Shown: positions 1-64,000 of the stretch, piece by piece | How positions within the stretch are numbered: position 1 is the first letter of the stretch | Layout of the letters: each line of letters starts with the position of its first letter | DNA from: an uncultured Planctomycetota bacterium | GTDB taxonomy: Bacteria; Planctomycetota; Planctomycetia; Pirellulales; PNKZ01 | NCBI GenBank assembly: GCA_963708675.1 | Contig: CAVPTO010000003.1 | Span: 4,740,719-4,804,718, forward strand | Length of the DNA: 64,000 bases | Direction: 5' to 3' | Translations under genes and position numbers: made by a program | The notes under the pieces: generated by a model | Told to the model about the DNA's origin: nothing | Database searches by the model: none | Seen by the model: only the letters and a program-made list of their open reading frames with translations

Positions 1-767
1 TGTCGGACACGACGACCGGCGGTCGCCCGATTCTCAAGGCCTTGAGCAACCAGATGCTCCGCATTCCTGTGAAAGGGACGCTCAATCATCCCGAAGTCGA
101 CCCGGGCGCCTTGGCGCAGACGAGCCTGGGCATTGTTATCGACGCGCTCACTAAGGCGCGGCGCGAAATCAAGCCCGAGCCCGAACTCACGTCAGGTCCC
201 GACCTCGGACCAGGACCCAGTCTCGGGGCCGCGAACGATCCTGCCCCGGCGCCTGCTCCGGAAGGCGCGATGCCCAATGAACTGAGTCTCGATACGCTCG
301 AACAACTTCGCGCGTCGGGCGTGTTGGTGCCGCAAGGCGCACCCGAGGTTCTGCCCGCGCCGCCGGGGCAAGGGCCACCCGTTCAGACGCCTGGGTCGCA
401 GCCGCCATTTGTACAGCAACCGAGCGCACAACCGCCGGGCAATGTCGCGCAAACGCCCAGCACGCTCGACGACATCAAAGCCACCGCGATCGACGTGATG
501 GCCGAGTTACTTCGTCGTCGACAGCAGCGGATGGCCCAAGAAGCGGCTCAACGCGCCGCGGCGCCTGCGCCGGCTGGCGTGACGCCACCCCCTGCTACGG
601 CGCCATCGAGTACCGCGCAAGGCGGTGTGCCTCAGCAACCGGTTCAGCCCCCGCCGCCGCAACAGCCGCCGTTGCTGCGACGTGGCGGGCTCATCGGCCG
701 CGCCGTGGACCGCATTCGCGCCGCGACGGAACCAACGCCGGACACGGCACCCGCGCCGAATCCGTAG
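1..767 (+). CDS. 3' part of a larger ORF entering from the left edge; ends in a Pro/Ala/Gln-rich low-complexity tail
   Basis: Frame is open from nt 3 to TAG 765-767 (the track ORF 42..767 starts at an internal TTG). GC3-rich codons. Segment IPVKGTLNHPEVD is followed by PAPAP/QPP repeats. No family recognised with confidence. Confidence 0.5.
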   Translation, partial: SDTTTGGRPILKALSNQMLRIPVKGTLNHPEVDPGALAQTSLGIVIDALTKARREIKPEPELTSGPDLGPGPSLGAANDPAPAPAPEGAMPNELSLDTLEQLRASGVLVPQGAPEVLPAPPGQGPPVQTPGSQPPFVQQPSAQPPGNVAQTPSTLDDIKATAIDVMAELLRRRQQRMAQEAAQRAAAPAPAGVTPPPATAPSSTAQGGVPQQPVQPPPPQQPPLLRRGGLIGRAVDRIRAATEPTPDTAPAPNP

Positions 768-804
768 TGGCGCGATGTTGAAGGTTGAATGGCGATTCAA
801 CCCC

Positions 805-832
805 AAGCCCACGGATGGCCATCCGTGGGCTT
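805..832. terminator. Perfect 28-nt palindrome between convergent genes, likely a bidirectional terminator hairpin
   Basis: aagcccacggatgg/ccatccgtgggctt lies 38 nt after the stop at 767 and 35 nt after the stop of the minus-strand gene at 867. The same CCCACGGA stem recurs at 8982-9003. Confidence 0.5.
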
Positions 833-866
833 AGCGCTCACCCGCGAGCGCCGCCATCCACCCTCT

Positions 867-1283
867 TCAAAATCCGACCTTCGCCTCTTCCGCGATCTTG
901 ATCTGGTCGGGACTCTCAACCTTGATCTGCGGTTGTTCCTTGTACAGCTCCACCGTGCCGGTGACCTGAATCTTCTTATCTTTGAAGTGTTTCGACGGAT
1001 CGTCGATGCCGGCCTCCTTGAACTTCGTGAGCGCGGGACCGAACATCACGACCGAGAACGCGTCCTTGTCCTTGTAATTCTTCGACGCGTTAAGAAAGCA
1101 CGGGCCTTTGTCGGCCAACTTCGCGCCGGCAACCACGGTCATCTCGATCGTCACTTTCTTGCCGACGTTCGCTTTCGCCTCGCTCGCTTGCACGACCGCC
1201 GGCTCGTCGGCTGCGAGCAATGACGATGCCGCGAAAACACAAACAACAGCAGCACTCAACAGCGTTCGCATCAATGATTTCAT
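867..1283 (-). CDS. Small secreted protein of unknown function
   Basis: N-terminal signal peptide MKSLMRTLLSAAVVCVFAASSLLAADEP. 138 aa, Lys-rich with beta-rich composition, GC3-biased codons. Confidence 0.7.
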   Translation of the reverse strand: MKSLMRTLLSAAVVCVFAASSLLAADEPAVVQASEAKANVGKKVTIEMTVVAGAKLADKGPCFLNASKNYKDKDAFSVVMFGPALTKFKEAGIDDPSKHFKDKKIQVTGTVELYKEQPQIKVESPDQIKIAEEAKVGF

Positions 1284-1362
1284 GATCTCTCTCCTCAGTT
1301 CAGACCTCTTAAATGTGGCGTATTCTATCGACGATCGATGAAGATTGTATGAGTTGACAAGC

Positions 1363-2418
1363 TCACGCGTTCTTCTTCTCGCGGCTCTCGTCTTTTTTCT
1401 TGCGTAGCCGCTCGACGAACTGCTTCAAGTCCGGCGGCAGCGGCATGTGAAACGTCATCCGCTCGCGGGTCTGCGGATGATCGAACGACAGGCTCTCAGC
1501 GTGCAGCGCCAATCGCGGCGCGCCGGAACGTCGCTCGCCGTCGGCATGTCCATACACTTTGTCGCCACATACGGGATGCCCTGCCTCGGACAGTTGAATG
1601 CGAATCTGATGCGTGCGTCCGGTCTCGAGCCGACATTCGACGAGCGTATAGCCGTCGAACGTTTCGAGCGGACGCAGGTGCGTGACCGCCCGTTTGCCGA
1701 CGCCTTCCTCCTCGGTGCTTCCGCGACGACCGTCGCCTCGATCGCGCACAAGTTGCGACTCGATCGTCTGCGCTTTGACTTGCCCCTCGACGACGGCCAG
1801 ATATCGCCGCTCGGTTGTGTGTTGGCGGAACTGCTGCCCCAGCTCGCGCTCGGCAGGCACGGTGCGCGCGAAGATCATCACTCCACTCGTGTCGCGATCG
1901 AGCCGATGCACGGGCCGCACCGGCGGCGTGCGTGTCGGGGCCTTCCCGTCACGCGCGTTCTTCTGTGCTTGTCGACCTTGCGGACGCCGACCGCGGCCTC
2001 CTGCTTCCTTTTTGGCGATGATTCGCGGCAGCAGGTCTTCGACCGTCGGTTGTTGCTCCTTGCGCTTCGTCGGCCACGAACGTTCGAGCGCATGCCGCAC
2101 ACTCGTCATCCCCGACGGCTTTTCGATCACGACGAGATGCGCATCGAGATGGCGAACGTGGACGTCGTCTTCACGCGCCGGCGGCGCGGCCGGATGTTCG
2201 AGCACGCGCACGACGTCGGTGATCTTCAGCCGACGGGCGGAGTCGACGCACACGTTGCCGTTGAGCAGCACATGACGCGAGCCGATGAGCTGGCGCAGTT
2301 TCCCCCATGTCTTGCCGGGAAACCACTGCCGCATGGCGGTGGCTAAAGGTTGGTTGGCTTGGCTGGGCGCGACGCGATACATGTCGGCATGGCGCTGGCC
2401 TTTGTTGCTCTTCTTCAT
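1363..2418 (-). CDS. RluA-family 23S rRNA/tRNA pseudouridine synthase (RluD-like, with N-terminal S4-like domain)
   Basis: Catalytic motif HRLDRDTSGVMIFART. Downstream GRTHQIRIQL motif. The N-terminal S4-type segment includes the motif LLNGNV. Confidence 0.9.
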   Translation of the reverse strand: MKKSNKGQRHADMYRVAPSQANQPLATAMRQWFPGKTWGKLRQLIGSRHVLLNGNVCVDSARRLKITDVVRVLEHPAAPPAREDDVHVRHLDAHLVVIEKPSGMTSVRHALERSWPTKRKEQQPTVEDLLPRIIAKKEAGGRGRRPQGRQAQKNARDGKAPTRTPPVRPVHRLDRDTSGVMIFARTVPAERELGQQFRQHTTERRYLAVVEGQVKAQTIESQLVRDRGDGRRGSTEEEGVGKRAVTHLRPLETFDGYTLVECRLETGRTHQIRIQLSEAGHPVCGDKVYGHADGERRSGAPRLALHAESLSFDHPQTRERMTFHMPLPPDLKQFVERLRKKKDESREKKNA

Positions 2419-2491
2419 TGCCCCTGTAGCCTAGGTGCAAAACGCGCGAGCGTCCAGCGATACACGGGACCTTCGACTATGATGATCCTTC

Positions 2492-4339
2492 ATGCACAAC
2501 GAGCTCGATCACCTGCAACTGCTCGCCGACGTCGACACCTTGGCCGCACAGATGCGGACTTGGGCCGACGACGCGCCGAATTGGCCCCCGGCCCACGAGT
2601 CGCAGGCGCTCGTGCGACGTCTGCAACAACGAACCGACTCGCTGCGCGTACGGTTCGACGCGCCGCTGGTCGTGGCGACGCTCGGCGGCACCGGCACCGG
2701 CAAAAGCACGTTGGTCAACGCCCTCGTCGGCGCCGACGTGACCGAAACGGGCCGCCAACGGCCGACGACGCGTCAACCGGTGCTCGTCACACGCGCCGAC
2801 ATCACGCCCGAAATGCTCGGCATTGATCCGAGTGCGGTGCGTCACGTGACGTGCGAAGCGCCGGCGCTGGCCGACTTGGTGCTCATCGATTGCCCCGATC
2901 CCGACACGGCTGAGGACGCTGCCGACCCCGCGAGCAACATTGCTCGGCTGCGAGCGATCCTTCCGCATTGCGACGTGTTGCTCGTGACGACAACGCAGCA
3001 GAAGTATCGCAGTGCTCGCGTGTCGGCCGAGCTGGCGATGGCGGCCCCCGGAGCGCGACTTGTCTTCGTGCAGACGCATGCCGACACGGATGACGACATT
3101 CGCGACGACTGGCGGGCGTCGCTCGGCGAAGAATACGCGGCCGGCGAGATGTTCTTCGTCGATTCGTTGCAAGCGACCGCAGACGCCGAAGCCGGGTTGC
3201 AGCCACGCGGCGAATTCGGGCGACTCGTGCAGTTCCTTGCGCGTGAAATGGCTCCCGCCGCGGCGCATCGCATTCGTCGCGTGAACTTCCTCGATCTCGT
3301 CGAGCAGACGCTCGCAACGTGCGCCGAGCGCATCGACGCCGCGATGCCTGCCGTCGAACAACTCGAGACCGCGATCACCGAGCAACGCGCACGATTGGTC
3401 GACCGATTGTCGGGACAACTGCGCGATGACCTGCTGCAGCGGCGCCGCTCGTGGGAGCAGCGCATCCTCGGCGAAGTTGCGGGGCGCTGGGGGTTCAGCC
3501 CCTTCGCCGTGTTGCTGCGCGCGTATCAAGGGCTCGGCGGCTTGGTGTCGAGTGCCTTGCTCTTTCGCGTTCGCACGCCTGCACAGGCGGCATTGTGGGG
3601 CGGTTTAGAAGGTGCGCGGCGCTGGCGGGCGCATCGGTCACAACGAAGTGCCGAGCCGACCGAGCGCACGGCGGAATTCCGCTGGGAGCAGAACGAGCTG
3701 CGCACCGCGGCAATCATTCTCGACGGTTACGCTGCCGAGGCCGGTTTCTCGCGCGAAGAACTGACACCCGCCGCCCTCGAGCGCGAAGCCGACGGCGCGA
3801 GCGGCGATTTTCTCGCCCGCGCCTCGCAGGACTTGCAGCAGTTGATCACGCGTCGAGCGCAGCGGCTCACCGGCTTCGCCACGCGGATGGTGTACGAACT
3901 GTTGCTGGTCGCGATGCTCGTGATGTTGCTGTATCGCTTCGGCCGCAATTTCTTTTACGACTCGTGGCTCGCCGTCGAGTTGGGCTTGCAGCCTCAGGCG
4001 ACGCCGCTGCTCGGCACCGACTTTTTCATCGCCGCAGGCGCGATGCTGCTGTTGTGGTGTGGCCTGCTGTTGTGGCTATTCACCGGTCGGTTGCGACGTG
4101 GACTGAAGGCCGACGTCGTGCAACTCGCGCAGTCGTGGAACTCGCCGACGATCGCCGCGGCGCTAGCCGCGGGACTTGAGAGGCAGGCCCAGATCGCACG
4201 TGCGTGGCGTGAAGAGTTGAAGTTTCTGGAACAGCGCGTGACGTCGTTGAACGCGAGGATCACGCAGCCCGATTCGCGATTGGGGCATCGGACGGTGATC
4301 GCGCCCGCGAACATCCCCCGGCGACTCGCTGGGGGCTAA
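2492..4339 (+). CDS. Membrane-anchored P-loop GTPase (dynamin-like / HSR1-type GTP-binding domain) with long helical middle region
   Basis: Walker A/G1 motif GGTGTGKSTLVNALVG and G3-like LIDCPDPD. Long Arg/Glu/Leu-rich helical region. Two hydrophobic segments (MVYELLLVAMLVMLLY and FFIAAGAMLLLWCGLLLWLF) near the C-terminus. Confidence 0.7.
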   Translation: MHNELDHLQLLADVDTLAAQMRTWADDAPNWPPAHESQALVRRLQQRTDSLRVRFDAPLVVATLGGTGTGKSTLVNALVGADVTETGRQRPTTRQPVLVTRADITPEMLGIDPSAVRHVTCEAPALADLVLIDCPDPDTAEDAADPASNIARLRAILPHCDVLLVTTTQQKYRSARVSAELAMAAPGARLVFVQTHADTDDDIRDDWRASLGEEYAAGEMFFVDSLQATADAEAGLQPRGEFGRLVQFLAREMAPAAAHRIRRVNFLDLVEQTLATCAERIDAAMPAVEQLETAITEQRARLVDRLSGQLRDDLLQRRRSWEQRILGEVAGRWGFSPFAVLLRAYQGLGGLVSSALLFRVRTPAQAALWGGLEGARRWRAHRSQRSAEPTERTAEFRWEQNELRTAAIILDGYAAEAGFSREELTPAALEREADGASGDFLARASQDLQQLITRRAQRLTGFATRMVYELLLVAMLVMLLYRFGRNFFYDSWLAVELGLQPQATPLLGTDFFIAAGAMLLLWCGLLLWLFTGRLRRGLKADVVQLAQSWNSPTIAAALAAGLERQAQIARAWREELKFLEQRVTSLNARITQPDSRLGHRTVIAPANIPRRLAGG

Positions 4340-5703
4340 ATTGTCGTTGTCGGCCCGACGTAATCTCTCCCCGACCGCGCTGCGACGGCGATCATTACGA
4401 TGCCGATCGCGAGCACTACGGTCGCGGTGGTGTAGGTCCACATCGGCGAGTCGGCGAACAATCGCAACCCCACCACAGGCCCAACAATCCGCGCCAGCGA
4501 TGTGCAACTCTGCGCGAGCCCCAGAACGCCACCCTGCAACGCGGGGCTCGTTCGTCGCGAAATCAGAGATTGCAACGACGGATTCACGAATGCGAAGCCC
4601 GTGACTTCGACCGCCATCGCCACGAGCAACCAGCCAAAGCTTCCCCAGCTCGCGGCCATCGCCAACAGCGCGAAGCCGATCGTCGACGTGATCGCGCCGC
4701 CGACGGCCATCGTCGCTTCGCTGAGCCGCGTCGCGAGCCGTCGCACCAAGAAGCCTTGCGCCAACGTCAGCACGACGCCCAAGTACGCGAACGCCACGAA
4801 CACGACAAGCTGATCGGGCTCCGCCGTCGTCACGCCTTGCAACTTCGCGACGAGCCACGCCATCAGCGGCGACACGACCTCGCCACGTTCGTAGCGGCCG
4901 TAGATGTCTTCGATCTGCAGCGACAAGCTCGACTCGAACATGCCGAACGACAACACCGCCACGAACGACGTCGCCAGCAGCAGCACGATCGAAGGCGTGG
5001 CGAGCGCGGCCGCCCATGCCGATCGGGCCGATAGTGGTTGACTGTCGCGATGCACGGCCGTCTCGCCGCTGCCGGGCGTGTGCGACTCGGGCAGTTTGAA
5101 GATCGCCAACAGCAGCGCGACGCCCGACATCGCCGAGGCCGCGTACCCCGGCCATGGGCTGAGCGCATCGCCGCCGCCTGCCAACCGTGCAATCGCGCCG
5201 ATCGTCGGGCCTAGCGTAAAGCCCAAAGCGAACGCGGCGCCGATGAGTGCCATCCCTTTCGCCCGCTTTTCTTTCGTTGTCGTGTCGGCAATGTACGCCT
5301 GCGCGGTCGAGATCGTCGCCCCGGCGATGCCTGCACCGAGGCGCGCGATGAACAAACCTGCGAGGCTGTGCAGCACCGTCGCGACGCCGAACATCGCATA
5401 GAAAAATGTCGAGCCGACGAGCCCCATGATCAGGATCGGCCGACGCCCGAACCGGTCGGAGAGTCGCCCCCAAATCGGCAGAAACAAAAACTGCATTGCC
5501 GAGAAGCTCGCCATCAGCAGCCCGATGGTCCACCCGACCTGCTGGTCGCTCAGCCCGTGCGACTCGGCAAACCGCTTGCCATAGATCGGCAGCAGCGGCA
5601 ACACGATGCCGAAGCCCAGCAGGTCGATAAAGACCGTGAGAAAAATAACGAGCAACGACCCGCGAGTCGGCGGGCCGGGGCGTGCGGATGAAGAATTCGA
5701 CAT
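4336..5703 (-). CDS. MFS transporter (DHA1/tetracycline-resistance-like)
   Basis: Track ORF 4336..6630 is overextended. Start re-set to ATG 5703 (MSNSSSARPG...). The protein shows 12-TM-type hydrophobic periodicity and an MFS-type loop motif GRLSDRFGRRP. The region upstream of 5703 is antisense to the PaaK-like gene. Confidence 0.9.
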   Translation of the reverse strand: MSNSSSARPGPPTRGSLLVIFLTVFIDLLGFGIVLPLLPIYGKRFAESHGLSDQQVGWTIGLLMASFSAMQFLFLPIWGRLSDRFGRRPILIMGLVGSTFFYAMFGVATVLHSLAGLFIARLGAGIAGATISTAQAYIADTTTKEKRAKGMALIGAAFALGFTLGPTIGAIARLAGGGDALSPWPGYAASAMSGVALLLAIFKLPESHTPGSGETAVHRDSQPLSARSAWAAALATPSIVLLLATSFVAVLSFGMFESSLSLQIEDIYGRYERGEVVSPLMAWLVAKLQGVTTAEPDQLVVFVAFAYLGVVLTLAQGFLVRRLATRLSEATMAVGGAITSTIGFALLAMAASWGSFGWLLVAMAVEVTGFAFVNPSLQSLISRRTSPALQGGVLGLAQSCTSLARIVGPVVGLRLFADSPMWTYTTATVVLAIGIVMIAVAARSGRDYVGPTTTI

Positions 5704-5716
5704 GCGGTGTTTAGCC

Positions 5717-5732
5717 GGCATGTTTACATGCC
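5717..5732. promoter_or_regulatory. Palindrome in the divergent MFS / PaaK-like promoter region (possible operator or 5'-UTR hairpin)
   Basis: ggcatgt-tt-acatgcc has 7-bp perfect arms, lies 14 nt upstream of the MFS ATG, and directly follows a copy of the GTTTAGCCGGC 11-mer. Confidence 0.3.
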
Positions 5733-5796
5733 GTTCGGCGGGGCGGCTACATTTGGTTCCCTCGAACTCTAGCACGATCGCCCGTAAAATGAAGGC

Positions 5797-7092
5797 ATGT
5801 CTATCAGCACTTACGCCGATCGCCAGCGAATGGCGACGATGGAACCGGCCGAGCTCGAACAATATCAACTGTCGCGGCTCAATGGGCTGCTGCAAAAGAT
5901 TCTGCCGACCAACGGGTTTTATGCCGAAAAACTGGCCGAGGTGACGCTCCCGCTGGAGTCGCTCGATCAGTTGGAAGCGTTGCCGTACACGTTCAAAGAA
6001 GAACTGCTCGGCCCAGGCCAAGGTGGCGAAATGGCCGCGAACCTCACGTGGCCGATCGACCGGTACGTTCGCTTTCATCAAACATCGGGCACGCGTGGCC
6101 GGCCGCTGGTCGTGCTCGACACGCCCGACGATTGGCGATGGTGGTTGGAATGCTGGCAGTGGGTGCTCGACGCGGCAGGCATCGAGCCGACCGACCGCGT
6201 GGCGATGGCGTTCTCGTTCGGTCCGTTCATCGGATTCTGGACCGCCTCCGAAGCGTCGCTGGCGCGCGGATGCCAAATGATCCCGTGCGGCGGCATGAGC
6301 ACCCTGTCTCGACTCGAGTTGATTCGCACGAGCGGCGCGACGGTCGTGTTCTGCACTCCGAGTTATGCGCTGCATCTGGCCGAAGTTGCGGCCGAGCGGA
6401 AGATCGACGTCGCAGAGTGGCGCGTCCGCAAACTCATTCTGGCGGGCGAGGCCGGTGGCAGCGTCCCCGCGACTCGCGATCGCATTGAATCGAGTTGGCA
6501 AGCAACCGTCGTCGATCACGGCGGCGCGACCGAGATCGGAGCTTGGGGCTTCAGCGATCCGCAGCGTAAAGGACTTCATCTGTTGGAGACCGAATTCATC
6601 GGCGAGTTTCTTTCCGTCGAGACCGGGCAACCGGCCGGCGAAGGGGAACTTGCCGAGTTGGTGATCACATCGCTCGGCCGCGCCGGGTCACCCGTGATTC
6701 GCTATCGCACCGGCGATTTGGTTCGCCCCGTGTGGCAGCACGGGCAGGCATCGCCGTTCGTGCTGTTGGATGGCGGCATCCTCGGCCGCACCGACGACAT
6801 GCTCATCATTCGCGGCGTGAATGTCTTTCCGACGGCGCTGGAACAGATTCTGCGAAGCTTTCCCGAGGTGCTCGAGTACCGCATGATCGCGACCAAGATC
6901 GGCGAGATGGATCAACTGAACATCGAAGTCGAAGATCGCCTCGACCAACCGATGCGCATCGCCGAAGAGGTGCAAGTGCGACTCGGTCTGCGGGTCGAGG
7001 TCAAATGCGTGCCGACGGGATCGCTGCCACGATTCGAAGGGAAAGGGCAGCGATTCATCGACCGCCGCGGGCTGCTCAACATCGAAAAGTAG
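5797..7092 (+). CDS. Phenylacetate-CoA ligase family adenylate-forming enzyme (PaaK / coenzyme F390 synthetase-like)
   Basis: The N-terminal region contains LSRLNGLL. AMP-binding P-loop equivalent HQTSGTRGRP. C-terminal DDMLIIRGVNVFP motif typical of PaaK-like ligases. Confidence 0.85.
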   Translation: MSISTYADRQRMATMEPAELEQYQLSRLNGLLQKILPTNGFYAEKLAEVTLPLESLDQLEALPYTFKEELLGPGQGGEMAANLTWPIDRYVRFHQTSGTRGRPLVVLDTPDDWRWWLECWQWVLDAAGIEPTDRVAMAFSFGPFIGFWTASEASLARGCQMIPCGGMSTLSRLELIRTSGATVVFCTPSYALHLAEVAAERKIDVAEWRVRKLILAGEAGGSVPATRDRIESSWQATVVDHGGATEIGAWGFSDPQRKGLHLLETEFIGEFLSVETGQPAGEGELAELVITSLGRAGSPVIRYRTGDLVRPVWQHGQASPFVLLDGGILGRTDDMLIIRGVNVFPTALEQILRSFPEVLEYRMIATKIGEMDQLNIEVEDRLDQPMRIAEEVQVRLGLRVEVKCVPTGSLPRFEGKGQRFIDRRGLLNIEK

Positions 7093-7112
7093 GACGGTCT
7101 GCGAATTCACCG

Positions 7113-7201
7113 CTGTAGGGAACGCCCTCCGTGGCGTTCCGCAGTGCGAGTGGATGCGCTGTCCGCAGTTCACGGAACGCCACGGAGGGCGTTCCCTACA
7201 G
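7113..7201. repeat. Nested-palindrome intergenic element (29-nt perfect inverted arms, each arm itself a hairpin)
   Basis: Left arm ctgtagggaacgccctccgtggcgttccg (7113-7141) and its exact reverse complement (7173-7201) are separated by 31 nt. Each arm contains ggaacgcc/ggcgttcc. Confidence 0.9.
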
Positions 7202-7222
7202 AATCCGACACGGCGTAGAACG

Positions 7223-8545
7223 ATGAACAACGATGTGCGAAACGCCGACGTCATCATTCTTGGCGGTGGAGCGGCAGGGCTCGAGGCTGCTTCGGCATTG
7301 GCTCGTTCGGGGTTAAACGTTGCCATTCTCGAAGCCCGTGACCGGCTCGGTGGCCGCATCGATACGCGCCACGCCGCCGATGATGCGAAAATCGTCGTCG
7401 AACGTGGAGCGGAGTTCGTTCACGGTCGCGCTCGCGAAACGTTCGATCTCATCAAGGCCGGCAAACTCGACGTCGTGAAACTCGACGAAGAGCACCTACG
7501 ATTCAATGGGCAATGGAGTGACTGTGGCCAATGGTGCGACGACGATTCTTGGGAGCAGGTCGAAGAGTTGATGTCGCGGCTTGAGCGCGAAGAGTCGGTC
7601 GACGAAACGTTCGCCGACTTTCTCGCCCGTGAGGGTCGCGACCTTTCGCCGTCAGTGCGGGCGATGGCGATCGCGTTTGTCGAAGGGTTCAACGCTGCCG
7701 ATCAACACAAGATCGGCACGCTTGGGCTCGTCGAATCGCAGCGCGAGTCGGAACGCATCGAGGCCGATACGTCGTTTCGTTTACCCGGCGGTTACGATCA
7801 ACTGGTGCGCGTGCTGGTCGAGAGTTTGCCCCTGAACCGCGTCGCGATTCACACCGGCACAGTCGTCACGAACGTGCGATGGAGCGCCGGGCATGTCGAG
7901 GTCGAGACGGTTACGTCTACCGGCGAACGCTCGACGTTCACAGCGCGGGCAGCGATCGTCACCCTGCCGCTCGGCGTGTTGAAAGCGCCGGTTGGCTCGC
8001 CCGGCGCCGTGCGCTTCGAGCCCGAACTCACCGAGAAACGCGAGTCGCTCGATCATCTGATCATGGGGGACGTCGTGAAGGTGGTGATGCGATTTCGCAC
8101 GGCGTTTTGGCGCGACTCGCATCCGAAGTTGTCGTTCGTGCACGCGCTCGACGAGGCGATACCGACGTGGTGGACGCAATCACCGATCGACGTGCCCCTG
8201 CTCACCTGCTGGGCCGGCGGAGCGCAGGCAGCAAAGCTAGTGACGATGACAGACGCCGCGATCGTCGACGTCGCTTTGCAGGTCGCGTCGCGCATCTTCC
8301 ATCGCAGCGGTCTGCGCGAGTTGCTCGTCACGGCTGACGTCAGCGACTGGCATTGCGATCCGTTCAGCCGCGGCGCGTACAGCTACGTCGCCGTCGGCGG
8401 TGTGCACGCGGCAGACGAACTCGCTCGTCCCATCGCCGACACGCTCTATTTCGCAGGCGAAGCCACTCACGCCGGCCTCTGCGGCACCGTCGCCGGAGCG
8501 GTGGCCAGCGGATATCGCGCGGCCAAAGAGTTGCTTGACCGTTGA
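7223..8545 (+). CDS. FAD-dependent amine oxidase (flavin monoamine/polyamine oxidase family)
   Basis: Start re-set to ATG 7223; the track start 7154 lies inside the palindromic element. Dinucleotide-binding motif DVIILGGGAAGLEAA followed by LEARDRLGGRI. C-terminal FAGEATH motif. Confidence 0.85.
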   Translation: MNNDVRNADVIILGGGAAGLEAASALARSGLNVAILEARDRLGGRIDTRHAADDAKIVVERGAEFVHGRARETFDLIKAGKLDVVKLDEEHLRFNGQWSDCGQWCDDDSWEQVEELMSRLEREESVDETFADFLAREGRDLSPSVRAMAIAFVEGFNAADQHKIGTLGLVESQRESERIEADTSFRLPGGYDQLVRVLVESLPLNRVAIHTGTVVTNVRWSAGHVEVETVTSTGERSTFTARAAIVTLPLGVLKAPVGSPGAVRFEPELTEKRESLDHLIMGDVVKVVMRFRTAFWRDSHPKLSFVHALDEAIPTWWTQSPIDVPLLTCWAGGAQAAKLVTMTDAAIVDVALQVASRIFHRSGLRELLVTADVSDWHCDPFSRGAYSYVAVGGVHAADELARPIADTLYFAGEATHAGLCGTVAGAVASGYRAAKELLDR

Positions 8546-8569
8546 TAGTCGGTCAAGGACGATAAGGGC

Positions 8570-9121
8570 ATGGATTCGCCACTGCCATTGATCATTTTCG
8601 CCGGCGGCGTCTTGGTCGCCGTGATTGCGGTGATGCTTGCCTGCGCGGGCGGCGTAGTGCTGCTCGCCGCTGCGGGAGTGAACACGATCGTGAAACTCAT
8701 TCGTGAGATTCTACGCTCACCGCGAATCGACATTCGCCACCTGATCGTGTTGGTCGTGGCGACGGCCGTGGCGGCGACGATTGGCCGCGAGGTCGAGTCA
8801 ACGGGGGGCAAACTGCTGAGCATGACGGCGTTCTTCGGAATGCTTGTGGCCGTCTGCGTTGTCGAAATGTTCAATGGCGAGGCACGCGTCCGTGCTGCGC
8901 GACTATCGAGTCGAGCGCCGCGGCATCGCGTGTGGCGTGTTTATCGGCGTGAGAGTCTGATTCATCGGCAACGCACAACGACCCACGGACGGCAGTCCGT
9001 GGGCTTGGGTGGTTACACCGATGCCAGCTCGGGCACTTCGGCCAACGACTCGTACGCGCCGAGGATGAGCTTGCGAGTTTCGTCCCAGCCGGTGCAGGCG
9101 TCGGTGATGGAGACGCCGTAG
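8570..9121 (+). CDS. Possible small membrane protein (end uncertain)
   Basis: The first ~100 aa form 3 hydrophobic segments ([32 protein letters not shown]...). The ORF runs through the hairpin at 8982-9003 and overlaps aroG by 109 nt, so the true 3' end, or the gene itself, is doubtful. Confidence 0.3.
8982..9003. terminator. Hairpin downstream of the aroG stop
   Basis: cccacggac-ggca-gtccgtggg (9-bp stem) lies 10 nt past the aroG stop on the minus strand. The stem sequence is shared with the palindrome at 805-832. Confidence 0.45.
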
Positions 9122-10083
9122 CGAAGTTTCGAGAGGTCGCTGGTCAGTTTTTGGCTGCCTTCGACGAGGTTGCTCTCAAGCATCATGCCGACGATGTTGC
9201 GGTTGCCGGCGATGCGTTGATGCACGACGCTGTTCCAGGCGATCTCCTGGCGGCGATGGTCCTTGTCGCTGTTGGCGTGACTGCAATCGACCATGATGTT
9301 CGACTTCAGACCGGCGGCGGTCAAAGCGTCGGCGGCGATGGCCAGGTTGGCGGCGTCGTAGTTCGGTCCCGAGCGTCCGCCGCGAAGGATCAGGTGGCCC
9401 CACGGATTGCCACGCGTGTTGATGACACACGTGCGTCCGTCGAGGTCGATGCCCAGGAAACTGTGGGCGTGCTGTGCCGAGAGCATCGCGTCGATGGCGA
9501 TTTGCAGGTTGCCGTCGGTGGCGTTCTTGTAGCCGACGGGCATCGACAGACCGCTGGCCATCTGGCGGTGCGTCTGCGACTCGGTCGTGCGAGCGCCGAT
9601 CGACGCCCACGTGACGAGGTCAGCCACATACTGCGGTGTGATCGGTTCGAGCATTTCGGTCGCGGCCGGCATGCCCATGTCGTTGATATCAATCAGCAAC
9701 TTGCGGGCGCGACGCAATCCGGAGGCAATGTCGAACGTGCCGTCGAGGTTCGGGTCGTTGATGAGGCCTTTCCAACCGACGATCGTGCGCGGCTTTTCGA
9801 AGTAGACGCGCATGACGATGACGATCCGCGAGTTGACTTCGGCGGAGAGTTCCGTGAGACGCTGCGCGTACTCGAGCGCGGCCCGTTCGTCGTGGATCGA
9901 GCAAGGCCCGACGATCGCCAGCAGCCGGTTGTCGTCGCCGCCAAGGATGTTGCGGACGGCCTCGCGAGCGGTGACAACCGTGCGATTGCCGGCCTCGGTC
10001 ATCGGCAGCTCTTCTTTGAGCAGCCTCGGGGCGGTCAACTCGGCAGTGCTGACGACATTGATATCGAAGGTTTTTTGCATCAT
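9013..10083 (-). CDS. aroG: 3-deoxy-7-phosphoheptulonate (DAHP) synthase, class I
   Basis: Matches AroF/G/H-type proteins along its length, including [30 protein letters not shown] and [10 protein letters not shown]. Which isozyme (aroF/G/H) cannot be decided. Confidence 0.93.
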
Positions 10084-10193
10084 GCATTTATCTTAATTCG
10101 GCGTGCCGAGGTGCCAAAGGGCAAATGGCGGGGGCGATAACGCCAAATGGTGGGGCAAACCCGCGCTCGGCGCGGGTCGCGGCTAACCAAACG

Positions 10194-11081
10194 TCACAAC
10201 CCCACGCGGGATACGAACCCCGGTCGACCACGAACGCCCGGATCGACGCGAAACAGCGCTCCGGCCGTGGGTCCGTTGGTCGCGCGGTCTTCGCCGCCGC
10301 CGGTGGTGATGAAGAGTTGATCGAGCTGCGCCCCGGCGAATGCGGGGCACGTGACCTTGGACGTCGGCAACTCGATGCGCGACACTTCGGCGCCATCCGG
10401 CGAGTGGCGTACGACGCATCCTCCGTCGAAGTGCGCCGACCAAAGATAACCATCGGCGTCGATCGCCAAACCATCGGGGCGTGCATTGCTCTTCGACTGT
10501 GGCACGACGACGAGCGGGCGCTGATTGGAAAGGTTGCCCGTCGCGCGGTCGTAGTCGAACTGCCAGATTGTTTTCTTGCCGGTCTCGGTGAAGTACATCG
10601 TTCGTAGATCGTCGGTGAAGCCCATGCCGTTGGGCGTGCCGACGTCGTCGAGCAACTTGTGCAACGTGCCGTCGCGATCGAGTCGGTAGAGCCGGCCGTT
10701 GCGAATCACTTTGCCGTGCGCGTCTTTCACGCCCATCGTGCCGCAGAAGACGCGACCTTCGGGGTCAGCGATCACGTCGTTGAAGCGCGAGTCGAGCTCG
10801 GCTTCGATTTGTTCGACGACGGTGCGCTCGATCTTGCCATCGCGCCACACGACGACCGTTCCGAGATCTTGAAACAGCAACAGCGACCCATCGGCCTGCA
10901 CTGTCATGCCGCCGACAGGACGGCCTCGGTAAATCTGCTCGTGCTTGCCGGTGACGGGGTCGAGGCGATACATCGCGCCGCCGGGGATGTCGGTCCAATA
11001 GAGCCGCTGTTCGGCTGCATGCCACGTCGGGCGTTCGCCGGTGCGACAGGGATAGTCGGCCACGATTTCAAGTTTCATCAT
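10194..11081 (-). CDS. SMP-30/gluconolactonase/LRE-family beta-propeller hydrolase
   Basis: Start re-set to MMKLEIVADYPC at 11081, forming an ATGATGA overlap with the stop of the upstream hydrolase gene. Motif ERPTWHAAEQRLYWTDIPGGAMYRLDP and repeated propeller blades. Confidence 0.85.
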   Translation of the reverse strand: MMKLEIVADYPCRTGERPTWHAAEQRLYWTDIPGGAMYRLDPVTGKHEQIYRGRPVGGMTVQADGSLLLFQDLGTVVVWRDGKIERTVVEQIEAELDSRFNDVIADPEGRVFCGTMGVKDAHGKVIRNGRLYRLDRDGTLHKLLDDVGTPNGMGFTDDLRTMYFTETGKKTIWQFDYDRATGNLSNQRPLVVVPQSKSNARPDGLAIDADGYLWSAHFDGGCVVRHSPDGAEVSRIELPTSKVTCPAFAGAQLDQLFITTGGGEDRATNGPTAGALFRVDPGVRGRPGFVSRVGL

Positions 11082-12286
11082 CGCTCCAGTGGTTCGGGCG
11101 GCGCGATTGAGAACGACGGCGCGGTGTGCGGTTTCGGCAGGCTCGCACGATCGAGGCAATCGGCGAAGAAGGTGTCGATGCTCGCGGCGATCGTGAGAGG
11201 CTGTTCGATGAACGGAAGATGGCCGGCCGCGATGGCGACGTCGATGCGAGCGTTCGGTAGTTGCGAGGCCATGAATTGATGGCACGCGGGGGGCGTCCAA
11301 CGATCGTGCTGGCCAACGATCAACAGTGTCGGCACGTCGATGCGCGGCAGCGTCTCGCGTTCGTCGAAATCGAGCATCGCTTGCAAGCCCGACATGACGA
11401 TGCGAGGCGGAGCAGAGCTGAGCAGTCGCGCGAGATGGTCCAGTTCGCTCCATCCAGGCGAGCGGCCGAACATCGCCAAGCGTGTCGCGAAGTGGAGCGA
11501 GCCGTTGAGGTAACTGAGCGTGTCGATCAATCGCACGAGCGGCGAAACGGCTTTGGCGACGCGGATGAGCGGTCGGATCACGGGGCGTTCGAGGCGCGAT
11601 AACTTGTCGGCCTGCGCTGCCGTGTGAATGGGGCTGGTGTATGTCGTGTCGATCAACACAAGCCCGGCGATTTGTCGGCCCAAACGATCGCGGAATCGCC
11701 GCGCGTATGTTTGGAGGATCATTCCGCCGATGCTGTGACCGACGAGCAATACGGGGCGATCGTTGCCGATCGAGCCGACGACGGCATCCAGGTCATCGGC
11801 GAGGGTGTCGAAGTTCACGTCGCGCGTGCCGCCGGACTCGGTGTTGCCAGGCGCGGTACTGCCGGGTAACGACGAGCCCAATCCTGGCAAATCCCATCGC
11901 ACCACGCGCCATCGTGTTGCGAGGCGCTCGAGGAACGGCGTCGGCCAAATGGTGCTGTCGACCGCCCAGCCATGCGTGAGCACGATGGTCGGCGCGTCGG
12001 CGGGGCCGAGACTTTCGACGAAGATGCGCGAACCGTCGGGGCGATCGAGGAATGATGTAGTGGCATTCGACAGGGGCGATCGCGCCGGCCGTCGCCGATG
12101 CGAGAAAAGCAGCGCTAATAGCGGGATGGCAAAGCTCGCGATGAGCATCCCGGTCCCTTGCACCAGGAAGCGATGCTTCGCGGGTTCGGTGGCGAACCAG
12201 GCTCGCAAATAATCGATGGCGCCGACGACTTGCAGCAAGCCGCCGATGCCAAGCACCCACACGCGCACGATACCGAAGGGAAACAT
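11078..12286 (-). CDS. Alpha/beta-fold hydrolase with N-terminal transmembrane segments
   Basis: Nucleophile elbow LLVGHSIGGM. HGW oxyanion region VLTHGWAV. Start set to MFPFGIVRVWVLGIGG (12286), where hydrophobic segments begin; the upstream part of the track ORF looks non-coding. Confidence 0.8.
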   Translation of the reverse strand: MFPFGIVRVWVLGIGGLLQVVGAIDYLRAWFATEPAKHRFLVQGTGMLIASFAIPLLALLFSHRRRPARSPLSNATTSFLDRPDGSRIFVESLGPADAPTIVLTHGWAVDSTIWPTPFLERLATRWRVVRWDLPGLGSSLPGSTAPGNTESGGTRDVNFDTLADDLDAVVGSIGNDRPVLLVGHSIGGMILQTYARRFRDRLGRQIAGLVLIDTTYTSPIHTAAQADKLSRLERPVIRPLIRVAKAVSPLVRLIDTLSYLNGSLHFATRLAMFGRSPGWSELDHLARLLSSAPPRIVMSGLQAMLDFDERETLPRIDVPTLLIVGQHDRWTPPACHQFMASQLPNARIDVAIAAGHLPFIEQPLTIAASIDTFFADCLDRASLPKPHTAPSFSIAPPEPLER

Positions 12287-12348
12287 ACGCGTAACGATGG
12301 CGGAACGTGCCGAGATTTGCAACGGCGGTGCGTGTGCGAGGCGAACCG

Positions 12349-13020
12349 TCACGCCCAGGCGTGTACCCGATAGAATAGGCCGCCTGCTACGAGCGATTGC
12401 AAATATCTGCACGCCCTGTCGTCGGGAACTGCCTTCGAGAATGTCACCACAACAATGTTGCAGCCGTAATGCTTGAACCACCCGCCGCCGGTGATTTGAG
12501 CGATGACAAATAGAAATCGCTTTCCGGTTTCGGCGTCTCGCAGAATGTCAGCAGCGGCAGCGTCGGGAACGTGACCAACTTGCTGACCATTCTGACGTGT
12601 CAGCACAATCGCGTGTTTGCTGTGCTCGTTCGCTGGATCGTGAAATGCCCAGAGGCGCTCGCCTTGACTGCACGCCTTGATGACAGCCTGCCGCCCCTCG
12701 AACGTTACGCCAGCGATGTTTTGATGAAAGTGTCCGCACCCGTGCCATTTGTCGGTTGGCAACGGCATCGGCAGAAAGGGGGGCAACGTGATCGTCGGAA
12801 CTTCAACCATATTGCCGACCAGGGCTGAGCGAGCAACATCGCCGAGTGGATTCGTGGCGGTATTGACCATGGCGCCGGTTACTGGCGCAGCCTCGGCTTC
12901 GCCGTTATCGCCAGATCGCACGGTTGTTCTGAGTGCGGACACGCCTTTGCGAATCACGCCTTTGATCGTGTTCCAAGACCCGTCCATGGTGAAAGATCCG
13001 AATGGCTCTGTCGAAAACAT
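12349..13020 (-). CDS. HIRAN-domain protein with unassigned ~100-aa N-terminal region
   Basis: The C-terminal 120 aa follow the HIRAN pattern: IAGVTFEGRQ ... ERLWAFHDPANEHSKHAIVL ... GQQVGHVPDAAAADI. No helicase or nuclease domain is attached. Confidence 0.6.
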   Translation of the reverse strand: MFSTEPFGSFTMDGSWNTIKGVIRKGVSALRTTVRSGDNGEAEAAPVTGAMVNTATNPLGDVARSALVGNMVEVPTITLPPFLPMPLPTDKWHGCGHFHQNIAGVTFEGRQAVIKACSQGERLWAFHDPANEHSKHAIVLTRQNGQQVGHVPDAAAADILRDAETGKRFLFVIAQITGGGWFKHYGCNIVVVTFSKAVPDDRACRYLQSLVAGGLFYRVHAWA

Positions 13021-13093
13021 CCTCGTACCGCCACGATTCTATCGTGATCCGGGCGAGCGAGCCAAACGCGACAGGAGCGTCGTCCCGCCGGCT

Positions 13094-13239
13094 ATTGATC
13101 CTCAGAAAACCGCGTGAACCAGGGCCTACGCGTAGTATCACCGCTTGCGGTTTCGCGCGTCTCACGGGCGGCACGCGCGAAACCGCAAGCGGTGATGGGT
13201 AGCATCATCGCGATTTAACTTTGTTTTCTGAGGATCAAT
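13094..13239. mobile_element. MITE-like 146-bp element: 17-bp perfect terminal inverted repeats enclosing a 24-bp perfect inner inverted repeat
   Basis: Outer repeat is attgatcctcagaaaac (13094-13110) with its reverse complement at 13223-13239. Inner repeat is atcaccgcttgcggtttcgcgcgt (13137-13160) with its reverse complement at 13173-13196. No ORF inside. Confidence 0.5.
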
Positions 13240-13244
13240 AAACG

Positions 13245-14477
13245 TTACGGACGTCGTGCGGTCGCATTGAGCTGCGCTTGAAGGGCCTGCACTTCGTTCG
13301 AGAGTTCCTGAAGGCGTGTTTCGAGAATCTTGATGTCGTTGTAGGTCGTGGCGGTCGCGGCGGCCACGGTCGCTTGAGTGACATCTTGCAAGCGTGGCGT
13401 GAGCGTCATCGTTGTCGGGAAGGTCTTGTTCTGACGCAAGATGATCATGTTCACACGATTGCCCATCTGCTGCATGCCGAGAAGGCTCACGAACTGCGCG
13501 ACGGTGCTCACCTGCGTATCGCCAACCGAACCGATGATATCGCCACCGACAAGGCCCGCCTCGGCCGCCGGACTTCCGGGAGCGACGCGTGTCACCGATA
13601 CCGTGTTCGGCGAGACGTCACGCAGTGCGAGCCCCAGCATGCTGGCCTCGACCGAATTCGGATCGGCAGGCGATGACGCGGTCTGCTGCTTAGCGGCGGC
13701 CGCGGGGCCGGCATCGGCCGGAAGGATTTGGACGGTCATTTTTTCGCTTCGCGTGTCGTCGATCGGACGCGCGAACTCGACGGTGAACCCTGCCCCCGAA
13801 TGCTGACGGCCAACGAAGTCGGTCATGCCCGCGATCATCGCTGATACCGGCGACGCAGGATGGCCGCCGACCGAAATCAGCATGTCCCCCGCATGGATGC
13901 CTGCCTTGGCGGCTGGCGACATGGCTGACACGCGGTCGACAAGGACCGGCCCGTTGGGAACCTGATGGACGAACATGCCGAAAACGTTGCTTTCGGTTGC
14001 GTTGGGCGTCGGCGTGGTCGAGGTGCCTGGCCCCGTTGCTGTCTGAGCGCTCGGATCGAGCGCAACGCGAGCATCGAACGTCGTGCCGCCACGATTCAGC
14101 GTGAACGTCAACGTTTCGACACCGGTCAGGCTGAGCAGCGTGTCGTCCATACGGGCGATGGTTTGCACCGAAGCCCCGGCAATGCGGACCACTTCGTCCC
14201 CCTTCTCGATGCCGCCGCGGGCTCCGAGGCTGCCGGGACGAACCTCGTCGATGATGACGTGCGTGACCGGAGTGCCCGAAAATCGCAACCCGAAACGCTG
14301 CCAGACGAGTTCAGCCTTCTGACCGTCGGACATCGTGGGTGGCGTGGCTCCGCCGGTCGAGGGCGCGGTAGCACCCGCCGATGACGTGGCCTGAGCATGC
14401 ACGTAACACGGCAGCGAGGTGATCGCCGCGACGCAAACGATTCCAGCCAGCCACCATTTCAAGTCTTGCGAGCACAT
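13245..14477 (-). CDS. Secreted multi-PDZ-domain protein with C-terminal coiled coil
   Basis: Signal peptide WWLAGIVCVAAITSLPCYVHAQA. Three PDZ-type segments (GIEKGDEVVRIAG, GIHAGDMLISVGG, GLVGGDIIGSVGD). C-terminal heptad region LETRLQELSNEVQALQAQL. Confidence 0.8.
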   Translation of the reverse strand: MCSQDLKWWLAGIVCVAAITSLPCYVHAQATSSAGATAPSTGGATPPTMSDGQKAELVWQRFGLRFSGTPVTHVIIDEVRPGSLGARGGIEKGDEVVRIAGASVQTIARMDDTLLSLTGVETLTFTLNRGGTTFDARVALDPSAQTATGPGTSTTPTPNATESNVFGMFVHQVPNGPVLVDRVSAMSPAAKAGIHAGDMLISVGGHPASPVSAMIAGMTDFVGRQHSGAGFTVEFARPIDDTRSEKMTVQILPADAGPAAAAKQQTASSPADPNSVEASMLGLALRDVSPNTVSVTRVAPGSPAAEAGLVGGDIIGSVGDTQVSTVAQFVSLLGMQQMGNRVNMIILRQNKTFPTTMTLTPRLQDVTQATVAAATATTYNDIKILETRLQELSNEVQALQAQLNATARRP

Positions 14478-14607
14478 GGGTCACGCTCCCGTTGCAGATT
14501 GGGCGATATCTGCTGCAACGGGAGCATTTCATGTGCCAAGAGCGTGACCGCGGCGACCGCTTCGTCGTCCGCGGCCCATGCTGTGGCACCGGCCCAAGAG
14601 GGGGCCG

Positions 14608-15876
14608 TTAGCGCTGGGCATTCGTCAAGATACGGCGATCGGTCACCGGACGCACGACGCCACCCGTAGACGGCGGATCTTGGATCTGGTCGGCCGGCAA
14701 CGCGTCGGTCGCGAAGGCTTCGACCGTGTTGGGCCCGTCGAACGCCACGCCGTCGACCAAATCGCCGGTCGGCGTCCAGCGCGTCCATTGGCCGGTCTGC
14801 TCGCCCAGGTCGTACGTGCCTTGGACGAAGCGCTTGCCGGTCGGATACCACCACGACCAGCGACCCTGCTGACGGCCGTCGAAGTAATCGCCTTCGATCG
14901 CACGCATACCGTTGGCATGCCACCAGGCGAACTTGCCGACCGGCTTGTCGTCGCGGAACTCCCCCTGCATGGCCTTTTGGCCGCTGCTGTAATAGGTGGT
15001 CCACATGCCGTGACGGATTTCTTTGCCATCGGTCCCCGTACGTTCGCTGCTGCGAATGCCCGCCCACCAATCGTCGCTCACGTGGACGGTCTCCTTCGCG
15101 CTGCGATAGTGCGCCTCGGCCTTGAGCACGCCGGGCGAGTACCACTCGCGACGCACTTCATTGCGGCGGCCTTCGTGATACACCTCTTTCGCCACGAGCG
15201 AGCCGTCGGTCGCCCATTCGAAGAACTCGCCTTCGAGGTCGCCGTTGGTGTAGCTCGCCTCACGCCACTTGCCGCCATCGGGGAAATACCAAACAGCGCG
15301 GCCATGACGCTGACCGTCGTCGTATTCCCACACGGCAACTTCGCGACCTCGCGCGTCAACGACCTTCCACTCACCGCTGAGTTGGCCGTCGCTGAACGAA
15401 GCTGTCGAAATGAACGGCGCGGTGAACATCTTGCCCCACGAGCTCGACAGCATTTCCGCTTCGCCTTCGACGAAGATTCGCACCCACTTGCCGTGCGGCT
15501 TGTTGTGACGATAGTTGCCGTGCCCCATCTCGCGGCCCTTCTCGTCGTACATGATCCACGGACCATGGTTGACGTAGTTGCCGTCGATGTCGCAGATCAC
15601 GTGTCGTTCGACTTTGATCGCGCGGTTCTTATAACGCTCGGTGATCACTTCCGAGTCGACGCTCTCGAGGTTCACGCCCGTGTCGAGCGGAGCGAGCCCC
15701 GCTGGCGGCGGCGTCAGGTCGAGCACCTTTTCGGCATGCACGGCCATGGCAGTGCCACCGAGTGCTGCCAAGGCTAGGGCTGTCGTTCGACTCCAGCGTC
15801 CGACCGCACTGCTTATTCGCACCACCATGACATCGCGCTCCTTCGAAGGCGTCATACTTTGCCTGAACCGCCGCAT
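14608..15876 (-). CDS. MORN-repeat-variant (YwqK-like) repeat protein, secreted
   Basis: At least 8 repeats of the G-W-x-Y/W-x-x-G pattern (HGRAVWYFPDGGKWREASYTNGDLEGEF, HGMWTTYYSSGQKAMQGEF, GRWSWWYPTGKRFVQGTY). The start may instead be the internal ATG at 15828, which precedes the signal-like TTALALAALGGTAMAVHA. Confidence 0.8.
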   Translation of the reverse strand: MRRFRQSMTPSKERDVMVVRISSAVGRWSRTTALALAALGGTAMAVHAEKVLDLTPPPAGLAPLDTGVNLESVDSEVITERYKNRAIKVERHVICDIDGNYVNHGPWIMYDEKGREMGHGNYRHNKPHGKWVRIFVEGEAEMLSSSWGKMFTAPFISTASFSDGQLSGEWKVVDARGREVAVWEYDDGQRHGRAVWYFPDGGKWREASYTNGDLEGEFFEWATDGSLVAKEVYHEGRRNEVRREWYSPGVLKAEAHYRSAKETVHVSDDWWAGIRSSERTGTDGKEIRHGMWTTYYSSGQKAMQGEFRDDKPVGKFAWWHANGMRAIEGDYFDGRQQGRWSWWYPTGKRFVQGTYDLGEQTGQWTRWTPTGDLVDGVAFDGPNTVEAFATDALPADQIQDPPSTGGVVRPVTDRRILTNAQR

Positions 15877-16120
15877 CGCGACGACGCAGGCCGATAAGAT
15901 CGGTTCCTACAGCACAACAGATCGTCGCGGAATAATCGGGGTTTTGATGCTTTTTGGTTTCCGACGCAGGACCGCTAGAACCCGCACCTCTTACCGGACC
16001 CGCACGACTGCGATAACCTGAGAACCCGCGTGCTGGCATCGACCGCGATTGAGCCGCGACGCGCAGCGAGCGCTCCGCTGGCGCGTCGCGGCTATCAAAA
16101 ATGAGAGAATGAAACGAACT

Positions 16121-16248
16121 CCTCTCCCTTTGGGAGAGGGTGGCGGCGCAGCCGCCGGGTGAGGGCGGGTAGAAGTAGATTACGATCACCACTTCTACCC
16201 GCCCTCATCCGCCGCTTCGCGGCACCTTCTCCCGGTGGGAGAAGGGTT
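16121..16248. repeat. Composite nested-palindrome element, copy A (family also at 43750, 48484, 53199)
   Basis: Order of parts: cctctccc-ttt-gggagagg, then gtgagggcggg, a central loop, cccgccctca, then ccttctccc-ggt-gggagaagg. Ends 53 nt upstream of the yjbQ ATG. Confidence 0.9.
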
Positions 16249-16301
16249 CGAACGACACTCTGAATATCAATAAACCAAAGTCAGCAACCAAAAACGCCCC
16301 C

Positions 16302-16724
16302 ATGAAATCCTTCACCGACTACCTCACCATCACCGTCCCCACCGAGCGCGGGTTCGAGAACATCACGCCACGCGTCGCCGACGCCATTCGCAAAAGCGGC
16401 GTGCAAGAAGGGATCGTGCTCGTCAACTCGATGCACATCACGGCCAGCGTGTTCATCAACGACGACGAATCTGGCCTGCACCACGACTTCGAGAAGTGGC
16501 TCGAGCAGCTGGCCCCGTTCAATCCCGACCCGAACGTCTACCATCACAACCGCACGGGCGAAGACAACGCCGACGCGCACCTGAAAAGGCAGATCATGGG
16601 ACGCGAGGTCGTGTGCGCGATCACCAAGGGCAAGCTCGACTTCGGCCCGTGGGAACAAATCTTCTACGGCGAGTTCGATGGCCGCCGCGCCAAGCGCGTG
16701 CTGATCAAGGTGCTCGGCGAGTGA
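16302..16724 (+). CDS. YjbQ/UPF0047 family protein (secondary thiamine-phosphate synthase-type)
   Basis: 140 aa matching UPF0047 throughout: [55 protein letters not shown]. Confidence 0.9.
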
Positions 16725-16725
16725 A
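16669..16725 (+). repeat. 57-bp direct repeat, copy 1 (functional 3' end of yjbQ)
   Basis: 54 of 57 nt are identical to 17601-17657, counted by eye. Encodes ...[17 protein letters not shown]. Confidence 0.95.
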
Positions 16726-16760
16726 AAGCTGACGCTCGATAACGCACAAGGGCAGATGCG

Positions 16761-17558
16761 GTGAAATCATTCCATGTGCCGATTTTCAGTAGCCAAATTC
16801 TGCGGATGCCTCATGATGCCGAGGAGGCTCAATACGTATTCGATAGTTTTTGGAGCAAGGGACCAGTAGGCGAACGCCCATACTTGTACGCAGATATTAT
16901 CTTGGACTCCGGAATCTACCTGAGGCATGTCGAGTTTGACGGCAGCGGGATTGGGGTTCGCTGTGGCGTTGGCACAAGTCAGCGGGTGGCTGATTGTCCC
17001 GAACTGTTCGGAAGCCGTGCTATTCGTTGGTGTCCGATACGGAGTTTTTCTCATGGGCAGCGATACGACTGGGCTACTTCGTCGGACCGCATGCTATTTG
17101 CCAAAGAGCAAGGGCAGCAAATCCGGCTCTGCGGGTTGCCTATGCCGCCGGCTCTCGTGTCGTTGATCGAAGCTGGAATGTGGAACCATCCCGGTGACGA
17201 TGTGATCAAAGAGATAATCCCCTTTCTGAAAGAGCCGGTGGATTTCTTATCCGTAGATTCGATGGAATCCGAGTCGTCGGGTCATTTGGCAGACTTCCCC
17301 GATACTTCGTCATTGTTTCATGAAATGAGAGGTGGCGGTTCTGTCGTAGTCCCTGACCTGCCGTGGCGTGATGTGAACAAGTCGTTTTTCATCGCCGTGA
17401 ATCGCATTCCCGGAGACGACATCGGCATAGCACTCGACTTTCGAACTGGTGACGAATCTGATCCAAGCGTAATTGCGAGCGATTGGAGCGATGGAACGTG
17501 CAAATGGAGGATGGTATCCGACTCGTTGTCGAGCTTCCTTCAGCAAATTGGCCTTTAG
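16761..17558 (+). CDS. SUKH/SMI1-KNR4-like protein on a low-GC insertion
   Basis: GTG start. The C-terminal half resembles the SUKH immunity fold: LPMPPALVSLIEAG ... IAVNRIPGDDIGIALDFRTGDESDPSVIASDW ... WRMVSDSLSSFLQQIGL. A 100-nt sample has 46 G+C, against 62 in the flanking yjbQ. Confidence 0.55.
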   Translation: MKSFHVPIFSSQILRMPHDAEEAQYVFDSFWSKGPVGERPYLYADIILDSGIYLRHVEFDGSGIGVRCGVGTSQRVADCPELFGSRAIRWCPIRSFSHGQRYDWATSSDRMLFAKEQGQQIRLCGLPMPPALVSLIEAGMWNHPGDDVIKEIIPFLKEPVDFLSVDSMESESSGHLADFPDTSSLFHEMRGGGSVVVPDLPWRDVNKSFFIAVNRIPGDDIGIALDFRTGDESDPSVIASDWSDGTCKWRMVSDSLSSFLQQIGL

Positions 17559-17600
17559 TATCAGTCATGCATTTCGAACTCCTTCAAATAGACCGATGCT

Positions 17601-17657
17601 GCGAGTTCGACGGCCGCCGCGCCAAGCGCGTGCTGATTAAGGTGATCGGCGAGTGAA
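17601..17657 (+). repeat. 57-bp direct repeat, copy 2 (relic yjbQ 3' end that carries the permease start)
   Basis: Would encode ...[17 protein letters not shown]. Its GAGTGAA contains the GTG start (17653) of the permease overlapping the relic TGA. Confidence 0.95.
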
Positions 17658-19014
17658 CAAAGCGGACCACCGTCACATCGTCGCCGATGATGACAATGGC
17701 GCACCCGAACGACAGTTGTCGTTGTTCGACACGACGTCGATCATCGTCGGCATCATCATCGGCTCGGGATTGTATCGCACTAGCCCGTTGATCGCTTCAA
17801 GCGTCGAGTCGACCGCGTGGCTGTTGGGCGTCTGGATCGTCGGCGGCGTGCTCGCGCTCATGGGCGCGCTCTGCTACGCAGAGTTGTCGACGACGTACCC
17901 GGTCGAAGGGGGCGACTTTGTTTTCTTGTCGCGGGCTTACGGGCGACGCCTCGGCTTCGTTTACGCCTGGTGCCAGTTGTGGGTCATTCGGCCCGGCTCG
18001 ATCGGCGCGATCGCGCTCGTGTTCGCCGCATATCTGCAGCAACTCTTTCCTGCCATGCAACTACCGCCCGCGTTCCTCTCCGTCGCGGCCGTCGTGACAA
18101 TGGCGATCGTGAACATGCTTGGCGTGCGTCAGGGTAAGTGGACGCAGAATGTGCTCTCCGCCGCGAAGGTCGTCGGCCTGCTCGCGGTCGTCGTTCTTGG
18201 ACTCACCGCGCCTTCGCCCGAAGCGTCACCACAAGTCGCCTCAAACGACAACCTCCCGCTCGCGTTGATTCTCGTGCTCTTCACGTATAGTGGATGGAAC
18301 GAGATGCCCAACGTCGCGGCCGAGGTGCGCGACCCACGCCGAAACATTCTGCGAGCGCTCGTCCTTGGCGCGTCGGCCGTCACGGCGATCTACGTGCTCA
18401 CCACGCTCGCGTTCGTTCACGCGTTGGGGCTCGAAGGCGTTCGCGTGAGCAGTGCCGTCGCCGCCGATACGGTTTCACGCAGCATGGGCCCGTGGGGCGC
18501 TCGCGCCGTCAGCGTGCTCGTCTGCTTGTCGGCCTTAGGCGCCATGAATGGCATGACGATGACTGGTTCGCGCGTCTACTACGCCTTCGGTCGTCAGCAC
18601 CCGATGTTCGCTTGGCTGGGCCGCTGGAGCCCGCGTTTCGGCACGCCCGTCGCTTCGCTGGCCACCGAAGCCGCAATCACGTCCGTGACGATTCTCGTGC
18701 TCGCCGCCGTCTACGGGGCCGATCGCGACGTCTTCGGCCAACTCGTGACGTTCACCGCGCCGCTGTTCTGGCTGTTTCTCGCGCTGGCGACCACAAGCCT
18801 GTTCCTGTTGCGACGATCGGACCCATCGCGCGAGCGCCCGTTTCGTGTGCCGTTCTACCCGCTGACTCCCGCGTTGTTCGCCCTCGTTTGCGGTTGGATG
18901 ACGTGGTCGGCGCTGCTCTACGCGTGGAGCAACCGCTCGTGGGAAGCGCTTTGGGCGATCATCGCGCGATGCGCAGGAATCGTCATGGCTTTATGCGAAC
19001 GTCGCGGCGAATGA
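17653..19014 (+). CDS. APC-superfamily amino acid permease
   Basis: 453 aa with ~12 hydrophobic segments. N-terminal GIIIGSGLYRTSP motif typical of APC transporters. GTG start. Confidence 0.9.
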   Translation: MNKADHRHIVADDDNGAPERQLSLFDTTSIIVGIIIGSGLYRTSPLIASSVESTAWLLGVWIVGGVLALMGALCYAELSTTYPVEGGDFVFLSRAYGRRLGFVYAWCQLWVIRPGSIGAIALVFAAYLQQLFPAMQLPPAFLSVAAVVTMAIVNMLGVRQGKWTQNVLSAAKVVGLLAVVVLGLTAPSPEASPQVASNDNLPLALILVLFTYSGWNEMPNVAAEVRDPRRNILRALVLGASAVTAIYVLTTLAFVHALGLEGVRVSSAVAADTVSRSMGPWGARAVSVLVCLSALGAMNGMTMTGSRVYYAFGRQHPMFAWLGRWSPRFGTPVASLATEAAITSVTILVLAAVYGADRDVFGQLVTFTAPLFWLFLALATTSLFLLRRSDPSRERPFRVPFYPLTPALFALVCGWMTWSALLYAWSNRSWEALWAIIARCAGIVMALCERRGE

Positions 19015-19017
19015 ACA

Positions 19018-19091
19018 GCGCTCGGCGCGGGTCTCCAGACCCCGCCGCTCAGCGCCGATATCGGCGGGGTCTGGAGACCCGCGCCGAGCGC
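19018..19091. repeat. Nested-palindrome intergenic element between convergent genes (30-nt perfect arms)
   Basis: gcgctcggcgcgggtctccagaccccgccg (19018-19047) and its reverse complement (19062-19091). Each arm holds gggtct/agaccc. Starts 4 nt after the permease stop, so it is a likely bidirectional terminator. Confidence 0.85.
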
Positions 19092-19156
19092 GCGAATTCT
19101 CTGCCGCCCCTCTGCGATCTCTGCGTCCTCCGCGGTCAACTTCTTCCCGCGAATCA

Positions 19157-19684
19157 TCACGGATGCAGGATCTCCGTTCGATAGCGCGGCGCAAGCTCCA
19201 CGGCCTTCGCCATGCGCGCGGCCTTGGCGGCATCGTCGAGCTTCGGCGGCGGCGAAGTGCGGCCCTCGACGGGATCGCCAACGGTTGCAAAGTACTCGTC
19301 GATTCCGGCAGGCGAGCAGAGGCACAACATGCGGGCCGGGTTCTGCGATGCGTTGCGGAACGAGTGCGGTGCATTGGCGGGAACGTTGACCGTCTCGCCA
19401 GCTTTGGCCGTCACCTTCTCGCCGCGGAACGTCAGTTCGATCTCCCCTTCGAGGATGCTGAACGTCTCCTCGAAATCGTGTCGATGCGGCGGCGGCCCAC
19501 CGTCAGGCGGCACATACATATCGATCAAACAGAACCGCCCCGCGGTGTCCTCGCCGCTGAGCAGGATCGTGTACGTGTCTCCCATCATCGAAATGTGTCG
19601 CAGCGACGCATCCGAGTTCGGCCTCGCCACGGCGAGACTACGTTTGGGATCGTCGGAAGGAAGCGCGGCATCGGTATTACTCAT
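19157..19684 (-). CDS. Cupin-domain protein
   Basis: Cupin motifs PPHRHDFEETFSILEG and GETVNVPANAPHSF. Confidence 0.85.
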   Translation of the reverse strand: MSNTDAALPSDDPKRSLAVARPNSDASLRHISMMGDTYTILLSGEDTAGRFCLIDMYVPPDGGPPPHRHDFEETFSILEGEIELTFRGEKVTAKAGETVNVPANAPHSFRNASQNPARMLCLCSPAGIDEYFATVGDPVEGRTSPPPKLDDAAKAARMAKAVELAPRYRTEILHP

Positions 19685-19700
19685 TATGCACCTTTGAAAT

Positions 19701-21041
19701 TTACGGTCCGGAGACAGCTTTCAGCAGGTCGGCAACATCGGGCATGCCGGAGATGTCGAACGCCTTCGCCGAAAGTTGTTCCCACTTGGTAGATGGAAGG
19801 GGGATCATTCGATTCGGACGCGCCGCATCGAGCGCACTGCCGGTAAGCGCATCATGGGGACTCGCGTAGTTCTGCCAACGGACTTCGACCGCGGGGGGCA
19901 TCATGACGTTGTTGACAATCAGGTTGTCGGCCGGTTGGTTGAAGTCCATTTCGGACAATGTCTCGAACGCCGTCACATCGAGGCCATCGTCGACCATGCG
20001 AGTGCGAAACGTTTCATTGCCTACTGCGTTTTGCAACCGAGCGCGAGCGGCGGTGAACACTCCCGACTTCTCGGGCAGGTCGCGCCAGCCCGTGCGACGG
20101 TTGTCGATGTGAGCCAGGATGGGGCAGCGGACCGCGATGTTTTCGCTGACGACATGATCGCGCCCGCCGCCGATGAAGACCGCGGCCTCACGACAATCGA
20201 TGAGATAGTTCTGCTCGACACGGGCGGCGCAGATGCCGTCGTCGAGGTAGATGCCTCTTGGCGCTCCGACGACGATGTTGTGACGCACGACATTGCCGAT
20301 CGCGGTGTAGATCGCCTCGCCGCCCCACAGATAAATGCCACCGGAGTCACCCCCGCCGACGTTCTGGATGAAATTCCCCTCGATGCGATTTTCTGCCCCC
20401 ATCACGCGCAGGCCCATGGTTTCGGTTGGAGAGTCGCGAACCACGTTGCGCGCGATGATCGTTTGATTGTCGCGGACCGAAATCCCGTCGTGCGTCCATT
20501 TGGCTTTGACCGTGTTGAAGCGTTCGATGATGCAATGCTCGATACGGTTCTCTGCCGGACCGTCTTGATCGATGCCGCACGGTCCCCAGACGACGATCCC
20601 GCCGCCGCGGGCATCGAGAATGTGCACATGCGACAGTTGATAACGAACCCCTTGCGAGATTTGCACGCTCCATGCCGGCCCGTTCCGCAGCGTGAGGCCC
20701 CGCACCTCGAAGCAGCCCGCTTCCAGGCAAAGTGCCGCGTCCTTCGGGGACAGATCGCCGAGATCAAGCTCCGCTTCGGGGCCGTCCCCTTCGATGACAA
20801 GCCGCTGTGCCGGCGGCACGGAGAGATGCACCGCGTCTCGTAACTTGTGCGGACCTTTCACGACAAGTCGGCAATCGCCCCCCGCAGCGACTTTGGCCAG
20901 CGCCTGCGGAAGTTCTTCGAAGCGGCTCAACGTCGCCTCTTGTCCGTCCGCGTGGTGCAATTTCAAGACGGAGTCAGCAGCAGCCAGCACCGCGACGGAC
21001 GGGGCTAGCAAAACGACGGTAAAGATCAGGAGATGTTTCAT
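19701..21041 (-). CDS. Secreted right-handed parallel beta-helix repeat protein
   Basis: Start re-set to MKHLLIFTVVLLAPSVAVLAA (ATG 21041). Repeated beta-helix turns IARNVVRD, IEGNFIQN, GNVVRHNIVVG, VEQNYLID, VSENIAVR. Confidence 0.8.
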   Translation of the reverse strand: MKHLLIFTVVLLAPSVAVLAAADSVLKLHHADGQEATLSRFEELPQALAKVAAGGDCRLVVKGPHKLRDAVHLSVPPAQRLVIEGDGPEAELDLGDLSPKDAALCLEAGCFEVRGLTLRNGPAWSVQISQGVRYQLSHVHILDARGGGIVVWGPCGIDQDGPAENRIEHCIIERFNTVKAKWTHDGISVRDNQTIIARNVVRDSPTETMGLRVMGAENRIEGNFIQNVGGGDSGGIYLWGGEAIYTAIGNVVRHNIVVGAPRGIYLDDGICAARVEQNYLIDCREAAVFIGGGRDHVVSENIAVRCPILAHIDNRRTGWRDLPEKSGVFTAARARLQNAVGNETFRTRMVDDGLDVTAFETLSEMDFNQPADNLIVNNVMMPPAVEVRWQNYASPHDALTGSALDAARPNRMIPLPSTKWEQLSAKAFDISGMPDVADLLKAVSGP

Positions 21042-21393
21042 CGGCGCCTTTGGGAACGATGACGGTTTTGCTGATTGGCCTGCATCCATTGTTGCCGTTC
21101 GAACAAGGGTTTGGAAAGATGGCGAGGCTTCATACGACGCACTTTCGAAACGTGTTGATTCCGATGATCCAGAGCGTTCGATCTTTCGATCGGTTCGCAG
21201 CGCCTGCGCGAAAGCGCGGCAGTCGACTTGCCATGCGAAGCGGCGACTTATTGCACAAAACCCCGCCTTCTATGGCGAGCAAAAAGTCGACCCGTCGCTG
21301 TGTGCAAAAAGTCCGACTGCCTGCGGTGAAGGCAGGTGTGCCGTTTAGCCGGTCCGCCGTGGCGGACTCGCCGCGTGGCGGCGTCGAACGGGG

Positions 21394-21416
21394 ACGCGCG
21401 AAACCGCAAGCGGTGA
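21394..21416. repeat. Solo half-copy of the inner arm of the 13094-13239 element
   Basis: acgcgcgaaaccgcaagcggtga is identical to 13173-13195. Lies in the 335-bp dinG / beta-helix spacer, next to a GTTTAGCCGG copy at 21343-21352. Confidence 0.85.
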
Positions 21417-21424
21417 CGTCGCGC

Positions 21425-23419
21425 TCACACGCCGCGCTCGGCGGTTTCGATGCTCTCGCTCACCTGGCGACAGTCGGGAAGCGAGTCGAGAAAGACGCGG
21501 CCGTAAGGTTTCGTCACCATGCGCGGGTCGAGAATCACGACGGTGCCGCGATCGCGGCGCGTGCGGATGAGACGGCCGAAGCCTTGTTTCAACTTCAGCA
21601 CTGCTTCGGGAAGTTGATAGTCGCGGAACGGGTTGCCGCCGGCGCGGCGCAAGTTGTCGAGCCGCGCTTCGAGCAACGGTCGGTCGGGGACGCTGAACGG
21701 CAGCTTGGTGATGATCACCATTTGCAAAGCATCGCCGGGCACGTCGACGCCTTGCCAAAAACTATCGGTGCCGAAGAGGACTGCACGCGGATCGGACTTG
21801 AAACGTTCGATCATTTGCGAGCGCGGCAAGGCGTCGGCCTGGCTGTAGAGCGTGAACTTGCGCTGCAAGAGCCACGGGCCAAGCACGTCGGCCGCGCCGC
21901 GAAGTTGTTCGTAGCTGGTGAACAGCACGAACGCATGACCGTCGCTGCGCTCGACGTAGCGGCGAATCATCTCGGGCACCATCCGCTCGAACGCGAGACG
22001 TTCGCTGCCAGGGTCCGGCATATCGGGCACGAGGACCAACTCGGCCTGCTCGCGATAGTCGAACGGGCTGCCCAGCGCCAACTTCTCAGCCTGTTTCAGA
22101 CCGACACGCGACGTGAAGAAATCGAACGACTGCTCGGCGCCGACCGACAGGGTGGCGCTGGTCATGATGACGCTCGGCACTTTCTCGAACAGTTCCTGAC
22201 GCAGAATCGGCCCCACGTCGATCGGCGCGGCGAGCAATCGCGTGCGCGGTCGGCGACCGCCAGAGGTTTCGATCCAGTAGACAGTGTCGGCCTCGGATTG
22301 TTTGCACCAGGAGTCGAGCTCGTCGGCCAGGCCGACCAGTCGATCGTGAGCGGCGAGAAAGTCCTGGCGCTCTTCGGCATCTTTGAGGGCCGAGGCTTCG
22401 CCCTTCACCGAGCGGGCCAACTTCATGAGCACCGGCGACAGCGAGTTCGGGATCTCGATGGGAGATGTGAGGCGTCCGTTGCCGCGACGCGACGACTGCG
22501 AGACGTAATCATCGAAGAAGTCACCCGCCTTGAGCCGACATTCGAGCACCTGGTTCTCGGTGTCGCGCAGCTTGTGATGGACGAGCAGACCTTTGTTCGT
22601 GCGGTCGTTGTAGAGCTTGTTCAGAACGTGATCGACCGTGCCTGAAGAGATGCCGAGGCCGAGATGATCGCCAGCGACCGACTCGATGGTGTGCGCCTCG
22701 TCGAGGATCACGATGTCGTAGTCGGGCAGAATGCTCGCCCCGCGACGCCGCAGCCCCAGGTCGCTGAAGAAGAGCGCGTGATTGACGATCAGGATTTGCG
22801 CGTTTTGGGCGCGCCGTCGAGCGCGGTAGTAGAAGCAGTCGTTGTGACTGGGGCATTGGCGGCCGAGGCAGTTGCCGTGGTCGCTGGCGACTTCGTCCCA
22901 CACCTGCGGCAACGGTCGATGGTCCATATCGGACAGCGAGCCGTCGCCGGTTTCGCCGCTCCAGACGCCCAACTGCCGCAGCTCGGCGAACTCGGCCGAC
23001 TCGCGAAACAGGCTGTCGGCCCGCTTCATCGCGTTTCGCATGCGGCGGAGGCTCAGGTAGTTGTGCCGCCCTTTGACCAGGACGGCCGAGAACTCGAGCG
23101 GGATGACCGCATTGAGCAGTGGCAGGTCCTTTTCGACAAGCTGCTCCTGCAGGCTGATCGTCTGTGTGGAGACGATGACGCGACGGGGTTTGGCGTCGGG
23201 TGCGGATTCTTCGGCCTGGGCGACGGCAAGAATTGCCGGGACGAGGTAGGCGAAGCTTTTGCCGACGCCGGTGCCGGCTTCGACGACGAGGCGGCGCTTG
23301 TGAACAATGGCCGCCTCGACGGCCTCGGCCATCGCCAGTTGCTCGCGACGATGCTCGTAGTGCGGCAGTCGGGCGGCGATGCGACCTTGGGGGCCCAGAA
23401 TCTCGGCCGTCGTGAGCAT
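21425..23419 (-). CDS. dinG: ATP-dependent DNA helicase, DinG/XPD (Rad3) family
   Basis: Walker A motif EAGTGVGKSFAYL. DEAH box VILDEAHTIE. Cys cluster GNCLGRQCPSHNDC consistent with an XPD-type Fe-S domain. C-terminal helicase motifs FWQGVD and VIITKLPF. Confidence 0.9.
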   Translation of the reverse strand: MLTTAEILGPQGRIAARLPHYEHRREQLAMAEAVEAAIVHKRRLVVEAGTGVGKSFAYLVPAILAVAQAEESAPDAKPRRVIVSTQTISLQEQLVEKDLPLLNAVIPLEFSAVLVKGRHNYLSLRRMRNAMKRADSLFRESAEFAELRQLGVWSGETGDGSLSDMDHRPLPQVWDEVASDHGNCLGRQCPSHNDCFYYRARRRAQNAQILIVNHALFFSDLGLRRRGASILPDYDIVILDEAHTIESVAGDHLGLGISSGTVDHVLNKLYNDRTNKGLLVHHKLRDTENQVLECRLKAGDFFDDYVSQSSRRGNGRLTSPIEIPNSLSPVLMKLARSVKGEASALKDAEERQDFLAAHDRLVGLADELDSWCKQSEADTVYWIETSGGRRPRTRLLAAPIDVGPILRQELFEKVPSVIMTSATLSVGAEQSFDFFTSRVGLKQAEKLALGSPFDYREQAELVLVPDMPDPGSERLAFERMVPEMIRRYVERSDGHAFVLFTSYEQLRGAADVLGPWLLQRKFTLYSQADALPRSQMIERFKSDPRAVLFGTDSFWQGVDVPGDALQMVIITKLPFSVPDRPLLEARLDNLRRAGGNPFRDYQLPEAVLKLKQGFGRLIRTRRDRGTVVILDPRMVTKPYGRVFLDSLPDCRQVSESIETAERGV

Positions 23420-23468
23420 TCGTACAAACTACCGCTGATGCCGCGATTTGTCGCCCGCGCGTCTTCGC

Positions 23469-23509
23469 AAAAACATCGTCACAAAAACATCGTCACAAAA
23501 ATGTGAAAC
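23469..23509. repeat. Tandem 14-bp repeat (2.9 copies) in the dinG / glnB divergent region
   Basis: aaaaacatcgtcac occurs twice, followed by the degenerate aaaaatgtgaaac. Begins 50 nt upstream of the dinG ATG. The last two units form TCACA-N4-TGTGA. Confidence 0.8.
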
Positions 23510-23743
23510 CGTCGCCTTCGCGTGACACGCAAGCATGAACCGTTACGCAGCACGGAGATACGCACTCGAAACAACGCGAAAAGCGTTAAGCGGTTGTTCC
23601 GTCGACGCGAAATTCACATCGCGCGAAATGCATAGCGAAAAGAAATTCCGAGATTTTCTAAACCGCATGACCACAGCATGTTATGTCGTGAGTTTGCGGT
23701 TATTCTGGACGCACTTTGCATCGTGGTACACCCATTGCTTTAA

Positions 23744-24163
<420 letters not shown>

Positions 24164-24231
24164 CTAAGGCGGAAGTCAGGCGGCATCGCACGCCGTCTTA
24201 CATACGCGGCATCGCACGCTGCGTTGTCTAA

Positions 24232-24275
24232 CGAGCACGGTCGGTCCTTCGGGGCCGGCCGTGCTCGTTTTCGTT
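24232..24275 (+). terminator. Rho-independent terminator of glnB
   Basis: cgagcacggtcggtcc-ttcg-gggccggccgtgctcg is a 16-bp stem with two G-U pairs, followed by ttttcgttt. Confidence 0.65.
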
Positions 24276-24530
24276 TGCGGCTTAAGCGGCCTAATGAGGC
24301 GGCAACGTTTGCCCCATTGGTGGGCATTTGGGTGAGCGGTTCGAGGCGTGCTACGCAGCATCACATATTACGCTTTTGCCAAAAGGGTAACTGTAGGTTC
24401 GACTTACGTCACAACGACGTGAAGCGTTTCGCGTTCGATCGAAGTCCTGGCACACAAAGTGTTATGGGGGCAGAGTCCACGACTGGCAGGGCGGCCTTTC
24501 TCCCCCATATACATACCCGCGATCAAACGC

Positions 24531-25442
24531 ATGCACAGAACGATTCTGGCTCTCGTGGCGATGCAGGTCATCGCTATGGCAATGACTGCCACCACCTTCG
24601 CGGAAGAACCGGCCGAAGGTCTACGATCATGGAGCGACGGCGCTTGGCGCCTTGTTGAAACGTCGAATTTCCGCGTAGCGGCGATCGCGACGGAAGACGA
24701 AGTCCGCAATCTTGCTCGCTCTTGCGAGTCGCTCAAGGATTACCTTTGCCAGAAGTGGCTGGGAACACCTTCGATAAGCGCTCCCATCGAATGGACGCCG
24801 AAATGCTACGTCGTCGTTCATCCCACGGCCGACAGTTATCTGCGCGAGGTCGGTCCCGGGCAGCTAACGGCGGGCAGTTCGTTCATTGAAATTGACGGCA
24901 AGGCGCTGCTTTCGCGGCGCATTGATTTGAGAGCCGACCACCCGCTGGGCTACCGTGACGCGTTGGCTCACGAGATGACTCATGTCGTCGTGGCCGAGCG
25001 ATTCGTGCAGCGTCAGATTCCGCGTTGGGCGGACGAAGGCATGGCGACGCTTGCCGACTCGGTTTCGAAGCAGTCGGCGCACCTCACTGACTTCCAACAC
25101 GCACATCGTCGTGGCCACTCGTTCCGGCTTGCGAACTTGTTCGCTCTTGAGAACTACCCGCAGCCAGAACATCAAGCTACGTTCTACGGTCAAAGCGTTT
25201 CGCTGGCGAAGTTCTTGGTCGAGCGTGGCTCGGCTGATCAGCTCATGCGATTCGTCGAGATGTCGCAGCACCGCGGCTACGATGCAGCAGCGCGCGAGAT
25301 TTACAACTTTGATGGAGTGCTTGCGATGGAACGCGCGTGGATGTCGCAGCTTTCATCGCGACAAGCGATGGTGGCTTATCAGGACGATCACCCAGTGCGA
25401 TCTTTGCCTGTAATCGGTCGCCAAGTTGCGATGTCGCGTTAG
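24531..25442 (+). CDS. Secreted zinc-metallopeptidase-like protein (peptidase MA / HExxH)
   Basis: Start re-set to MHRTILALVAMQVIAMAMTATTFAEEP (ATG 24531). HExxH motif LAHEMTHVVV with a downstream WADEGMA glutamate. Confidence 0.7.
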   Translation: MHRTILALVAMQVIAMAMTATTFAEEPAEGLRSWSDGAWRLVETSNFRVAAIATEDEVRNLARSCESLKDYLCQKWLGTPSISAPIEWTPKCYVVVHPTADSYLREVGPGQLTAGSSFIEIDGKALLSRRIDLRADHPLGYRDALAHEMTHVVVAERFVQRQIPRWADEGMATLADSVSKQSAHLTDFQHAHRRGHSFRLANLFALENYPQPEHQATFYGQSVSLAKFLVERGSADQLMRFVEMSQHRGYDAAAREIYNFDGVLAMERAWMSQLSSRQAMVAYQDDHPVRSLPVIGRQVAMSR

Positions 25443-25467
25443 TCTCTTCGAATCAGGTAACAGCGCA

Positions 25468-25506
25468 TAAAAAAAGGTTCTGACCTTCTGGGGTCAGAAC
25501 CTTTTG
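25468..25506. terminator. Bidirectional rho-independent terminator
   Basis: An A-tract, then ggttctgacc-ttctgg-ggtcagaacc, then tttt, lying between convergent genes ending at 25442 and 25545. Confidence 0.8.
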
Positions 25507-25544
25507 TCGTTCCTCGTCTCGGTTCAGACGAACCGTCGCGGGCG

Positions 25545-25991
25545 TTACCAACCTGATCCGCCGCGAGAGAACACCTTGTTGTCGGCACGGCTGTAGTAGT
25601 GATCGCCGTTCTTGCCCAGACCGGTCCACGTCGGTTCGTTGTTGACGTTGTTGAACTGTCCGTACGGGTTGTACGAATAGCTGCGATACGCCCGACTCGG
25701 AGCCGTCTGCGCCACGGGCTGTGGCTGCGTTTGTTGAACCCGCGGCTGTGCCATGGCCGGAGCTTGCGTCTGCACCGGTGCAGCAGGAGCTTGCACCGCT
25801 GTGGCCGGCGCGGCTTGCGTCGTCGGCTGATTCGTCATGCGCGGTGCATACGAATTGCTGCGATACGAACGTCGCATCGCTTGCTGATTCGTCGCTTTGC
25901 TGCTTGCACTCTGATTATAGGGATCAGCGCTGGCAACCGAGGCGACGCCCAACAACAACGCGACTGCCAAAGAGAAACGTGCGTGCTTCAT
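25545..25991 (-). CDS. Secreted Gln/Ala/Pro-rich protein
   Basis: Start re-set to MKHARFSLAVALLLGVASVASA (ATG 25991), preceded by GGAGGAAAG. Low-complexity QAPAAPVQTQAPAMAQPRVQQTQPQP core. Confidence 0.65.
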   Translation of the reverse strand: MKHARFSLAVALLLGVASVASADPYNQSASSKATNQQAMRRSYRSNSYAPRMTNQPTTQAAPATAVQAPAAPVQTQAPAMAQPRVQQTQPQPVAQTAPSRAYRSYSYNPYGQFNNVNNEPTWTGLGKNGDHYYSRADNKVFSRGGSGW

Positions 25992-26359
25992 CGTACTTTC
26001 CTCCGTCCGCGTAGGGACAAAAGAGATGCTTCGATGCACCGAGCATCGAAAAGAATGGGATGCGTGTTACTTATTCTAGAACCCGCCTCACTTATTGGCC
26101 AAATGCGATTTCAATGACAAACACGTCAGGTAAGCGAATTAAACCACGGGACTTGGGGTGTTTGAATCCGGAAATCGGACCGGAATAAGCCGAAGGACGC
26201 AAAGCCGCCGAGACTCTACTCAAATGTAGGTCGATTCCGCCCGGTTAGCGGACCGCCCGCGCAAAGAAGGCCAAACTGACCGCTTGGCAACGCGTCGAAA
26301 AATCGTTAGCGTACAAGGCCTTACAAAAGACAGATGATCCGCGAGAAGAGGCTAGTCCT

Positions 26360-26485
26360 ATGGTTCGCCCCCGTACCGCTTTGGTCAAAACGCGCCGCAT
26401 GCTCCGTTGCCCGAAATGCGGGTCGAAGATCAACCGCCAGCGCAAACGCTGCAAGGTCTGCGCTCGCGTTCAGCCCAAGAACTAA
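26360..26485 (+). CDS. Unlisted 41-aa basic zinc-ribbon mini-protein
   Basis: MVRPRTALVKTRRMLRCPKCGSKINRQRKRCKVCARVQPKN. Shows CxxC-x10-CxxC, 15 of 41 residues are Arg/Lys, third codon positions are strongly G/C, and a purine-rich stretch sits upstream of the ATG. Below the 60-aa track cutoff. Confidence 0.45.
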   Translation: MVRPRTALVKTRRMLRCPKCGSKINRQRKRCKVCARVQPKN

Positions 26486-26511
26486 ATGTTGCTGGACACT
26501 TCGCGGATGAA

Positions 26512-27243
26512 CTAAAAGTAATCCTGCGAGGTCGGCTTGATGACCATTTCGGCCACGTGTGCGCGAGGCGGAAGCGTTGCAATCATGACGACGGCAGCGG
26601 CGACATCTTCAGGCTGCAGAATTCTCGCACGATGTTCGTCACTCACAGGCGTCGGTCGCGCATCGAGAATCGGCGTATTCACTTCGCCGGGATAGATATT
26701 CGTCACACGAATGTTGTGCTGCGCTTCTTCGCGTGCCACGGTGGTCCCGAGCGCCGTCGCCGCGAACTTCGACGCTGAATATCCGACTCCGCCGAGCAGC
26801 GACGATCGTTTGCCGGCGACCGATGAGATGTTCACGATCAATCCGTCGCGACGCTTGCGCATCTCGGGCAACACCGCGCGCATGGCATAGTACGCGCCGA
26901 ACGCGTTGATGCGCATCATCATCTCCCAGTCCTCGGGCGACAACTCAGCCATCGTGCGTTTCACGACGTTCACGCCTGCGCTGTTGACAAGTATGTCGAC
27001 GTGGCCGAGTTCTTTGTCGGCCCAAGCGATGAGTTCCTCGACGCTCTTCAAATCTCCAACGTCGCAGATGCGAGAGATCAGTCCTGGTTTGCCGTGATAC
27101 GAGGCGACCGCTTCGCGCAGCCGCTTCTCACCACGGCCGGCGATTGCGACCTTCGCGCCTTCGGCGGCGAGCGCCTTCGCGATGCCCAAGCCAATGCCGC
27201 TTCCTCCGCCTGTGATTACTGCTGTCTTTCCTGCGAGTTTCAT
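26512..27243 (-). CDS. SDR-family oxidoreductase
   Basis: Start re-set to MKLAGKTAVITGGGSGIGLG (ATG 27243). TGxxxGxG and YSASK (YxxxK) motifs. Confidence 0.9.
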   Translation of the reverse strand: MKLAGKTAVITGGGSGIGLGIAKALAAEGAKVAIAGRGEKRLREAVASYHGKPGLISRICDVGDLKSVEELIAWADKELGHVDILVNSAGVNVVKRTMAELSPEDWEMMMRINAFGAYYAMRAVLPEMRKRRDGLIVNISSVAGKRSSLLGGVGYSASKFAATALGTTVAREEAQHNIRVTNIYPGEVNTPILDARPTPVSDEHRARILQPEDVAAAVVMIATLPPRAHVAEMVIKPTSQDYF

Positions 27244-27382
27244 GATGGAATCCGAAAAAGGTGATACTTCGCGTCGCGTCATCTTAGCTACCGAGAGACG
27301 TTCGCTCCATGAGTCGTTTCGGCGTGAGGCGCCTCTGCACGAGGCATAGAGCAATCGGCACTTTCCTGCGATAATGGCGTGA

Positions 27383-28222
27383 ATGTCTGAACGCATTCGC
27401 CTTTTGGCGCTCGATATCGATGGAACGCTCGTCAATAGTCGCGATGAGCTGACACCGGCGACGATTGCCGCCATTCGCCGTGCCGCCGACGCGGGCCTGC
27501 ATATCGTTCTCGCCACGGGGCGTCGCTACAGCCGGGCGTTGCCGTTGGTCGAGCCGTTGGGGATCGAAGCGCCGCTTGTTACTTCCAGCGGCGCGTTGAT
27601 CAAGCGAGCGCTCGACCACGTGACGCTCTACAAGGCGAGCTTCGAGCGCCCCCTGCTCTGCTCGATGTTGTCGATCGTCGAGCAATCAGGCTACGACGCG
27701 ATTGTGTATGGCGACACCTATGCCGAAGGGTTCGATTACTACTGCCGCACGATCGACGTCGAGCAACCCGAGTTGGCCGAGTATCTGCAACTCAACGCGA
27801 AGTGCGAACGCGTTCTCCCCGAATTGATGCGGAACCCGCCGGACGGTATTTTCGCCGGCTTCGCCATCGGCTCACGAGACGCCATGCTCGCGATGCACGA
27901 GCGCTTCAACCACGAGCTACCAGGCCTGCTCTACACACACGTCATTCGCAGCCCGAGGTATCGAGGATACATGTGCGAGATCGCGCCGGCCGGCGCGACG
28001 AAGTGGGCAGGCATCGAACGCATCGCGCACGAGTGGGGCATCGCCGACGATGAAATCTGCGCCGTCGGGGACGATGTCAACGATCTGCCGATGATCGAAG
28101 GCGCCGGGCTAGGTATCGCGATGGGCAACGCCGTCGCCGAACTCAAGGCCGCCGCCGACCGCATCGCCCCCGGCCACGACGCCGACGGATTGGTGCAAGT
28201 CGTCGATTGGATCTTGGCATAA
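27383..28222 (+). CDS. Cof-type HAD-IIB phosphatase
   Basis: Motif I LALDIDGTL. ATGR motif. C-terminal GDDVNDLPM motif. Confidence 0.9.
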   Translation: MSERIRLLALDIDGTLVNSRDELTPATIAAIRRAADAGLHIVLATGRRYSRALPLVEPLGIEAPLVTSSGALIKRALDHVTLYKASFERPLLCSMLSIVEQSGYDAIVYGDTYAEGFDYYCRTIDVEQPELAEYLQLNAKCERVLPELMRNPPDGIFAGFAIGSRDAMLAMHERFNHELPGLLYTHVIRSPRYRGYMCEIAPAGATKWAGIERIAHEWGIADDEICAVGDDVNDLPMIEGAGLGIAMGNAVAELKAAADRIAPGHDADGLVQVVDWILA

Positions 28223-28362
28223 GGGATTGCGTGTTCGTTAAGCCGCGACGCGTAGCGAGCGCGTGCCGCACTGTGGGTGAAACACCCGCGAACCCTTGTC
28301 GCCAACCACGCCGCGGGATACCGTAATTCTATGGGCCCTAAGATTTAACGTCGCGGGACGCG

Positions 28363-31218
28363 ATGATGCTGCCATGTCGCGCTGGAAGGCTTTTCGTCGG
28401 GGTCGCAGCCGTCGTGCTGACGACGATCGGCGCGACGCGAGCCGATGACAAACTGACCGAAGCCCGTCGTCTCTGGCTGACCGGTAAGTATGCCGAGGCT
28501 CAGGAAGCCTACGAGGCGGTTGCCGAAGTCGAGCCTGCGGCGGCGGCACTTGGTATCGCCCGCTGCCTGACGAGCACCGGCAAGCAGTCGCAGGCGGCCG
28601 AGACGCTTGCCAAGGCAATTGAAAAACACGCCGATGTCGCCGACTTACATGCCGAGGCGGCCTTGTTGGCTTTGGATCGCGGCGACGATGCGACGGCCGA
28701 TCGCGAGGCGGCCGCGGCGCGGGCGATCGACGACGATCATTTGCTTGCGCGCTGGGTGCAAGCCGAGCGAATGCGTCAGACCGGCAAACTTGCCGAGGCC
28801 GACGCCGCATACAAGTGGTTCGTCGATTACTACAACGCCAAGGACGTGTCCGACGCCGAACAACTGCGAATCATCGGCCGCGCGGCCGCCGAGTTCGCGC
28901 GATGGAACCGGTTCAGCGATCAATTCACATTCCTCGTGAACGATCTCTATCCCTCAGCCATCGATGCCGACTCGCAGTTCTGGCAGGCCCATTACGAAAC
29001 CGGCCTGCTGTTTCTCGAAAAGTACAACCAGGCCGAAGCCGCCAAGGCATTCAAGGCAGCGCTCGAGATCAACCCCTCGGCGGCCGACGTCTATGCCGCG
29101 ATGGCGAGACTCTCGATTCAAAACTACGAGCTGGAAGAAGCACGCCGCCGCGTCGCACGCGCGCGGCAGATCAATCCGCGGCTGCTCGAGGCCGAGCTGT
29201 GCCAGGCCGATTCGCACCTCGCGAACTTCGAAACGGCCGAGGCGATCGATGTTCTCGAAAAGGCTCGAAAGCTGAATCCTCATTCGGAGGAGACGCTTGG
29301 TCGACTCGCCGCCGCGTTTGCGGTCGTCGACAGCATCAAGGACGACGAAACAGGAACGCGCTTCGGCGAGCTGTGCGAACAGGCGATTAAACGCAATGAG
29401 CATTGCGGTGTGTTCTTCAATGCGGTTGGGGCTTCGTTCGATCTGACGCGCAAATACCCCGCCGCCGCGCGCTACCTCAAAGTCGCCGTCGAGCGCATGC
29501 CGCAACTCACCGAGCCGCGAGGCTCGCTCGGCATGGTTTACATGCGGCTGGGTGAAGAGGTCGAAGCCCGCAAGATGCTCGACGAATCGTTCGAGATCGA
29601 CCCGTTCAACGTGCGAGTCAGCAACACGCTCAAAGTGCTCGAAGTCCTCGACAGCTACGCGGTCATCGAGACCGATCACTTCGTCATCAAATTCGATCGC
29701 GGCAAGGACGAGGTGCTCGCTCGCTATGCGTCGCGCTATTTGGAAGAGACGGTTTATCCCGAGTTGACGAAGAAGTTCGGATTCGAGCCCCCGCAGAAAT
29801 CGCTCTTTGAATTCTTCAATCGCGCGAAGAACACGAGTGGGCACGGTTGGTTTAGCGCTCGCATGGTGGGTCTGCCGTACATCGGCACGGTCGGAGCTTG
29901 CGCGGGGAAAATGGTCGCAATGGCCAGTCCCGGCGACATGCCGCAGCAATACAACTGGGCTCGCGTCCTCAAGCACGAGTTCGTACACGTCCTTAACCTG
30001 CAACAGAGCAACTTCAACATTCCGCACTGGTACACCGAGGCGCTCGCCGTCGAAAGCGAAGGTTACCCGCGACCGAAATCGTGGGACGAAATGCTCGCGC
30101 AGCGTGTCCCGGCGGGCAAGATGTTCAATCTCGACAACATCAACCTCGCTTTTGTGCGTCCCCGATCGGCCGACGATTGGCAGATGGCGTACTGCCAGGC
30201 TCAGCTCTATGCCCAATACATGCTTGTAATGTACGGAGAAGACGCGCTGGCCAAGATGTTGCAGTGCTATGCCGACAATCTCGACACGCGAGCCGCATTG
30301 AAGCGATCGTTCGACGTCGAACAGAAGAACTTCGAAGAAGGCTATCTCGCCTATGTAAGAGAGATTGTCGCCGACCTGTCGATCGAACGTGAAGAAGGCG
30401 ACGACAAGGCAATGACCTTGGCGCAGTTAATGCGCGCTCACGAAGAAAAGCCCGAGGACGTCAATATCACCGCGAAGCTAGCCGAGGCTTATCTCGGTCG
30501 TAAGAGTTATCCCGAAGCACGCAAATTGGCCGAAAAGGTGCTGGAGAAAAAGCCCGGGCATCCGCTGGCGTCCTACGTCGTGGCGAAAGTGCGGCTCGTC
30601 GTCGGCGACAACGACGAAGCACTAGCCATTCTCGAAAAGGCCGTCGATCGTGAACATCCCGAGCCGAAGTCGCTCGGTCTGCTGGCGAGTCTGCGCCTCA
30701 GCGCCAGCGACTATGACGCAGCCAGCGACCTGTATCGCGCTGCGGCAAGCACCTGGCCGGGCGACACGCAATGGACAAAGGCGCTAGCGAGGTTGTACCT
30801 CAAAACTGGCGACAAGAAGCAACTCGGCGAAGTGTTGGCGAAATTGGCCGACGCGGATGCTGACGACTTCATCATCCGCAAGAAATTGGCGCACATGGCG
30901 CTCGAATCGAAGGATTACAGCCAGGCCTGTCGCTGGGCGACCGACGCCATGCACGTGAACGTTAGCGACGCGGACATTCATCGCGTGCTCGGCGAGGCAA
31001 TGGTCGCGGAGAATCAATTCAAGCCTGCGATCGAAGAGTATAAAACCGCCGTGAGCCTCGACGAGAAACAACCTGCCTGGCGGTTCGCGTTGGCCGACGC
31101 CTGTGTTCAAGCGGGCGACACGGATCAGGCGTGTCGCGTGCTTCGCAAGCTCATCGAGTTGCATCCCGACTATCCCGGCGCAGCCCTGTTGTTGGAAAGC
31201 CTCGAGGAGCGCCCGTGA
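28363..31218 (+). CDS. Secreted TPR-repeat protein with central HExxH (peptidase MA-like) module
   Basis: Signal-like FVGVAAVVLTTIGATRA. Many 34-aa TPR-type repeats in both the N- and C-terminal thirds. Central LKHEFVHVLN motif followed by YTEALAVESEG. Confidence 0.8.
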   Translation: MMLPCRAGRLFVGVAAVVLTTIGATRADDKLTEARRLWLTGKYAEAQEAYEAVAEVEPAAAALGIARCLTSTGKQSQAAETLAKAIEKHADVADLHAEAALLALDRGDDATADREAAAARAIDDDHLLARWVQAERMRQTGKLAEADAAYKWFVDYYNAKDVSDAEQLRIIGRAAAEFARWNRFSDQFTFLVNDLYPSAIDADSQFWQAHYETGLLFLEKYNQAEAAKAFKAALEINPSAADVYAAMARLSIQNYELEEARRRVARARQINPRLLEAELCQADSHLANFETAEAIDVLEKARKLNPHSEETLGRLAAAFAVVDSIKDDETGTRFGELCEQAIKRNEHCGVFFNAVGASFDLTRKYPAAARYLKVAVERMPQLTEPRGSLGMVYMRLGEEVEARKMLDESFEIDPFNVRVSNTLKVLEVLDSYAVIETDHFVIKFDRGKDEVLARYASRYLEETVYPELTKKFGFEPPQKSLFEFFNRAKNTSGHGWFSARMVGLPYIGTVGACAGKMVAMASPGDMPQQYNWARVLKHEFVHVLNLQQSNFNIPHWYTEALAVESEGYPRPKSWDEMLAQRVPAGKMFNLDNINLAFVRPRSADDWQMAYCQAQLYAQYMLVMYGEDALAKMLQCYADNLDTRAALKRSFDVEQKNFEEGYLAYVREIVADLSIEREEGDDKAMTLAQLMRAHEEKPEDVNITAKLAEAYLGRKSYPEARKLAEKVLEKKPGHPLASYVVAKVRLVVGDNDEALAILEKAVDREHPEPKSLGLLASLRLSASDYDAASDLYRAAASTWPGDTQWTKALARLYLKTGDKKQLGEVLAKLADADADDFIIRKKLAHMALESKDYSQACRWATDAMHVNVSDADIHRVLGEAMVAENQFKPAIEEYKTAVSLDEKQPAWRFALADACVQAGDTDQACRVLRKLIELHPDYPGAALLLESLEERP

Positions 31219-31568
31219 CGAGCAAGCCCGCCAGTGACGACCTCGAAACCGCGAAGCCGACGCCGGCAATCACCTTTGCCGAGTTCCAGAAGCTCATTCG
31301 TCAGATGTACCACGAGAAGGACGTCGCTCGCGGCATCGACGGCACGTTCATGTGGCTGATCGAAGAAGTTGGCGAGCTAGCCTCGGCACTCCGGAACGGC
31401 ACGCACGACGAACGACTCGGCGAGTTCGCCGACGTGCTCGCCTGGCTCACGACGATCGCCAACGTCGCCGGCGTCGATCTGAACGAAGCAGTTGCACGCA
31501 AGTATGGGTCGGGCTGCCCCGGATGCGGACAATTCATCTGCACCTGTGCCGACGCGGAAAAACCATGA
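31215..31568 (+). CDS. MazG-like nucleotide pyrophosphohydrolase domain protein with Cys-rich tail
   Basis: GTG 31215 overlaps the TGA of the upstream gene (GTGA). Motifs LIEEVGELASAL and EFADVLAWL. C-terminal GCPGCGQFICTC. Confidence 0.8.
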   Translation: MTSKPASDDLETAKPTPAITFAEFQKLIRQMYHEKDVARGIDGTFMWLIEEVGELASALRNGTHDERLGEFADVLAWLTTIANVAGVDLNEAVARKYGSGCPGCGQFICTCADAEKP

Positions 31569-33722
31569 TGCGTGCCCTGCTGACCGTTGGGTGCTTGGTC
31601 ATCGCCGTCGCGCCGGCACGGGCCGCCGATGACCACCTGCCCACCGTCACGACATTCAGTTTCGGCTTCGATGGCCAATACAAGCTCGGTTGTTGGACGC
31701 CATTGAAGGTCAGCGTACGTGGCGTTTCCGAACCCGTGCATGGCGAGTTGTGCGTCGAGTTGCCCGATGGCGACGGCGTTGGTGTGCGCTACCTCAGCGA
31801 GACTATCAATCTGCCCGCGGGTGAAGAGCATGACGTGCTTTGGTACGTGAAGGTCGGCAGGCTGATCAACCAGATGACGATTCGCGCGCACGCCAGCGGC
31901 GACGGGCCGTCGCGTCTGAGATCGCTACGCACGGTGCCGCTGAAGCAACCGCTCGACTTGCAGACGCGACTGGTCTTAAATCTGGGCCCCGCCATCTGTC
32001 CGCCCGAAGAGCTCGAACGCTTCAACACCGTGCTCGTGCAACTCGACAACTGCGACCGCCTTCCCGAGCGATGGATCGGTTACGAGGCCGTACATGCGCT
32101 GGTGCTCACGACGTCGCAGCCCAAGCTGCTCGATCAGTTGACCGACGACACAGGTCAATATCTCGCCTTCGAAGATTGGCTCGAAGCGGGGGGGCATGTC
32201 CTCATTTGCGGCGGCGTCAGTGGGCAGCACGTGTTGGGCGTCGATTCGCCGCTGGGTCGGTTCATGCCCGGAAAGTTGGGCGACCCCGTCGCCTGGCCAC
32301 GGTTCGACGCACTCGAATCCTACGCCGGCGCCAAGGAGCGCATTACCGCAACGCGCCAGGGCAGCGCCGCAACTCGAGCTCCCGCGGTTACAAGAGGTGC
32401 GAGGCACGATCGAGGCGGCCGAAGGTGATCTGCCGCTTGTCGTGCGATCGCTGCGTGGGCTCGGGCAAGTCACGTACATGGCGGCGTCGATGGATCAGCC
32501 GCCGCTGGCGAACTGGTCGGGCCGCACCGCGTTGGCGGCGCGATTGCTCGGAGTCGAACGACACGAAAACTCTGCATCCACCGAGTCCCCCGTCGCCGAT
32601 CGCGCGCGCACTTACGGGATCACCGACTTGGCGGGGCAGTTGTATGCCGCGATTGACCAGTTCGACGGAGTGCGCAGCGTCGCGTTCTGGCTGCTCGGAA
32701 CGCTCGCGCTCGCTTATGTCGTGGTCATTGGCCCGCTCGACTACTGGATCGTGGGCCGTGTGTTGCGACGCCCCGAGTTGACGTGGCTCACGCTCCCGGT
32801 GCTGATTGCCGCGCCGGTGCTCGCCATCGCTTCGGTCGACCTCGCTTTCAAAGGAACGAACGAGCGATTCAATCAAGTCGACGTGATCGACGTCGATCTC
32901 GATCGCAACGTCCAGCGCGGGACGAGTTGGCTTGCGATCTTCACACCGGGAGCGGATCGTTACGACTTGTGCGTGCATCACTGCTCGCGCTCTGGCAGCA
33001 GCGTGCTCGGCAACGAGGCGCTCTCGTGGTTTGCCCCCCCCGGCGACGGTTGGGGGGGCATGCACTCCTCGGCCGCCGCAGCCCACGCAATGGCCGAACC
33101 CTACACAGCCGACTACGCACTCGAGCACCTGCGTTCGGTTGCAATCGAGGCGGCCAACACGAAAGCCTTCTGCGCTCGTTGGACTGGCCCTGCCCCGCCG
33201 ACCATCGAAGCCACCTTGCGAAAGACGGCCGATGGCGGCCTCGAAGGAAGCATCGAGAACCATCAAGCCGGTCAGCTCGATGATGCGATCGTGCTCTTTG
33301 GCCGTTTCGGCTACGCGCTCGGTACGATCGCCGCGAATGCCAAGGTCGATATTCCGCGCGAAGAGCGTCGTGATCTCGACGTGGTGCTCAAACGGTTCCA
33401 GGTGGTTCGTAATCAGCAGAACAACAGTTACTTGCAAGCACCCGTGCCTTACGATCCCGCGTCGCTCGAATTGCCCAGCGTCGTGCAAACGATGATGTTC
33501 TACGATGCGCTCGGCGGTCGCCAATACACTGGCATTCCCGACGACCAGCAGGGTTTTGTCGACATGAGCTCCGTCGTTCGCCAAGGTCGCGCTGTGCTCG
33601 TGGCCCATATTGCGGAGGAGGATCGCCTTGGCAGCTCGTGGCATAACCACGGCGATGCCCTCGATCCCGAGCAGCTGCAGTCGTGGAAGTACTGCCGCAT
33701 CGTGATGCCTGTGCAACCATGA
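31565..33722 (+). pseudogene. Membrane protein with GATase1-like (BatA-C/GldG-like) module, split into two frames (31565-32428 and 32196-33722)
   Basis: ATG 31565 overlaps the mazG-like stop. Signal peptide MMRALLTVGCLVIAVAPARA. EAGGHVLICGG is in frame 1, while the matching LPLVVRSLRGLGQVTYMAASMDQPPLANW and the TM segments are in frame 2. The frame switch falls near 32355-32380. Confidence 0.55.
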
Positions 33723-33747
33723 CGTTTCAACTGCGAAGGCGGCGTGC

Positions 33748-34674
33748 GTGATCGAAACTCAAGATCTGACGAAAGTCTACGGCCAGCTGCGAGCGCTTGA
33801 CCGACTGACGCTCAAGCTCGAACGCGGCGACGTGTTCGGTTTCATTGGCCCCAACGGCGCTGGCAAAACCACGGCGATGCGCATCCTCGCCACGCTTCTT
33901 GCCCCCACGCATGGCGAAGCGACGGTTTGCGGCTATTCCATTTACAATGCGCCTGCCGACGTGAGGCGCGTGATCGGTTATATGCCCGACTTTTTCGGCG
34001 TGTACGACGACATGCGAGTCATCGAATATCTCGAATTCTTCGCCGCGGCGTATCGCATCCGCGGTCACGAACGTCACAAGGTGTGCAACGAGATGCTCGA
34101 ACTCGTCGACCTTGGTTACAAGCGCAACGCGCTCGTCACGAGCCTTTCGCGCGGTATGACGCAGCGGCTGGGCCTGGCCCGAGTGCTGTTGCACGATCCG
34201 CAAGTGCTGCTGCTCGACGAGCCGGCGAGTGGCCTCGACCCGCGAGCGCGCATCGAGATTCGCGCACTGCTCAAACGGCTCCGCGATCTGGGCAAGACGA
34301 TCATGGTATCGAGTCACATTCTGCCCGAGTTGGCCGACGTGTGTAACCGCATCGGCATCATCGAGCGTGGTCAACTGCTCGTCGAAAGCGACGTGAACGA
34401 AGTCATGCGACGTGTGCGTCGTCAGACGGTGCTGACCATCGCCGTCACCGGCAAGCTCGACCACGCGGCCAATCTGCTCGAACAGCATCCGTCGGTCGAA
34501 AAGGTTACGGAGCAAAACGAACATCTGATCGTCACGTTGAAGCCCACCGTCGAGGACTACAGCGATCTGCCGTCGTTACTGATCGAGAACGGACACAAGC
34601 TGACCTTGTTCAAGGAGGAAGACGTCAACCTTGAAACCGCGTTCATGGAACTGACGAAGGGGATCACTGCGTGA
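33748..34674 (+). CDS. ABC transporter ATP-binding protein (ABC-2/DrrA-like)
   Basis: Walker A GPNGAGKTT, signature LSRGMTQRL, Walker B LLLDEPASGLD. GTG start. Confidence 0.9.
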   Translation: MIETQDLTKVYGQLRALDRLTLKLERGDVFGFIGPNGAGKTTAMRILATLLAPTHGEATVCGYSIYNAPADVRRVIGYMPDFFGVYDDMRVIEYLEFFAAAYRIRGHERHKVCNEMLELVDLGYKRNALVTSLSRGMTQRLGLARVLLHDPQVLLLDEPASGLDPRARIEIRALLKRLRDLGKTIMVSSHILPELADVCNRIGIIERGQLLVESDVNEVMRRVRRQTVLTIAVTGKLDHAANLLEQHPSVEKVTEQNEHLIVTLKPTVEDYSDLPSLLIENGHKLTLFKEEDVNLETAFMELTKGITA

Positions 34675-35366
34675 GACCAATCGCGATGTTCGTGATCTTA
34701 TTCGGCTGCGCTCCGACGTTGTCGGCTGAAGAACCGGTGACGCAACTGGCCAAGCCCGACAAGTTGCTGTTCTCGGATGACTTTTCGCGTTCCGAACCCG
34801 GCGAAGCGTGGAGCGGTTCCGTACGTTCGTTTCGTATCGAAGATGGCGCGTTCATCGTCACGCAACGATCGGATGCCACGCACCCGGCCGTTACGCGCGT
34901 GACGCCCGAGTTTAAAGACGGCATCATCACGTTCCGCTTTCGATTCGACGGCGCACCGCGATTTGGTGTCGTGTTCAACGACAAGACGTATGAGCAGTCG
35001 CACGCGGGGCACATCTGCCGCGTGAGCGTGTCACCGACCCAGATTAGCATCGGCGACGATCGAGAAGGTGCGATGAAGCACGGCATCTACGAGTTGCGAC
35101 AAGATCCCGCTCGTCGAGCCGAGTACGACGCGCTCGTCGAAAGCCGACAAGCCAAGGCGGCGGTGAAGATCGAGAAGGATCGTTGGTATTCGATGACCAT
35201 CGAAATCGTCGACGACGAGATGGCCGTGAGCCTCGACGATCGACCTGTCGTGCAATTCAAGTCACCGGGCATCGGGCACGCCATCAAAAACCACTGGGGG
35301 TTCACCGTCAGTGGTCAGTCGATGGCCTTCGACGACCTGAAACTGTGGAGCGTCGCCAAGCATTAG
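34671..35366 (+). CDS. DUF1080 / LamG-like (3-keto-disaccharide hydrolase fold) secreted protein
   Basis: GTGA overlap with the ABC ATPase gene. Signal peptide [17 protein letters not shown]. Concanavalin-like pattern W..... F.IEDGAF and a terminal FDDLKLW. Confidence 0.65.
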
Positions 35367-36193
35367 GGGCGAAAGCGAAGTGCCGTAAACTCACGAACAC
35401 GCTCGGTGATGGCAGGTTCGACGGGCAGACGCTCCATACTGCTGGCGCCGTAGAAACCGACGACGCCTTCGGTGTGATCCAAGATGTATTGTGCGTCGCT
35501 CGGCTCGGCGATCGGTCCGCCGTGGCAGAGAACGAGAATATCGCGACGCTCTCGGCGAGCAGCGTCACACATTTCCTGCACGCGTTGCGCTGCAGCGTCA
35601 AGCGTGACGGCCGTCGTCGCGCCGATCATTCCCTTTGTGGTGAGGCCAAGGTGCGGAATGAGGACGTCGGCGCCGGCACGGGCCATCGCGGCCGCCTCGT
35701 CGGGATTGAAACAGTACGGCGTCGTTAGCAGCCCCATGTCGTGCGCGGTGTGAATCATGTCGACTTCGAGGCAGAAGCCCATGCCAGTCTCTTCGAGGCC
35801 AACGCGCATCGTGCCATCGATGAGTCCGACGGTCGGAAAGTTCTGCACGCCCGCGAAGCCTGCATGGATCACGTCGCGTAGGAATAGCTTCATCACGCGA
35901 AACGGATCGGTGCCGCAGACGCCTGCCAACACAGGCGTGTGCTTCACCACGGGCAGCACTTCGCGAACCATGTCCATGACGATGGCGTTGGCGTCGCCGT
36001 AGGGCATCATGCCCGCCAACGACCCACGCCCCGCCATGCGGAAGCGGCCCGAGTTGTAGATCACCAGCAAGTCGGCGCCGCCGGCCTCGGCCAGCTTCGC
36101 GCTGAGTCCCGTCCCCGCACCGGCGCCGACGATCGGCCGGCCGGCCGCGACCTTCGCCCGCAAGCGCTGCATGATTTCTTCACGTGTCTGCAT
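35363..36193 (-). CDS. PEP-hydrolase-like TIM-barrel protein (PF09370-type, partner of UPF0261)
   Basis: Family-typical N-terminus [45 protein letters not shown]. Adjacent to a UPF0261 gene, as in the known pair. Confidence 0.8.
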
Positions 36194-36238
36194 AAATCGC
36201 GACTGACGGCCGCGTTCCGGGGGGCTGCGATGTGTGTG

Positions 36239-37456
36239 TTAGTTTGCGTTCGCGCGACCACCGGTCGCGGCTTTATGATGCATGAGGGTTATCAGTTCGT
36301 TCGCGACGGCCTCGGCGAACGGCGCGTCGTTGATATGGTAATCGAGTTCAACGACCGTCGTCGCACCAGTATGTGCACGAATCGCGTCAAACAATGCCTG
36401 ACGCGATTCGGGATCATTGAAGGGTTGGCCCGACGCGTCGAGCGCCGATACTCCGCGTCGGGGCAGCATGATCGTTGCGGGCCCGTGCGACGCGGCAACC
36501 TTCGTCGCCAGATCGACGCCGATGAGCGCATTCTCCTCGGGCGTCGTCCGCATCAGCGTCACGTTTTCATTGTGGCAATGTAACAACCGATCGCGGAACC
36601 GTTCGGGCACCGTCGCTGCACTGTAGAAGTTCACCATGTCGGTCGCGCCGACGCTGACGACTTGCGGGATGCCGTGCCGTGCGGCGGCTGTGAGTCGATT
36701 CGGCCCTGCGCTCAGAAAACCACCAACCAACTCGTCGGCCAACTCGGTCGTCGTGATGTCGAGTACACCCGCAATGAGACCTTCATTGATGAGTGACTCC
36801 ATCGTCTGCCCGCCACTGCCGGTCGCGTGGAAAACGAGCACTTCATATCCGGCACGTTCGAGCACTTCGCGAGCTCGTTCGACGCACGGCGTGGTGACGC
36901 CGAACATCGTGGCCGCGATGATCGGGCGATCATCGGCCGAAGCGGGCGCGCGAGGCAACCGCACCATGCCCGCCATCGCACGTGCGGCACTGTCGAGCAC
37001 CGAGCGGCCAATGCGATTCAGTCCCGCAACATCGACCACGGCATTGAACATCACGATGTCTTTCGAGCCGACGTACTGCCGTGTCTGCCCAGAAGCCAGC
37101 GTGCTGATCATCAGCTTCGGCACACCTAACGGGAGCACCCGCATTGCTGACGTGGCGATGGTCGTGCCCGCCGAACCACCGAGGCCGAGTACGCCAGTGA
37201 CTTTGCCTTCGTGGTAACGTTGCGCGATGAGTTGCGTGGCGCCGTTTGCCGCAGCGGTTACCGCTTCGCCGCGATTCTGGTCAATGGTCGCTGACGAGAA
37301 GACTTCTTCGCGCGGGATGTCGGCCGCCACGACCGAATCGCCGCGGCAGCTACAGTCGACGAGCGTCGTGTCGACGTCCAACTCGCGGAGCCGCGTTCGC
37401 ACGAAGTCGGCTTCGATGCCTTTCGTGTCGAGCGTGGCGAGGATGTGAACGCTCAT
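36239..37456 (-). CDS. UPF0261 family protein (Tm-1-like ATP-binding domain)
   Basis: N-terminus ILATLDTKGIEADF. Motifs GLGGSAGT and MFGVTTPCV typical of UPF0261. Confidence 0.85.
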   Translation of the reverse strand: MSVHILATLDTKGIEADFVRTRLRELDVDTTLVDCSCRGDSVVAADIPREEVFSSATIDQNRGEAVTAAANGATQLIAQRYHEGKVTGVLGLGGSAGTTIATSAMRVLPLGVPKLMISTLASGQTRQYVGSKDIVMFNAVVDVAGLNRIGRSVLDSAARAMAGMVRLPRAPASADDRPIIAATMFGVTTPCVERAREVLERAGYEVLVFHATGSGGQTMESLINEGLIAGVLDITTTELADELVGGFLSAGPNRLTAAARHGIPQVVSVGATDMVNFYSAATVPERFRDRLLHCHNENVTLMRTTPEENALIGVDLATKVAASHGPATIMLPRRGVSALDASGQPFNDPESRQALFDAIRAHTGATTVVELDYHINDAPFAEAVANELITLMHHKAATGGRANAN

Positions 37457-37498
37457 GAGGCGGTAGCGGACGGTACCGAGTACTCAGTACTCACGGTC

Positions 37499-38296
<798 letters not shown>

Positions 38297-38415
38297 TGGA
38301 TTGAGTAGACCACAGAGGACAGTAGGCAGAGGGCAGCAAGAGAGCAATTCTCATCGCGGGCGACGGCGCTCGCAAGGGCCTGCCGACGCCGCAATCGCAC
38401 ATCGAGTGGCTGCCG

Positions 38416-38982
38416 CTAGGATTGTGCGTGGCGCACGAGCGAGCGAAACTCCTTGCGAACCGCTGCATCGAGGTGCCTCGCGAACGACCCGTCGAGATTG
38501 TTGGCGGCGATCAGCTCGACAACATCGGCAAAGTCTTTATGGGTCCGCCTTAGATTTCCGAGGCCACAAGCAATTTTCGACTCAATGAGGCAAGCCAACG
38601 ATAGCACCACGAGCCCTTCACGTTCGGTGATTGCGTGGGAATCTGCCGGGTCCGGAAGCGCAACGTTCTGTCCTTTTCCTGCCCGTTCGCCAGTCAGCAC
38701 GAACTGAACTGCGACACCCGAGGGGCTTTGAAATTCACCAGCCTCCTCGGACCACACGTATCCCGCTTCGGTTATCGCGGTTCGAATGGCAGGCTGATCA
38801 GAGGGACGAACTAGCAGGTCCAAATCGACGGTGTTGCGTTGATAGCCATGCAGACAGACGGCAACACCACCGACCACGGCGTACGGTAAATGTCTTTCGG
38901 TCAAAAGCGCATGGCAACGCGCTGCCGTTTGCCACAGCGTCTCGTTTCCGAGCACAGTGTATACCTCGCGGGCTGTCGCCAT
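38416..38982 (-). CDS. Stand-alone nucleotidyltransferase-fold protein (AbiEii/DUF6036-like)
   Basis: NTase signature YAVVGGVAVCLHGYQRNTVDLDLLV (GG...G...D.D). No partner ORF in the 114-bp upstream spacer. Confidence 0.55.
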   Translation of the reverse strand: MATAREVYTVLGNETLWQTAARCHALLTERHLPYAVVGGVAVCLHGYQRNTVDLDLLVRPSDQPAIRTAITEAGYVWSEEAGEFQSPSGVAVQFVLTGERAGKGQNVALPDPADSHAITEREGLVVLSLACLIESKIACGLGNLRRTHKDFADVVELIAANNLDGSFARHLDAAVRKEFRSLVRHAQS

Positions 38983-39096
38983 GGGCCGTCCTTACGCTTC
39001 GATTTTAACAGCTCATCAATTGTATCTCACGCGCGGACGAGCGACATGATTGCGTTACAATGCGTGTTTTGCATGACTATCACGGCGAGCTGTTGA

Positions 39097-39432
39097 ATGG
39101 ACGAGTGGGTCACTGTCGCCAAAGTCGGCGCGATTGAAGAAGGCCGCGGGGCGACGTTCACCGTCGGCGAACGTCTCGTGGCCGTGTTTTTGAGCGGCGG
39201 CGAGTACCATGCCATCGACGATTTGTGCCCGCACATGGGCGCGTCGCTGGGTGATGGCGAAGTCCACGGCGGCGCGGTCGCATGCCCATGGCACGCCTGG
39301 CGGTTCCGCGTGAGCGACGGATGCTGGTTAGACAATCCGAAGCTGAAGATCGATTGCTTCGAAGTGCGCGTCGTGGGCGAAGAGATACAGGTGCGCGGCC
39401 CCGCCCCCGCGGCGGACAAGTCCGCCGGCTAA
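39097..39432 (+). CDS. Rieske [2Fe-2S] protein, NirD-like small subunit
   Basis: CPHMG ... CPWHAWRF (CxH / CxxH ligands). 111 aa. Confidence 0.85.
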   Translation: MDEWVTVAKVGAIEEGRGATFTVGERLVAVFLSGGEYHAIDDLCPHMGASLGDGEVHGGAVACPWHAWRFRVSDGCWLDNPKLKIDCFEVRVVGEEIQVRGPAPAADKSAG

Positions 39433-39452
39433 ACGGCGATGGAATCACGGGA

Positions 39453-40136
39453 TCAAACGGTCAACGACTCGCCGGGCTTGATGACCGTCGGCACAGCGCT
39501 GGTTTCGGCCTTCACGCGCTTGGCCCAGGCTTGGGCGTCCTGCTCGATCGGTGGCCAGGTGTTGTAGTGCGATGGCACGACACGCTTGGGAGCAATGAGC
39601 TTCACCGCCTCGAGCGCGTCGTCGGGGCCCATCGTGAACAAATCGCCGATCGGCAGCACGGCCAAGTCGATGCCGGCGGCACCGATCAACTTCATGTCGT
39701 AAAACAACGCGGTGTCGCAGGCGAAGTAAATCTTCGGCCCCGCCTTGAGCGTGAGCAGAAAACCACTCGGGTTGCCGCCGTTGCTGCCATCGGGAAGTTG
39801 CGAGCTGTGATGGGCGAGCGTCAGCTTCACGCGGCCGAACGGTTGCTCCGAGCCTCCGCCGAGGTTGTGCCCCATCGTTTTCTCGACGCCTTGCTTCTCG
39901 AGCCAGGTGCAAATCTCGTAATTCGAGATGACCATCGCCCCGGTGCGCTTGGCAATCTTCGCGCAGTCGGCAACGTGATCGAAGTGACCGTGCGAAATGA
40001 GTATGAAATCGCATTCGACGTCGTCGGCCTTGAGCGGCGCCTTCGGCGAGTCGTCGAGAAACGGGTCGACGAGGATCTGATGTTTGTCGGTCTTGAGCAG
40101 CCAGCTTGCGTGGCCGAGCCAGGTGAGTTCTGTCAT
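39453..40136 (-). CDS. Metallo-beta-lactamase-fold hydrolase, UPF0173 family
   Basis: Start re-set to MTELTWLGHASWLLKT (ATG 40136). HxHxDH motif ISHGHFDH. Confidence 0.85.
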   Translation of the reverse strand: MTELTWLGHASWLLKTDKHQILVDPFLDDSPKAPLKADDVECDFILISHGHFDHVADCAKIAKRTGAMVISNYEICTWLEKQGVEKTMGHNLGGGSEQPFGRVKLTLAHHSSQLPDGSNGGNPSGFLLTLKAGPKIYFACDTALFYDMKLIGAAGIDLAVLPIGDLFTMGPDDALEAVKLIAPKRVVPSHYNTWPPIEQDAQAWAKRVKAETSAVPTVIKPGESLTV

Positions 40137-40249
40137 GGCGAAGATTATGGACGACAGCGGGTGAATTATGAAGCAAAAGGCTCTAAAATTGGCCCGTCCC
40201 GCATTCATCATTCCGAACCTTACGATTCCGAACACAACGATACTCAATC

Positions 40250-41453
40250 ATGGACATGCACGAACTGACACGCAGCTTGTTTCAGAAGAACGACTCGAAA
40301 ATTGTGATGCTGGTGGCTGACGGCCTTGGCGGGCTGCCGTTGGAACCCGGCGGAAAGACGGAGCTCGAAACGGCCAGCACGCCGAACCTCGACGCCTTGG
40401 CCAAGCGCGGCGTACAAGGGGCGAGCATTCCGGTGAAGCCCGGCATTACGCCCGGCAGCGGCCCCGGTCACCTCGGGTTGTTCGGCTACGATCCGCTCAA
40501 GTACGTCATTGGCCGCGGCGCTCTCGAAGCGACCGGCATCGGCTTCGAACTGGGCGCGAACGACGTCGCCATCCGCGCGAACTTCTGCACGCTCGACGCC
40601 TCGGGCAAGATCAGCGATCGCCGCGCCGGACGCATCAGCAGCGAAGAGAGCGCGCCGCTGGCAATCAAGCTGCGGCAAGTGAAGATTGCTGGAGTCGAGG
40701 TGTTCGTCGAGCCGGTGAAGGAGCATCGCTTCGTCGTCGTGTTCCGCGCCGGGGTTGGGCGGTCACGTTCACGATACCGATCCGCAAGTGACCGGCGTGC
40801 CGCCGCTGGAGCCGCACGCTGACGACGCTGCGAGTAAGAAGACAGCCGAAGTCGCGGCCGAGTTCGTGAAGCAGGCTCGTATCCTGCTCAAAGAAGAGAA
40901 GAAGGCCAACGGCATGACGTTGCGAGGCTTCTCGGCCAAGCCGGCGTTGCCGAGTTACGAAGAGGTGTATGGCCTGAAGGCGGCGGCGATCGCGGTCTAT
41001 CCGATGTACAAGGGGCTCGCTCGCCTCGTGGGCATGGACATCGTCGGCAAAGCACAAACGCTCGACGAGCAGATCGCGGTGCTCGAAGAGAACTGGAAGA
41101 AGTACGATTTCTTCTTCATCCACTTCAAGTACACCGACAGCACCGGCGAAGATGGCGCGTTCCAGAACAAGGTGAAGCGCATCGAAGAGCTCGACGCGGT
41201 GATGCCGCGAGTGACGGCACTCAAGCCAACGGTGCTCATCGTCACCGGCGACCACAGCACGCCGAGTTTCCTCAAAAGCCACAGTTGGCATCCCGTGCCG
41301 ACGTTGATGGTCAGCGATTGCTGCCGCTATGACAACGCGACGACATTCAACGAGCGCGAGTCGCTGCGCGGCGGCCTCGGTCAATTCGAGGCAAAGTATT
41401 TGATGACGCTGGCGCTGGCGAATGCGAACCGGCTGGGCAAGTTCGGCGCGTGA
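40250..41453 (+). pseudogene. apgM: Cofactor-independent phosphoglycerate mutase, archaeal type (ApgM family), interrupted by a frameshift in a G4 run
   Basis: ORF 40250-40822 carries the family N-terminus (MLVADGLGGLP...STPNLDAL). ORF 40755-41453 continues with GGHVHDTDPQVTG...TGDHSTP in another frame. The switch is at gccGGGGttggg (40751-40754). Confidence 0.8.
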
Positions 41454-41472
41454 CGACCGACTAAATCGACGA

Positions 41473-42713
41473 TCACTCCACCAATCGCGCGTTGAGCCAA
41501 TCGACGTGGTCGAGTTCGTCGGCGCGCTCGGCGAAGTCGACGATGAGGCTAAGCTGCTTGCCCCCTTTGAGGTCGACGGTGACGGGCACGGGTGGCATGC
41601 CGCCGCGAACCGTGTCGCTGGCCCAGACCTGTTGCTCGTCAAGGAAAACGCGACAACCGACGCTACCGCCGCCATGCGTGGAATCGTCGATCGCCACCTC
41701 AGCCTCGAAACGACGATACGACTTGTCGAGCCGGTACGTGAGTCGCGACGCGCTGTGCATACCGAGTCCCTTGGCATACAACCGGCCGCCGGCGCGAAGC
41801 TGTGTGCCCGTGACGTTCAGATCGTCGTGATACGGCCACGCAAGCGTGAGGTAGGGAATGTGCTTGTAGCTGGCGGCATCAAGGTCGGACAGATACGTGA
41901 CGCGTCCGCCCAGCGGTTGCAGAAAAACGAGCGAGTCCAGCGGAGTTGACCAGGCTGGTTGCTTGCCCGCGAAGATCAAGGGGGAGACTTGCGCGGCATC
42001 GCTCGATGCGGTGAATGGTTGCGAGACAATGCGCGAGCCGTTGGCGAGCCCTACGATCGTGCGAGACCCGCGCTCCGATGGCTTCGCCAATAGCGCGGGG
42101 TCGAAAGCCAGCGCAGCCAACTTCATGACGTCGATTTGCACTTTGCCGACGTCGCTGGTGAGGTGAACCTGCTTGCCGTCGCACATTTCGACCGCGCCGC
42201 TCAACTCGTCGCCGTTATCGAGCACGAGCAGATCGCCCGTGCGCGGCGCGGAGGGATCTTTGCGATCGCGCTCGATGCGGCGAGCCAGGCGGTCACGGTC
42301 TTGTCGATCGGACGGCGGGTGAAACATCACGCCACGAATGGTTTCCAGCGGCAGCGATAGCCGCCCGAAGGCGGAGCGATCGATCTCCAAGCGGTCGTGC
42401 ACGATGCGCAACATCACCGGCCCTTGCCCTGTCTCGACTGGTGATTGAGCGATGATGCCGCCATCGGCGAGAAAGATCACCGGCCCGTGGGGATACTCGG
42501 CCGGGTCGCCCCATTGCACGATGTCATCGGCGCGAACGGTGCGCGACTTATCGCCTTCGCTTTTGAACGACCACGAACCGTCGGCCGCGGCGCTGGCGAA
42601 CGTCGCCTGCGAGGGTGACGCATTGATGGTAATAAGATCGCGCGGCGGCGCGGCGAGCGCGGTGGCCGCGAGCAACGACCAAGCGCACACGCATACGTTC
42701 GTCGACGTCACAC
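41473..42713 (-). CDS. Secreted protein with C-terminal NPCBM/NEW2 carbohydrate-binding-type domain
   Basis: GTG 42713 lies 9 nt after the upstream stop and is followed by the signal peptide CVCAWSLLAATALAAPP. The C-terminus GLGMHSASRLTYRLDKSYRRFEAEVAIDD...VDWLNARL matches the NPCBM pattern. Confidence 0.75.
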
Positions 42714-42721
42714 GTATGCCC

Positions 42722-43924
42722 TCAGCGTTGGAAGATCGGCAGATAATTGTTCGGCATCTGCAACACGATGCAGGCCATCGCCGTGCCGTACTCGGGGCAG
42801 ATTGAATCCATCCACGAGCCGTCGTCACGCTGCCGGACGATCAGTTCATCGCGAATGGCTGGATACCATCGCACCCAATGATCGCCGCCGGCATGCCACA
42901 TCGCTTGGACCGCGTAGTAGTGGCCATAGAAGTAATGGCTCTCGCGATTGAACACGCCGCCGCGCGGAATGCTTTCCATGAGATACTTCAGCCCCTTGTC
43001 GATCTCGGGGCCTTCGTAGATGCCGGCGCTGTACAACGCGACGACGCCGGCGGCCGAACGCGGGAACGCGCTTTGACCACCTTGGATCATGTACATAAAG
43101 CCGCCGTCGGCGTTCTGGCTTCGCTTAACGTACTGGACACACTTATCAATCGTGTCGTGCGAGACAAAGATGCCTGCATTGCGTGCCGCCCGAAGCGCCA
43201 TGACCTGGCAGATGGTAACCGAGATATCGGCATCGCGGCGCACGGGCTGATACCGCCATCCGCCGTCGGCGTTCTGCGTGTTTTCGATCAGCGCGACGGC
43301 CTTGGCCAACTTCTCGCGGACGTCGGTGCGTTGCGTCATGCCGTAAGCTTCCGCCAGGAACAGCGTCGCGAAGCCGTGCCCGTACATCGGCCCGTGACTG
43401 CCCGAGCCTGCGACGTTGATGAATCCACTTTCTTGCGTGTTCTCGAGAATGTATTCGACGCAGCGTTCGACGTTCGCCCCGTAAGGCCCGCGACCCGGCG
43501 TGCTGCCGCCTGCCATGAACGCCATACCCGCCAGTCCACACACGGCCACGTCGCGCGCGAACCCGCCGCTACCGAACGAACCGTCGTCGTGCTGTTGCGC
43601 TGCCAGCAACGTCAACCCGCGACCACTCGCGCGATCGGCTTCGGGAGTGACGAGTTCGACCGCCGTGCGCTCGGGGTCGTCCTGCACCGCGGCGGGCGCC
43701 GGAGCGACGGTGAGTAATACGGCGATAAATAGGGGCGCGGCGCCAACCCAACCCTTCTCCCTTCGGGAGAAGGTGGCCGAAGGCCGGATGAGGGAGCGCC
43801 GCCCAGGTGAAGGTTCACAACAAGCGCAATGTCGCACGCGATTGAACCCGCCCTCACCCGGCTCGCTGCGCTCGCCACCCTCTCCCGAAGGGAGAGGGGT
43901 TCCTATTGTGACGACTCCGTTCAC
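42722..43924 (-). CDS. Prenyltransferase/squalene-oxidase-repeat (alpha/alpha-toroid) protein; start codon unresolved
   Basis: Repeated QxxDGSF/GGW motifs (QQHDDGSFG, NADGGWRY, NADGGFMY, RDDGSWM). The signal-like AAPLFIAVLLTVAPAPAAV has no canonical start just upstream. In-frame GTGs exist only at 43924 (GTGA-coupled) and 43837, both within or beyond repeat copy B. Confidence 0.75.
   Translation of the reverse strand: MNGVVTIGTPLPSGEGGERSEPGEGGFNRVRHCACCEPSPGRRSLIRPSATFSRREKGWVGAAPLFIAVLLTVAPAPAAVQDDPERTAVELVTPEADRASGRGLTLLAAQQHDDGSFGSGGFARDVAVCGLAGMAFMAGGSTPGRGPYGANVERCVEYILENTQESGFINVAGSGSHGPMYGHGFATLFLAEAYGMTQRTDVREKLAKAVALIENTQNADGGWRYQPVRRDADISVTICQVMALRAARNAGIFVSHDTIDKCVQYVKRSQNADGGFMYMIQGGQSAFPRSAAGVVALYSAGIYEGPEIDKGLKYLMESIPRGGVFNRESHYFYGHYYAVQAMWHAGGDHWVRWYPAIRDELIVRQRDDGSWMDSICPEYGTAMACIVLQMPNNYLPIFQR
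43750..43901. repeat. Composite nested-palindrome element, copy B
   Basis: Order of parts: cttctccc-ttc-gggagaag, gtggccgaaggccggatgaggg, a central region, cccgccctcaccc, then ccctctccc-gaa-gggagagggg. The left inner arm is degenerate. Confidence 0.9.
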
Positions 43925-44790
43925 GGGGCGCTCCCGTTGCGTTGCTTCTCAGCCAGCGCCTTGAAGTATTCCTCGATGAGCAACTCGTACTTGGGAATGA
44001 ACTTCTCCACCGACGATTGCATCATCTCTTGTCGCAGCCGCGGAGGCAGCTCGCCCCAAATGTCCTTGAGCATTTCGCGCATCCGGGCCATGTCGGGCTT
44101 CTCGGTTTCGCGCTTCACGACCTTGCCCGAGCTGTCACGCGCCGGATCGGATGACGGTTTTTCGCGTGCCGGGCCGCCGGGCTTCATCTGCGGTTGCGAC
44201 TGCGGACGTTGATCGGCCGTTTTTTGTTGCTGCTGTTTCTGATTCTTCGAAGAAGACGACGAGGACGACTGTTGTTGCTGCTGTTGTTGTTCGAGCTCAT
44301 CGATCAACGCTTCGAGCTTGCGGACGATTTGCGTTTGCAGATCCTGCGTCTTGGCGTCGCCTTTGGCCTCGCGCATGAGTCGTTCCGCCTCGCGCATTTT
44401 GCGGTTGAGCGAGACGAGCGGATTGTCACCATCGGCTTCCGCCGTGTCGCTGGCTGCCGGACCGCTTTCGTCGCCAAGTCCCTTGAGCAACTCGTCGTCG
44501 AGCGAATCACGGGTCGCCGGCTTGGCGGGTTCGGTGGTCGTCGAATTCTTTTCAGTCGATTTCGTTTCAGCAGGTTTCGTTTCGCTCGACTTCTTCGCCG
44601 GCGATGCTTCTTTGGGGCCCTTCGTCGCGGGTTTGGCAGGCTTGATCTCGTCGGCCGGATCAGGACCGAGTCCTTGCAGCAGTTCGTCATCAAGCGACGG
44701 TTGCTTCGCGGGCGCCGGATCGGCCATCGCCGTCACGCCATGCATCAAAACGATCACAAAGGCATAGAATGTGATGTGTTTTGCCATCAT
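43921..44790 (-). CDS. Secreted low-complexity (Lys/Pro/Glu, poly-Gln/Ser) protein with conserved-looking C-terminal helical domain
   Basis: ATGA overlap with the upstream gene. Signal peptide ITFYAFVIVLMHGVTAMA. QQQQQQSSSSSSSKNQKQQQQK tract. C-terminal DIWGELPPRLRQEMMQSSVEKFIPKYELLIEEYF. Confidence 0.65.
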   Translation of the reverse strand: MMAKHITFYAFVIVLMHGVTAMADPAPAKQPSLDDELLQGLGPDPADEIKPAKPATKGPKEASPAKKSSETKPAETKSTEKNSTTTEPAKPATRDSLDDELLKGLGDESGPAASDTAEADGDNPLVSLNRKMREAERLMREAKGDAKTQDLQTQIVRKLEALIDELEQQQQQQQSSSSSSSKNQKQQQQKTADQRPQSQPQMKPGGPAREKPSSDPARDSSGKVVKRETEKPDMARMREMLKDIWGELPPRLRQEMMQSSVEKFIPKYELLIEEYFKALAEKQRNGSAP

Positions 44791-47700
44791 TCCGGCTCCG
44801 GAAGCTTGGTGTCGCGACTACGCCCGGCATCGGGGTCGAGCAGCTTCTTGAACTCCGCGTCGTCCTTACGCGAGTCGTCCTTCGGCTTGCTGAGTTCCAA
44901 CAACAAGTCGGCCAGGTCGGCTTGCTGCCCGCTCAAGTCAGCGTATTCCTCTTGTTCAGCGGGCGTCAAGTCGCGGCCCTTCGTCCCATCGAACAACTGG
45001 CGCACGCGATCGTTGATCGACTCTTGCAAGAGCTTGATCAAGCGTAGCTCAGCGACACCGGCCGAGGGTTCGTTTTGTCCTTGCTCGCCTCCCTGCCCAC
45101 CTTGGTCGCCGCCGGCCTGCTGTTTCTGTTCCTTCTGCTTCTTGTTGCCGCGTTCGAAGGCCTTGAGCATCTGTGCGAGGCGTTCGATCGCTTGCTGTTG
45201 GCGACTCTGTGTGATGTTGCCGGTGTCGCGATCGTCAAGGCGCTCGGCGGCCTGAGTCATCGTGCGCGCGGCGGCTTTGAGCGCTAGCTCGAACGCTCCG
45301 CCAGCCTTCGACAACTTGCCCGCGAGCGCCTCGACATCACCCGACAAACTACGCTGACCTTGCGCCACATCGCGAAGGCTGAGCAACTGCGCACGTCGCA
45401 GACCGCCGGTGTCGCGAGCGAGTTGATCGTAGTGCTTCGTCTCGGTGAGCAGCTTTTCTTGTTGTTGACGAAGGCCGTTCAGCGTGTCTTCCATCCGCGC
45501 CAACTGCTCTTGAGCCAGGTCGGCTTCGGCTTTCTTGCGTTGCTCGGCAAGCTGTTGCTGTGCGTCTTGCAGGTCCTGCTCCGCGGCTTCGGCCTGTTCG
45601 GCGGCTCCGGCGGCGTCGCCTTGTTCGCCGGCTTCGGCCGCAGAACCCGCCTTGCCACCTGCGCGGTCGGCAGTGCGACCGGCTTGATCGGCCTGCAATC
45701 GTTTCAGCGAGCGGGCGAATCGCTGGATTTCTTCTTCGAGTTGCTTCTGCTGCTTCGTCAGGCGTTCGAGCTCGCGTTTCTTCTCCGCGTCGTCGGGCTT
45801 CTTGGCAACGTCCTGTAACTTCTTCTTGAGCCCCTCTTGTTCCTTCTGCAACTTGTCGAGTTGCTGTTCGGCATCGCGAAGTTTCTTTACCAGTCGCCCG
45901 AGTTCGCGCTCACGTTTGTTCGACAAGATGTCGAGCAACTCGTCGAGCGTGCGCATCGACTGTTGCTGTGCTTTCGCGGCTTGGCCAAGCTGATTCTGTT
46001 CGAGCTCGCGACCGGCTTCACGCATCTGACCGCCGAGCGTTTTCTCGCGCGCGGCGTGCAATGCGTCGGCGATCGTGTCGGCCGCCAAGGGGTCGGTCTC
46101 GCGCAGCTCTTTGGCCATCTCCTCCATGCGCTGCTGGATTTTCTCGAAGTTGCGGGCCAAGTCGGACTGCCGCGAGCCGAGCTTCCGCAGATCGGCCTGC
46201 TGCTGCGGCTTCAGATCTTTCACATCTTGCGTGAGTGTGCGATTGCCCTGCTCGGCCGTGTCGCGCGCGAGTTCTTCTTGGTCGCGGCGTAGCTGTCCGA
46301 TGTCGCGATGAAAGCGGCGATAGTTGTCCCACTCGGTCAGGCTGCTCAGCAACTGTTCGAGCGATTGAATCGTGGCGTCCTGATGCTTGCCGGCCTCGGC
46401 CAACGACGGCGCGGCATCCGGTCCGGCGGGCTTCTCCGTTGCTTGCTGGTCGGGAGTCGATGGTCCTTCGACAGTCGAGGGCTTTTCGGGAGCGCTCTTC
46501 GCCGCATCTTGAGCGGTCTTGAGCGCCGCGGTGAGATCGCGCGCGACGACGGGCAAATGTTCACGGCCGACGCGTTCGAGCTCGTCCATCACCTCGGTCA
46601 GGCGGCGCTCGACGTCGCTGCTGTCGACTTTGTTGTTCTTGAGCTCGCTGAGAAGCGAAGAAATCTGCGCGGGCACCCCTTCGTTGCGATGTCCGAGCCC
46701 GCGCTCGACTTGCCGCTGCGTCAGCTCAGCCTGCTGCAGATGATCGATATCTTGCTTGCTCAACTTGCCAACTTGGTCGAGCTGGATTTCGAGGCCCGAT
46801 ACTTGGGCCCGCGATTGTTGTTCGAGCTTGAGTAGCCGCGACAGCTCGGTGAGGATCGCGCCTTGCCTTTCGGTCAGGCGATCCTGAAGTTCGTCGCGCG
46901 TAATGATCGACAGACGCCGCGGATGGCTCTTCGTTTCTACCGGTCGATAGTCGGCGACCAACGCGTACGCGGTGATTCGTGCGCCGGGTTTCAGGCCCAG
47001 CGGCGCCAGATCCCAGCGATGCTCGAGTGTACGCGATTCACCGCGACCGTTTTCGATGCCCTCGGCCGGCGGCTCGACGACTTCGGGACCTTGATACAGC
47101 GGCAGCTTCTGCTCGGGCTGCTCCGATTCGTCGCTGCGAGAGAAATTCAGATCGACGCGCTGGATGGCGAGGTCATCTTTCGCGAGCACTCGCACGGGCA
47201 CCACGGCGTCGGCAGTCACGTAAATGTCGGCGGCCGGTTCCTCGAACGACACGGTCGGGGCACGATCTTCGACGGCACGCACCTCGTAGCGAATGTCACG
47301 CGGGCCATGAAAACCTTCGCGATCGACCAGATCGAACGTGAAGAATCCGGATTTGCGAACGACGAAGCCCGGCTCCGCATCGGCGGAAATCGTGAACGCC
47401 AGTCCGTCGGCAGCAACGGTCGCGGCGATGTCGGGCTCGCCTTCGATGTGCAGCACGGCCTCGGCAATCGGCTTGTTCGTGCGTCCAGCCAAAGCGACGC
47501 GCGTGCCGATGATCGCACGCACGTGAGCTTCGCTGGCCGTGGGAGGCCAACCCGTGTAGGCCGGGTAGTGCAGCGTCGCTTCGAGCTGCTCGACCACCGG
47601 CGGCTCGACGACTTCCAAGTCGTACCAAGGCATCGAGTCGTCGTCGCCGCCTTCGGCACGGTACTTGAACGGACGGCTGACGCCTTCAATGTTCGCGACC

Positions 47701-48455
47701 ATCACGCCACGCGCGGGACGCATCGGCTCGACACGCTCGGGGGTCGAGGCGGGATCGCCTTCGTAGCGAAAATGAATGCGGACTTCCGCGGGTAAGCGAG
47801 CGCCGTTGACGTCGGACACTTCGACTTCAAACGGTTCACCGACCGCGAGACGACTATCGGGGTTGGCGATGACGAGGTTGTTCATCTTCGGCCAGGCGGC
47901 ATTGCCCAACGGAGCGGACAACCGAAGCAGCGCGGTGGCAAATGCCTGCGGCGACCAGAGCGCAGCGGCGACGAATACCGCGATGGCGGCGACCGCCGCG
48001 ACGACCGCACGCACCGTGGGACGAACGTCGACAACTTCGCTAACATCGACGTGGCCGATCTCCGCGGCGGTTTGATGAATCACCTCGCGACGCAGCATCG
48101 CCGAACCGGCTTCCGGATCGTCCGAGCGTTGGTGGAGAAACTGCACGGTGCTGGCCAGCTGATCGGAAAACTCGGGGAAGCGTTCTTCAACGCGGAGCGC
48201 CAAGGTGACGTCGCTGAAACGCGTCACGATCGCCGGCCACAGCAGTCGGTACGCCAGCAGCGCGCCGGTGGTGACGACGGCCAGCGTGCACATGATGCGG
48301 ATACCGCGATCTTCGAAATGCACCAAGAAATCGAGCGTCGACAACACGGCAACGACCGTCAGCACCGCCGCCAACATCCACGCCAGCGCGTGCAGCACCA
48401 GCAGGCCGCGAACGCGGCGACGCACGGTGTGGAGTTGTCGGAGTAACGGGTGCAT
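44787..48455 (-). CDS. Giant (1222-aa) membrane-anchored coiled-coil protein (DUF4175-like)
   Basis: Start re-set to MHPLLRQLHTVRRRVRG (ATG 48455); the upstream track extension lies in repeat copy C. Two N-terminal TM segments are followed by a beta-rich region and ~600 aa of Glu/Gln/Leu/Lys/Arg heptad-like sequence. Confidence 0.75.
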   Translation of the reverse strand: MHPLLRQLHTVRRRVRGLLVLHALAWMLAAVLTVVAVLSTLDFLVHFEDRGIRIMCTLAVVTTGALLAYRLLWPAIVTRFSDVTLALRVEERFPEFSDQLASTVQFLHQRSDDPEAGSAMLRREVIHQTAAEIGHVDVSEVVDVRPTVRAVVAAVAAIAVFVAAALWSPQAFATALLRLSAPLGNAAWPKMNNLVIANPDSRLAVGEPFEVEVSDVNGARLPAEVRIHFRYEGDPASTPERVEPMRPARGVMVANIEGVSRPFKYRAEGGDDDSMPWYDLEVVEPPVVEQLEATLHYPAYTGWPPTASEAHVRAIIGTRVALAGRTNKPIAEAVLHIEGEPDIAATVAADGLAFTISADAEPGFVVRKSGFFTFDLVDREGFHGPRDIRYEVRAVEDRAPTVSFEEPAADIYVTADAVVPVRVLAKDDLAIQRVDLNFSRSDESEQPEQKLPLYQGPEVVEPPAEGIENGRGESRTLEHRWDLAPLGLKPGARITAYALVADYRPVETKSHPRRLSIITRDELQDRLTERQGAILTELSRLLKLEQQSRAQVSGLEIQLDQVGKLSKQDIDHLQQAELTQRQVERGLGHRNEGVPAQISSLLSELKNNKVDSSDVERRLTEVMDELERVGREHLPVVARDLTAALKTAQDAAKSAPEKPSTVEGPSTPDQQATEKPAGPDAAPSLAEAGKHQDATIQSLEQLLSSLTEWDNYRRFHRDIGQLRRDQEELARDTAEQGNRTLTQDVKDLKPQQQADLRKLGSRQSDLARNFEKIQQRMEEMAKELRETDPLAADTIADALHAAREKTLGGQMREAGRELEQNQLGQAAKAQQQSMRTLDELLDILSNKRERELGRLVKKLRDAEQQLDKLQKEQEGLKKKLQDVAKKPDDAEKKRELERLTKQQKQLEEEIQRFARSLKRLQADQAGRTADRAGGKAGSAAEAGEQGDAAGAAEQAEAAEQDLQDAQQQLAEQRKKAEADLAQEQLARMEDTLNGLRQQQEKLLTETKHYDQLARDTGGLRRAQLLSLRDVAQGQRSLSGDVEALAGKLSKAGGAFELALKAAARTMTQAAERLDDRDTGNITQSRQQQAIERLAQMLKAFERGNKKQKEQKQQAGGDQGGQGGEQGQNEPSAGVAELRLIKLLQESINDRVRQLFDGTKGRDLTPAEQEEYADLSGQQADLADLLLELSKPKDDSRKDDAEFKKLLDPDAGRSRDTKLPEPE

Positions 48456-48483
48456 GAATTGACTCGACGGTCTTCGATATCCA

Positions 48484-48615
48484 AACCCTTCTCCCTTTGG
48501 GAGAAGGTGCCGCGAAGCGGCGGATGAGGGCGGGTTGAATCGGTAGGCGCTTACCAATTTAACCCGCCCTCACCCGGCGACTCCGTCGCCACCCTCTCCC
48601 AAAGGGAGAGGGGTT
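48484..48615. repeat. Composite nested-palindrome element, copy C
   Basis: Order of parts: cttctccc-ttt-gggagaag, ggatgagggcgggtt, a loop, aacccgccctcaccc, then ccctctccc-aaa-gggagagggg. Fills the spacer between the stop at 48626 and the start at 48455. Confidence 0.9.
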
Positions 48616-48625
48616 CATGTTTGTC

Positions 48626-50995
48626 TTACAACATCCCCTTCATTTTTCGCAAAACCCATTCGCCGCTCAACACACAGACGAGCAGCATTAGCACCGACCA
48701 ATGATTCCACAGCACTTTCGGCGGCAACGATTCGATCGGCACCTCCTGCCCTTGCGGCAGGTCGTTGGCGAGGCGATCGACGTCGGCCATCGTGTAGGCG
48801 TGTCCTTTGCTCTCGTCGGCGGCTCGCTTCAACTCGGCCAAATCCATTTGCACATGCTCGAACTCGCCGGGCGGCGGAACGACGCGGAAATCGGCGGACG
48901 CGGCCTTTTCTTCGAGCGCCGGCGATGTGATCCAAGCATGGTATTTGCCGTCGGCTGGGCGGCTGAGCAATCCCTCGAACACGCCGCGATGTGACGGATT
49001 GCGGGCGAGCGTGATGCGGCGATTCGGGTGCCCTTCGTGTTCGATCATCACGACGACGCCTTCGTCGTCGGTCGGCGCGAGGCGATCGTCGAGAAAGCGC
49101 ACTCGCATGCGCACCGACTCGCCACGTCGGTATTCGCGACGATCGACCGAAAGCTCGGCCGTGCGTTCCTTGCCGAGCAGCTTCGAACGCGCGAGATAGC
49201 GAAGCGTTTGGACCCAGTAGCGCGCGAAGTACACATCGCCCACACGCCATCGCCATCGCCATGTTTCGTCGACATTGTGCAGCAGCACCTTGCCAGCGCC
49301 GACGTATTGCAAGGCGATGACCGGCAACGTGCGGTCGGCCAAGCGAGCTTCGGCCAGCACGCGAGCGGCGGGCTTGAGTGCCGGCGCTTCGAACAACCAA
49401 AACAGCCCCGGCAACTTCTGCCAGATCTCGATCGTCTCCTCAGGCGTGTTGCCCATTTGCATGTTTGGCATGGCGAGGCCCAACTCGGTCGGCTCGATCG
49501 AGAACGGGCGGTCGGTGGTGATGCCGTTGTCCGGACTGCTGCCGGCCGTGAAGTCGATCGGAATCAGATTCGAGAGCGGCGTATCGCGATAGGCCATTGG
49601 CGTGAAGTGTGGGCCGGCGACGAACACCAATCCGCCCCCCTTCTGCGTGACGAAGGCGTTGAGGTTGTCGATCGCCGAGACGTTGAAGTACGTCGGATCG
49701 ACGTCGCCGAAAATGATGACGTCGTACTCGAACAACTCGTCGCGGCGCACAGGGAACACACGCAGCGCCGTGTTGTCGGTTTCCGCGTAATCGAGGTCGG
49801 CCTCTTGCAGCACGGTGCGTAGCGAGACGGTGCTGTCGCGCGCGAGCATCTGCTTGAGATAGCGGAATTCGTAGTTGGGATACAACTGCACCAACAGCAC
49901 GCGGATTTGCTCCTTGCGGACCGTGACGACGCGGTGCTGAGCGTTGTTGTCGGCGTGCACTTCCTCGGTGAGCGGGCGGACCTCGACGACGTATTCGTGT
50001 TGGCCGACCTTCGACGGTCGATACGGAATGCGAACTTTTTGCGGCTTGCCATCCGCGGCGATCGTCACGTCCGTTGCCGACAACACCTCGGGCGAATCCT
50101 TCTCGCGAAGGATCACGTGCACCGTGCGACCCGCGAGCCCCGTGGCGGTGATCTTGCATTCGAAGTTGACAAAGTCGTCGACGAACACCACTTCATCGAC
50201 GAGCAGGTCATTGACTTCGAGATCGCGGACCGGGGTTTGACTGCCGAGCGCGACGGTGAACAACGGCACGCCTTTGCGACGCGCGTAGGTGGCGGCTTCG
50301 GTGATCGGCTGGCCTTCGGTGTTGATGCCGTCGGTGAGCAGCACGAGTGCCGTGGGGGGCGTGCCGCGCAGATCGTTCAGGACGTTATGCACACCTTGAC
50401 CAAGACGGCTCGCTTGCCCCTCGGCCGTGTGCGTGCGTAGCTCGCGCTCGAGGCCGTCGAGATCGCCGCTCAACGGGCGGGCAGTGTCGGAAACGAAGTA
50501 CACCTTGAGGTTGTACTGGTCGTCGATCGAGTGCAGGAGTTTCGCCTTGTCGGCCAACAACACCGACTTGGCCTGATCGAGCCGGCTGGCGTCGGAAAGA
50601 TCGGCAGACTTGAGATGCGTGTTGACGATCTCGCGCAACTTTTCGTCGTCATAACGATCGACGATGCCCATGCTCGCCGAGTCGTCGACCATAACGATGA
50701 CATACGGCAAGCCCGTGCGCGATTGCGTGACGATGAACTGCGCGAGCATAAAGGCCACGATCGCCAGCGCCGTCAGCCGCAGAAAGATGAGCAGGCCACG
50801 TGTGAAGCTGCGCGCGCCGCCACGTTCGTGGACATAACAAACGGCGACGAGCGCGACGATGGCGACGGCAAGGATCACCGTCACCCATGCCGGCAGATAC
50901 CACGTCCCTTTCAGCGAGCGCTGAATGCCTTCGCCGGAGCCGAGCGGTTCGCTGCCAAGGAACCAGTCCACGATCGAGGAGAATGACCCGTTCAT
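48626..50995 (-). CDS. Membrane VWA-domain protein with C-terminal GATase1-like module
   Basis: Start re-set to MNGSFSSIVDW (ATG 50995, ATGA overlap). MIDAS motif VMVDDSASMG. FVTQKGGGLVFVAGP module. Terminal TM segment WSVLMLLVCVLSGEWVL. Confidence 0.8.
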   Translation of the reverse strand: MNGSFSSIVDWFLGSEPLGSGEGIQRSLKGTWYLPAWVTVILAVAIVALVAVCYVHERGGARSFTRGLLIFLRLTALAIVAFMLAQFIVTQSRTGLPYVIVMVDDSASMGIVDRYDDEKLREIVNTHLKSADLSDASRLDQAKSVLLADKAKLLHSIDDQYNLKVYFVSDTARPLSGDLDGLERELRTHTAEGQASRLGQGVHNVLNDLRGTPPTALVLLTDGINTEGQPITEAATYARRKGVPLFTVALGSQTPVRDLEVNDLLVDEVVFVDDFVNFECKITATGLAGRTVHVILREKDSPEVLSATDVTIAADGKPQKVRIPYRPSKVGQHEYVVEVRPLTEEVHADNNAQHRVVTVRKEQIRVLLVQLYPNYEFRYLKQMLARDSTVSLRTVLQEADLDYAETDNTALRVFPVRRDELFEYDVIIFGDVDPTYFNVSAIDNLNAFVTQKGGGLVFVAGPHFTPMAYRDTPLSNLIPIDFTAGSSPDNGITTDRPFSIEPTELGLAMPNMQMGNTPEETIEIWQKLPGLFWLFEAPALKPAARVLAEARLADRTLPVIALQYVGAGKVLLHNVDETWRWRWRVGDVYFARYWVQTLRYLARSKLLGKERTAELSVDRREYRRGESVRMRVRFLDDRLAPTDDEGVVVMIEHEGHPNRRITLARNPSHRGVFEGLLSRPADGKYHAWITSPALEEKAASADFRVVPPPGEFEHVQMDLAELKRAADESKGHAYTMADVDRLANDLPQGQEVPIESLPPKVLWNHWSVLMLLVCVLSGEWVLRKMKGML

Positions 50996-53178
50996 GTGGC
51001 TTTCCTTCCGAAAAAGGTCGCCATGAACGTTTCGCCGACCAGTAGCGCCATCGCTGCAACCAACAGCCAAACATGCAACCACTGTCGACGCACCACGCCT
51101 TCGATCGGCTCATCGCTCGGGTTCTGCCAATCGGTGCGATGCACGAACGTAATGCCTGCCCACACACGTTCAGCCAACTCGCCGGGGTCGAGCTTCGTCA
51201 GATCGCTCTCAGCGGGATCGACATTGACGGAGAAAAGTTCCTGTCGTCCGGCGGGCAACGTTGCCGTGTACACGCCGCTGGTCGAGGTGTCGGACAGCGA
51301 CCATGCGGTGTCGCTGCCGTCGTTGGTCATGCGAACGTTGCTGGCTTCGCCGGTCGGCAGAGCGACGCGAACCTGGCCGCCGGCGGTTTGGCCGTGCAGC
51401 GAGTCGCCGACCGCCTGGCCGACGATGGCGTTGTGCTCGACTGATTGCCCCGCGACCGACAGTTGTAACAACTCGTGAACGAGAGGCGGAAAGCTGGGCC
51501 ACAACGGCATCGCGGACCACGAGACGTCGGCGCTGGTGGCAACGAGAATCGACCGACCGCGCGCGATCGGTTCTTCGACAATCGCGGGATCGCCGTTGTC
51601 GAACGCGAGCGCTACCTTTGCCGTCGAGTCGGGCGGCACGATGAGCTTGAAGTAGCGCATGATCGGCGTCGTGAGGAGGCCGGCCTGTTCCTGGTCGCGG
51701 AAAACATTGAGCAGCGCGTGTTGATAGCCGAGCGGATTGAAATGGTACTGCCCCTGCGACGCCAACTCGCCGATGGCGGCGGGGAGCACATGGGCGCCGT
51801 CGGTGCTTTGACCGGTGAGGCGACGGTTGTAGCTGTCGGCCTGCACCTGGTCGCCGAGAAAGCAGACGATGCCGCCGCCGTGTTTGAGGAACGACGCGAG
51901 GACCGAGGCTTCGCTGGCGGTGAACTGACCGACGTTGGTGAGAAACAGGCAGTCATAACGCGTGAGGTCGGTTTCGAGTAACGCGCTTTCGGGCACGACA
52001 TCGGCGGCGACAAGTGCGCGAGTGGCGTCGTTGGTCCGCGGCGCCAGCGCGACGGCGAGATAATCGGTCGCGCCTTGGAAACCACCTTCAGGCTTGCCGC
52101 TGACGCACAAGACGCGAAGCTGATCCTTCACCGTCGCCGTGAGCCAACGGTGGTTGTCGATCGTCAGCAGATCGTTGGCCAACCGAACTTCGACGGCATG
52201 ATCGCCGGCAGTGTCGAAACGATAACCAAACGAGACGGACGCCTCGCCTTGTGGCGGCAGGTCGACAAAGTCTTGGCCGATCTTGCGGCCATCGACGAAG
52301 CATTCGACGAGCTGACGTTCGTGCGAACTGCGACCGAAGTTATGCACCTCGGCTTCGAGCGTGACATCGCGAGCCACGGTCGCAAGCGGTTCGTTCAAGG
52401 CGAGTTGCACCACGGCAAGATTTTCGCTGCCGACTTGGCCGACATCGAGCACGAGCAGTCGGGCGGCCTCGGAAAGGCGGCGGCTGCGCGTGCGGAATTC
52501 ATCGCCAGGGTCGCGTAACGATGGCGACCACGTATTGCGCGCGAGATCGGTGAGAAAGTAGACCTCGCTGCGCGTGAGACGCGGGTGTTCGCGCTCGGCC
52601 GTGGTGAGAACCTCTTCGACGACGGCGAGCGTGGCGGGCAAGTCGGCGCCGCCGTGCCACAGTTTCAGGTTCTCGATCTCTTCGAGGAAGTCGCGATGCT
52701 CGAAGGCGGGCTTGCCGACGATGACGCGCGGCGGCGACGCCATCAGCACTAACGTGAAGCCGTCGCCTTGATTGCTCTCTTCGACGATGCGAGCCGCGAT
52801 TTCCTTTGCACGATCGAAACGGCTCTTCTCCGTCGGCTTGTAGGCCATCGAGAATGAACCATCGACAACGACCACCTTGTGCGTGCGTTGGTTGCCGCCG
52901 ACGCTGAGCCCCGTTTTTTCGCAACCCGGCTCGGCCACGGCCATCACGACGAGCAGAATCGCCGCGGTGCGCATGGCCAGCAGAACCCACTGCTCGACCA
53001 TCAGGCGGCGCGAGTTCTTCTTGACGGCCGCCATCAGGTACTGCATCGCCGCCCATTGCATCTCGCGATACTTCCGCTTGCTGAGCAAGTGGATGACGAT
53101 CGGCACCCCCGCCGCCGCCGCCCAAAAGAGCATCGCGGGGTGCAGGATGAACGCGGTGATGATGGGGATGGGGAACAT
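50992..53178 (-). CDS. BatA-type aerotolerance-regulator N-terminal domain / VWA-domain membrane protein
   Basis: BatA_N-like start FILHPAMLFWAAAAGVPIVIHLLSKRK. MIDAS motif VVVDGSFSM. FLKHGGGIVCFLGD module. C-terminal TM segment. Confidence 0.85.
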   Translation of the reverse strand: MFPIPIITAFILHPAMLFWAAAAGVPIVIHLLSKRKYREMQWAAMQYLMAAVKKNSRRLMVEQWVLLAMRTAAILLVVMAVAEPGCEKTGLSVGGNQRTHKVVVVDGSFSMAYKPTEKSRFDRAKEIAARIVEESNQGDGFTLVLMASPPRVIVGKPAFEHRDFLEEIENLKLWHGGADLPATLAVVEEVLTTAEREHPRLTRSEVYFLTDLARNTWSPSLRDPGDEFRTRSRRLSEAARLLVLDVGQVGSENLAVVQLALNEPLATVARDVTLEAEVHNFGRSSHERQLVECFVDGRKIGQDFVDLPPQGEASVSFGYRFDTAGDHAVEVRLANDLLTIDNHRWLTATVKDQLRVLCVSGKPEGGFQGATDYLAVALAPRTNDATRALVAADVVPESALLETDLTRYDCLFLTNVGQFTASEASVLASFLKHGGGIVCFLGDQVQADSYNRRLTGQSTDGAHVLPAAIGELASQGQYHFNPLGYQHALLNVFRDQEQAGLLTTPIMRYFKLIVPPDSTAKVALAFDNGDPAIVEEPIARGRSILVATSADVSWSAMPLWPSFPPLVHELLQLSVAGQSVEHNAIVGQAVGDSLHGQTAGGQVRVALPTGEASNVRMTNDGSDTAWSLSDTSTSGVYTATLPAGRQELFSVNVDPAESDLTKLDPGELAERVWAGITFVHRTDWQNPSDEPIEGVVRRQWLHVWLLVAAMALLVGETFMATFFGRKAT

Positions 53179-53198
53179 GTTCGTATATGTCGACTGTC

Positions 53199-53328
53199 AA
53201 ACCCCTCTCCCTTTGGGAGTGGGTGGCGAGCAACGCGAGCCGGGTGAGGGCGGGTTATGGTGGGACGCGGCTCGCGCCACGACGCACCCTCATCCGGCCT
53301 TCGGCCACCTTCTCCCCGAGGGAGAAGG
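53199..53328. repeat. Composite nested-palindrome element, copy D
   Basis: Order of parts: cctctccc-ttt-gggagtgg, gtgagggcgggtt, a loop, ccctcatccggccttcggccacc, then ttctcccc-gag-ggagaagg. Its right half is the reverse complement of the left half of copy B. Confidence 0.9.
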
Positions 53329-53340
53329 ATGTTGTTCACG

Positions 53341-54246
53341 TCATCTGCTGGTTCTTGCCATCCTTCTTGCTAAGTACGTCGAAAGCGCGACGTCCAACGG
53401 TTGATCGGTTCGCATCTCGAAATAGTCGATGCCTTGCGTGCGGCAGCCGACGCGCACTTGTCGCTGGAATGCCTGGAACTCTTCGAGATATGCCTTGCGC
53501 AGTGAACGCGGGTCGGTGAGCACCTCGGGCAGTTGCTCGAGTCCTTTGAACATCGTGGTTTGATTGAAGGGAAACGTGATCTCGGCCGGATCGAGCACGT
53601 GAAAGAGAATCACCTCGTGCCGTCGGTGACGAAAGTGCTTGAGGCCAGCGAGCATCGAGCCGACGTCGTCGAACAAGTCGCTGAGAATCAGCACCACGCC
53701 ACGCTTCTTCAGCCGCTCGGCAAGCTCGTGAAAGATCGGACCGGTGTTCGTTTTGCTCTGCGGAACGGTCTGTTCCATCAGGTGCAGCAGTTGTTTGAGC
53801 TGCGACGGATTGCTGCTGGCGCGGACGAGGGAACGAATCTCGTTGTCGAACGTGACGAGGCCGACGCTGTCTTGCTGTTGCAGAATGAGATACGACAGCG
53901 AGGCCGCGATGCACTGCGCGTATTCGAGTTTTGAGAGCGCGACGTATTCACTCTTGTATCGCATGCTCTCGCTAGTGTCGATCAGCATGTAGCTGACGAG
54001 GTTCGTCTCTTCTTCGTACTGCTTGAGGTAGACCTTGTCGGTCTTGCCGAAGACTTTCCAGTCGACGTAGCGCAGATCGTCGCCGGGCGCGTACTCGCGG
54101 TGCTCGGCGAACTCGATCGAGAACCCTTGGAACGGGCTTTTGTGCACGCCCGAGACGTACCCTTCGACAATGCTCCGGGCACGCAGCTCGAGGCCTTGCA
54201 GGCTAGCTAACGTCTGCGGGTCTAAATATTTCTGGAAGCTTTCCAC
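53341..54246 (-). CDS. DUF58-domain protein (MoxR partner)
   Basis: Motifs GVHKSPFQGFSIEFAEHREYAPGDDLRYVDWKVFGKTDKVYLKQYEEE. Its start overlaps the MoxR 3' end by 44 nt. Confidence 0.9.
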   Translation of the reverse strand: MESFQKYLDPQTLASLQGLELRARSIVEGYVSGVHKSPFQGFSIEFAEHREYAPGDDLRYVDWKVFGKTDKVYLKQYEEETNLVSYMLIDTSESMRYKSEYVALSKLEYAQCIAASLSYLILQQQDSVGLVTFDNEIRSLVRASSNPSQLKQLLHLMEQTVPQSKTNTGPIFHELAERLKKRGVVLILSDLFDDVGSMLAGLKHFRHRRHEVILFHVLDPAEITFPFNQTTMFKGLEQLPEVLTDPRSLRKAYLEEFQAFQRQVRVGCRTQGIDYFEMRTDQPLDVALSTYLARRMARTSR

Positions 54247-55261
54247 GTGCGGGAGCCTCTTCCTCGGGAACGGGGATCACTTCGATCAGCTTCTGCACGA
54301 TCCAATCGGGCTTGATCCCTTCGGCCTCGGCGTTGAAGTTCGTCATGATGCGATGCCGCAGCACGGGATGGGCGACGGCGCGAATGTCTTCGCAGTTGGC
54401 GTAGTAGCGTCCGTGCAGCACGGCGCGAGCTTTGGCGCCCATCACCAGATACTGGCTCGCACGCGGGCCGGCGCCCCAGCTCACGTAGTCGTGAATGAAG
54501 TCTGGCACGTTCTCTTTTTCGCGGCGAGTAAGGCGAGTGAACTGCAACGCGTAGCGACTCACGTGGTCGGCCACCGGCACGCGACGCACGATGTGCTGCA
54601 GCGCCATGATCTCGTCGCCCGACAGTGATGCGGTCAGTTCGGGTCGCGTGTCGTTCGTGGTGCGCTTGACGATCGCGAGCTCTTCTTCCTCGCTGGGATA
54701 ATCGACGAACGTGTTGAACATGAACCGATCGAGCTGCGCTTCTGGGAGCGGGTATGTTCCTTCTTGCTCGATCGGGTTCTGCGTCGCCAGCACGAAGAAC
54801 GGCTCGGTCAATCGATGACGTTGCCCGCCGACGGTGACTTGCTGTTCTTGCATGGCTTCCAGCAGCGCTGCCTGCGTCTTCGGTGGCGTGCGGTTGATTT
54901 CATCGGCCAGGATCACGTTGGCGAAGATCGGCCCTCGGATGAACTTGAACGCGCGCGTGCCCGAGTTCTTGTCTTCTTGAATGACTTCGGTGCCGGTGAT
55001 GTCGGCGGGCATCAGGTCGGGCGTGAACTGGATGCGGCTAAAGTCGAGCGACAACGTCTCGGCCAGCGTGCGGATCATGAGCGTCTTGGCCAGTCCCGGC
55101 ACGCCGACGAGCAGACAGTGGCCACGCGCGAACATGGCGATCATCAGCTCTTCGACCACTTGCTGTTGGCCGATGATCACTTTCGCCAGCTCATGCGTAA
55201 TGCGGCGATACGCCTGATTCAGGCGATGGACCATCTGAACGTCGTCATCGTGCAGCATCAA
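54203..55261 (-). CDS. moxR: MoxR-family AAA+ ATPase
   Basis: Walker A GVPGLAKT and Walker B ILADEINR. Shows sensor and MoxR-specific motifs (TQNPIEQEGTYPLPEAQLDRF). Confidence 0.95.
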   Translation of the reverse strand: MMLHDDDVQMVHRLNQAYRRITHELAKVIIGQQQVVEELMIAMFARGHCLLVGVPGLAKTLMIRTLAETLSLDFSRIQFTPDLMPADITGTEVIQEDKNSGTRAFKFIRGPIFANVILADEINRTPPKTQAALLEAMQEQQVTVGGQRHRLTEPFFVLATQNPIEQEGTYPLPEAQLDRFMFNTFVDYPSEEEELAIVKRTTNDTRPELTASLSGDEIMALQHIVRRVPVADHVSRYALQFTRLTRREKENVPDFIHDYVSWGAGPRASQYLVMGAKARAVLHGRYYANCEDIRAVAHPVLRHRIMTNFNAEAEGIKPDWIVQKLIEVIPVPEEEAPARGKLPEIFRPADVS

Positions 55262-55372
55262 TCGTGTCCTCGGGTCAGGTTCGACCTTGTACGCGGATGA
55301 TTAGCCGGCTCGCTCGCGAGCCGTGTCCCACCGCCACGCGGCGACCAAGGTCGCCGGCTAAACGGGATTCTC

Positions 55373-57715
55373 TCATTTTAGACTCGCACGGGCGGCTTGG
55401 GGTTCCGGAGTTGCTTTGCCGGCGGTCGACGGTGTCTCGAATCCATAGATCGTATCGCTGGTAATCGCGAGGAAGTACCCGTCGGCCACCACGAGGTTTC
55501 CGCCGCCGGCGTTGTGGGCTCGAAGCATCTCGATCGGCGCTCGCGATTCGTCCCCCGTGTGGGCGTCGAAGACGTACACTCGCTCGCGCGTCGGCCAATA
55601 CACCTTGCCATCGGCGAGCATTCCGCGTCCAAACCCGCCTGGCTTGTCCATGGGCCACGGCAAACGCGCGGGCTTACCCGTGACGATATTGAACCACCAG
55701 ATTTTGTCGCCGGTAGCAATCAGGTTGCCGCCGCTCACACCGAGCAAATGAATGGTGTCCTCAGCGAGTGTTGTTTCCCAACGCAGCTGACCGGTGCCGG
55801 CCTCGATCGCCAGAATGCGCGGGCTATCCGACGGAGCAGCGAAGACCGTATCGTTGTCGTAAATGCACGGGTTCAAGTCGCGATAGAAGTGCGGAGGCCG
55901 TCGAGTCAGGTCGCCGCCTTGAGCGCGTGGGTAACGGCGAATCCATTTGATCCGCCCATCGCGACCATCGACGGCCGCCACGGCGCCGAGGTTCGTGTTG
56001 TAGTAAAGGACGCCGCTGTGCAGACACAGCAAGTTGTGCGTCACTTCTTCCATTTGACCTTGAGCAGGCGTCTCGGCGCTGCAGATCCATCGCTGCCAAC
56101 GCAGCTTGCCGGTCGTCGCGTCGAGGCACGCGACGTGCGCCTGCGGATGCACGTCACTGCGACGCAGCGCGACGTAAAGGTTCGGGCCATCGCAAATCGG
56201 CGATCCTTCGAAAGCCCATTTGTCGTCGAGCGGAAACGACTGCCGCGAGTCCCACACGGCGCTACCTTCGCGGGCCACGTCGAGACAGATCAAATAGCTG
56301 ATCGCGTTCGGATACCGTTGATCGTTCGGATTGCTCGTTACGGGCGAACCCATGCGAGCGTACACCTTGTTCTCGTGTACGGTCAGCGTGTGACGCGGCA
56401 CGCCGAGTCGCGAACGACCGCTGTTGTGCGACGACTGCAGATCAATATCTTCGTATTGCCACGCGGCCTGGCCCGTTTTCAGGCTGAACGCCGAGATTTC
56501 GTGCTGATTGTTGATGAGCAACAAGTCGCCGACGATCGCGGGATGGTAGCTCAGCGGCTCGTGCCGATCTTCGGCGATGCGGCGCGGATACGGGCCGGTT
56601 TCTGGCGCAGATGTTTTTGGAAGTTGAATCTTCCACTTCGGCGAGCCGATATCGATCGGGCCTCGCGCGACTTTATTGCGATCGGCAGCGCCGGCGAACG
56701 TGGGCCAGTCGCGACTTGTGCTCGCGGCGGGCCATTGCTCTCGGGACTTGAGCAATGCCGCAAGCGCATCGGCCATGTTCGTTTCGCGACCGCCGAGGCG
56801 TCCGCGTGCGTCGGGATACTGTCGAGCGAACTCGGCAAACGCGGAGAGGGCCATCGGCTCCGGCGCTTCGAGAATCGAGAGCAACACCTGTCGGGCACGG
56901 ACGTCGGCGAGCGGAATGTCGCTGCCTGGATAGGTGAGTCTCGTCGGCCCTTGTCCGTGTTCACGGAAGACACGGGCGAGGGCTTTGAGTTGGCCGTCGC
57001 TCCAGCGCTCGCCGGCGGGCAGTGGCCGTAGCACGAAGAACTGGCCGTCACGGTCGGTCGATTTCACATAATCGCGATCGAGCAAAAGGGCATCGGCGTC
57101 AGCGAGGTTCGCCGCGCCGCGAAGCTTCTGATAGTCGGCGGACGGCACGTCGAGCGGCGGTGTCTCGATCAGCCGGTCCCACCAGGTTTGTGCCGCGCCG
57201 GCATCGCCACCTTCCAGAGCGAACTCGCCGAGCGTGAGCAGCGCGTCGTCGCCTTTGCTGCTGCAGAACAGGCGATCGACAAGATCCTCCAACGGCCTCG
57301 GATCGTGTGTCGACATCGCCGCCGCGTAAAGGCTGTCGGCTTCGGGATCGACGCGCTGCCGGTAGAGAGCCAAGGCGTCGGGCGGCAGACGGCTAATGAA
57401 CAGTTGGCAGTATTCGCGGACGCCGACATATCGCCAGCGGTCGGCAGGAACCACTTTCGTCCCGGGGCTTTCCATGACTTGTCGTAACGTCTCGACCGCT
57501 TCGTCCCACTGCCCATCTTCGAGAAAGGCGCGGACTCGTTCGAGATGCTGCTTCACGGCGGCGTCGACCTCGTCGACGTGGACCGAGCCGGAGAGCTCGA
57601 AATGATTGCCGTAGAAGTTGCCGAACTGGGCGGTGGAGGTGGCGGCGATCGGCCCTAGAGCTACCAGGGTCGCGAGCAGCGGCCCGATGAGGCCGACTCG
57701 GCGCACCAAACCCAT
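55373..57715 (-). CDS. Secreted protein with helical-repeat N-domain plus PQQ-like beta-propeller
   Basis: Signal peptide LLATLVALGPIAATSTAQ. The N-terminal ~330 aa are helical and TPR-like. The C-terminal ~420 aa have repeated propeller blades (GKLRWQ, GRIKWI, GQLRWE, DGKVYWPT). Confidence 0.8.
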   Translation of the reverse strand: MGLVRRVGLIGPLLATLVALGPIAATSTAQFGNFYGNHFELSGSVHVDEVDAAVKQHLERVRAFLEDGQWDEAVETLRQVMESPGTKVVPADRWRYVGVREYCQLFISRLPPDALALYRQRVDPEADSLYAAAMSTHDPRPLEDLVDRLFCSSKGDDALLTLGEFALEGGDAGAAQTWWDRLIETPPLDVPSADYQKLRGAANLADADALLLDRDYVKSTDRDGQFFVLRPLPAGERWSDGQLKALARVFREHGQGPTRLTYPGSDIPLADVRARQVLLSILEAPEPMALSAFAEFARQYPDARGRLGGRETNMADALAALLKSREQWPAASTSRDWPTFAGAADRNKVARGPIDIGSPKWKIQLPKTSAPETGPYPRRIAEDRHEPLSYHPAIVGDLLLINNQHEISAFSLKTGQAAWQYEDIDLQSSHNSGRSRLGVPRHTLTVHENKVYARMGSPVTSNPNDQRYPNAISYLICLDVAREGSAVWDSRQSFPLDDKWAFEGSPICDGPNLYVALRRSDVHPQAHVACLDATTGKLRWQRWICSAETPAQGQMEEVTHNLLCLHSGVLYYNTNLGAVAAVDGRDGRIKWIRRYPRAQGGDLTRRPPHFYRDLNPCIYDNDTVFAAPSDSPRILAIEAGTGQLRWETTLAEDTIHLLGVSGGNLIATGDKIWWFNIVTGKPARLPWPMDKPGGFGRGMLADGKVYWPTRERVYVFDAHTGDESRAPIEMLRAHNAGGGNLVVADGYFLAITSDTIYGFETPSTAGKATPEPQAARASLK

Positions 57716-57948
57716 GCGATACCTATCCTTCGCCCGAAGTGTGGCGGATCCCTACCAGGCGGCGAGATGCAGGCATCCGAGCCTTGGAGGAGCCTAAGTC
57801 ACATAAGTATAATGCTTGTCGATGGTTGTGGGAAGAGTTTGGTGGGCCGAATTCAGATTTCAAAATACTGCGCAAGCGTAAGCGCAGACAGAGTTTTAGT
57901 TTCGATCGACTCTTTGAGACATTCTAGAGCCGTCGATCTGAATCGCGG

Positions 57949-58122
57949 TCAGACCTTGCCGTGCGACTCCACCAGCCGGCCGATGCAGAAGAGGCACACT
58001 GCGCCGCCCAGCATCGCCAGTTCTTGCCAACCCTTTGCCAGCCCGCCGCTGAATTGCAGCAGCAACGCCATCGGGGCGACGACCAATGCGACGATTTGGA
58101 ACAGCCGGCCGACGCGCCGCAT
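57949..58122 (-). CDS. Unlisted 57-aa two-TM mini-protein (tentative)
   Basis: Hand translation gives MRRVGRLFQIVALVVAPMALLLQFSGGLAKGWQELAMLGGAVCLFCIGRLVESHGKV. Two hydrophobic helices, a positive N-terminus, and G/C-rich third positions. Below the track cutoff. Confidence 0.35.
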   Translation of the reverse strand: MRRVGRLFQIVALVVAPMALLLQFSGGLAKGWQELAMLGGAVCLFCIGRLVESHGKV

Positions 58123-58249
58123 GAAGAATCACCATCATTTGCTCGGTTAGCCGCGACGCGCCAGCGGAGCGATCGGCTTCGCCTCGCGGCTAACCAACGT
58201 AATCTCGCAGCCCGTAGCAGAATGCTCTCCAATCGTACACCATGACCCG

Positions 58250-58624
58250 ATGCAAATGTTAACGCACATCCGCCGGGCTCTCGCACTGCGTTGCCCTCGC
58301 TGCGGGCAAGGCAAGCTCTTCCGCGGCTGGTTCACCATGTACGAGCGCTGCTCGCATTGCGACCTGCTGTTCCAGCGCGAGCCCGGCTACTTCCTCGGTT
58401 CGATCTACTTCAACTACGGCATCACCGCTTCGGTGGTGACCGTGACCTATTTCGCGCTCTTCTTCACGACGGATATTCCGCCGCGCGTGTTGCTGTGGTC
58501 CCTGGTCGCGTACTGCGTCGTGTTCCCGCTTTGGTTCTTCCGCTATGCGCGAGCCTTGTGGATGGGCTGCGATGAATGGCTCGACTCGCAGAGCGAGGAA
58601 CCTTCAAACGGCCGACGCCAATGA
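58250..58624 (+). CDS. DUF983-domain membrane protein
   Basis: Zinc-ribbon-like CPRCGQGKLF...CSHCDL is followed by two TM segments, the DUF983 layout. Confidence 0.8.
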   Translation: MQMLTHIRRALALRCPRCGQGKLFRGWFTMYERCSHCDLLFQREPGYFLGSIYFNYGITASVVTVTYFALFFTTDIPPRVLLWSLVAYCVVFPLWFFRYARALWMGCDEWLDSQSEEPSNGRRQ

Positions 58625-58682
58625 TGCGCCTCGGACTTCCCGCCGTGTTAGACTATGAAGAGGTTTCACCAACGAGGCTCGC

Positions 58683-58904
58683 ATGACTCCGCTTGAGCAA
58701 CTCGGAATCGATCGACTCGGAATCGACGAGCGATTGGACCTGATCGGACAGATTTGGGATACGATTGCGCGGGCACCGGCCGAATGGGTCATGCCTCCCA
58801 GCCATGCTCGAGAGCTCGAACGACGTATCGCCGCGGCTGATGCCAAGCCTGACGCTTCCGTGCCTTGGGAAGAAGTAAAAGCTCGCCTCAAGAAACGGCC
58901 ATGA
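58683..58904 (+). CDS. Addiction-module antitoxin (TIGR02574-type component)
   Basis: 73 aa. The LDLIGQIWDTI...ELERRIAA...W.EVKARL pattern is typical of this antitoxin family. ATGA overlap with the downstream ParE-like ORF. Confidence 0.8.
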   Translation: MTPLEQLGIDRLGIDERLDLIGQIWDTIARAPAEWVMPPSHARELERRIAAADAKPDASVPWEEVKARLKKRP

Positions 58905-59197
58905 GCCTACCGATCTCGCTGCGGCCCGAAGCGGAACACGACGTCCGTGATGCCACAGACTGGTACGACTCGTAGCGTCCCGGATTGAGTGATGGCTTCC
59001 TAGCCGCCCTCGAAGATCTGCTTAGGCAAGTAAGCGAGATGCCGGAAATGTATCCCGTCGTTTCGGGAACGATTCGGGCGGGGCTGTTAAGACGATATCC
59101 CTACGTTGTCTATCACCGCGTTCTCGCCGACCGCATCGAAGTCTTGGCAGTGTTGCATGGCAGCCGAGACACAAGTGTCTGGCAATCGCGGAAGTGA
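58901..59197 (+). pseudogene. parE: RelE/ParE-family toxin gene with an in-frame amber codon at codon 25
   Basis: ATG 58901 reads MSLPISLRPEAEHDVRDATDWYDS, then TAG (58973-58975), then continues in the same frame RPGLSDGFLAALEDL...YVVYHRVLADRIEVLAVLHGSRD, a ParE-type C-terminus. Confidence 0.75.
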
Positions 59198-59207
59198 AGA
59201 CGGCCGG

Positions 59208-59498
59208 TTACGCGCCGACTGGCTCTTCTTGGCGCATCTCAGCGTGAGCGGCGGTCGATGCCGCACGTTCGCGACGGGCGCGGCGAAGCTGGAAGTAGAT
59301 GTAGGTGCCGAAGCTGCCGAGCGTGACGAAGGGCATCGCCATCATGAACAGGATGCTGTACATGTAGGCGGTGACGATGTCGCCTTGAGCGGCGTCGTGA
59401 CTGCCGAGCGCGAGCTTGCAGGTGGGGCAGGCCTCGGCGATCGATGCCGCAAGCAGCACGACGACGGCGAAGAGCAGCAGGCTAACGCGGCGGAACAT
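59208..59498 (-). CDS. Small membrane protein with CxxC motif (oxidase-cluster associated)
   Basis: Start re-set to MFRRVSLLLFAVVVLLAASIAEACPTCKLA (ATG 59498). A second TM segment is YSILFMMAMPFVTLGSFGTYIYF. The upstream part of the track ORF overlaps the DUF420 gene in another frame. Confidence 0.55.
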   Translation of the reverse strand: MFRRVSLLLFAVVVLLAASIAEACPTCKLALGSHDAAQGDIVTAYMYSILFMMAMPFVTLGSFGTYIYFQLRRARRERAASTAAHAEMRQEEPVGA

Positions 59499-59554
59499 CG
59501 CAATCGTCCTCACGAAGATCACACGCCTCACCCAGGAATCACGGCACGCGGGAC

Positions 59555-60031
59555 TCACGGCATTGTAGATTGCAGCGCCGTCGATGGCCAGAGATGGTAC
59601 AGCATCAGATAAATCACCACGCCCGTGACCGAGACGTACAGCCAAATCGGCCAGGTCCACCAGGCCCAACGGCGATGGGCCGCCCGCCGGTCGCGAAAGC
59701 CGAGCACGATGGTGACGATCGCCAGCACCGGCACCGCGGCGGCCAACACAACGTGCGTAAGTAGGATCGTGTAGTAGACGTACCGCACGGGCGACGGGTC
59801 GGTGAACTTCACGCTGCCCACGTAGTAGTGGTAAAAGAGATACGTCGTGAGAAACGCGATGCTCACGCCGAAGGCTGCGACCATCGTCCACTTATGCGCC
59901 GTCTCGCGCTTCTGCTTGATGAGGACGTAGCCCCACACGAGCAGCACCGTCGCCAACCCGTTGAGCGACGCATTCACCGCCGGCAGATCGTGGACCGTCA
60001 TTCCGAGTAGTGCGACGCCTGCTTCGTTCAC
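59555..60031 (-). CDS. DUF420-domain membrane protein
   Basis: Four-TM protein with the LPAVNASLNGLATVLL motif and conserved His residues. GTGA overlap with the SCO gene. Confidence 0.85.
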   Translation of the reverse strand: MNEAGVALLGMTVHDLPAVNASLNGLATVLLVWGYVLIKQKRETAHKWTMVAAFGVSIAFLTTYLFYHYYVGSVKFTDPSPVRYVYYTILLTHVVLAAAVPVLAIVTIVLGFRDRRAAHRRWAWWTWPIWLYVSVTGVVIYLMLYHLWPSTALQSTMP

Positions 60032-60687
60032 GACGGCGACTCCACCGCTTGCGGTTTCGCGCTGGCCGGCTGCTCCTTCAACACCTTATCGAGCGTCCTC
60101 CTGAACGACTCCAACTCCAGCGGCTCGCGCGATCGCCACGTTCCTCGCACCTTGCCTTTGCGATCGACGAGGATGATGCGATCACTGTGTTCCTTGCCCA
60201 TCACGGTCACATGGAACACGTCCTGCCCCAACTCCTTCGTTTCGGTCAGCGGGCCGGTGAGGAACAACCATTCCTTGGGATCGGCCTTGTAGTGTTCCGC
60301 ATATTTGCGAAGCACCTCGGGCGTGTCGGTGTCGGGGTCGACCGTGACGCTGACGATCTTTACGCCACGCTCCTTCAGTTCGGGCTGCAGCGTCGAGATG
60401 ATTTGATTCATCTGCGCACAGAAACCCGGACAACTGGCGAAGAAAAAGCTCGCAACCCAAACATCGCCTTCGAGCGCGCCGAGGTTCAGCGACTCGCCGC
60501 TCTTCTCGGTGAACGTGAAGTCAGACAGCGGACGGCTGGGCGTGTCGGTTGACGCGCTCTCCGAATCAGTCGCTCCCGTGCCCTGCGAGACGTTCATCGC
60601 GTGTGCATGCCGCCAAAACGAATACGCTCCGTAGGCCCCGACCACGGCGAGCATCACACTCAACCACAAACGCACCGCGAGCGTCAT
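60028..60687 (-). CDS. SCO-family copper chaperone / thioredoxin-fold protein
   Basis: Start re-set to MTLAVRLWLSVMLAVVGAYGAY (ATG 60687, ATGA overlap). CxxxC motif FASCPGFC and downstream DPDTDTPEVL. Confidence 0.9.
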   Translation of the reverse strand: MTLAVRLWLSVMLAVVGAYGAYSFWRHAHAMNVSQGTGATDSESASTDTPSRPLSDFTFTEKSGESLNLGALEGDVWVASFFFASCPGFCAQMNQIISTLQPELKERGVKIVSVTVDPDTDTPEVLRKYAEHYKADPKEWLFLTGPLTETKELGQDVFHVTVMGKEHSDRIILVDRKGKVRGTWRSREPLELESFRRTLDKVLKEQPASAKPQAVESPS

Positions 60688-61508
60688 AACAAATCTCCTG
60701 TCGTTCGCGTGCCAGCCACCTTGCACGAAAGCGCGAACGTGAGCACCGCAAACAAGAGCGTGACGATCCAACACACACTGAGCGACGGCAAGCCGGCCAG
60801 CAGCGGCGTCGCCGCATCGCCAAGTGGTAAGTATAGCAGTCGCCGCACGCCGGCAACGCCATACGTCAGGGGGTTCAGCGCCAGCACCCAACCGAGCCAT
60901 CCGCCTTGTGCCGGAAAGAACGCGCCCGAGAGCAGCCACATCGGCATCAGGAACACGCTCATGATCGCATGGAAGCCTTGCGTGGAATCCATCCGCCATG
61001 CGATGAGAAAGCCAAGCCCCGTGAGCGCGATCGAAAGCACAAACAACAGCGCGGTGATCGCGACGAGCGACAGCGCGGTGAAGCGCAGCCCCAACGTCAC
61101 GCCCAGCGCCAGGAAGATCATCCCCTGCACCATCGCGATCGATGAGGCGCCGACGATCTTGCCGAGCACCATCGACCATCGCGGGATCGGAGCGACGAGC
61201 ACCGATTGCAAGAAGCCTTCGCGGCGATCTTCGATGATCGAGATCGTGGCGAAGATCGCGGTGAACAGCAGAATGAGCACGATGATGCCGGGAAAGAAAT
61301 ACTCGGCATACGACGGCCCTGCACCGGCGGCCGTTTCGGTCATGCGAAACGACGGCCCCAGCCCCGCGCTGAACAGCAGCCAAAAGATAATCGGTTGACC
61401 GAGCGCGCCGAACACGCGATTCCGCTGACGCACGAAGCGCAACACCTCGCGCATCGCCAGCGCCGTGGCTGCGCGAATGGCCGAGATGGGCTGGGCGTCA
61501 CTTCGCAT
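60684..61508 (-). CDS. ABC-2-type transporter permease
   Basis: Six hydrophobic segments. N-terminal AMREVLRFVRQRNRVFGAL motif typical of ABC-2 permeases. Overlaps the ATPase gene by 11 nt. Confidence 0.85.
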   Translation of the reverse strand: MRSDAQPISAIRAATALAMREVLRFVRQRNRVFGALGQPIIFWLLFSAGLGPSFRMTETAAGAGPSYAEYFFPGIIVLILLFTAIFATISIIEDRREGFLQSVLVAPIPRWSMVLGKIVGASSIAMVQGMIFLALGVTLGLRFTALSLVAITALLFVLSIALTGLGFLIAWRMDSTQGFHAIMSVFLMPMWLLSGAFFPAQGGWLGWVLALNPLTYGVAGVRRLLYLPLGDAATPLLAGLPSLSVCWIVTLLFAVLTFALSCKVAGTRTTGDLL

Positions 61509-62445
61509 GTTGAGTCTCGACTTCCTCGGTCATGCGTCGCCCTGTCCGATCGATGAACACGTCTTCGAGCGTCGGGCGACCCAACGTCACCGCCTGGATG
61601 CGCCCACTGAAGGCCTCGACCAATTGCGGAATGAGGCGATGACCGTCCGGCTCTTCGAGCCGCACGCGACCGTCCACGACCTTCGCCGTGCGCTGGAAAC
61701 GCGACGCGATTTCCGCGACGAGCGCCGCGGGCTCGGTCGTTTCGATGGTGATCGAGTCGCCACCCACGGTCGACCGCAGACGGTCGGGCGTATCGAGGGC
61801 GACGAGCTTGCCGCGATCCATGATCGCCAGACGATCGACCTTCTTGGCCTCTTCGAGCAAATGCGTGGTGAGCACAATCGTCACACCATCCGTGCGGCGG
61901 ATCTCGTGCAGATATTCCCACAAGTCGGTCCGTGCGCCGGGGTCGAGCCCCGTGCTGGGTTCGTCGAGCAGCAAGATCGGTGGGCGATGCAGCAGTCCCT
62001 TCGCGAGTTCAACTCGCCGTCGCAATCCGCCGGAAAGCGTCTCGACCATATCTCGCCTGCGATCGGTGAGGCGAAAGCGTTCGAGCAGCGCGTCCTCGGC
62101 GCGCCGCAGCGGCTCGCCCGACATGCCAACCAGCGGGCCGTGAAAACGCAGGTTCTCGGAGACCGTCAGTTTTTTGTCGAGGCTCGGCGCTTGGAACACG
62201 ACACCGAGTTGCTGTTGCACCGAGCGGCGATCGCGCGTGATGTCGAGGCCGAGCACTTCGATCTTTCCTTGCTGCGGCGGCAGCAGGGTCGAAAGGACGC
62301 GGAACAGCGTGGTCTTGCCACTGCCGTTGGGGCCGAGGATGGCGAGCAGTTCGCCTTGGCTGATCTGCAAGTCGAGTCCGTCGATCGCGCGACGCGAGCC
62401 GTAATCGTGCACCAACCGCGAGATACTGATCGCCGTCGCGGTCAT
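61498..62445 (-). CDS. ABC transporter ATP-binding protein (ABC-2 exporter type)
   Basis: Walker A GPNGSGKTT, signature LSGGLRRRV, Walker B LLLDEPSTGLD. Confidence 0.9.
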   Translation of the reverse strand: MTATAISISRLVHDYGSRRAIDGLDLQISQGELLAILGPNGSGKTTLFRVLSTLLPPQQGKIEVLGLDITRDRRSVQQQLGVVFQAPSLDKKLTVSENLRFHGPLVGMSGEPLRRAEDALLERFRLTDRRRDMVETLSGGLRRRVELAKGLLHRPPILLLDEPSTGLDPGARTDLWEYLHEIRRTDGVTIVLTTHLLEEAKKVDRLAIMDRGKLVALDTPDRLRSTVGGDSITIETTEPAALVAEIASRFQRTAKVVDGRVRLEEPDGHRLIPQLVEAFSGRIQAVTLGRPTLEDVFIDRTGRRMTEEVETQHAK

Positions 62446-62937
62446 CTAGTGCTTGTGCGCATCGCCGGGGGCATGATCGTGGTCGTGATCATGATCGGCG
62501 GCCAGCGTGGCGCTGGCGTTTTCGATGCTGCGAGCGTCGGCGGCTGTGCCGACGTATTCCTTGCGCTCTGCGGAATATCGCCGCACACGCATGCCCACGT
62601 CGGGGATGAGCGCGATGACGAGAAACGCGCTCATGATCGACGCCGGAATCGTCAGCACGTATTTCCAGTCGGCCTCGTACTTCAAGTGCATGAAGACCAG
62701 AATCACGAGCGACGCCTTGGTGCACGAGACAGCCATCATGAAGAACCAGCCGACAGCGGGCTTGTGATGGTACGGCCAAAACTCGGAGTAGGTGAAGAAC
62801 GACGCCCCCGTGAGCACGCACAACGCGAGGAACACGTAGATGTACTTGGCCAACGAGTGTTCGCCGCCGTGATCGCCATGCACGGGATCGTGATGTCCCG
62901 GATGCGGATGGGCGTAAGGATCGTGCGTTGGGTCCAT
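62446..62937 (-). CDS. Prokaryotic cytochrome c oxidase subunit IV family protein with His/Asp-rich tails
   Basis: The core YIYVFLALCVLTGASF...ASLVILVFMHLKYE matches the COX4_pro pattern. N-terminus HDPYAHPHPGHHDPVHGDHGGEH and C-terminus DHDHDHDHAPGDAHKH. Confidence 0.8.
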   Translation of the reverse strand: MDPTHDPYAHPHPGHHDPVHGDHGGEHSLAKYIYVFLALCVLTGASFFTYSEFWPYHHKPAVGWFFMMAVSCTKASLVILVFMHLKYEADWKYVLTIPASIMSAFLVIALIPDVGMRVRRYSAERKEYVGTAADARSIENASATLAADHDHDHDHAPGDAHKH

Positions 62938-63008
62938 ATCGTTTCAACCAATCCGTTTAGCCGGCGAGCTTGCTCGCCGTGCCGGTGACGTGTCTCGGAA
63001 CCAGGCGA

Positions 63009-63962
63009 TCAGAACAAATACAGCAGCGGGAACAGGAAGATCCACACCAAGTCGACGAAGTGCCAATACAACCCGATGTTCTCAACACCGTTGACGCATG
63101 TCGAGTCGAGTTTCCAAGTGAGCAGCATAATCGCGAAGAAAATCAGCCCGACGAGGACGTGCACGGCATGAAAACCGGTGAGCAGGAAGTACGAACTCGC
63201 CCACATGTTCCCGCCGGGAATGACGATCGGCATCTTGAGCCATGAGTATTTGTCGTTCAGTCCATGCAGATGTTCGTGCGACCCCGGGGCGGGGAGCGGC
63301 ATGATTTTGGCCGCGAGCGTCACCAGATCTGCCGGGTCGGTCGAGGCCGCCAACGCCGCAATCTTTTCTTGCTCGACGATGCCGTTGACCTCGGCCTGCT
63401 CTTTCTCGACGGTCTCCAGTTTCTCGCTGCTTTGGTTGTTCTTGATCGCGTTGATGCGCAACGTGAACCCGAGCTTCAACTCGAGCAGCCTCGTGCGAAC
63501 AGCGGAGCCGTAGTACAGGTCGGGACGTTCGTAGATCGCGCTGCGTGGAGAGGCGGGATAAATGCCGTGATCGAACTTGGCCATGTACTCGAACCCCTTC
63601 ACGCCGAGGAACAACGAACCAAGCGCCAGCGTGACGGCCATCCACATGCGGGCTGCGGCGGACTTGTTCACTCGAGCCGACTCGAAGCAGAGCACGATCG
63701 ACACGCTGGAGCAGATGAGCACGAACGTGTTGAACGCGCCGATCGGTTCGCTGAGATGCACGGCATGCGGCACCGGCCAGGTCATCGCGCCGAAGCGAAT
63801 GACGATATACGTGCCGATGAGCGCGGCGAAGAACATGATCTCGGTCGAAAGGAACAGCCACATGAACAGCTTGCCGTTGTTGATCGGCAGGCCGTCGTGG
63901 TACTGCAGCTTCAAATGGCCGTGACCGTGGTCATGACCGGCGTCGTGTGCAATCGTTGCCAT
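63009..63962 (-). CDS. ctaE: Heme-copper (caa3-type) cytochrome c oxidase subunit III with ~100-aa soluble insertion
   Basis: [18 protein letters not shown] and [14 protein letters not shown] motifs and the terminal [16 protein letters not shown]. His-rich N-terminus [11 protein letters not shown]. Confidence 0.9.
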
Positions 63963-64000
63963 GTCACCCTGTTTAGCCGGCCCGCTTGCGGACCGTGTTG

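Follow-up and report, generated by a model that had tools for sequence, protein, structure and literature searches.

A 57-nt duplication of the yjbQ 3' end flanks a low-GC, yjbQ-linked gene encoding a predicted divergent SUKH-type protein in a Planctomycetota genome

How a gene of foreign composition can come to lie between two genes that overlap in close relatives, and leave both of them intact, is the question raised by a locus of an uncultured Planctomycetota bacterium. The window, which is the whole 64-kb stretch of DNA that was analysed, contains on its + strand an intact yjbQ gene (UPF0047; 16302..16724, 140 aa), which matches PF01894 (E=5.8e-36) and TIGR00149 (E=2.4e-30) and is the resident gene, and an intact gene of an APC-family amino-acid permease (17653..19014, +, 453 aa; PF13520 E=3.5e-53). 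Between them lies ORF265 (16761-17558, +), which has a GTG start and encodes 265 aa, as an earlier note on this DNA had described. The repeat finder recovers the direct repeat of 57 nt that the same note had counted at 16669-16725 and 17601-17657, with 54/57 identical positions (95% identity), and local alignment of the yjbQ tail with the 400 nt 3' of ORF265 gives a score of 99, against a mean of 17.1 and a maximum of 28 in 200 shuffles. Copy 1 (16669..16725, +) is the working 3' end of yjbQ plus one base past its stop codon, while copy 2 (17601..17657, +; AAGGTGATCGGCGAGTGA) is a relic of the yjbQ tail that holds the GTG start of the permease and the sequence just upstream of it. In the GAGTGA of copy 2 the GTG at 17653 begins the permease and overlaps the relic TGA. 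The mismatches between the copies fall at repeat positions 11, 38 and 45. Two of the three are synonymous (GAT/GAC and ATC/ATT), as already described, and the third (CTC/ATC) changes Leu to Ile, this being the one difference between the peptide of copy 2 and the yjbQ tail.

The insert proper (16726..17600, +) is 875 nt long and is built by a 35-nt spacer, ORF265, which is its sole ORF, and a 42-nt tail. The full interval from yjbQ to ORF265 (16725..16760, +) measures 36 nt and is homologous in other yjbQ-ORF loci, with a conserved ...AGGxCAGATGCC(A/G)TG, while the resemblance of the post-ORF265 tail (17559..17600, +) to other loci is limited to its first ~12 nt. The right-hand non-homologous junction is at 17600/17601. 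Site and RNA scans find no promoter, terminator or known RNA in the insert, including the 36-nt spacer, and yjbQ, ORF265 and the permease gene are probably co-transcribed. No tRNA gene is present within the 64-kb window. Ten neighbouring ORFs were scanned between 7.1 and 25.4 kb, and their products in this interval include amine oxidase, DAHP synthase, hydrolase, HIRAN, PDZ, MORN, cupin and beta-helix proteins, helicase and peptidase; none has an integrase, transposase or toxin domain, which agrees with what had been read from the sequence before. A contig misjoined through the short repeat is extremely improbable, even though repeats can mislead assemblers and an exact-protein look-up finds no record elsewhere of the window's yjbQ and permease products. 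Three sites distinguish the copies and no identical run between mismatches exceeds 26 bases, the yjbQ-spacer-ORF order at the left junction recurs in five other assemblies, and P0001, which is identical to the ORF265 product (100% identity), comes from an independent Logan assembly.

The composition of the insert is foreign. Its GC content is 0.519, against a mean of 0.617 (sd 0.025) for all 875-nt windows of the 64 kb, so that it is the lowest-GC 875 nt of the window (0.02% of windows are that low), and the trinucleotide deviation, calculated in 875-nt windows across the 64 kb, also peaks there. ORF265 has the lowest GC among 46 long ORFs and a GC3 of 0.57 vs a mean of 0.72, and in five hosts the GC3 of ORF homologues is 0.49-0.57 vs 0.63-0.88 for the adjoining yjbQ. 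The low GC reported earlier holds in comparison with the whole window, in which the insert is the minimum of GC and the maximum of k-mer deviation, while the extreme value of the 100-nt sample on which that report relied does not.

An unoccupied site is demonstrated by L016/L017, a relative about 93% identical, in which yjbQ-GTGA-permease occurs without an intervening gene; this is the arrangement that the earlier note had proposed as ancestral. The yjbQ of L016 is 94.9% identical to that of the window in nucleotides and 97% in amino acids over its whole length, and the closest permease homologue, P0179, is 93% identical in amino acids, with equal length and start. In BLASTN, positions 230-660 of L016 correspond to 16294-16724 of the window and positions 605-2034 to 17601-19027, with identities of 94.9% and 90.3%, and the two blocks overlap by exactly the repeat, while window positions 16726-17600 have no counterpart in L016. 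The overlap of the upstream stop with the permease start in a GTGA is present in L018 too and is thus conserved in three genomes. In L018, the next relative, ORF265 is absent and another gene, with no flanking repeat, occupies the yjbQ-permease junction.

The empty site does not settle the direction of the change, since L016 would look no different, with an empty site and copy-1 alleles, had a deletion between the repeats removed the gene there. L016 does carry the copy-1 allele at all three sites that differ between the copies, which fits a crossover close to the repeat's 3' end. It is possible, then, that the ancestor already had yjbQ-ORF265-relic-permease and that L016 lost ORF265 by homologous deletion between the 57-bp repeats, a reading to which we give a tentative minority weight. 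The yjbQ-ORF pair is old elsewhere (dS above 1), with a yjbQ-ORF-Uma2 trio that is syntenic in L004 and L023, where the ORF looks vertically inherited, and when the window, L016, L018 and the distant ORF-bearing loci are compared by parsimony, both histories need two events. Against an old residence, the copies differ at 3/57 sites, while a neutral relic dating from the split between the window and L016 (yjbQ dS = 0.21) should show about 6-7.5, L018 has no ORF265 and holds a different gene at the junction, and the composition of ORF265 is still far from that of its host. An older date would moreover change the timing alone, as an insertion with duplication of the tail is needed anyway. The Poisson test of relic age is weak (P about 0.06-0.18), and gene conversion could make a relic look younger than it is; the shortage of differences between the copies leans weakly towards a gain after the window/L016 split. 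Mismatches between the two yjbQ genes are evenly spread, and the search for a mosaic block in the window yjbQ relative to L016 gives no signal; the repeat itself offers three informative sites, too few for a mosaic to show. On these same three sites an origin of one copy from a diverged yjbQ, as the earlier note suggested, is no more than possible.

The position of ORF265 is not arbitrary, as had been assumed at first. All close full-length homologues are directly downstream of a yjbQ orthologue and are separated from it by a homologous spacer: the order yjbQ, 27-36-nt gap and ORF is found in the window, L001, L004, L005, L006-L011 and L023, which make six contexts. The flanks are visible on both sides and differ in 5/6 of these contexts, the L023 contig beginning inside yjbQ. 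In a DNA alignment of five loci, collinearity extends from the yjbQ tail across the spacer and into the ORF, and similarity ends about 12 nt past the ORF stop. A more distant homologue in L012 (45% identity) is not beside yjbQ and sits in a defence and transposase neighbourhood. A link between SUKH-type genes and yjbQ was not found in the literature searched. The duplication is not conserved in the distant relatives, as local alignments compared with shuffles find no significant yjbQ-tail repeat 3' of the ORF in L001, L004, L005 and L006, and the join to yjbQ nt 367 at the right junction is unique to the window. The short matches seen there (a 23-nt LVKTFGE* in L004, fainter ones in L001, L005 and L006) do not outscore shuffled sequences and are not supported as relics. 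The second yjbQ 3' of the ORF in L001, considered as a longer duplication, is a 32%-identical paralogue and was rejected. Pair identities are 88% for yjbQ and 69% for the ORF between L004 and L006, and 75% and 77% between L001 and L006, but incongruence of the ORF and yjbQ trees was not accepted as proof of independent transfer, as unequal rates can explain it and the best ORF match of L004 is L006.

Since ORF homologues lie directly 3' of yjbQ with a homologous spacer, the left junction is homologous, and yjbQ is most likely the homology anchor for recombination; a homologous left junction also explains why the ORF stays constantly 27-36 nt behind yjbQ. The left side is shared with other yjbQ-ORF loci and the right side joins unrelated sequence, which is the pattern of an anchored insertion. 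The preferred explanation, which we hold to be probable though well short of certain, is that ORF265 belongs to the accessory genes exchanged horizontally, moves together with yjbQ and was gained here via yjbQ-anchored recombination. The operon before insertion would have had the yjbQ stop overlapping the permease start (GTGA). Donor DNA from a relative with yjbQ-spacer-ORF would have recombined with the resident yjbQ, forming the homologous left junction, and at the right end a non-homologous join would have been made 57 nt before the yjbQ stop. The least elaborate routes would be the integration of a circle of ~932 bp by one crossover in the yjbQ tail, or an unequal exchange. Copy 1 would then complete yjbQ and copy 2 would keep the start codon of the permease and its upstream sequence. 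The insertion is tolerable because the 57-bp duplication serves both neighbours, and the duplicated tail would persist because the permease start lies in it. Homology-facilitated insertion, one of the two routes that the earlier note had suggested, thus appears the best reading of the comparisons, to which the six yjbQ-adjacent contexts with their homologous 27-36-nt spacer now add. At two sites the relic has the states that other ORF-linked yjbQ tails typically show; it differs from copy 1 at only 3/57 sites, so if it was donated, the source would have to be a close, unsampled relative. No donor of ORF265 was found, the nearest homologue in the donor search being 74% identical in amino acids with a dS above 1. 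Insertions with one anchored and one illegitimate end, which leave a displaced 3' fragment, have precedent at T6SS, Rhs and CDI loci (PMC5361080). Taken as a whole, the feature is genuine, though as a case of gene gain or loss it is fairly ordinary.

ORF265 is a genuine gene under purifying selection, with a dN/dS of 0.14-0.18 (about 0.15), and its AlphaFold model has a pLDDT of 92.6. The N-terminal domain (16761..17111, +; aa 1 to about 115-117) is an orphan alpha/beta domain that is modelled confidently (pLDDT about 90), has zero Pfam matches in 9 members and no significant fold match in PDB or BFVD, and is restricted to the full-length relatives and P0029, about ten proteins. It had gone unrecognised as a separate unit in the earlier note. 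The full-length family is very rare, with about ten proteins among 5.8 billion; a scan of the genome collection finds it in the L004 contig only, and that of the metagenome collection finds one short relative. Two candidate relationships were rejected: an origin of the N-terminal domain from yjbQ (both begin with MKSF and hold EFDG, and L004/L005 have a 15-nt match), as BLASTP gives no hit at E<=100, and a match to mandelate racemase in a PDB-sequence profile search (E=8e-4, 58-residue motif), which was judged spurious.

The C-terminal domain (17112..17558, +; aa about 118-120 to 265 plus stop) is a predicted divergent SUKH/SMI1_KNR4-like domain. It has 284 cluster representatives at E<=1e-3 (down to 1e-42), nearly all aligned over aa 105-265, and its relatives are widespread stand-alone proteins of about 150 aa; a profile scan finds no matches of the family in viral contigs. 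SMI1_KNR4 (SUKH-1) is matched by 41/80 C-domain homologues at E<=1 and by 8/80 at E<=1e-3 (best 4.7e-8), SUKH_6 by 4/80, and no further family recurs. Neither ORF265 nor the C-domain alone matches a Pfam or NCBIfam family at E<=1, the SUKH profiles (PF09346, PF14568 and relatives) included, and the Foldseek comparison with the SUKH fold is not significant (YobK 2prv at E=1.3, TM 0.27). The SUKH assignment made earlier for the C-terminal half is thus sustained at the level of the family and holds transitively, via its members, as judged from profile matches, while a Pfam match of ORF265 itself and a confirmation by Foldseek were not obtained. The AF2 model of the C-domain (pLDDT 93.1) has helices, a 4-strand meander and a C-terminal helix, and the SUKH core is described as four helices, a beta-hairpin and a 4-stranded beta-meander (PMC3113570), so the agreement is one of secondary-structure order only, the fold search being not significant. 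The best explanation of these data is that ORF265 combines, in one fused protein, an orphan N-terminal domain with a divergent domain of SUKH/SMI1_KNR4 type whose predicted function is protein binding. In L013 the stand-alone relative sits in a run of small unannotated genes, and a rescan of its neighbours gives no immunity-family Pfam matches.

In polymorphic toxin systems, SUKH proteins serve as immunity proteins (Zhang et al. 2011, PMC3113570), and the superfamily also includes protein binders not related to immunity, such as Syd and Smi1/Knr4 (PMC3113570). Toxin domains are absent in the window, L001, L004, L005, L006, L012 and L023, that is in zero of seven contexts of full-length homologues, so as an immunity gene ORF265 would be at best an orphan, its upstream gene being yjbQ in six contexts. 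Its most likely function is protein binding or neutralisation, be it as an immunity-type orphan or as an adaptor associated with YjbQ. The second option leads to a doubtful alternative, in which ORF265 is an operon partner whose N-terminal or SUKH-type domain binds or regulates YjbQ and the repeat is the scar of an operon rearrangement. The 27-36-nt gap with a conserved spacer in six contexts, the purifying selection on ORF265 and the existence of the non-immunity binders are consistent with it, as is the restriction of the yjbQ linkage to the two-domain form, the stand-alone C-domain relatives of L013 and L022 having no yjbQ nearby. However, the family is very rare, the two closest relatives retain yjbQ without ORF265, L012 has the gene without yjbQ, among defence and transposase genes, and the composition is foreign in every host; the use of yjbQ as a recombination anchor explains the linkage equally well.

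Integrases typically leave imperfect direct repeats, some tens of bases long, that restore the target gene's 3' end, and the repeats of this locus have this form. They could be attL and attR of a site-specific mini-cassette that targets the yjbQ 3' end and brings a replacement tail, with its recombinase encoded elsewhere or as the stump of a larger island whose integrase was lost, and the ORF is found at this end in six contexts and the same junction holds another gene in L018. This is nevertheless very unlikely, as the insert and the ten ORFs of 7.1-25.4 kb contain no integrase, excisionase or transposase, the repeat finder detects no attC-like inverted repeats at the insert ends, and there is no significant repeat of the yjbQ tail after the ORF in the four distant loci, nor a repeat at the extra gene of L018. 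The integrase of L004, 2.8 kb from the homologue, was rejected as a mobiliser, since it adjoins tRNA-Lys and belongs to a separate island. Unlikely as well, and offered as speculation, is that the 932-bp unit (spacer, ORF265, 42-nt tail and a single yjbQ-tail copy) represents a minimal mobile cassette. Having no recombinase of its own, it would be excised as a circle between the 57-bp repeats and would re-enter related genomes at the yjbQ tail, its N-terminal domain possibly acting on YjbQ. If this were true, a conserved housekeeping gene would be a dedicated landing pad, and an action of the N-terminal domain on YjbQ would give the first functional handle on the UPF0047 family.

With yjbQ-anchored gain as the preferred reading, the locus is a clean natural example with both occupied and empty sites in hand. 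It shows insertion into a translationally overlapping gene pair with neither gene damaged, the duplicated overlap ending one and starting the other, and a rare accessory gene kept beside a conserved gene that can guide its transfer by homology. The two-domain proteins, with an orphan N-terminal domain and a predicted divergent SUKH-type domain, define an unannotated family, and their strict linkage to yjbQ is a testable lead on the physiological role of YjbQ/UPF0047.

Among known systems, the SUKH / SMI1_KNR4 superfamily (Pfam PF09346, with B. subtilis YobK, PDB 2PRV, as an example) is similar in that the C-domain family of about 150 aa matches SMI1_KNR4 repeatedly and in that the modelled C-domain fits the described core in its secondary-structure order. 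ORF265 differs from it in lying below Pfam detection, with a fold search that is not significant, in its extra orphan N-terminal domain and in its tie to yjbQ, and from SUKH immunity proteins in that no toxin gene adjoins its homologues in any context. Integron cassettes are also single promoterless ORFs in the orientation of the host transcription unit, and a circle of ~0.9 kb is conceivable, but here there is no attC-like imperfect palindrome, attI or intI, and recombination would take place in a segment of the target gene itself. Islets of tyrosine integrases likewise have foreign low-GC DNA between imperfect direct repeats, with the 3' end restored to the target gene, but here there is one cargo gene and no integrase, and the repeat is absent at other loci. 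The C-terminal displacement of Rhs, CDI and T6SS loci, whose orphan modules are attributed to homology-facilitated illegitimate recombination (Kirchberger et al. 2017, PMC5361080), shares with this locus a conserved upstream gene as anchor, an incoming small downstream gene and a displaced 3' fragment of the anchor left behind. The logic is thus already known from toxin-immunity loci and is seen here at a housekeeping gene: the anchor is of housekeeping type and not a toxin, there is no array of successive modules, and the displaced tail is 57 nt long, encodes the same peptide but for one Leu/Ile, and holds the start of the next gene.

The 3' end of yjbQ is found twice in the window, as a 57-nt direct repeat at 16669-16725 (copy 1) and 17601-17657 (copy 2, the relic), which a repeat finder returns at 95% identity, as had been claimed. 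Local alignment of the yjbQ tail with the 400 nt after ORF265, the 265-aa gene between the copies (16761-17558, forward strand), scores 99, against a mean of 17.1 and a maximum of 28 in 200 shuffles. As the earlier note had it, copy 1 is the real end of an intact yjbQ (16302-16724; PF01894, E=5.8e-36; TIGR00149) and the GAGTGA of copy 2 supplies the GTG start, at 17653, of an intact 453-aa APC permease (PF13520, E=3.5e-53). If translated, copy 2 would give a 17-residue stretch of the yjbQ tail, and the two copies differ at three positions, of which GAT/GAC and ATC/ATT are indeed synonymous and CTC/ATC exchanges Leu for Ile. From within the end of ORF265, a TTG-initiated frame of 57 codons (17483-17656) continues across the relic in the former yjbQ frame. 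Its expression is unlikely, but ribosomes on it would stop at the permease start.

The predicted ancestral junction is present in close relatives. The best homologue of the permease (P0179; 93% identical, with equal length and start) is encoded in L016 and L017, which are independent assemblies, and in both the yjbQ stop overlaps the permease start in GTGA and nothing lies between. Two BLASTN blocks join the window to L016 (16294-16724 with 230-660, 94.9%; 17601-19027 with 605-2034, 90.3%), and their overlap in L016 is exactly the repeat. At the three sites that separate the copies, L016 agrees throughout with copy 1; it differs from both copies at repeat positions 17 and 57. L018, a more distant syntenic relative (yjbQ 86%, permease 67%, PDZ and MORN genes upstream as in the window), carries at the same junction a different gene (5327-6004, GC 0.54), which encodes a 225-aa membrane/coiled-coil protein with hydrophobic segments at both ends and a charged, coiled-coil-like middle. 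This gene has a GTGA stop/start overlap on each side and no repeat around it. The yjbQ/permease junction appears prone to extra genes; a further permease orthologue (L021, 63%) does not adjoin yjbQ.

Other differences lie close by. L016 has an extra gene for a 285-aa methyltransferase-like protein (2239-3096) between the permease and a cupin gene, which the window lacks, so that two differences in gene presence fall within 2 kb. A long near-perfect hairpin with arms of ~37 nt lies just 3' of the permease (19018-19091), and MITE- or REP-like palindromes recur between genes of the window in two families, of ~135 nt (16116-16250, 48484-48616, 43750-43902 and 53200-53328; copies 77-91% identical) and ~44 nt (16052-16094 and 58148-58192). 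The palindromic copy upstream of yjbQ is missing in L016, which has there a different palindrome related to window 805-847.

The low G+C reported between the copies holds over the full 875 nt: at 0.519 it is the minimum among all 875-nt windows of the 64 kb (mean 0.617, sd 0.025), and the trinucleotide deviation of the insert is the highest. Of 46 long ORFs, ORF265 is the poorest in GC, and its GC3 is 0.57 where the mean is 0.72. Across five hosts compared, the ORF keeps GC of ~0.49-0.52 and GC3 of 0.49-0.57, and the adjoining yjbQ has GC3 of 0.63-0.88. An assembly artefact that created the arrangement is unlikely, because the two repeat copies are not identical, the same left junction recurs in five other assemblies and an identical ORF265 product is found in an independent Logan assembly.

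Full-length homologues of at least 56% identity each follow a yjbQ orthologue at a distance of 27-36 nt wherever the context is readable (L001, L004, L005, L006-L011, which form one locus, and L023). The genes before yjbQ and after the ORF vary among those contexts in which both sides can be seen. When DNA of five loci is aligned, the yjbQ tail, a conserved spacer and the ORF run on collinearly, and similarity is gone ~12 nt past the ORF stop. The order yjbQ-ORF-Uma2 is common to L004 and L023 (Uma2 72% identical, ORF 57%); this Uma2-family (DUF820, endonuclease-like) gene directly follows the ORF (L004:6921-7601, L023:1191-2162), and the L023 copy has an internal N-terminal duplication. L001 carries a second yjbQ-family gene (6956-7372), 32% identical to the first and 167 nt downstream of the ORF, which gives the order yjbQ-ORF-yjbQ. 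No yjbQ was found near the stand-alone C-domain relatives in the loci checked (L013, L022), nor near the most distant full-length homologue (45% identical) in L012:1-11989. The latter lies among small unannotated genes, with QatB/QueC/TatD-type genes, which resemble the Qat defence system, on one side and a Transposase_mut gene on the other. ORF265 is tied to yjbQ, a link invisible from the window alone. A functional partnership of ORF265 with YjbQ is possible and is compatible with yjbQ serving as a recombination anchor.

The left junction is homologous. The same spacer and ORF follow the yjbQ stop in the window as in distant genomes, and a fragment captured at random would not both begin exactly at a donor yjbQ stop and land exactly at that of the recipient. 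The window yjbQ is 95% identical to that of L016 over its full length, with evenly spread, mostly third-position differences, and is the resident gene. At the right junction, which is non-homologous, the 42nd base past the ORF265 stop codon meets yjbQ nt 367. A site-specific, att-flanked cassette was also considered; against it, there is no recombinase in the insert or in the ten neighbouring ORFs scanned (7.1-25.4 kb), which bears out the reported lack of an integrase or transposase, the integrase at L004 is part of a tRNA-Lys island, and the other yjbQ-ORF loci compared (L001, L004, L005 and L006) have no significant repeat.

ORF265 may instead be ancestral and lost in L016 by deletion between the repeats. 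With a yjbQ dS of 0.21 between window and L016, a neutral relic as old as their split would differ from copy 1 at ~6-7.5 sites, and the three differences observed lean towards a gain after the split (Poisson estimate P ~0.06, or ~0.18 with the last 20 nt taken as constrained). If gained, the gene came from an unsampled donor, since its nearest homologue is 74% identical with dS >1.

The permease start codon and the AAGGTG before it lie inside the yjbQ coding tail, so that only an insertion duplicating this tail would keep both genes intact, and the duplication seems functionally needed. The overlap is kept in L016, and a GTGA overlap at the permease start is also found in L018. yjbQ, ORF265 and the permease are probably transcribed together, because neither promoter-like nor terminator-like sites are present in the insert, nor is there any Rfam match.

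ORF265 is a real gene, with dN/dS of 0.14-0.18 against four homologues and an AlphaFold model (30 sequences) of pLDDT 92.6 and pTM 0.86, and its product has two domains. The N-terminal domain (residues 1 to ~115) has no Pfam match and is restricted to ~10 full-length relatives and the fragment P0029 (158 aa, from a 597-bp ENA contig), which is 62% identical over aa 1 to ~100, continues into MORN repeats in place of the SUKH-like domain and is either a genuine domain swap or a chimeric short contig. The C-terminal domain (residues ~120-265) matches a large family of mostly stand-alone proteins of ~150 aa (284 cluster representatives at E<=1e-3, nearly all spanning aa 105-265 alone), with fusions to S1 or DinB_2 domains also seen. 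The SUKH-like character claimed for this half is supported at the family level by profile matches: 41 of 80 members match SMI1_KNR4 (SUKH-1) at E<=1 and eight at E<=1e-3 (best 4.7e-8), four match SUKH_6, and no other family recurs. Searched against PDB sequences, the profile of the family alignment A5 matches mandelate racemase (E ~8e-4, 58 residues, PwlD...GdD.aIaLDYR), which is probably a chance motif resemblance. ORF265 represents a divergent SUKH family with a new architecture.

The favoured role of the SUKH-type domain is to bind or neutralise a protein. Immunity-type protection against a toxin from other cells is a tentative reading, and a YjbQ-linked adaptor is an unlikely one. Since none of the full-length homologues has a toxin gene beside it, the term "immunity protein" is an analogy and not a finding.

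The repeats described in the earlier note are confirmed, and its interpretation is largely right as to architecture and ancestral junction; its account of the origin was incomplete, as it lacked the yjbQ linkage and the homology anchor. A circularised fragment of ~932 bp, made of the yjbQ tail, the spacer, the ORF and 42 nt, could enter by a single crossover and leave a direct repeat of the anchor end, and an unequal exchange would have the same outcome. Copy 1 is L016-like and the relic has GAC and ATC (Ile), as in most ORF-linked yjbQ tails, a pattern compatible with a crossover close to the yjbQ stop codon, which three sites cannot prove. To account for displaced 3' fragments at T6SS, Rhs and CDI loci, the general model put forward is classical homology-facilitated illegitimate recombination at one end (PMC5361080). 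The ORF265 locus has in common with these loci a displaced 3' fragment of the anchor gene (PMC5361080), and its anchor-guided insertion with a displaced tail would be a new variant of this known process.

Follow-up and report, generated by a model that had tools for sequence, protein, structure and literature searches.

MoxR-associated systems and the Pirellulales locus

In the alphaproteobacterial operon RL3499-RL3502, the membrane proteins are of the BatA_N/TIGR02226 type and of the DUF4175/TIGR02302 type; members of the DUF4175 family carry N-terminal transmembrane helices, followed by a long extracytoplasmic low-complexity or helical region. A role in envelope integrity and cell morphology is reported for this operon (PMC3893208; title cited in PMC5118466). 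The Bat (aerotolerance) operon, as summarized in PMC5700661, lacks any DUF4175, toroid, NPCBM or PQQ component; the experimental topology of its protein BB0173 places the VWA domain in the periplasm and comprises three transmembrane helices (PMC5700661). In RavA-ViaA and CoxD-CoxE, an AAA+ MoxR protein, along with a VWA/MIDAS cofactor, matures a dedicated protein complex (PMC3893208). Finally, the MoxR-vWA ternary conflict systems combine MoxR and vWA proteins, as chaperone and co-chaperone, with extra components, in some cases with a beta-propeller as the third; their proposed logic is ATP-driven reorganization coupled to peptide binding by the vWA domain (PMC7159879).

The window analyzed here, a stretch of 64,000 nucleotides from a Pirellulales planctomycete, contains nine genes, A to I (positions 41473-57715), all on the minus strand, with A read first and I last. 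They encode, in this order, a PQQ/TPR propeller protein (A), MoxR (B), DUF58 (C), a BatA_N-VWA protein (D), a second VWA protein (E), a DUF4175-like stalk (F), a low-complexity secreted protein (G), an (alpha/alpha)6 toroid (H) and an NPCBM/CBM51 protein (I). Strand and order had been proposed in an initial reading of the DNA without database searches (the sequence-only reading), and both were borne out by the open reading frames and Pfam domain calls. The cluster ends at I, since the genes that follow are in convergent orientation. It is single-copy and, in dozens of genomes, syntenic with the housekeeping genes apgM and SCO1/DUF420; it is probably a chromosomal, vertically inherited elaboration of a MoxR-DUF58-BatA-type system of the MRP subfamily. 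A literature search found no paper describing the A-I composition, and the earlier view that the extended composition lies outside the described Bat operon agrees with the summary cited above.

The MoxR-DUF58-VWA core and its junctions

Gene A (55373-57715) encodes an exported protein, in which an N-terminal signal peptide is followed by a helical, TPR-like region (Pfam TPR matches below threshold) and a C-terminal, BamB-like PQQ_2 beta-propeller (80.6 bits); it sits upstream of MoxR in 40 of 48 genome loci, and is relocated within the cluster in loci L081, L119, L126 and L121. The MoxR-type AAA+ ATPase B (MRP/AAA_3; 54203-55261, starting at TTG 55261 or ATG 55258) matches Pfam AAA_3 with 218 bits against a cut-off of 27, and AAA_lid_2 with 62.8 bits. 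It is adjoined by the cofactor-type gene C (53341-54246) for a cytoplasmic, VWA-like DUF58 protein with a DTSES MIDAS-type motif (Pfam DUF58, 141 bits); the AAA_3 score and the adjacent DUF58/VWA gene both characterize B as an MRP-type MoxR protein.

B also exceeds the cut-off of Pfam bpMoxR (48.5 bits) and has a beta-propeller gene as its neighbor, as would suit a MoxR-vWA-beta-propeller biological-conflict (defense) system of the type of Kaur et al. (2020); such systems occur in planctomycetes (PMC7159879). Yet the bpMoxR score is well under the AAA_3 score, the propeller protein A is of the signal-peptide PQQ_2 type, no effector, VMAP, iSTAND or FtsH component was found in the cluster, a PADLOC scan was empty, and the single-copy locus keeps its housekeeping neighbors. 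The defense reading, which retains hardly any probability, is effectively refuted by this composition, which is not that of a ternary conflict system.

D (50992-53178) is an inner-membrane protein of the BatA type, with an N-terminal double-transmembrane BatA/TIGR02226 region ahead of a VWA domain that bears the MIDAS motif DxSxS (Pfam BatA 54.5 bits, VWA_2 48.4 bits; NCBIfam TIGR02226 70.6 bits). As read from its sequence, the BatA_N double-transmembrane segment leads to a periplasmic VWA domain (DGSFS), a CARDB-like Ig domain, a GATase1-like region and a C-terminal transmembrane helix; this topology agrees with that determined experimentally for BB0173. The second VWA membrane protein, E (48626-50995; Pfam VWA 26.8 bits), has two N-terminal transmembrane helices and, like D, is anchored in the membrane at both ends; the Pfam search returned no BatA_N match for it, and among its 806 homologs the named ones are from Pirellulales. 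The MIDAS motifs first noticed in D and E, DGSFS and DDSAS, are both present in the translations. A supposed third GATase1-like paralog (31.5-33.7 kb) was rejected; the "gene" at 31565-33722 consists of two overlapping open reading frames in different frames, with no Pfam match and no BLASTP similarity to E.

Conserved stop-start coupling is confined to the junctions B/C, D/E and F/G. Read directly from the sequence, B and C overlap by 44 nt (TAG, the stop of B, ends at 54203, and C starts with GTG at 54246), and ATGA joins D to E (50995-50992) and F to G (44790-44787); among relatives, B/C overlaps of -44 or -50 nt recur in 34 of 49 loci, D/E values of -4 or -1 nt in 55 of 67 loci, and the F/G coupling is likewise conserved. 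The 44-nt overlap and both ATGA junctions of the sequence-only reading are thus real and conserved. Its further claim, that the last four genes are coupled in the same manner, holds for F/G but not for G/H and H/I, which in relatives are mostly 50-150 nt apart; the single stoichiometric assembly that it suggested on this basis is not supported by the junctions. The possible GTGA at 43921-43924 between G and H derives from an extension of the H open reading frame and is most likely not real, because this extension runs through a repeat copy (43748-43907) and the gap in relatives has a median of 95 nt. The H/I gap, previously given as 9 nt, is 10 nt by direct reading (H stop TGA 42724-42722, I start GTG 42711).

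Copies of a palindromic repeat of ~140 nt occupy the C/D spacer (53198-53328; RNA fold -82.9 kcal/mol, z -6.5), the E/F spacer (48482-48621; -108.5 kcal/mol, z -13.8) and the G/H spacer, the last overlapping the 5' extension of H; in these three spacers of the window genome, the stable palindrome could break or process a transcript. The longer spacers had been described as almost entirely one repeat element, which is correct for C/D and E/F but not for A/B. There, the repeat search located a 32-nt GC hairpin (55334-55365), 8 nt past the stop of A and with a second copy at 39405-39436; its fold is no better than that of shuffled sequences, and it is a different element from the ~140-nt repeat.

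The DUF4175-like stalk and the exported proteins

In F (44787-48455), a transmembrane hairpin and a third transmembrane helix enclose a conserved cytoplasmic segment (AGSxxLRR), and three periplasmic Ig-like domains and a helical/coiled-coil stalk of ~700 amino acids follow; the alignment and the AF2 model (residues 1-620, pLDDT 87) predict three transmembrane helices instead of the two originally assigned. With its three helices, Ig-like domains and stalk, F fits the DUF4175-type architecture, and its model returned Ig/FN3/MG arrays in Foldseek. The match to Pfam DUF4175 (PF13779) reaches 19.4 bits, under the cut-off of 27.3, at model positions 184-339; the relative P0269 matches the same positions over the cut-off (40.5 bits), as does the protein F2 of locus L121 at positions 524-759 (45.8 bits). 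The NCBIfam profile search gave no TIGR02302 match for F. We assume that the two membrane proteins of RL3499-RL3502 correspond to D and F; if that operon already holds a DUF4175-type protein, the extension of the cluster by F is not new.

G (43921-44790) is a secreted low-complexity poly-Q/S protein with its own signal peptide and a conserved C-terminal domain (WGELPxxxRxxM...PKYELLIEEYF); Pfam gave no match for G. F and G constitute one DUF4175-like unit, with G as the split-off C-terminus of an F-type protein, because they are fused into a single open reading frame in several genomes (L050, L061, L070, L071, L084; P0249, P0252, P0258, P0268). I (41473-42711) is an exported member of the NPCBM (CBM51-type) family, with an N-terminal region of ~270 amino acids and a C-terminal NPCBM domain (Pfam, 127.4 bits against a cut-off of 23.9); its sequence matches the CBM51 modules 2vmg/2vmh and GH110 in the PDB.

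The exported protein H (42722-43786; start anywhere between 43717 and 43924) is a single-domain (alpha/alpha)6 toroid with squalene-cyclase-type repeats (Pfam SQHop_cyclase_C 42.1 bits, Prenyltrans 36.1 bits, SQHop_cyclase_N 27 bits; similarity to TIGR01787). All 85 H-family open reading frames in 2.37 Mb of retrieved DNA lie at most 3.5 kb from core genes, and none elsewhere. With a median identity of 72.6% (46 loci), H is about as conserved as MoxR (74.9%, 49 loci) and DUF58 (72.2%), and far more so than D and E; its orthologs have invariant His, Asp, Cys and Tyr residues, and carry a Tat-type RRxFL signal in 24 of 45 cases, as counted with a crude pattern, or Sec-type signals in others. In Foldseek, the AF2 model (pLDDT 78) matches many toroid families at TM ~0.6, enzymes and binding modules equally: the top matches include the polysaccharide hydrolase MmpH, a GH76 mannanase, AprG and cellobiose/glucose 2-epimerases, squalene cyclases (SHC) score alike, and single-domain myxobacterial cyclases are also among the structural matches. 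H was also considered as an alpha-2-macroglobulin/complement thioester domain and rejected, since its conserved C-x-E-[YF]-G lacks the Gln of the CGEQ thioester motif; thioester-domain structures were only weak fold matches.

The toroid with its QW-type repeats has the fold of a class II terpene cyclase (Pfam, Foldseek), and the original terpenoid-cyclase reading of H survives at this level, but not at the level of function. An active role of H as terpenoid cyclase or prenyltransferase, with the cluster modifying envelope lipids such as hopanoids, is very improbable; Pfam matches over cut-off, the TIGR01787 similarity and the structural matches to SHC and the myxobacterial cyclases speak for it, but the DxDD motif is absent from H and its 24 aligned orthologs, the single toroid of ~330 amino acids lacks the two-domain beta-gamma architecture and reaches the periplasm by Tat or Sec export, and matches to PDB sequence profiles are marginal (1e-5). 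A role in periplasmic glycan processing, in which H would be a hydrolase- or epimerase-like enzyme targeted by I while the MoxR-VWA proteins serve as an assembly or insertion chaperone, is rather improbable. The extreme conservation and invariant residues of H, its carbohydrate-active Foldseek matches at the same TM score as squalene cyclases, the Tat signals and the CBM51-type module of I, known in glycosidases, are consistent with such a role; however, the sequence-level similarity of H is to squalene-cyclase repeats only, no glycoside hydrolase catalytic motif was identified in it, the Sec-type signals of other orthologs argue against an obligatory cofactor, and H is absent from L081.

Gene linkage and comparison with known systems

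The complete, colinear A-I cluster occurs in 30 of 80 species-level Pirellulales genomes, far beyond chance. Counted over E-anchored genome loci with sufficient flank, E is accompanied by F (53 of 58), G (48 of 54), H (43 of 50) and I (39 of 50) about as often as by MoxR (45 of 51); whether synteny would end after the VWA genes had been set as a test beforehand, and in most relatives it continues, with F, G, H and I kept like MoxR. In distant lineages, where E is 24-30% and MoxR 55-70% identical to the window proteins, the order is shuffled: A-H-B-C-D-E-F-F-G-I in L121/L122 (Pfam-confirmed), BCDEAHF in L119, BCDEAHFG in L126, HBCDEF in L141, BCDEHF in L146, BCDEFGH in L098 and, without H, BCDAEFGI in L081. 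The families stay together through this shuffling, and a functional linkage of the core with the downstream genes F-I is supported by the gene neighborhoods.

The A-E and F-I modules are separable in some genomes: A-E is followed by unrelated genes in L016, L065/L066 carry just A-F, no MoxR core was found within 10 kb of F-G-H-I in L082, both MoxR and DUF58 are missing from the A-H-H-D-E-F-I of L101, and lone E genes occur in L031, L042, L156 and L157. Such separations (L082, L016, L065/L066), together with an E/F spacer that in relatives is without overlap (median 93 nt) and in the window holds a strong palindrome, would suit two independent, often neighboring systems, MoxR-DUF58-D-E (with A) and F-G-H-I, that share regulation or location rather than forming one machine. 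This alternative is possible but unlikely; F-type genes trail D/E in nearly all lineages, the most distant included (EBCDF, BCDEHF), H and A move between core genes (A-H-B..., ...E-A-H-F), as an unrelated module would hardly be expected to do, and a DUF4175-type gene is already part of the alphaproteobacterial MoxR-DUF58 operon.

The linkage of the nine families is conserved, and they most likely encode one functionally linked cell-envelope apparatus; from gene content, we propose that this apparatus may form one physical assembly, an envelope tether or scaffold. B and C would be cytoplasmic; D and E would be anchored in the inner membrane at both ends, with their VWA/MIDAS-Ig-GATase1-like bodies facing the periplasm; F would hold three transmembrane anchors and its conserved segment of ~65 amino acids on the cytoplasmic side, and extend its Ig-like domains and stalk into the periplasm; and G, H, I and A would be exported. 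With ATP, the MoxR/DUF58 pair could drive the assembly or remodeling of the membrane subunits via their cytoplasmic loops, while the MIDAS sites that D and E expose to the periplasm may grip acidic ligands provided by the F/G stalk or by partners of the stalk. The toroid and the CBM51 module would sit on this stalk, with A as a propeller scaffold; H, I and A would engage an envelope glycan or protein layer, and the outcome would be a tether or scaffold that keeps the enlarged planctomycete periplasm organized. A bolder version, a phylum-level trans-envelope machine in which a cytoplasmic MoxR/DUF58 motor steers integrin-like periplasmic VWA proteins from within, and these hold a ~100-nm DUF4175 stalk with a tip of toroid and CBM51 lectin, is rather improbable; if true, it would be the molecular basis for one particular planctomycete envelope structure, perhaps a periplasmic tether, a surface-fiber anchor or part of a polysaccharide-capture apparatus, and Bat-type MoxR systems generally would gain their first concrete set of clients.

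Compared with known systems, the locus shares with the Bacteroides/spirochaete Bat operon (MoxR, DUF58, BatA-BatE) a multi-gene, same-strand arrangement of MoxR, DUF58 and BatA_N-VWA genes, but the BatD, SH3 and BatB/BatC/BatE-type TPR components of that operon were not found among the nine products (Pfam); TPR matches in the cluster families are weak, in A and in distant equivalents of G. The ternary conflict systems differ in their effector or EAD domains, which the window cluster lacks; its MoxR is of the AAA_3/MRP type, its propeller and most partners are periplasmic, and its context is housekeeping-like and syntenic. The logic of RavA-ViaA and CoxD-CoxE was adopted, by analogy, as a generic model for B and C; those pairs act on cytoplasmic or membrane respiratory enzymes, whereas the presumed clients here are envelope proteins of the same cluster. 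The Rhizobium leguminosarum operon RL3499-RL3502 likewise encodes an AAA_3 MoxR of the MRP subfamily, followed by DUF58 and large membrane proteins; relative to it, F falls under the DUF4175 cut-off and lacks the TIGR02302 match, and the window has in addition E as the second VWA protein, G as the split-off product, and the proteins H (toroid), I (NPCBM) and A (PQQ/TPR). The sequence-only reading had proposed an undescribed system; its conserved extended composition stands, and the cluster is best regarded as a conserved and previously undescribed variant of the MoxR-DUF58-BatA-DUF4175 envelope system, one that names concrete periplasmic partners for the widespread, poorly understood MoxR-VWA "Bat-type" module.

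Gene content, junctions and repeats of the cluster

Nine consecutive open reading frames occupy the minus strand at 41473-57715, as the sequence-only reading had proposed and the ORF listing bore out. They encode a PQQ_2 propeller protein with a helical, TPR-like N-terminal half (gene A, 55373-57715; Pfam, NCBIfam), a MoxR ATPase (B, 54203-55261; AAA_3 at 218 bits plus AAA_lid_2, Pfam), a DUF58 protein (C, 53341-54246; Pfam), a BatA_N/TIGR02226-VWA protein (D, 50992-53178; Pfam, NCBIfam), a second VWA protein (E, 48626-50995; Pfam), a protein with a weak Pfam match to DUF4175 (F, 44787-48455), a low-complexity secreted protein without family matches in Pfam or NCBIfam (G, 43921-44790), a toroid protein with SQHop_cyclase/Prenyltrans repeats (H, 42722 to about 43786; Pfam), and an NPCBM protein (I, 41473-42711; Pfam). 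Direct reading of the junctions recovered the 44-nt overlap of B and C and the ATGA sequences at 50995-50992 (D/E) and 44790-44787 (F/G) that had been described before; the H/I gap measures 10 nt, not 9 nt. The promoter/terminator scan returned two promoter-like sites against 3.1 expected. At I the cluster is bounded by a convergent, apgM-like gene, and a divergent DUF983 gene (58250-58624, plus strand) lies upstream of A.

Together with DUF420 (59555-60031, minus strand) and SCO1/SenC (60028-61383, minus strand), this DUF983 gene forms a cytochrome-oxidase-assembly-like neighborhood (58250-61383) that is syntenic beside A in 15-18 related genomes. On the other flank, the apgM-like gene (PhosphMutase plus Metalloenzyme) consists of two overlapping plus-strand ORFs in different frames (40250-40822 and 40755-41453), and of one 401-aa ORF in the related locus L084; the split form represents a frameshift pseudogene or, alternatively, an error in sequencing.

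The longer spacers had been read as a single repeat element; this holds for C/D and E/F, which are filled by a near-perfect palindrome of ~140 nt, and fails for A/B, which carries a different, 32-nt hairpin. The palindrome has terminal hairpins (CCYTCTCCC-N3-GGGAGARGG) and occurs in four window copies (16115-16254, 43748-43907, 48482-48621, and 53198-53328), in both orientations and three times within cluster spacers; its RNA is predicted to form a hairpin of great length (-108 kcal/mol, z -13.8), and Rfam gave no match to it or elsewhere in the window. Since the copy at 43748-43907, the third in the cluster, sits in the presumed 5' end of H, the GTGA coupling formerly proposed for G and H is an ORF running through repeat DNA; in relatives these genes lie ~95 nt apart. 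Part of the H N-terminus in the window is encoded by this element. Related loci had no copy of the palindrome in the corresponding spacers; by this comparison it is a genome-specific insertion outside the system proper, and it looks like a MITE/REP-like element preferring intergenic sites. The GC-rich 32-nt hairpin (55334-55365 in the A/B spacer and 39405-39436; 84% identity) is found 8-17 nt past the stop of a minus-strand gene in both cases (A and a metallo-beta-lactamase-fold gene); it folds no better than shuffled sequences and may be a terminator-like or mRNA-stabilizing element.

Linkage of the nine genes in Pirellulales and distant lineages

The homologs of E carry the names Pirellulales or Planctomycetia. 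A scan anchored on E, with one genome per species and A-I placed by tblastn, yielded 80 loci; the complete colinear cluster was present in 30 of them, and contig ends cut many of the others. Where enough flank was available, the genes downstream of E (F 53/58, G 48/54, H 43/50, I 39/50) stayed about as faithfully as MoxR on the upstream side (D 57/60, C 52/56, B 45/51, A 40/48), which upholds the extended composition proposed for the cluster. The B/C junction was -44 or -50 nt in 34 of 49 loci, the D/E junction -4 or -1 nt in 55 of 67, and the F/G junction -4, -1 or -8 nt in 21 of 48; median gaps were 93 nt for E/F, 95 nt for G/H, 56 nt for H/I, and 46 nt for A/B. Median identity to the window proteins was highest for MoxR (74.9%), H (72.6%), and DUF58 (72.2%), followed by E (53.4%), D (49.9%), F (43.7%), A (43.6%), I (41.0%), and G (36.9%); by this measure, the toroid H is the most constrained exported component. 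In 2.37 Mb of fetched sequence, each of the 85 H-family ORFs had core genes no more than 3.5 kb away; there were none at other sites.

Distant loci, drawn from the context of remote F relatives and from a metagenome scan anchored on remote E, were analyzed with HMMs built from the orthologs. Here E is only 24-30% identical to the window protein and MoxR 55-70%; the same families are kept, and their order differs. L121 and L122 read A-H-B-C-D-E-F-F-G-I, with each product confirmed by Pfam (the second F half matches DUF4175 at 45.8 bits); other arrangements are HBCDEFG (L123), BCDEAHF (L119), BCDEAHFG (L126), HBCDEF (L141), BCDEHF (L146), BCDEFGH (L098), and, without the toroid, BCDAEFGI (L081). 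Composition kept despite rearrangement is a classical mark of functional coupling, and the persistence of the A-I families through these shuffled orders argues for such coupling here.

There are exceptions: L016 carries A-E with unrelated genes after it, L065 and L066 are limited to A-F, L082 shows F-G-H-I and lacks a MoxR core within 10 kb, MoxR and DUF58 are missing from the A-H-H-D-E-F-I arrangement of L101, and full-length E-like VWA genes stand without other cluster genes in L031, L042, L156, and L157. The system therefore behaves like a pair of separable modules, A-E and F-I, which are usually joined. The same exceptions would suit two modules that are neighbors and yet independent; given the coupling indicated by the shuffled loci, we regard this as rather unlikely. 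Two neighborhoods may be recorded in passing: in L031 (6788-12382) the E-like gene is directly 3' of multihaem cytochrome-like genes, and in L081 (16422-20174) three overlapping Trypsin_2-PDZ (HtrA-like) protease genes follow the NPCBM gene.

Predicted topology and folds of the envelope components

By sequence reading, D and E each begin with a transmembrane pair that has a K/R-rich loop and end in a transmembrane helix with a basic tail, a layout that would place their VWA-Ig-GATase1-like bodies in the periplasm; the predicted topology is that of the BatA-type protein BB0173, whose periplasmic placement was demonstrated by experiment (PMC5700661). The supposed paralog of E at 31.5-33.7 kb turned out to be two ORFs in different frames without similarity to E. 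These overlapping plus-strand ORFs (31352-32428 and 32196-33722), which had no Pfam matches, follow a TPR-rich protein of 951 aa that has a region like Peptidase_MA_2 (28363-33722 for the whole stretch, plus strand), and may be a frameshifted gene.

G has a conserved C-terminal motif (WGELPxxxRxxM...PKYELLIEEYF) that also stands at the C-terminal end of undivided long F-type proteins in L050, L061, L070, L071, and L084 and of the long F-type database proteins P0249, P0252, P0258, and P0268; moreover, F is split mid-protein in L081 and L121, and in L082 its C-terminus is fused to G. F and G thus form one unit, and the Sec-type signal peptide that the window G has of its own fits a periplasmic C-terminus of F. 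No NCBIfam name, TIGR02302 included, was found for F, G, fused F+G or distant relatives. The alignment and the model of F residues 1-620 (pLDDT 87) predict three transmembrane helices, where two had been counted: a transmembrane hairpin (3-77), a helical segment (82-141), a third transmembrane helix (145-180), three beta-sandwich domains (190-517), and continuous helices thereafter, with Foldseek matches only to generic Ig/FN3/MG arrays. The best-conserved stretch of the F-family alignment, AGSxxLRR, falls within the predicted cytoplasmic segment and would offer a route to MoxR/DUF58. In the G-equivalents of distant lineages, the conserved C-terminal domain of G is preceded by TPR repeats (L081 14140-15234 and L121 17541-18836; TPR_6 27.9 bits, YbgF-like E 9e-4), which recalls the TPR proteins of Bat operons.

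H was modeled as a single (alpha/alpha)6 toroid (pLDDT 78). Foldseek placed it equally (TM ~0.6) near a polysaccharide hydrolase, AprG, GH76, sugar epimerases, squalene cyclases, and complement TED; a profile search of PDB sequences found squalene cyclases only (1e-5). The squalene cyclases among the Foldseek neighbors are what a lipid cyclase would predict; the PDB profile matches are marginal, neither DxDD nor CGEQ motifs were found in H, a cyclase role is unlikely for this exported and extremely conserved protein, and the lipid cyclase reading is very improbable. For the NPCBM domain of I, matches were to CBM51 modules and to GH110; together with the hydrolase-like folds near H, they could suggest a glycan-processing enzyme system. 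At the sequence level H resembles squalene-cyclase repeats only, and we give this reading little credence. Roughly half of the H orthologs (24/45, by a crude pattern with some false matches) carry a twin-arginine RRxFL-type signal, and the remainder Sec-type signals; in an alignment of orthologs from L003-L077, the export route varies by lineage, with twin-arginine signals (S/N-RRxFL) in closer relatives and Sec-type signals in Thermoguttaceae-like and other lineages. An A2M-like combination of MG-like domains in F with a TED-like H was dropped (TM ~0.13, no thioester motif).

A probable MoxR-DUF58-BatA-type envelope system and its relatives

The best-supported interpretation is that the cluster is a conserved variant of a MoxR(MRP)-DUF58-BatA-type envelope system; the linkage of A-I and the predicted topology are supported, and we infer a physical assembly, a putative ligand, and a role for ATP. 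After the generic MoxR-VWA model (PMC3893208, PMC7159879), B and C would be a cytoplasmic ATPase/co-chaperone pair; D and E would be MIDAS proteins facing the periplasm, F+G a stalk anchored in the membrane, and H, I, and A exported partners that probably touch a glycan or protein layer. A biological-conflict (defense) system is essentially excluded by the Pfam domain content of the cluster and by PADLOC, which was empty save for coiled-coil noise.

MoxR-DUF58-VWA (Bat-type) operons are spread over many bacterial phyla and influence stress tolerance, virulence, and envelope integrity; we know of no established clients or mechanism for them. The cluster and its complete shuffled counterparts define a periplasmic set that travels with the ATPase, consisting of DUF4175 stalk, toroid, CBM51, and PQQ propeller; these are candidate periplasmic clients for a long-unexplained MoxR system, and they turn the open client question into testable pairwise interaction, localization, and deletion experiments. 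Planctomycetes have an unusual and poorly understood cell envelope. Among their abundant "prenyltransferase/squalene oxidase repeat" proteins there is one, H, that is exported and extremely conserved and for which a cyclase role is improbable. In the literature searched for MoxR, DUF58, DUF4175, and BatA in planctomycetes, the toroid, NPCBM, PQQ, and split-G proteins were not described as parts of such a system; the combination of MoxR, DUF58, and BatA is already known, and a DUF4175-type partner of MoxR-DUF58 operons is known in Alphaproteobacteria. The alphaproteobacterial RL3499-RL3502 operon is a related system, and it is reportedly required for envelope integrity and morphology (PMC3893208; also a paper title cited in PMC5118466).

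Follow-up and report, generated by a model that had tools for sequence, protein, structure and literature searches.

The window analysed here, a continuous 64-kb stretch of planctomycete DNA, carries on its minus strand a MoxR/Bat cluster (43921..55261) with genes for MoxR (54203-55261), a DUF58 protein (53341-54246), a BatA-VWA protein (50992-53178), a VWA protein (48626-51082) and proteins of 1222 aa (44787-48456) and 289 aa (43921-44790). Beside these, on the same strand, lies a prenyltransferase/SQHop-cyclase-like ORF (42722..43924), whose GTG overlaps the preceding stop codon as GTGA (43921-43924). The initial annotation had placed four palindromes of ~130 bp in the window, and all four are found where it put them: copy A at 16116..16250 (plus strand) and, in the context of the MoxR/Bat cluster, copies B at 43750..43901 (minus strand), C at 48484..48616 (minus strand) and D at 53199..53328 (plus strand). 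With terminal inverted repeats, a length below 300 bp and no coding content, they have the dimensions of a MITE. Rfam 15, searched at its gathering score, gave no match in the window and tRNA alone in three related loci.

Each copy is indeed a long inverted repeat with hairpin tips, but the symmetry that had been ascribed to it does not hold, since a type 1 arm (CCCTCTCCC/GGGAGAGGG ... GGGTGAGGG) is always joined to a type 2 arm (CCTTCTCCC/GGGAGAAGG ... GGATGAGGG). Arms start with AACCC(C/T)TCTCCC. In copy A, the type 1 arm (16120..16165, plus strand) consists of TCCTCTCCC-TTT-GGGAGAGGG, the loop-2 hairpin TGGCGGCGCAGCCGCC and the third strand GGGTGAGGG, and the type 2 arm (16202..16245, minus strand) of CCTTCTCCC-N3-GGGAGAAGG, the loop-2 hairpin TGCCGCGAAGCGGC and the third strand GGATGAGGG. 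The type 2 and type 1 arms lie at 43753..43794 (plus strand, loop 2 TGGCCGAAGGCC) and 43851..43898 (minus strand, loop 2 TGGCGAGCGCAGCGAGCC) in copy B and at 48487..48530 (plus strand) and 48567..48612 (minus strand) in copy C, and copy D has its type 1 arm, with one mismatch in the hairpin, at 53203..53250 (plus strand) and its type 2 arm at 53287..53328 (minus strand). The centres of A, C and D are 36-nt hairpins, and that of B is 56 nt long. On the plus strand, A and D run one way and B and C the opposite way; copy A is the reverse complement of copy C (84% over 133 nt), and, as had been noticed, the right half of D corresponds to the left half of B read on the opposite strand, over 49 nt at 92% and over 57 nt at 91%. 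The mini-hairpin CYYCTCCC-N3-GGGAGRRG has eight matches in the window, exclusively the eight element ends (0.14 in shuffles), and the full half-element pattern has seven against 0.00 expected. When both strands were folded, the copies gave predicted energies of -81 to -108 kcal/mol (z = -6.6 to -13.4), with -102.3 kcal/mol (z -11.9) for copy A and -108.5 kcal/mol (z -13.4) for copy C.

The distances to flanking genes are as first described, although the upstream and downstream wording is reversed relative to window coordinates, the MoxR cluster lying on the minus strand. Copy C lies 10 nt past the stop of the VWA gene (48626) and 28 nt ahead of the ATG of the 1222-aa gene (48456). Copy D lies 12 nt past the stop of the DUF58 gene (53341) and 20 nt ahead of the ATG of BatA (53178), and copy A is 53 nt upstream of the UPF0047/yjbQ ATG (16302). 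Copies A, C and D are intergenic, but B does not fill a spacer and lies in-frame within the 5' end of the prenyltransferase-like ORF, right after the GTGA overlap, with the frame open through it. The same GTGA overlap is present in a close relative without copy B, and the element adds ~50 codons ahead of the signal-peptide h-region; copy B appears to be a real 50-codon insertion in this one gene. The elements also create spurious or extended ORFs, as had been suspected.

The arms can be assigned, from their sequence pattern, to the BoxC/PIT/TM "intrastrand triplex motif" family, of which they form a variant whose second loop contains a GC mini-hairpin. An arm is laid out as a pyrimidine arm, a loop, a purine arm and a mirror purine strand, with the GC hairpin inside the second loop, and fits the pattern CCCTCNCCC-N3-6-GGGNGAGGG-loop-GGGNGAGGG of Holder et al. 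(2015, PMC4666352); the portion made up of the pyrimidine arm, 3-6-nt loop and purine arm (CCCTCNCCC-N3-6-GGGNGAGGG) is found in 8/8 window arms with at most one mismatch. The BoxC/PIT/TM_ECO repeats of E. coli (Bachellier; Hoyne and Maher 2000; Holder et al. 2015, PMC4666352) have the same core of a 9-nt pyrimidine arm, a 3-6-nt loop, the purine arm GGGAGAGGG and the purine strand GGGTGAGGG. They are always intergenic and have no strand bias; their loci are likewise variable with small structure-preserving deletions, and their doublets are likewise inverted, type A being always paired with type B (Holder et al. 2015, PMC4666352), just as all four window copies join two different motif types, type 1 and type 2. 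The HPG1/HPG2 "G-quadruplex-hairpin-duplex switch" (Kaplan et al. 2016, PMC5100583) consists of the same E. coli sequences, GGGAGAGGG-TTA/CCG-GGGTGAGGG. Where loop 2 of TM_ECO has 3 nt, the second loop here measures 11-21 nt (12-18 nt in the window) and folds as a GC hairpin, which puts the present arms outside the published search pattern (ITxF covered loops of 1-6 nt). Because this loop is longer and forms its own hairpin, the window arms are a variant of TM_ECO and not strict TM_ECO. The present genome, a planctomycete where TM_ECO was reported from Proteobacteria, further differs in having type 2 arms (GGGAGAAGG/GGATGAGGG) and a 36-nt hairpin as the centre, and the rule that TM_ECO is always intergenic is followed by A, C and D but not by the in-frame copy B, with both orientations occurring.

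A search with the half-element DNA pattern returned the cross-taxon sample of at least 119 loci, and the ~40-nt arms are near-identical across at least 12 phyla. The idea of a REP- or MITE-like family therefore survives as far as a dispersed palindromic repeat is concerned, but not as a family local to the MoxR cluster. Cross-taxon doublets show the positional preference that had been proposed, being intergenic and a few nucleotides past stop codons: 6/57 count as "genic" where coding sequence makes up 79%, the median distance past the upstream gene end is ~20 nt, and orientation relative to transcription is 10:7, all of these values being approximate because a simple ORF caller misassigned some window genes.

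The third strand of the arms follows the rules of an antiparallel purine-motif triplex (G*G:C, A*A:T and T*A:T triads), with 9/9 triads in seven window arms, including the type 1 arm of copy A, and 8/9 in the mutated arm of copy D. In a set of 620 perfect mini-hairpins, each of six non-canonical classes of purine arm has a mirror third strand of its own, which occurs at 0.33-0.5 per strand-instance (approximately every hairpin), whereas the canonical third strand accompanies non-canonical hairpins at only 0-0.07 (shuffles, at most 0.007). The change from type 1 to type 2 alters all three strands, from G*G:C to A*A:T, with 171 concordant cases against ~5 discordant ones. Loop 2 forms a hairpin in 80% of units compared with 9% of shuffles, through 78 distinct sequences. 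In seven arm variants the third strand changes in step with the hairpin as triplex rules require, and this covariation points to a structure at the level of DNA and not of RNA; such a purine-motif triplex is reported to be formed by DNA but not by RNA, and TM_ECO, for which triplex formation was shown in vitro, sits at variable loci of the E. coli genome (Holder et al. 2015, PMC4666352). The searchable literature yielded no prior report of third-strand covariation in seven arm classes. Like HPG1/HPG2, type 1 arms carry at least four G3 runs, but type 2 arms have two runs cut to GG and their triads are still perfect, which weakens the case for a G-quadruplex as the conserved structure. The comparative evidence thus suggests that a DNA triplex, rather than the hairpin or the G-quadruplex alone, is the conserved feature.

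The initial annotation had proposed to look for presence/absence polymorphism among close relatives, and such polymorphism is what the ~95%-identical relative L210 displays, as it is without copy B, has copy C at 98% identity and has a decaying copy D with a 10-nt internal deletion; the window's own copy D carries GGGAGTGGG within its type 1 hairpin. The flank around B is far more diverged locally than the remainder of the L210 alignment, and at the junction the filled and the empty B site cannot be aligned. In more distant orthologous clusters, the junctions of L125 and L126 overlap or are short (overlapping or 14-23 nt in L125, L126 and L127), those of L120, L122, L124 and L127 are filled by unrelated palindromes, and L126 has a doublet, but at a different junction. 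Copy B is a recent insertion, and the copies in general are best read as insertions and not as operon parts.

These observations bear on the role first proposed for the elements, that of very stable intercistronic mRNA stem-loops which set differential expression along the MoxR cluster by blocking 3' exonucleases, by processing, by attenuating transcription or by uncoupling translation. The strong folds in whichever orientation are in keeping with such a role, as are the co-directional junctions occupied by C and D, 10-12 nt past stops, and the ~20-nt spacing of cross-taxon doublets from upstream gene ends, and the different palindromes at the same junctions in relatives could mean that any hairpin is useful there; a hairpin could have been selected there, as an alternative to pure insertion. 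Yet the elements are not conserved, one being missing and another decaying in the closest comparison and the orthologous junctions being empty or filled with unrelated palindromes, and C and D are oppositely oriented within one transcript, the overall ratio being 10:7. No U-tract follows the copies on the transcribed strand, the terminator-like signals of B, C and D being on the plus strand, antisense to the cluster, and a sigma-70 promoter scan of 43000-56000 found none. The third-strand covariation obeys rules that are a property of DNA, and PIT elements are described, in Maher's work as relayed by Holder et al. (2015, PMC4666352), as having neither promoter nor terminator activity in E. coli. 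A regulatory role of the elements in the MoxR cluster, as stabiliser, attenuator or insulator, is unsupported, and we regard the stem-loop explanation as unlikely.

Several loci that were retrieved by the DNA pattern alone (L026, L053, L113 and L118) have an ORF between the arms that matches DUF559 (PF04480) at E = 1e-33 to 1e-45. In DUF559, residues E58, D60, H64 and D71 are invariant and the PDB matches are 3HRL and 3R3P; among characterised relatives with a solved structure, the homing endonuclease I-Bth0305I (PDB 3R3P; Taylor et al. 2011) comes nearest, and DUF559 has the fold and the catalytic E-D-H-D pattern of the Vsr/EDxHD homing endonucleases. Both are small, selfish-gene-like nucleases, but DUF559 stands free between structured repeats, whereas enzymes of the I-Bth0305I type reside in introns or inteins. 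Starting instead from metagenomic DUF559 loci, 76/80 have an arm at most 150 nt away, with arms upstream in 62/75 and downstream in 61/76 against a background of 0.023 per window, and orientations of 65:24 and 65:23, mostly inverted. Among 150 DUF559 representatives, one per 50%-identity cluster, 74 contain arm-derived peptides (0.5% of shuffles). Long-loop arms resembling those of the window flank DUF559 in L148, L199 and L201, and in L128 an internally deleted DUF559 between arms adjoins a full copy. Across bacteria, small DUF559 genes are flanked by these arms, inverted and facing inwards as in the doublets, an adjacency for which no prior report was found in the searchable literature. Separately, predicted inversion targets show an enrichment for DUF559 coding sequences.

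In E. coli, the DUF559 gene ycjD, present in 3378/5426 genomes, terminates in a mini-hairpin, after which come a duplicated fragment of the ycjD 3' end and TM_ECO no. 9. A simple correlation of ycjD with repeat content did not hold in this species, as O157:H7 lacks ycjD and retains several TM_ECO-like copies, and it is not decisive either way. Ends are common to doublets and DUF559-bearing units, deleted intermediates occur, and DUF559 is not a known transposase. The doublets resemble a DUF559 element that has lost its gene, or else sites that such an element targets, and the association is compatible both with doublets derived from DUF559 elements and with DUF559 genes inserting into doublets.

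Other routes of spread have to be set against this one. An origin of the doublets by fold-back duplication was rejected, since the centres are not generally palindromic (median extension 1 bp, median z -0.37; palindromic ones are those of A and C in the window and a few others elsewhere), and the two arms of a doublet are never identical in type, which also argues against it. We consider it very improbable that the copies are a classical MITE mobilised by a DDE transposase or a REPIN mobilised by a RAYT (Y1) transposase. Their ~130 bp, long terminal inverted repeats and insertion polymorphism would suit either, and a 2-nt direct repeat stands just outside the palindrome in 3/4 window copies, too few to count; but 67 doublets examined for target-site duplication show none consistently, with a 2-nt repeat in 4 against 5.6 expected. 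Moreover, the arms lack the REP-type GTAG head, no transposase adjoins any arm in 199 loci, where the recurrent neighbour is DUF559, and the TM_ECO neighbourhood is likewise without a transposase (Holder et al. 2015, PMC4666352). REP/BIME and REPIN-RAYT systems do share extragenic palindromes near gene 3' ends, doublets folding into long hairpins and, in REPIN-RAYT, a small nuclease or transposase gene set between inverted copies of the repeat on which it presumably acts. Here, however, the flanked gene encodes the PD-(D/E)XK protein DUF559 and not a Y1 transposase, the arms carry a third strand under triplex rules, and the repeat crosses phyla with little change in sequence. Bacterial MITEs inserted in operons (Correia, ERIC, Chunjie) are similar in size (~100-150 bp), terminal inverted repeats, insertion polymorphism and tolerance within operons, sometimes in-frame in genes; our doublets, unlike these, have no target-site duplication or related DDE insertion sequence, and their arms are individually highly structured.

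Alternatively, the arms could be hot spots of non-B DNA (triplex, G-quadruplex, cruciform) that spread without a dedicated enzyme, through replication stalling, template switching and recombination, with DUF559 a passenger or homing gene that favours doublets. The in vitro triplex of TM_ECO at variable E. coli loci, the local divergence around B, the small structure-preserving deletion in D, as in E. coli, the persistence of O157:H7 copies without ycjD and the missing target-site duplications all speak for it. It leaves unexplained, though, the near-identity of 40-nt arms in at least 12 phyla, the ordered inverted arms around DUF559 and the gene-deleted intermediates, and a pure G-quadruplex version is weakened by the broken G3 runs of type 2 arms that keep their triads; we hold it to be rather doubtful.

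Given what is observed, namely the membership in the BoxC/PIT/TM family, the covarying structure, the polymorphism in insertion and decay and the association with DUF559, we lean, if only moderately, towards the explanation that the four copies are inserted selfish triplex-arm doublets, gene-less forms of a DUF559 element, and not part of the cluster's design. In each copy, two intrastrand triplex motif arms of ~45 bp face each other across a short centre as an inverted doublet; on this reading the copies are selfish repeat DNA that entered junctions of a Pirellulales MoxR/Bat cluster at different times. Because the same arms flank DUF559 genes in the same inverted arrangement, a doublet is most likely the gene-less, non-autonomous form of the DUF559 element. 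A DUF559 nuclease made elsewhere in the genome may act on the arms as folded single-stranded DNA (hairpin plus third strand) and so propagate or maintain doublets; we infer both this mobilisation and its chemistry. Copies would then persist where they are tolerated, typically 10-20 nt past a stop codon, and the stable stem-loop between cistrons and the ~50 extra codons in one gene would be by-products, not functions.

More broadly, and tentatively, a widespread selfish element of ~0.5 kb, with a gene for the DUF559 (Vsr-like) nuclease, may have the BoxC/PIT/TM repeats as its terminal inverted repeats and the 130-bp doublets as its non-autonomous derivatives, those of the MoxR cluster and the E. 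coli BoxC doublets alike. The nuclease would recognise folded hairpin-plus-third-strand DNA, possibly at fixed G:T mismatches arising from the pairing of the two arm types, in a REP/RAYT-like partnership built from a PD-(D/E)XK nuclease and a DNA triplex. Against a DUF559 derivation stand the 36-nt hairpin centres of A, C and D, which simple internal deletion does not explain and which, like the centre of B, contain no trace of DUF559 sequence; the 64-kb window itself, in which neither tblastn nor an unfiltered six-frame hmmsearch turned up a DUF559 gene; the missing target-site duplication across the 67 doublets; and the TM_ECO-like copies kept by O157:H7 without ycjD.

For annotation, the palindromes in the window are passengers, and because of this they should be masked and not be taken for operon regulators; left unmasked, they yield false N-terminal extensions. 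Since the arms almost always adjoin DUF559 genes, mostly inverted, and deleted intermediates occur, DUF559 is a testable candidate enzyme for a repeat family that has had no known means of spread. The link to the arms also gives a lead on a very common nuclease family of unknown function, E. coli YcjD included, and may explain the spread of the BoxC/PIT/TM triplex repeats, which have been unexplained since the 1990s.

Re-inspection of the window bore out the four copies at their annotated places (A, 16116-16250; B, 43750-43901; C, 48484-48616; D, 53199-53328). The terminal mini-hairpin pattern has eight matches in the window against 0.14 expected, all of them the eight ends of the elements, and the whole half-element pattern has seven against 0.00 expected. 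Copies A and C are reverse complements (84% identity over 133 nt), and the right half of D is, as the initial annotation had it, the reverse complement of the left half of B, with the halves 91-92% complementary. Alignment in a common orientation revealed a polarity that had been missed, in which a type 1 arm (AACCCCTCTCCC-N3-GGGAGAGGG-TGGCG..CGCC-GGGTGAGGG) is followed by a centre and an inverted type 2 arm (CCCTCATCC-hairpin-CACCTTCTCCC-N3-GGGAGAAGGGTT), an arrangement that we call a doublet; on the plus strand A and D run one way and B and C the opposite way. Fold prediction in both orientations gave very stable structures for each copy on either strand (-81 to -108 kcal/mol; z = -6.6 to -13.4).

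The MoxR cluster occupies the minus strand of the window in the order PQQ/BamB-like, MoxR, DUF58, copy D, BatA-VWA, VWA, copy C, a 1222-aa protein, a 289-aa protein, copy B, prenyltransferase-like and NPCBM, and its homologues are found in named Pirellulales. The reported spacing proved accurate, with C lying 10 nt past a stop codon and 28 nt ahead of the next ATG, D lying 12 and 20 nt from the corresponding codons (the start codons used being backed by orthologue lengths), and A lying 53 nt upstream of the UPF0047/yjbQ gene. The claim that the element is the spacer holds for C and D, which lie between genes, but not for B, which is in-frame inside a coding region (ORF 42722-43924). Near copy A, which is directly adjoined by one of two sites of a separate family (TAGCCGCGACGCG..; 16067-16094 and 58148-58175, 28 nt, 96% complementary), a 57-nt direct repeat of 95% identity has one copy where the yjbQ ORF ends (16669-16725) and another (17601-17657) immediately past the ORF that follows, 16761-17558; it may be a duplicated gene end. 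Two perfect palindromes, at 19018-19091 (30-nt arms, 14-nt loop) and 7113-7201 (29-nt arms, 31-nt loop), bear no relation to the triplex-motif element.

We compared orthologous clusters at 62-80% BatA identity. In three of these loci (L125, L126 and L127) the orthologous junctions overlap or measure 14-43 nt, and L126 carries a doublet of the window family, but at another junction. Other junctions are filled by palindromes unrelated to the window element: L120 and L122 have a AATGACGAATG family, L120 and L124 a GTTTAGCCGCGACGCG hairpin, and L120 and L127 the repeat GGCGAGCCGGGAGCGTxAGCGACCGG. Across Pirellulales, three or more unrelated palindromic families sit in the same MoxR junctions in some loci, and the junctions are empty in others, a hot spot that may reflect targeting or tolerance; full TAGCCGCGACGCG-family hairpins fill such junctions in L124 (983-1062) and L120 (14560-14645). 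A further small family, GTTTAGCCGGC-hairpin-GCCGTG, recurs in the window at 5709-5735, 55299-55325, 62955-62981 and 63971-63997, and the PQQ-to-MoxR spacer (55262-55372) is made up of two of its units in inverted orientation (TTTAGCCGGC...GCCGGCTAA). A like element lies at this junction in L120, a 72% orthologue, so that it may be conserved there.

A close relative, L210, has flanks ∼95% identical to the window, and comparison with it showed presence/absence polymorphism of B. Its copy C is 98% identical to that of the window, and its copy D has a 10-nt internal deletion and retains the consensus CCCTCTCCC in an arm that is mutated in the window. Copy B is missing, and the genes on either side, of 283 and 354 aa, share a GTGA overlap. 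This overlap is retained in the window, with B following directly and contributing ∼50 extra codons that precede the signal-peptide h-region of the prenyltransferase/SQHop-cyclase-like gene; the surroundings of the site are far more diverged than the remaining alignment. The B-encoded ...SRREKGW... occupies the position of a twin-arginine-like motif in orthologues. By this comparison B is a recent gain, D is decaying and C is older. The copies are insertions, not parts of the operon. The proposed regulatory role in the MoxR cluster is not upheld, given that terminator-like matches at B, C and D fall on the antisense strand only, C and D have opposite orientations within one operon, B is absent from L210 and the junctions vary in relatives.

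Scanning one genome per species, we found the half-element pattern at no fewer than 119 loci, and the taxa among the matches listed include Xanthomonadaceae, Geobacteraceae, Acidobacteriota, Planctomycetota, Alpha-, Beta- and Gammaproteobacteria, Actinomycetota, Patescibacteria, Ignavibacteria, Elusimicrobiota, Nitrospira, Armatimonadota, Binatia and others; with this spread over many phyla, it is not a local REP family. The core is that of BoxC, also known as the PIT element or TM_ECO, with the pattern CCCTCNCCC-N3-6-GGGNGAGGG-N3-GGGNGAGGG (Holder et al. 2015, PMC4666352). In E. coli this repeat is always intergenic without strand bias, its inverted doublets combine a type A and a type B motif every time, and it is linked to locus variability; neither promoter or terminator activity nor a nearby mobility function was found (Holder et al. 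2015, PMC4666352). The second loop is 3 nt in TM_ECO, whereas in the window arms it spans 12-18 nt and folds into a GC hairpin, frequently of GCGAAGC type, which places them outside the published search pattern. The REP- or MITE-like assignment was right in spirit; the window elements represent a long-loop variant, in a new phylum, of the already known BoxC/PIT/TM repeat. The same arms also occur as back-to-back mini-hairpins with the third strands outside (L005, L058, L064, L104, L112, L118 and L119) or as one mini-hairpin with third strands on both sides (L030, L081 and L105).

Gene position was tabulated, using a crude ORF caller, for 67 doublets from cross-taxon loci among the matches listed. 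Only 6 of the 57 classifiable doublets were genic against 79% coding sequence, and the settings were co-directional, convergent and divergent in 28, 16 and 7 cases (background 378, 123 and 107). Upstream genes ended a median of ∼20 nt away, the distance to the next start being far more variable. The suspected positional preference thus exists, for intergenic sites just past stop codons, but does not extend to orientation relative to transcription (10:7). No target-site duplication was seen in the 67 doublets. One Geobacteraceae locus with tandem doublets (L002) also bears a tRNA gene (46-117).

Type 1 and type 2 arms differ by three coordinated changes, C to T in the pyrimidine arm, G to A in the purine arm and G to A in the third strand, which together convert a G*G:C triad to A*A:T with an antiparallel third strand; 171 combinations were concordant and ∼5 discordant among the matches listed. 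The test was then extended to every locus, which gave 620 perfect mini-hairpins. In six non-canonical purine-arm classes (GGGAGAAGG, GGGGGAGGG, GGGGGAAGG, GGGAGAGGA, GGGAGGGAG and GGGGGAGGA), each with its own mirror third strand, that strand was present at 0.33-0.5 per strand-instance, equivalent to essentially every hairpin, against 0-0.07 for the canonical third strand and ≤0.007 in shuffles. A loop 2 stem of at least 4 bp, partly imposed by the search pattern, was present in 80% of units (78 distinct sequences) and 9% of shuffles. TM_ECO forms a purine-motif intrastrand triplex in vitro, and such triplexes do not form in RNA (Holder et al. 2015, PMC4666352), which suggests that the covariation reflects a constraint acting on single-stranded DNA. 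Kaplan et al. (2016, PMC5100583) presented these sequences as a G-quadruplex-hairpin switch; with two of the G3 runs interrupted, the type 2 arms speak against a G-quadruplex being what is conserved.

Among loci fetched by the DNA arm pattern alone, small ORFs lie exactly between arms in Rhodoplanes (L026), Desulfuromusa (L118, frameshifted), Paludisphaera (L113) and a Thermodesulfobacteriota locus (L053), and all belong to DUF559 (PF04480; E = 1e-33 to 1e-45). A Dyella locus (L007) has a C-terminal DUF559 remnant adjoining an arm, and in L128 an internally deleted gene, reduced to its first ∼17 and its last ∼10 codons, lies between arms and adjoins a full copy that also has arms on both sides. 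The translated arm PPHPNPLPxGERE ends 106 of the best 120 homologues of the L026 protein, a group that probably represents orthologues from a single metF-metH locus. We searched 1.84 billion representatives with a tail-less query, and of the best 150 proteins, one per 50%-identity cluster, 74 carried peptides derived from an arm on the N- or C-terminal side of the domain, compared with 0.5% in shuffles. In 80 metagenomic loci picked by DUF559 similarity only, an arm lay within 150 nt of the gene in 76 (background 0.023 per search window), upstream in 62/75, downstream in 61/76 and on both sides in 47/71. The strands ('+' upstream, 65:24; '-' downstream, 65:23) give the inward-facing arrangement of the window doublets, and window-like long-loop arms flank DUF559 in L148, L199 and L201. 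DUF559 is a Vsr-like PD-(D/E)XK nuclease, with profile matches to PDB 3HRL and next to the homing endonuclease I-Bth0305I. Its coding sequences were over-represented among predicted inversion targets in an independent survey, as expected of genes between inverted repeats; our literature search found no paper tying DUF559 to BoxC/TM repeats.

In E. coli K-12 the end of the DUF559 gene ycjD (L129; NC_000913.3 1351162-1351828) falls within a degenerate mini-hairpin, beyond which come a partly duplicated ycjD 3' end and TM_ECO no. 9 of Holder's table. Some observations do not fit a simple picture. The ycjD gene is present in only 3378 of 5426 E. coli genomes, with eefRABCD in place of the whole segment in others (38% of complete genomes), and O157:H7 (L212) lacks it but keeps TM_ECO-like copies. 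No DUF559 gene was found within the 64-kb window. The centres of A (16166-16201), C (48531-48566) and D (53251-53286) are each exactly 36 nt (CGGGT...ACCCG), unrelated in sequence yet all hairpin-forming, which internal deletion of a gene does not explain; such centres were no general feature of doublets from other taxa.

The triplex covariation and the DUF559 association are the two parts worth following up. In the best-supported reading, the window elements are gene-less doublets of arms from a DUF559 element, candidate derivatives or targets of it that would have been inserted at different times and tolerated just past stop codons, and their effects on the MoxR operon would be incidental.
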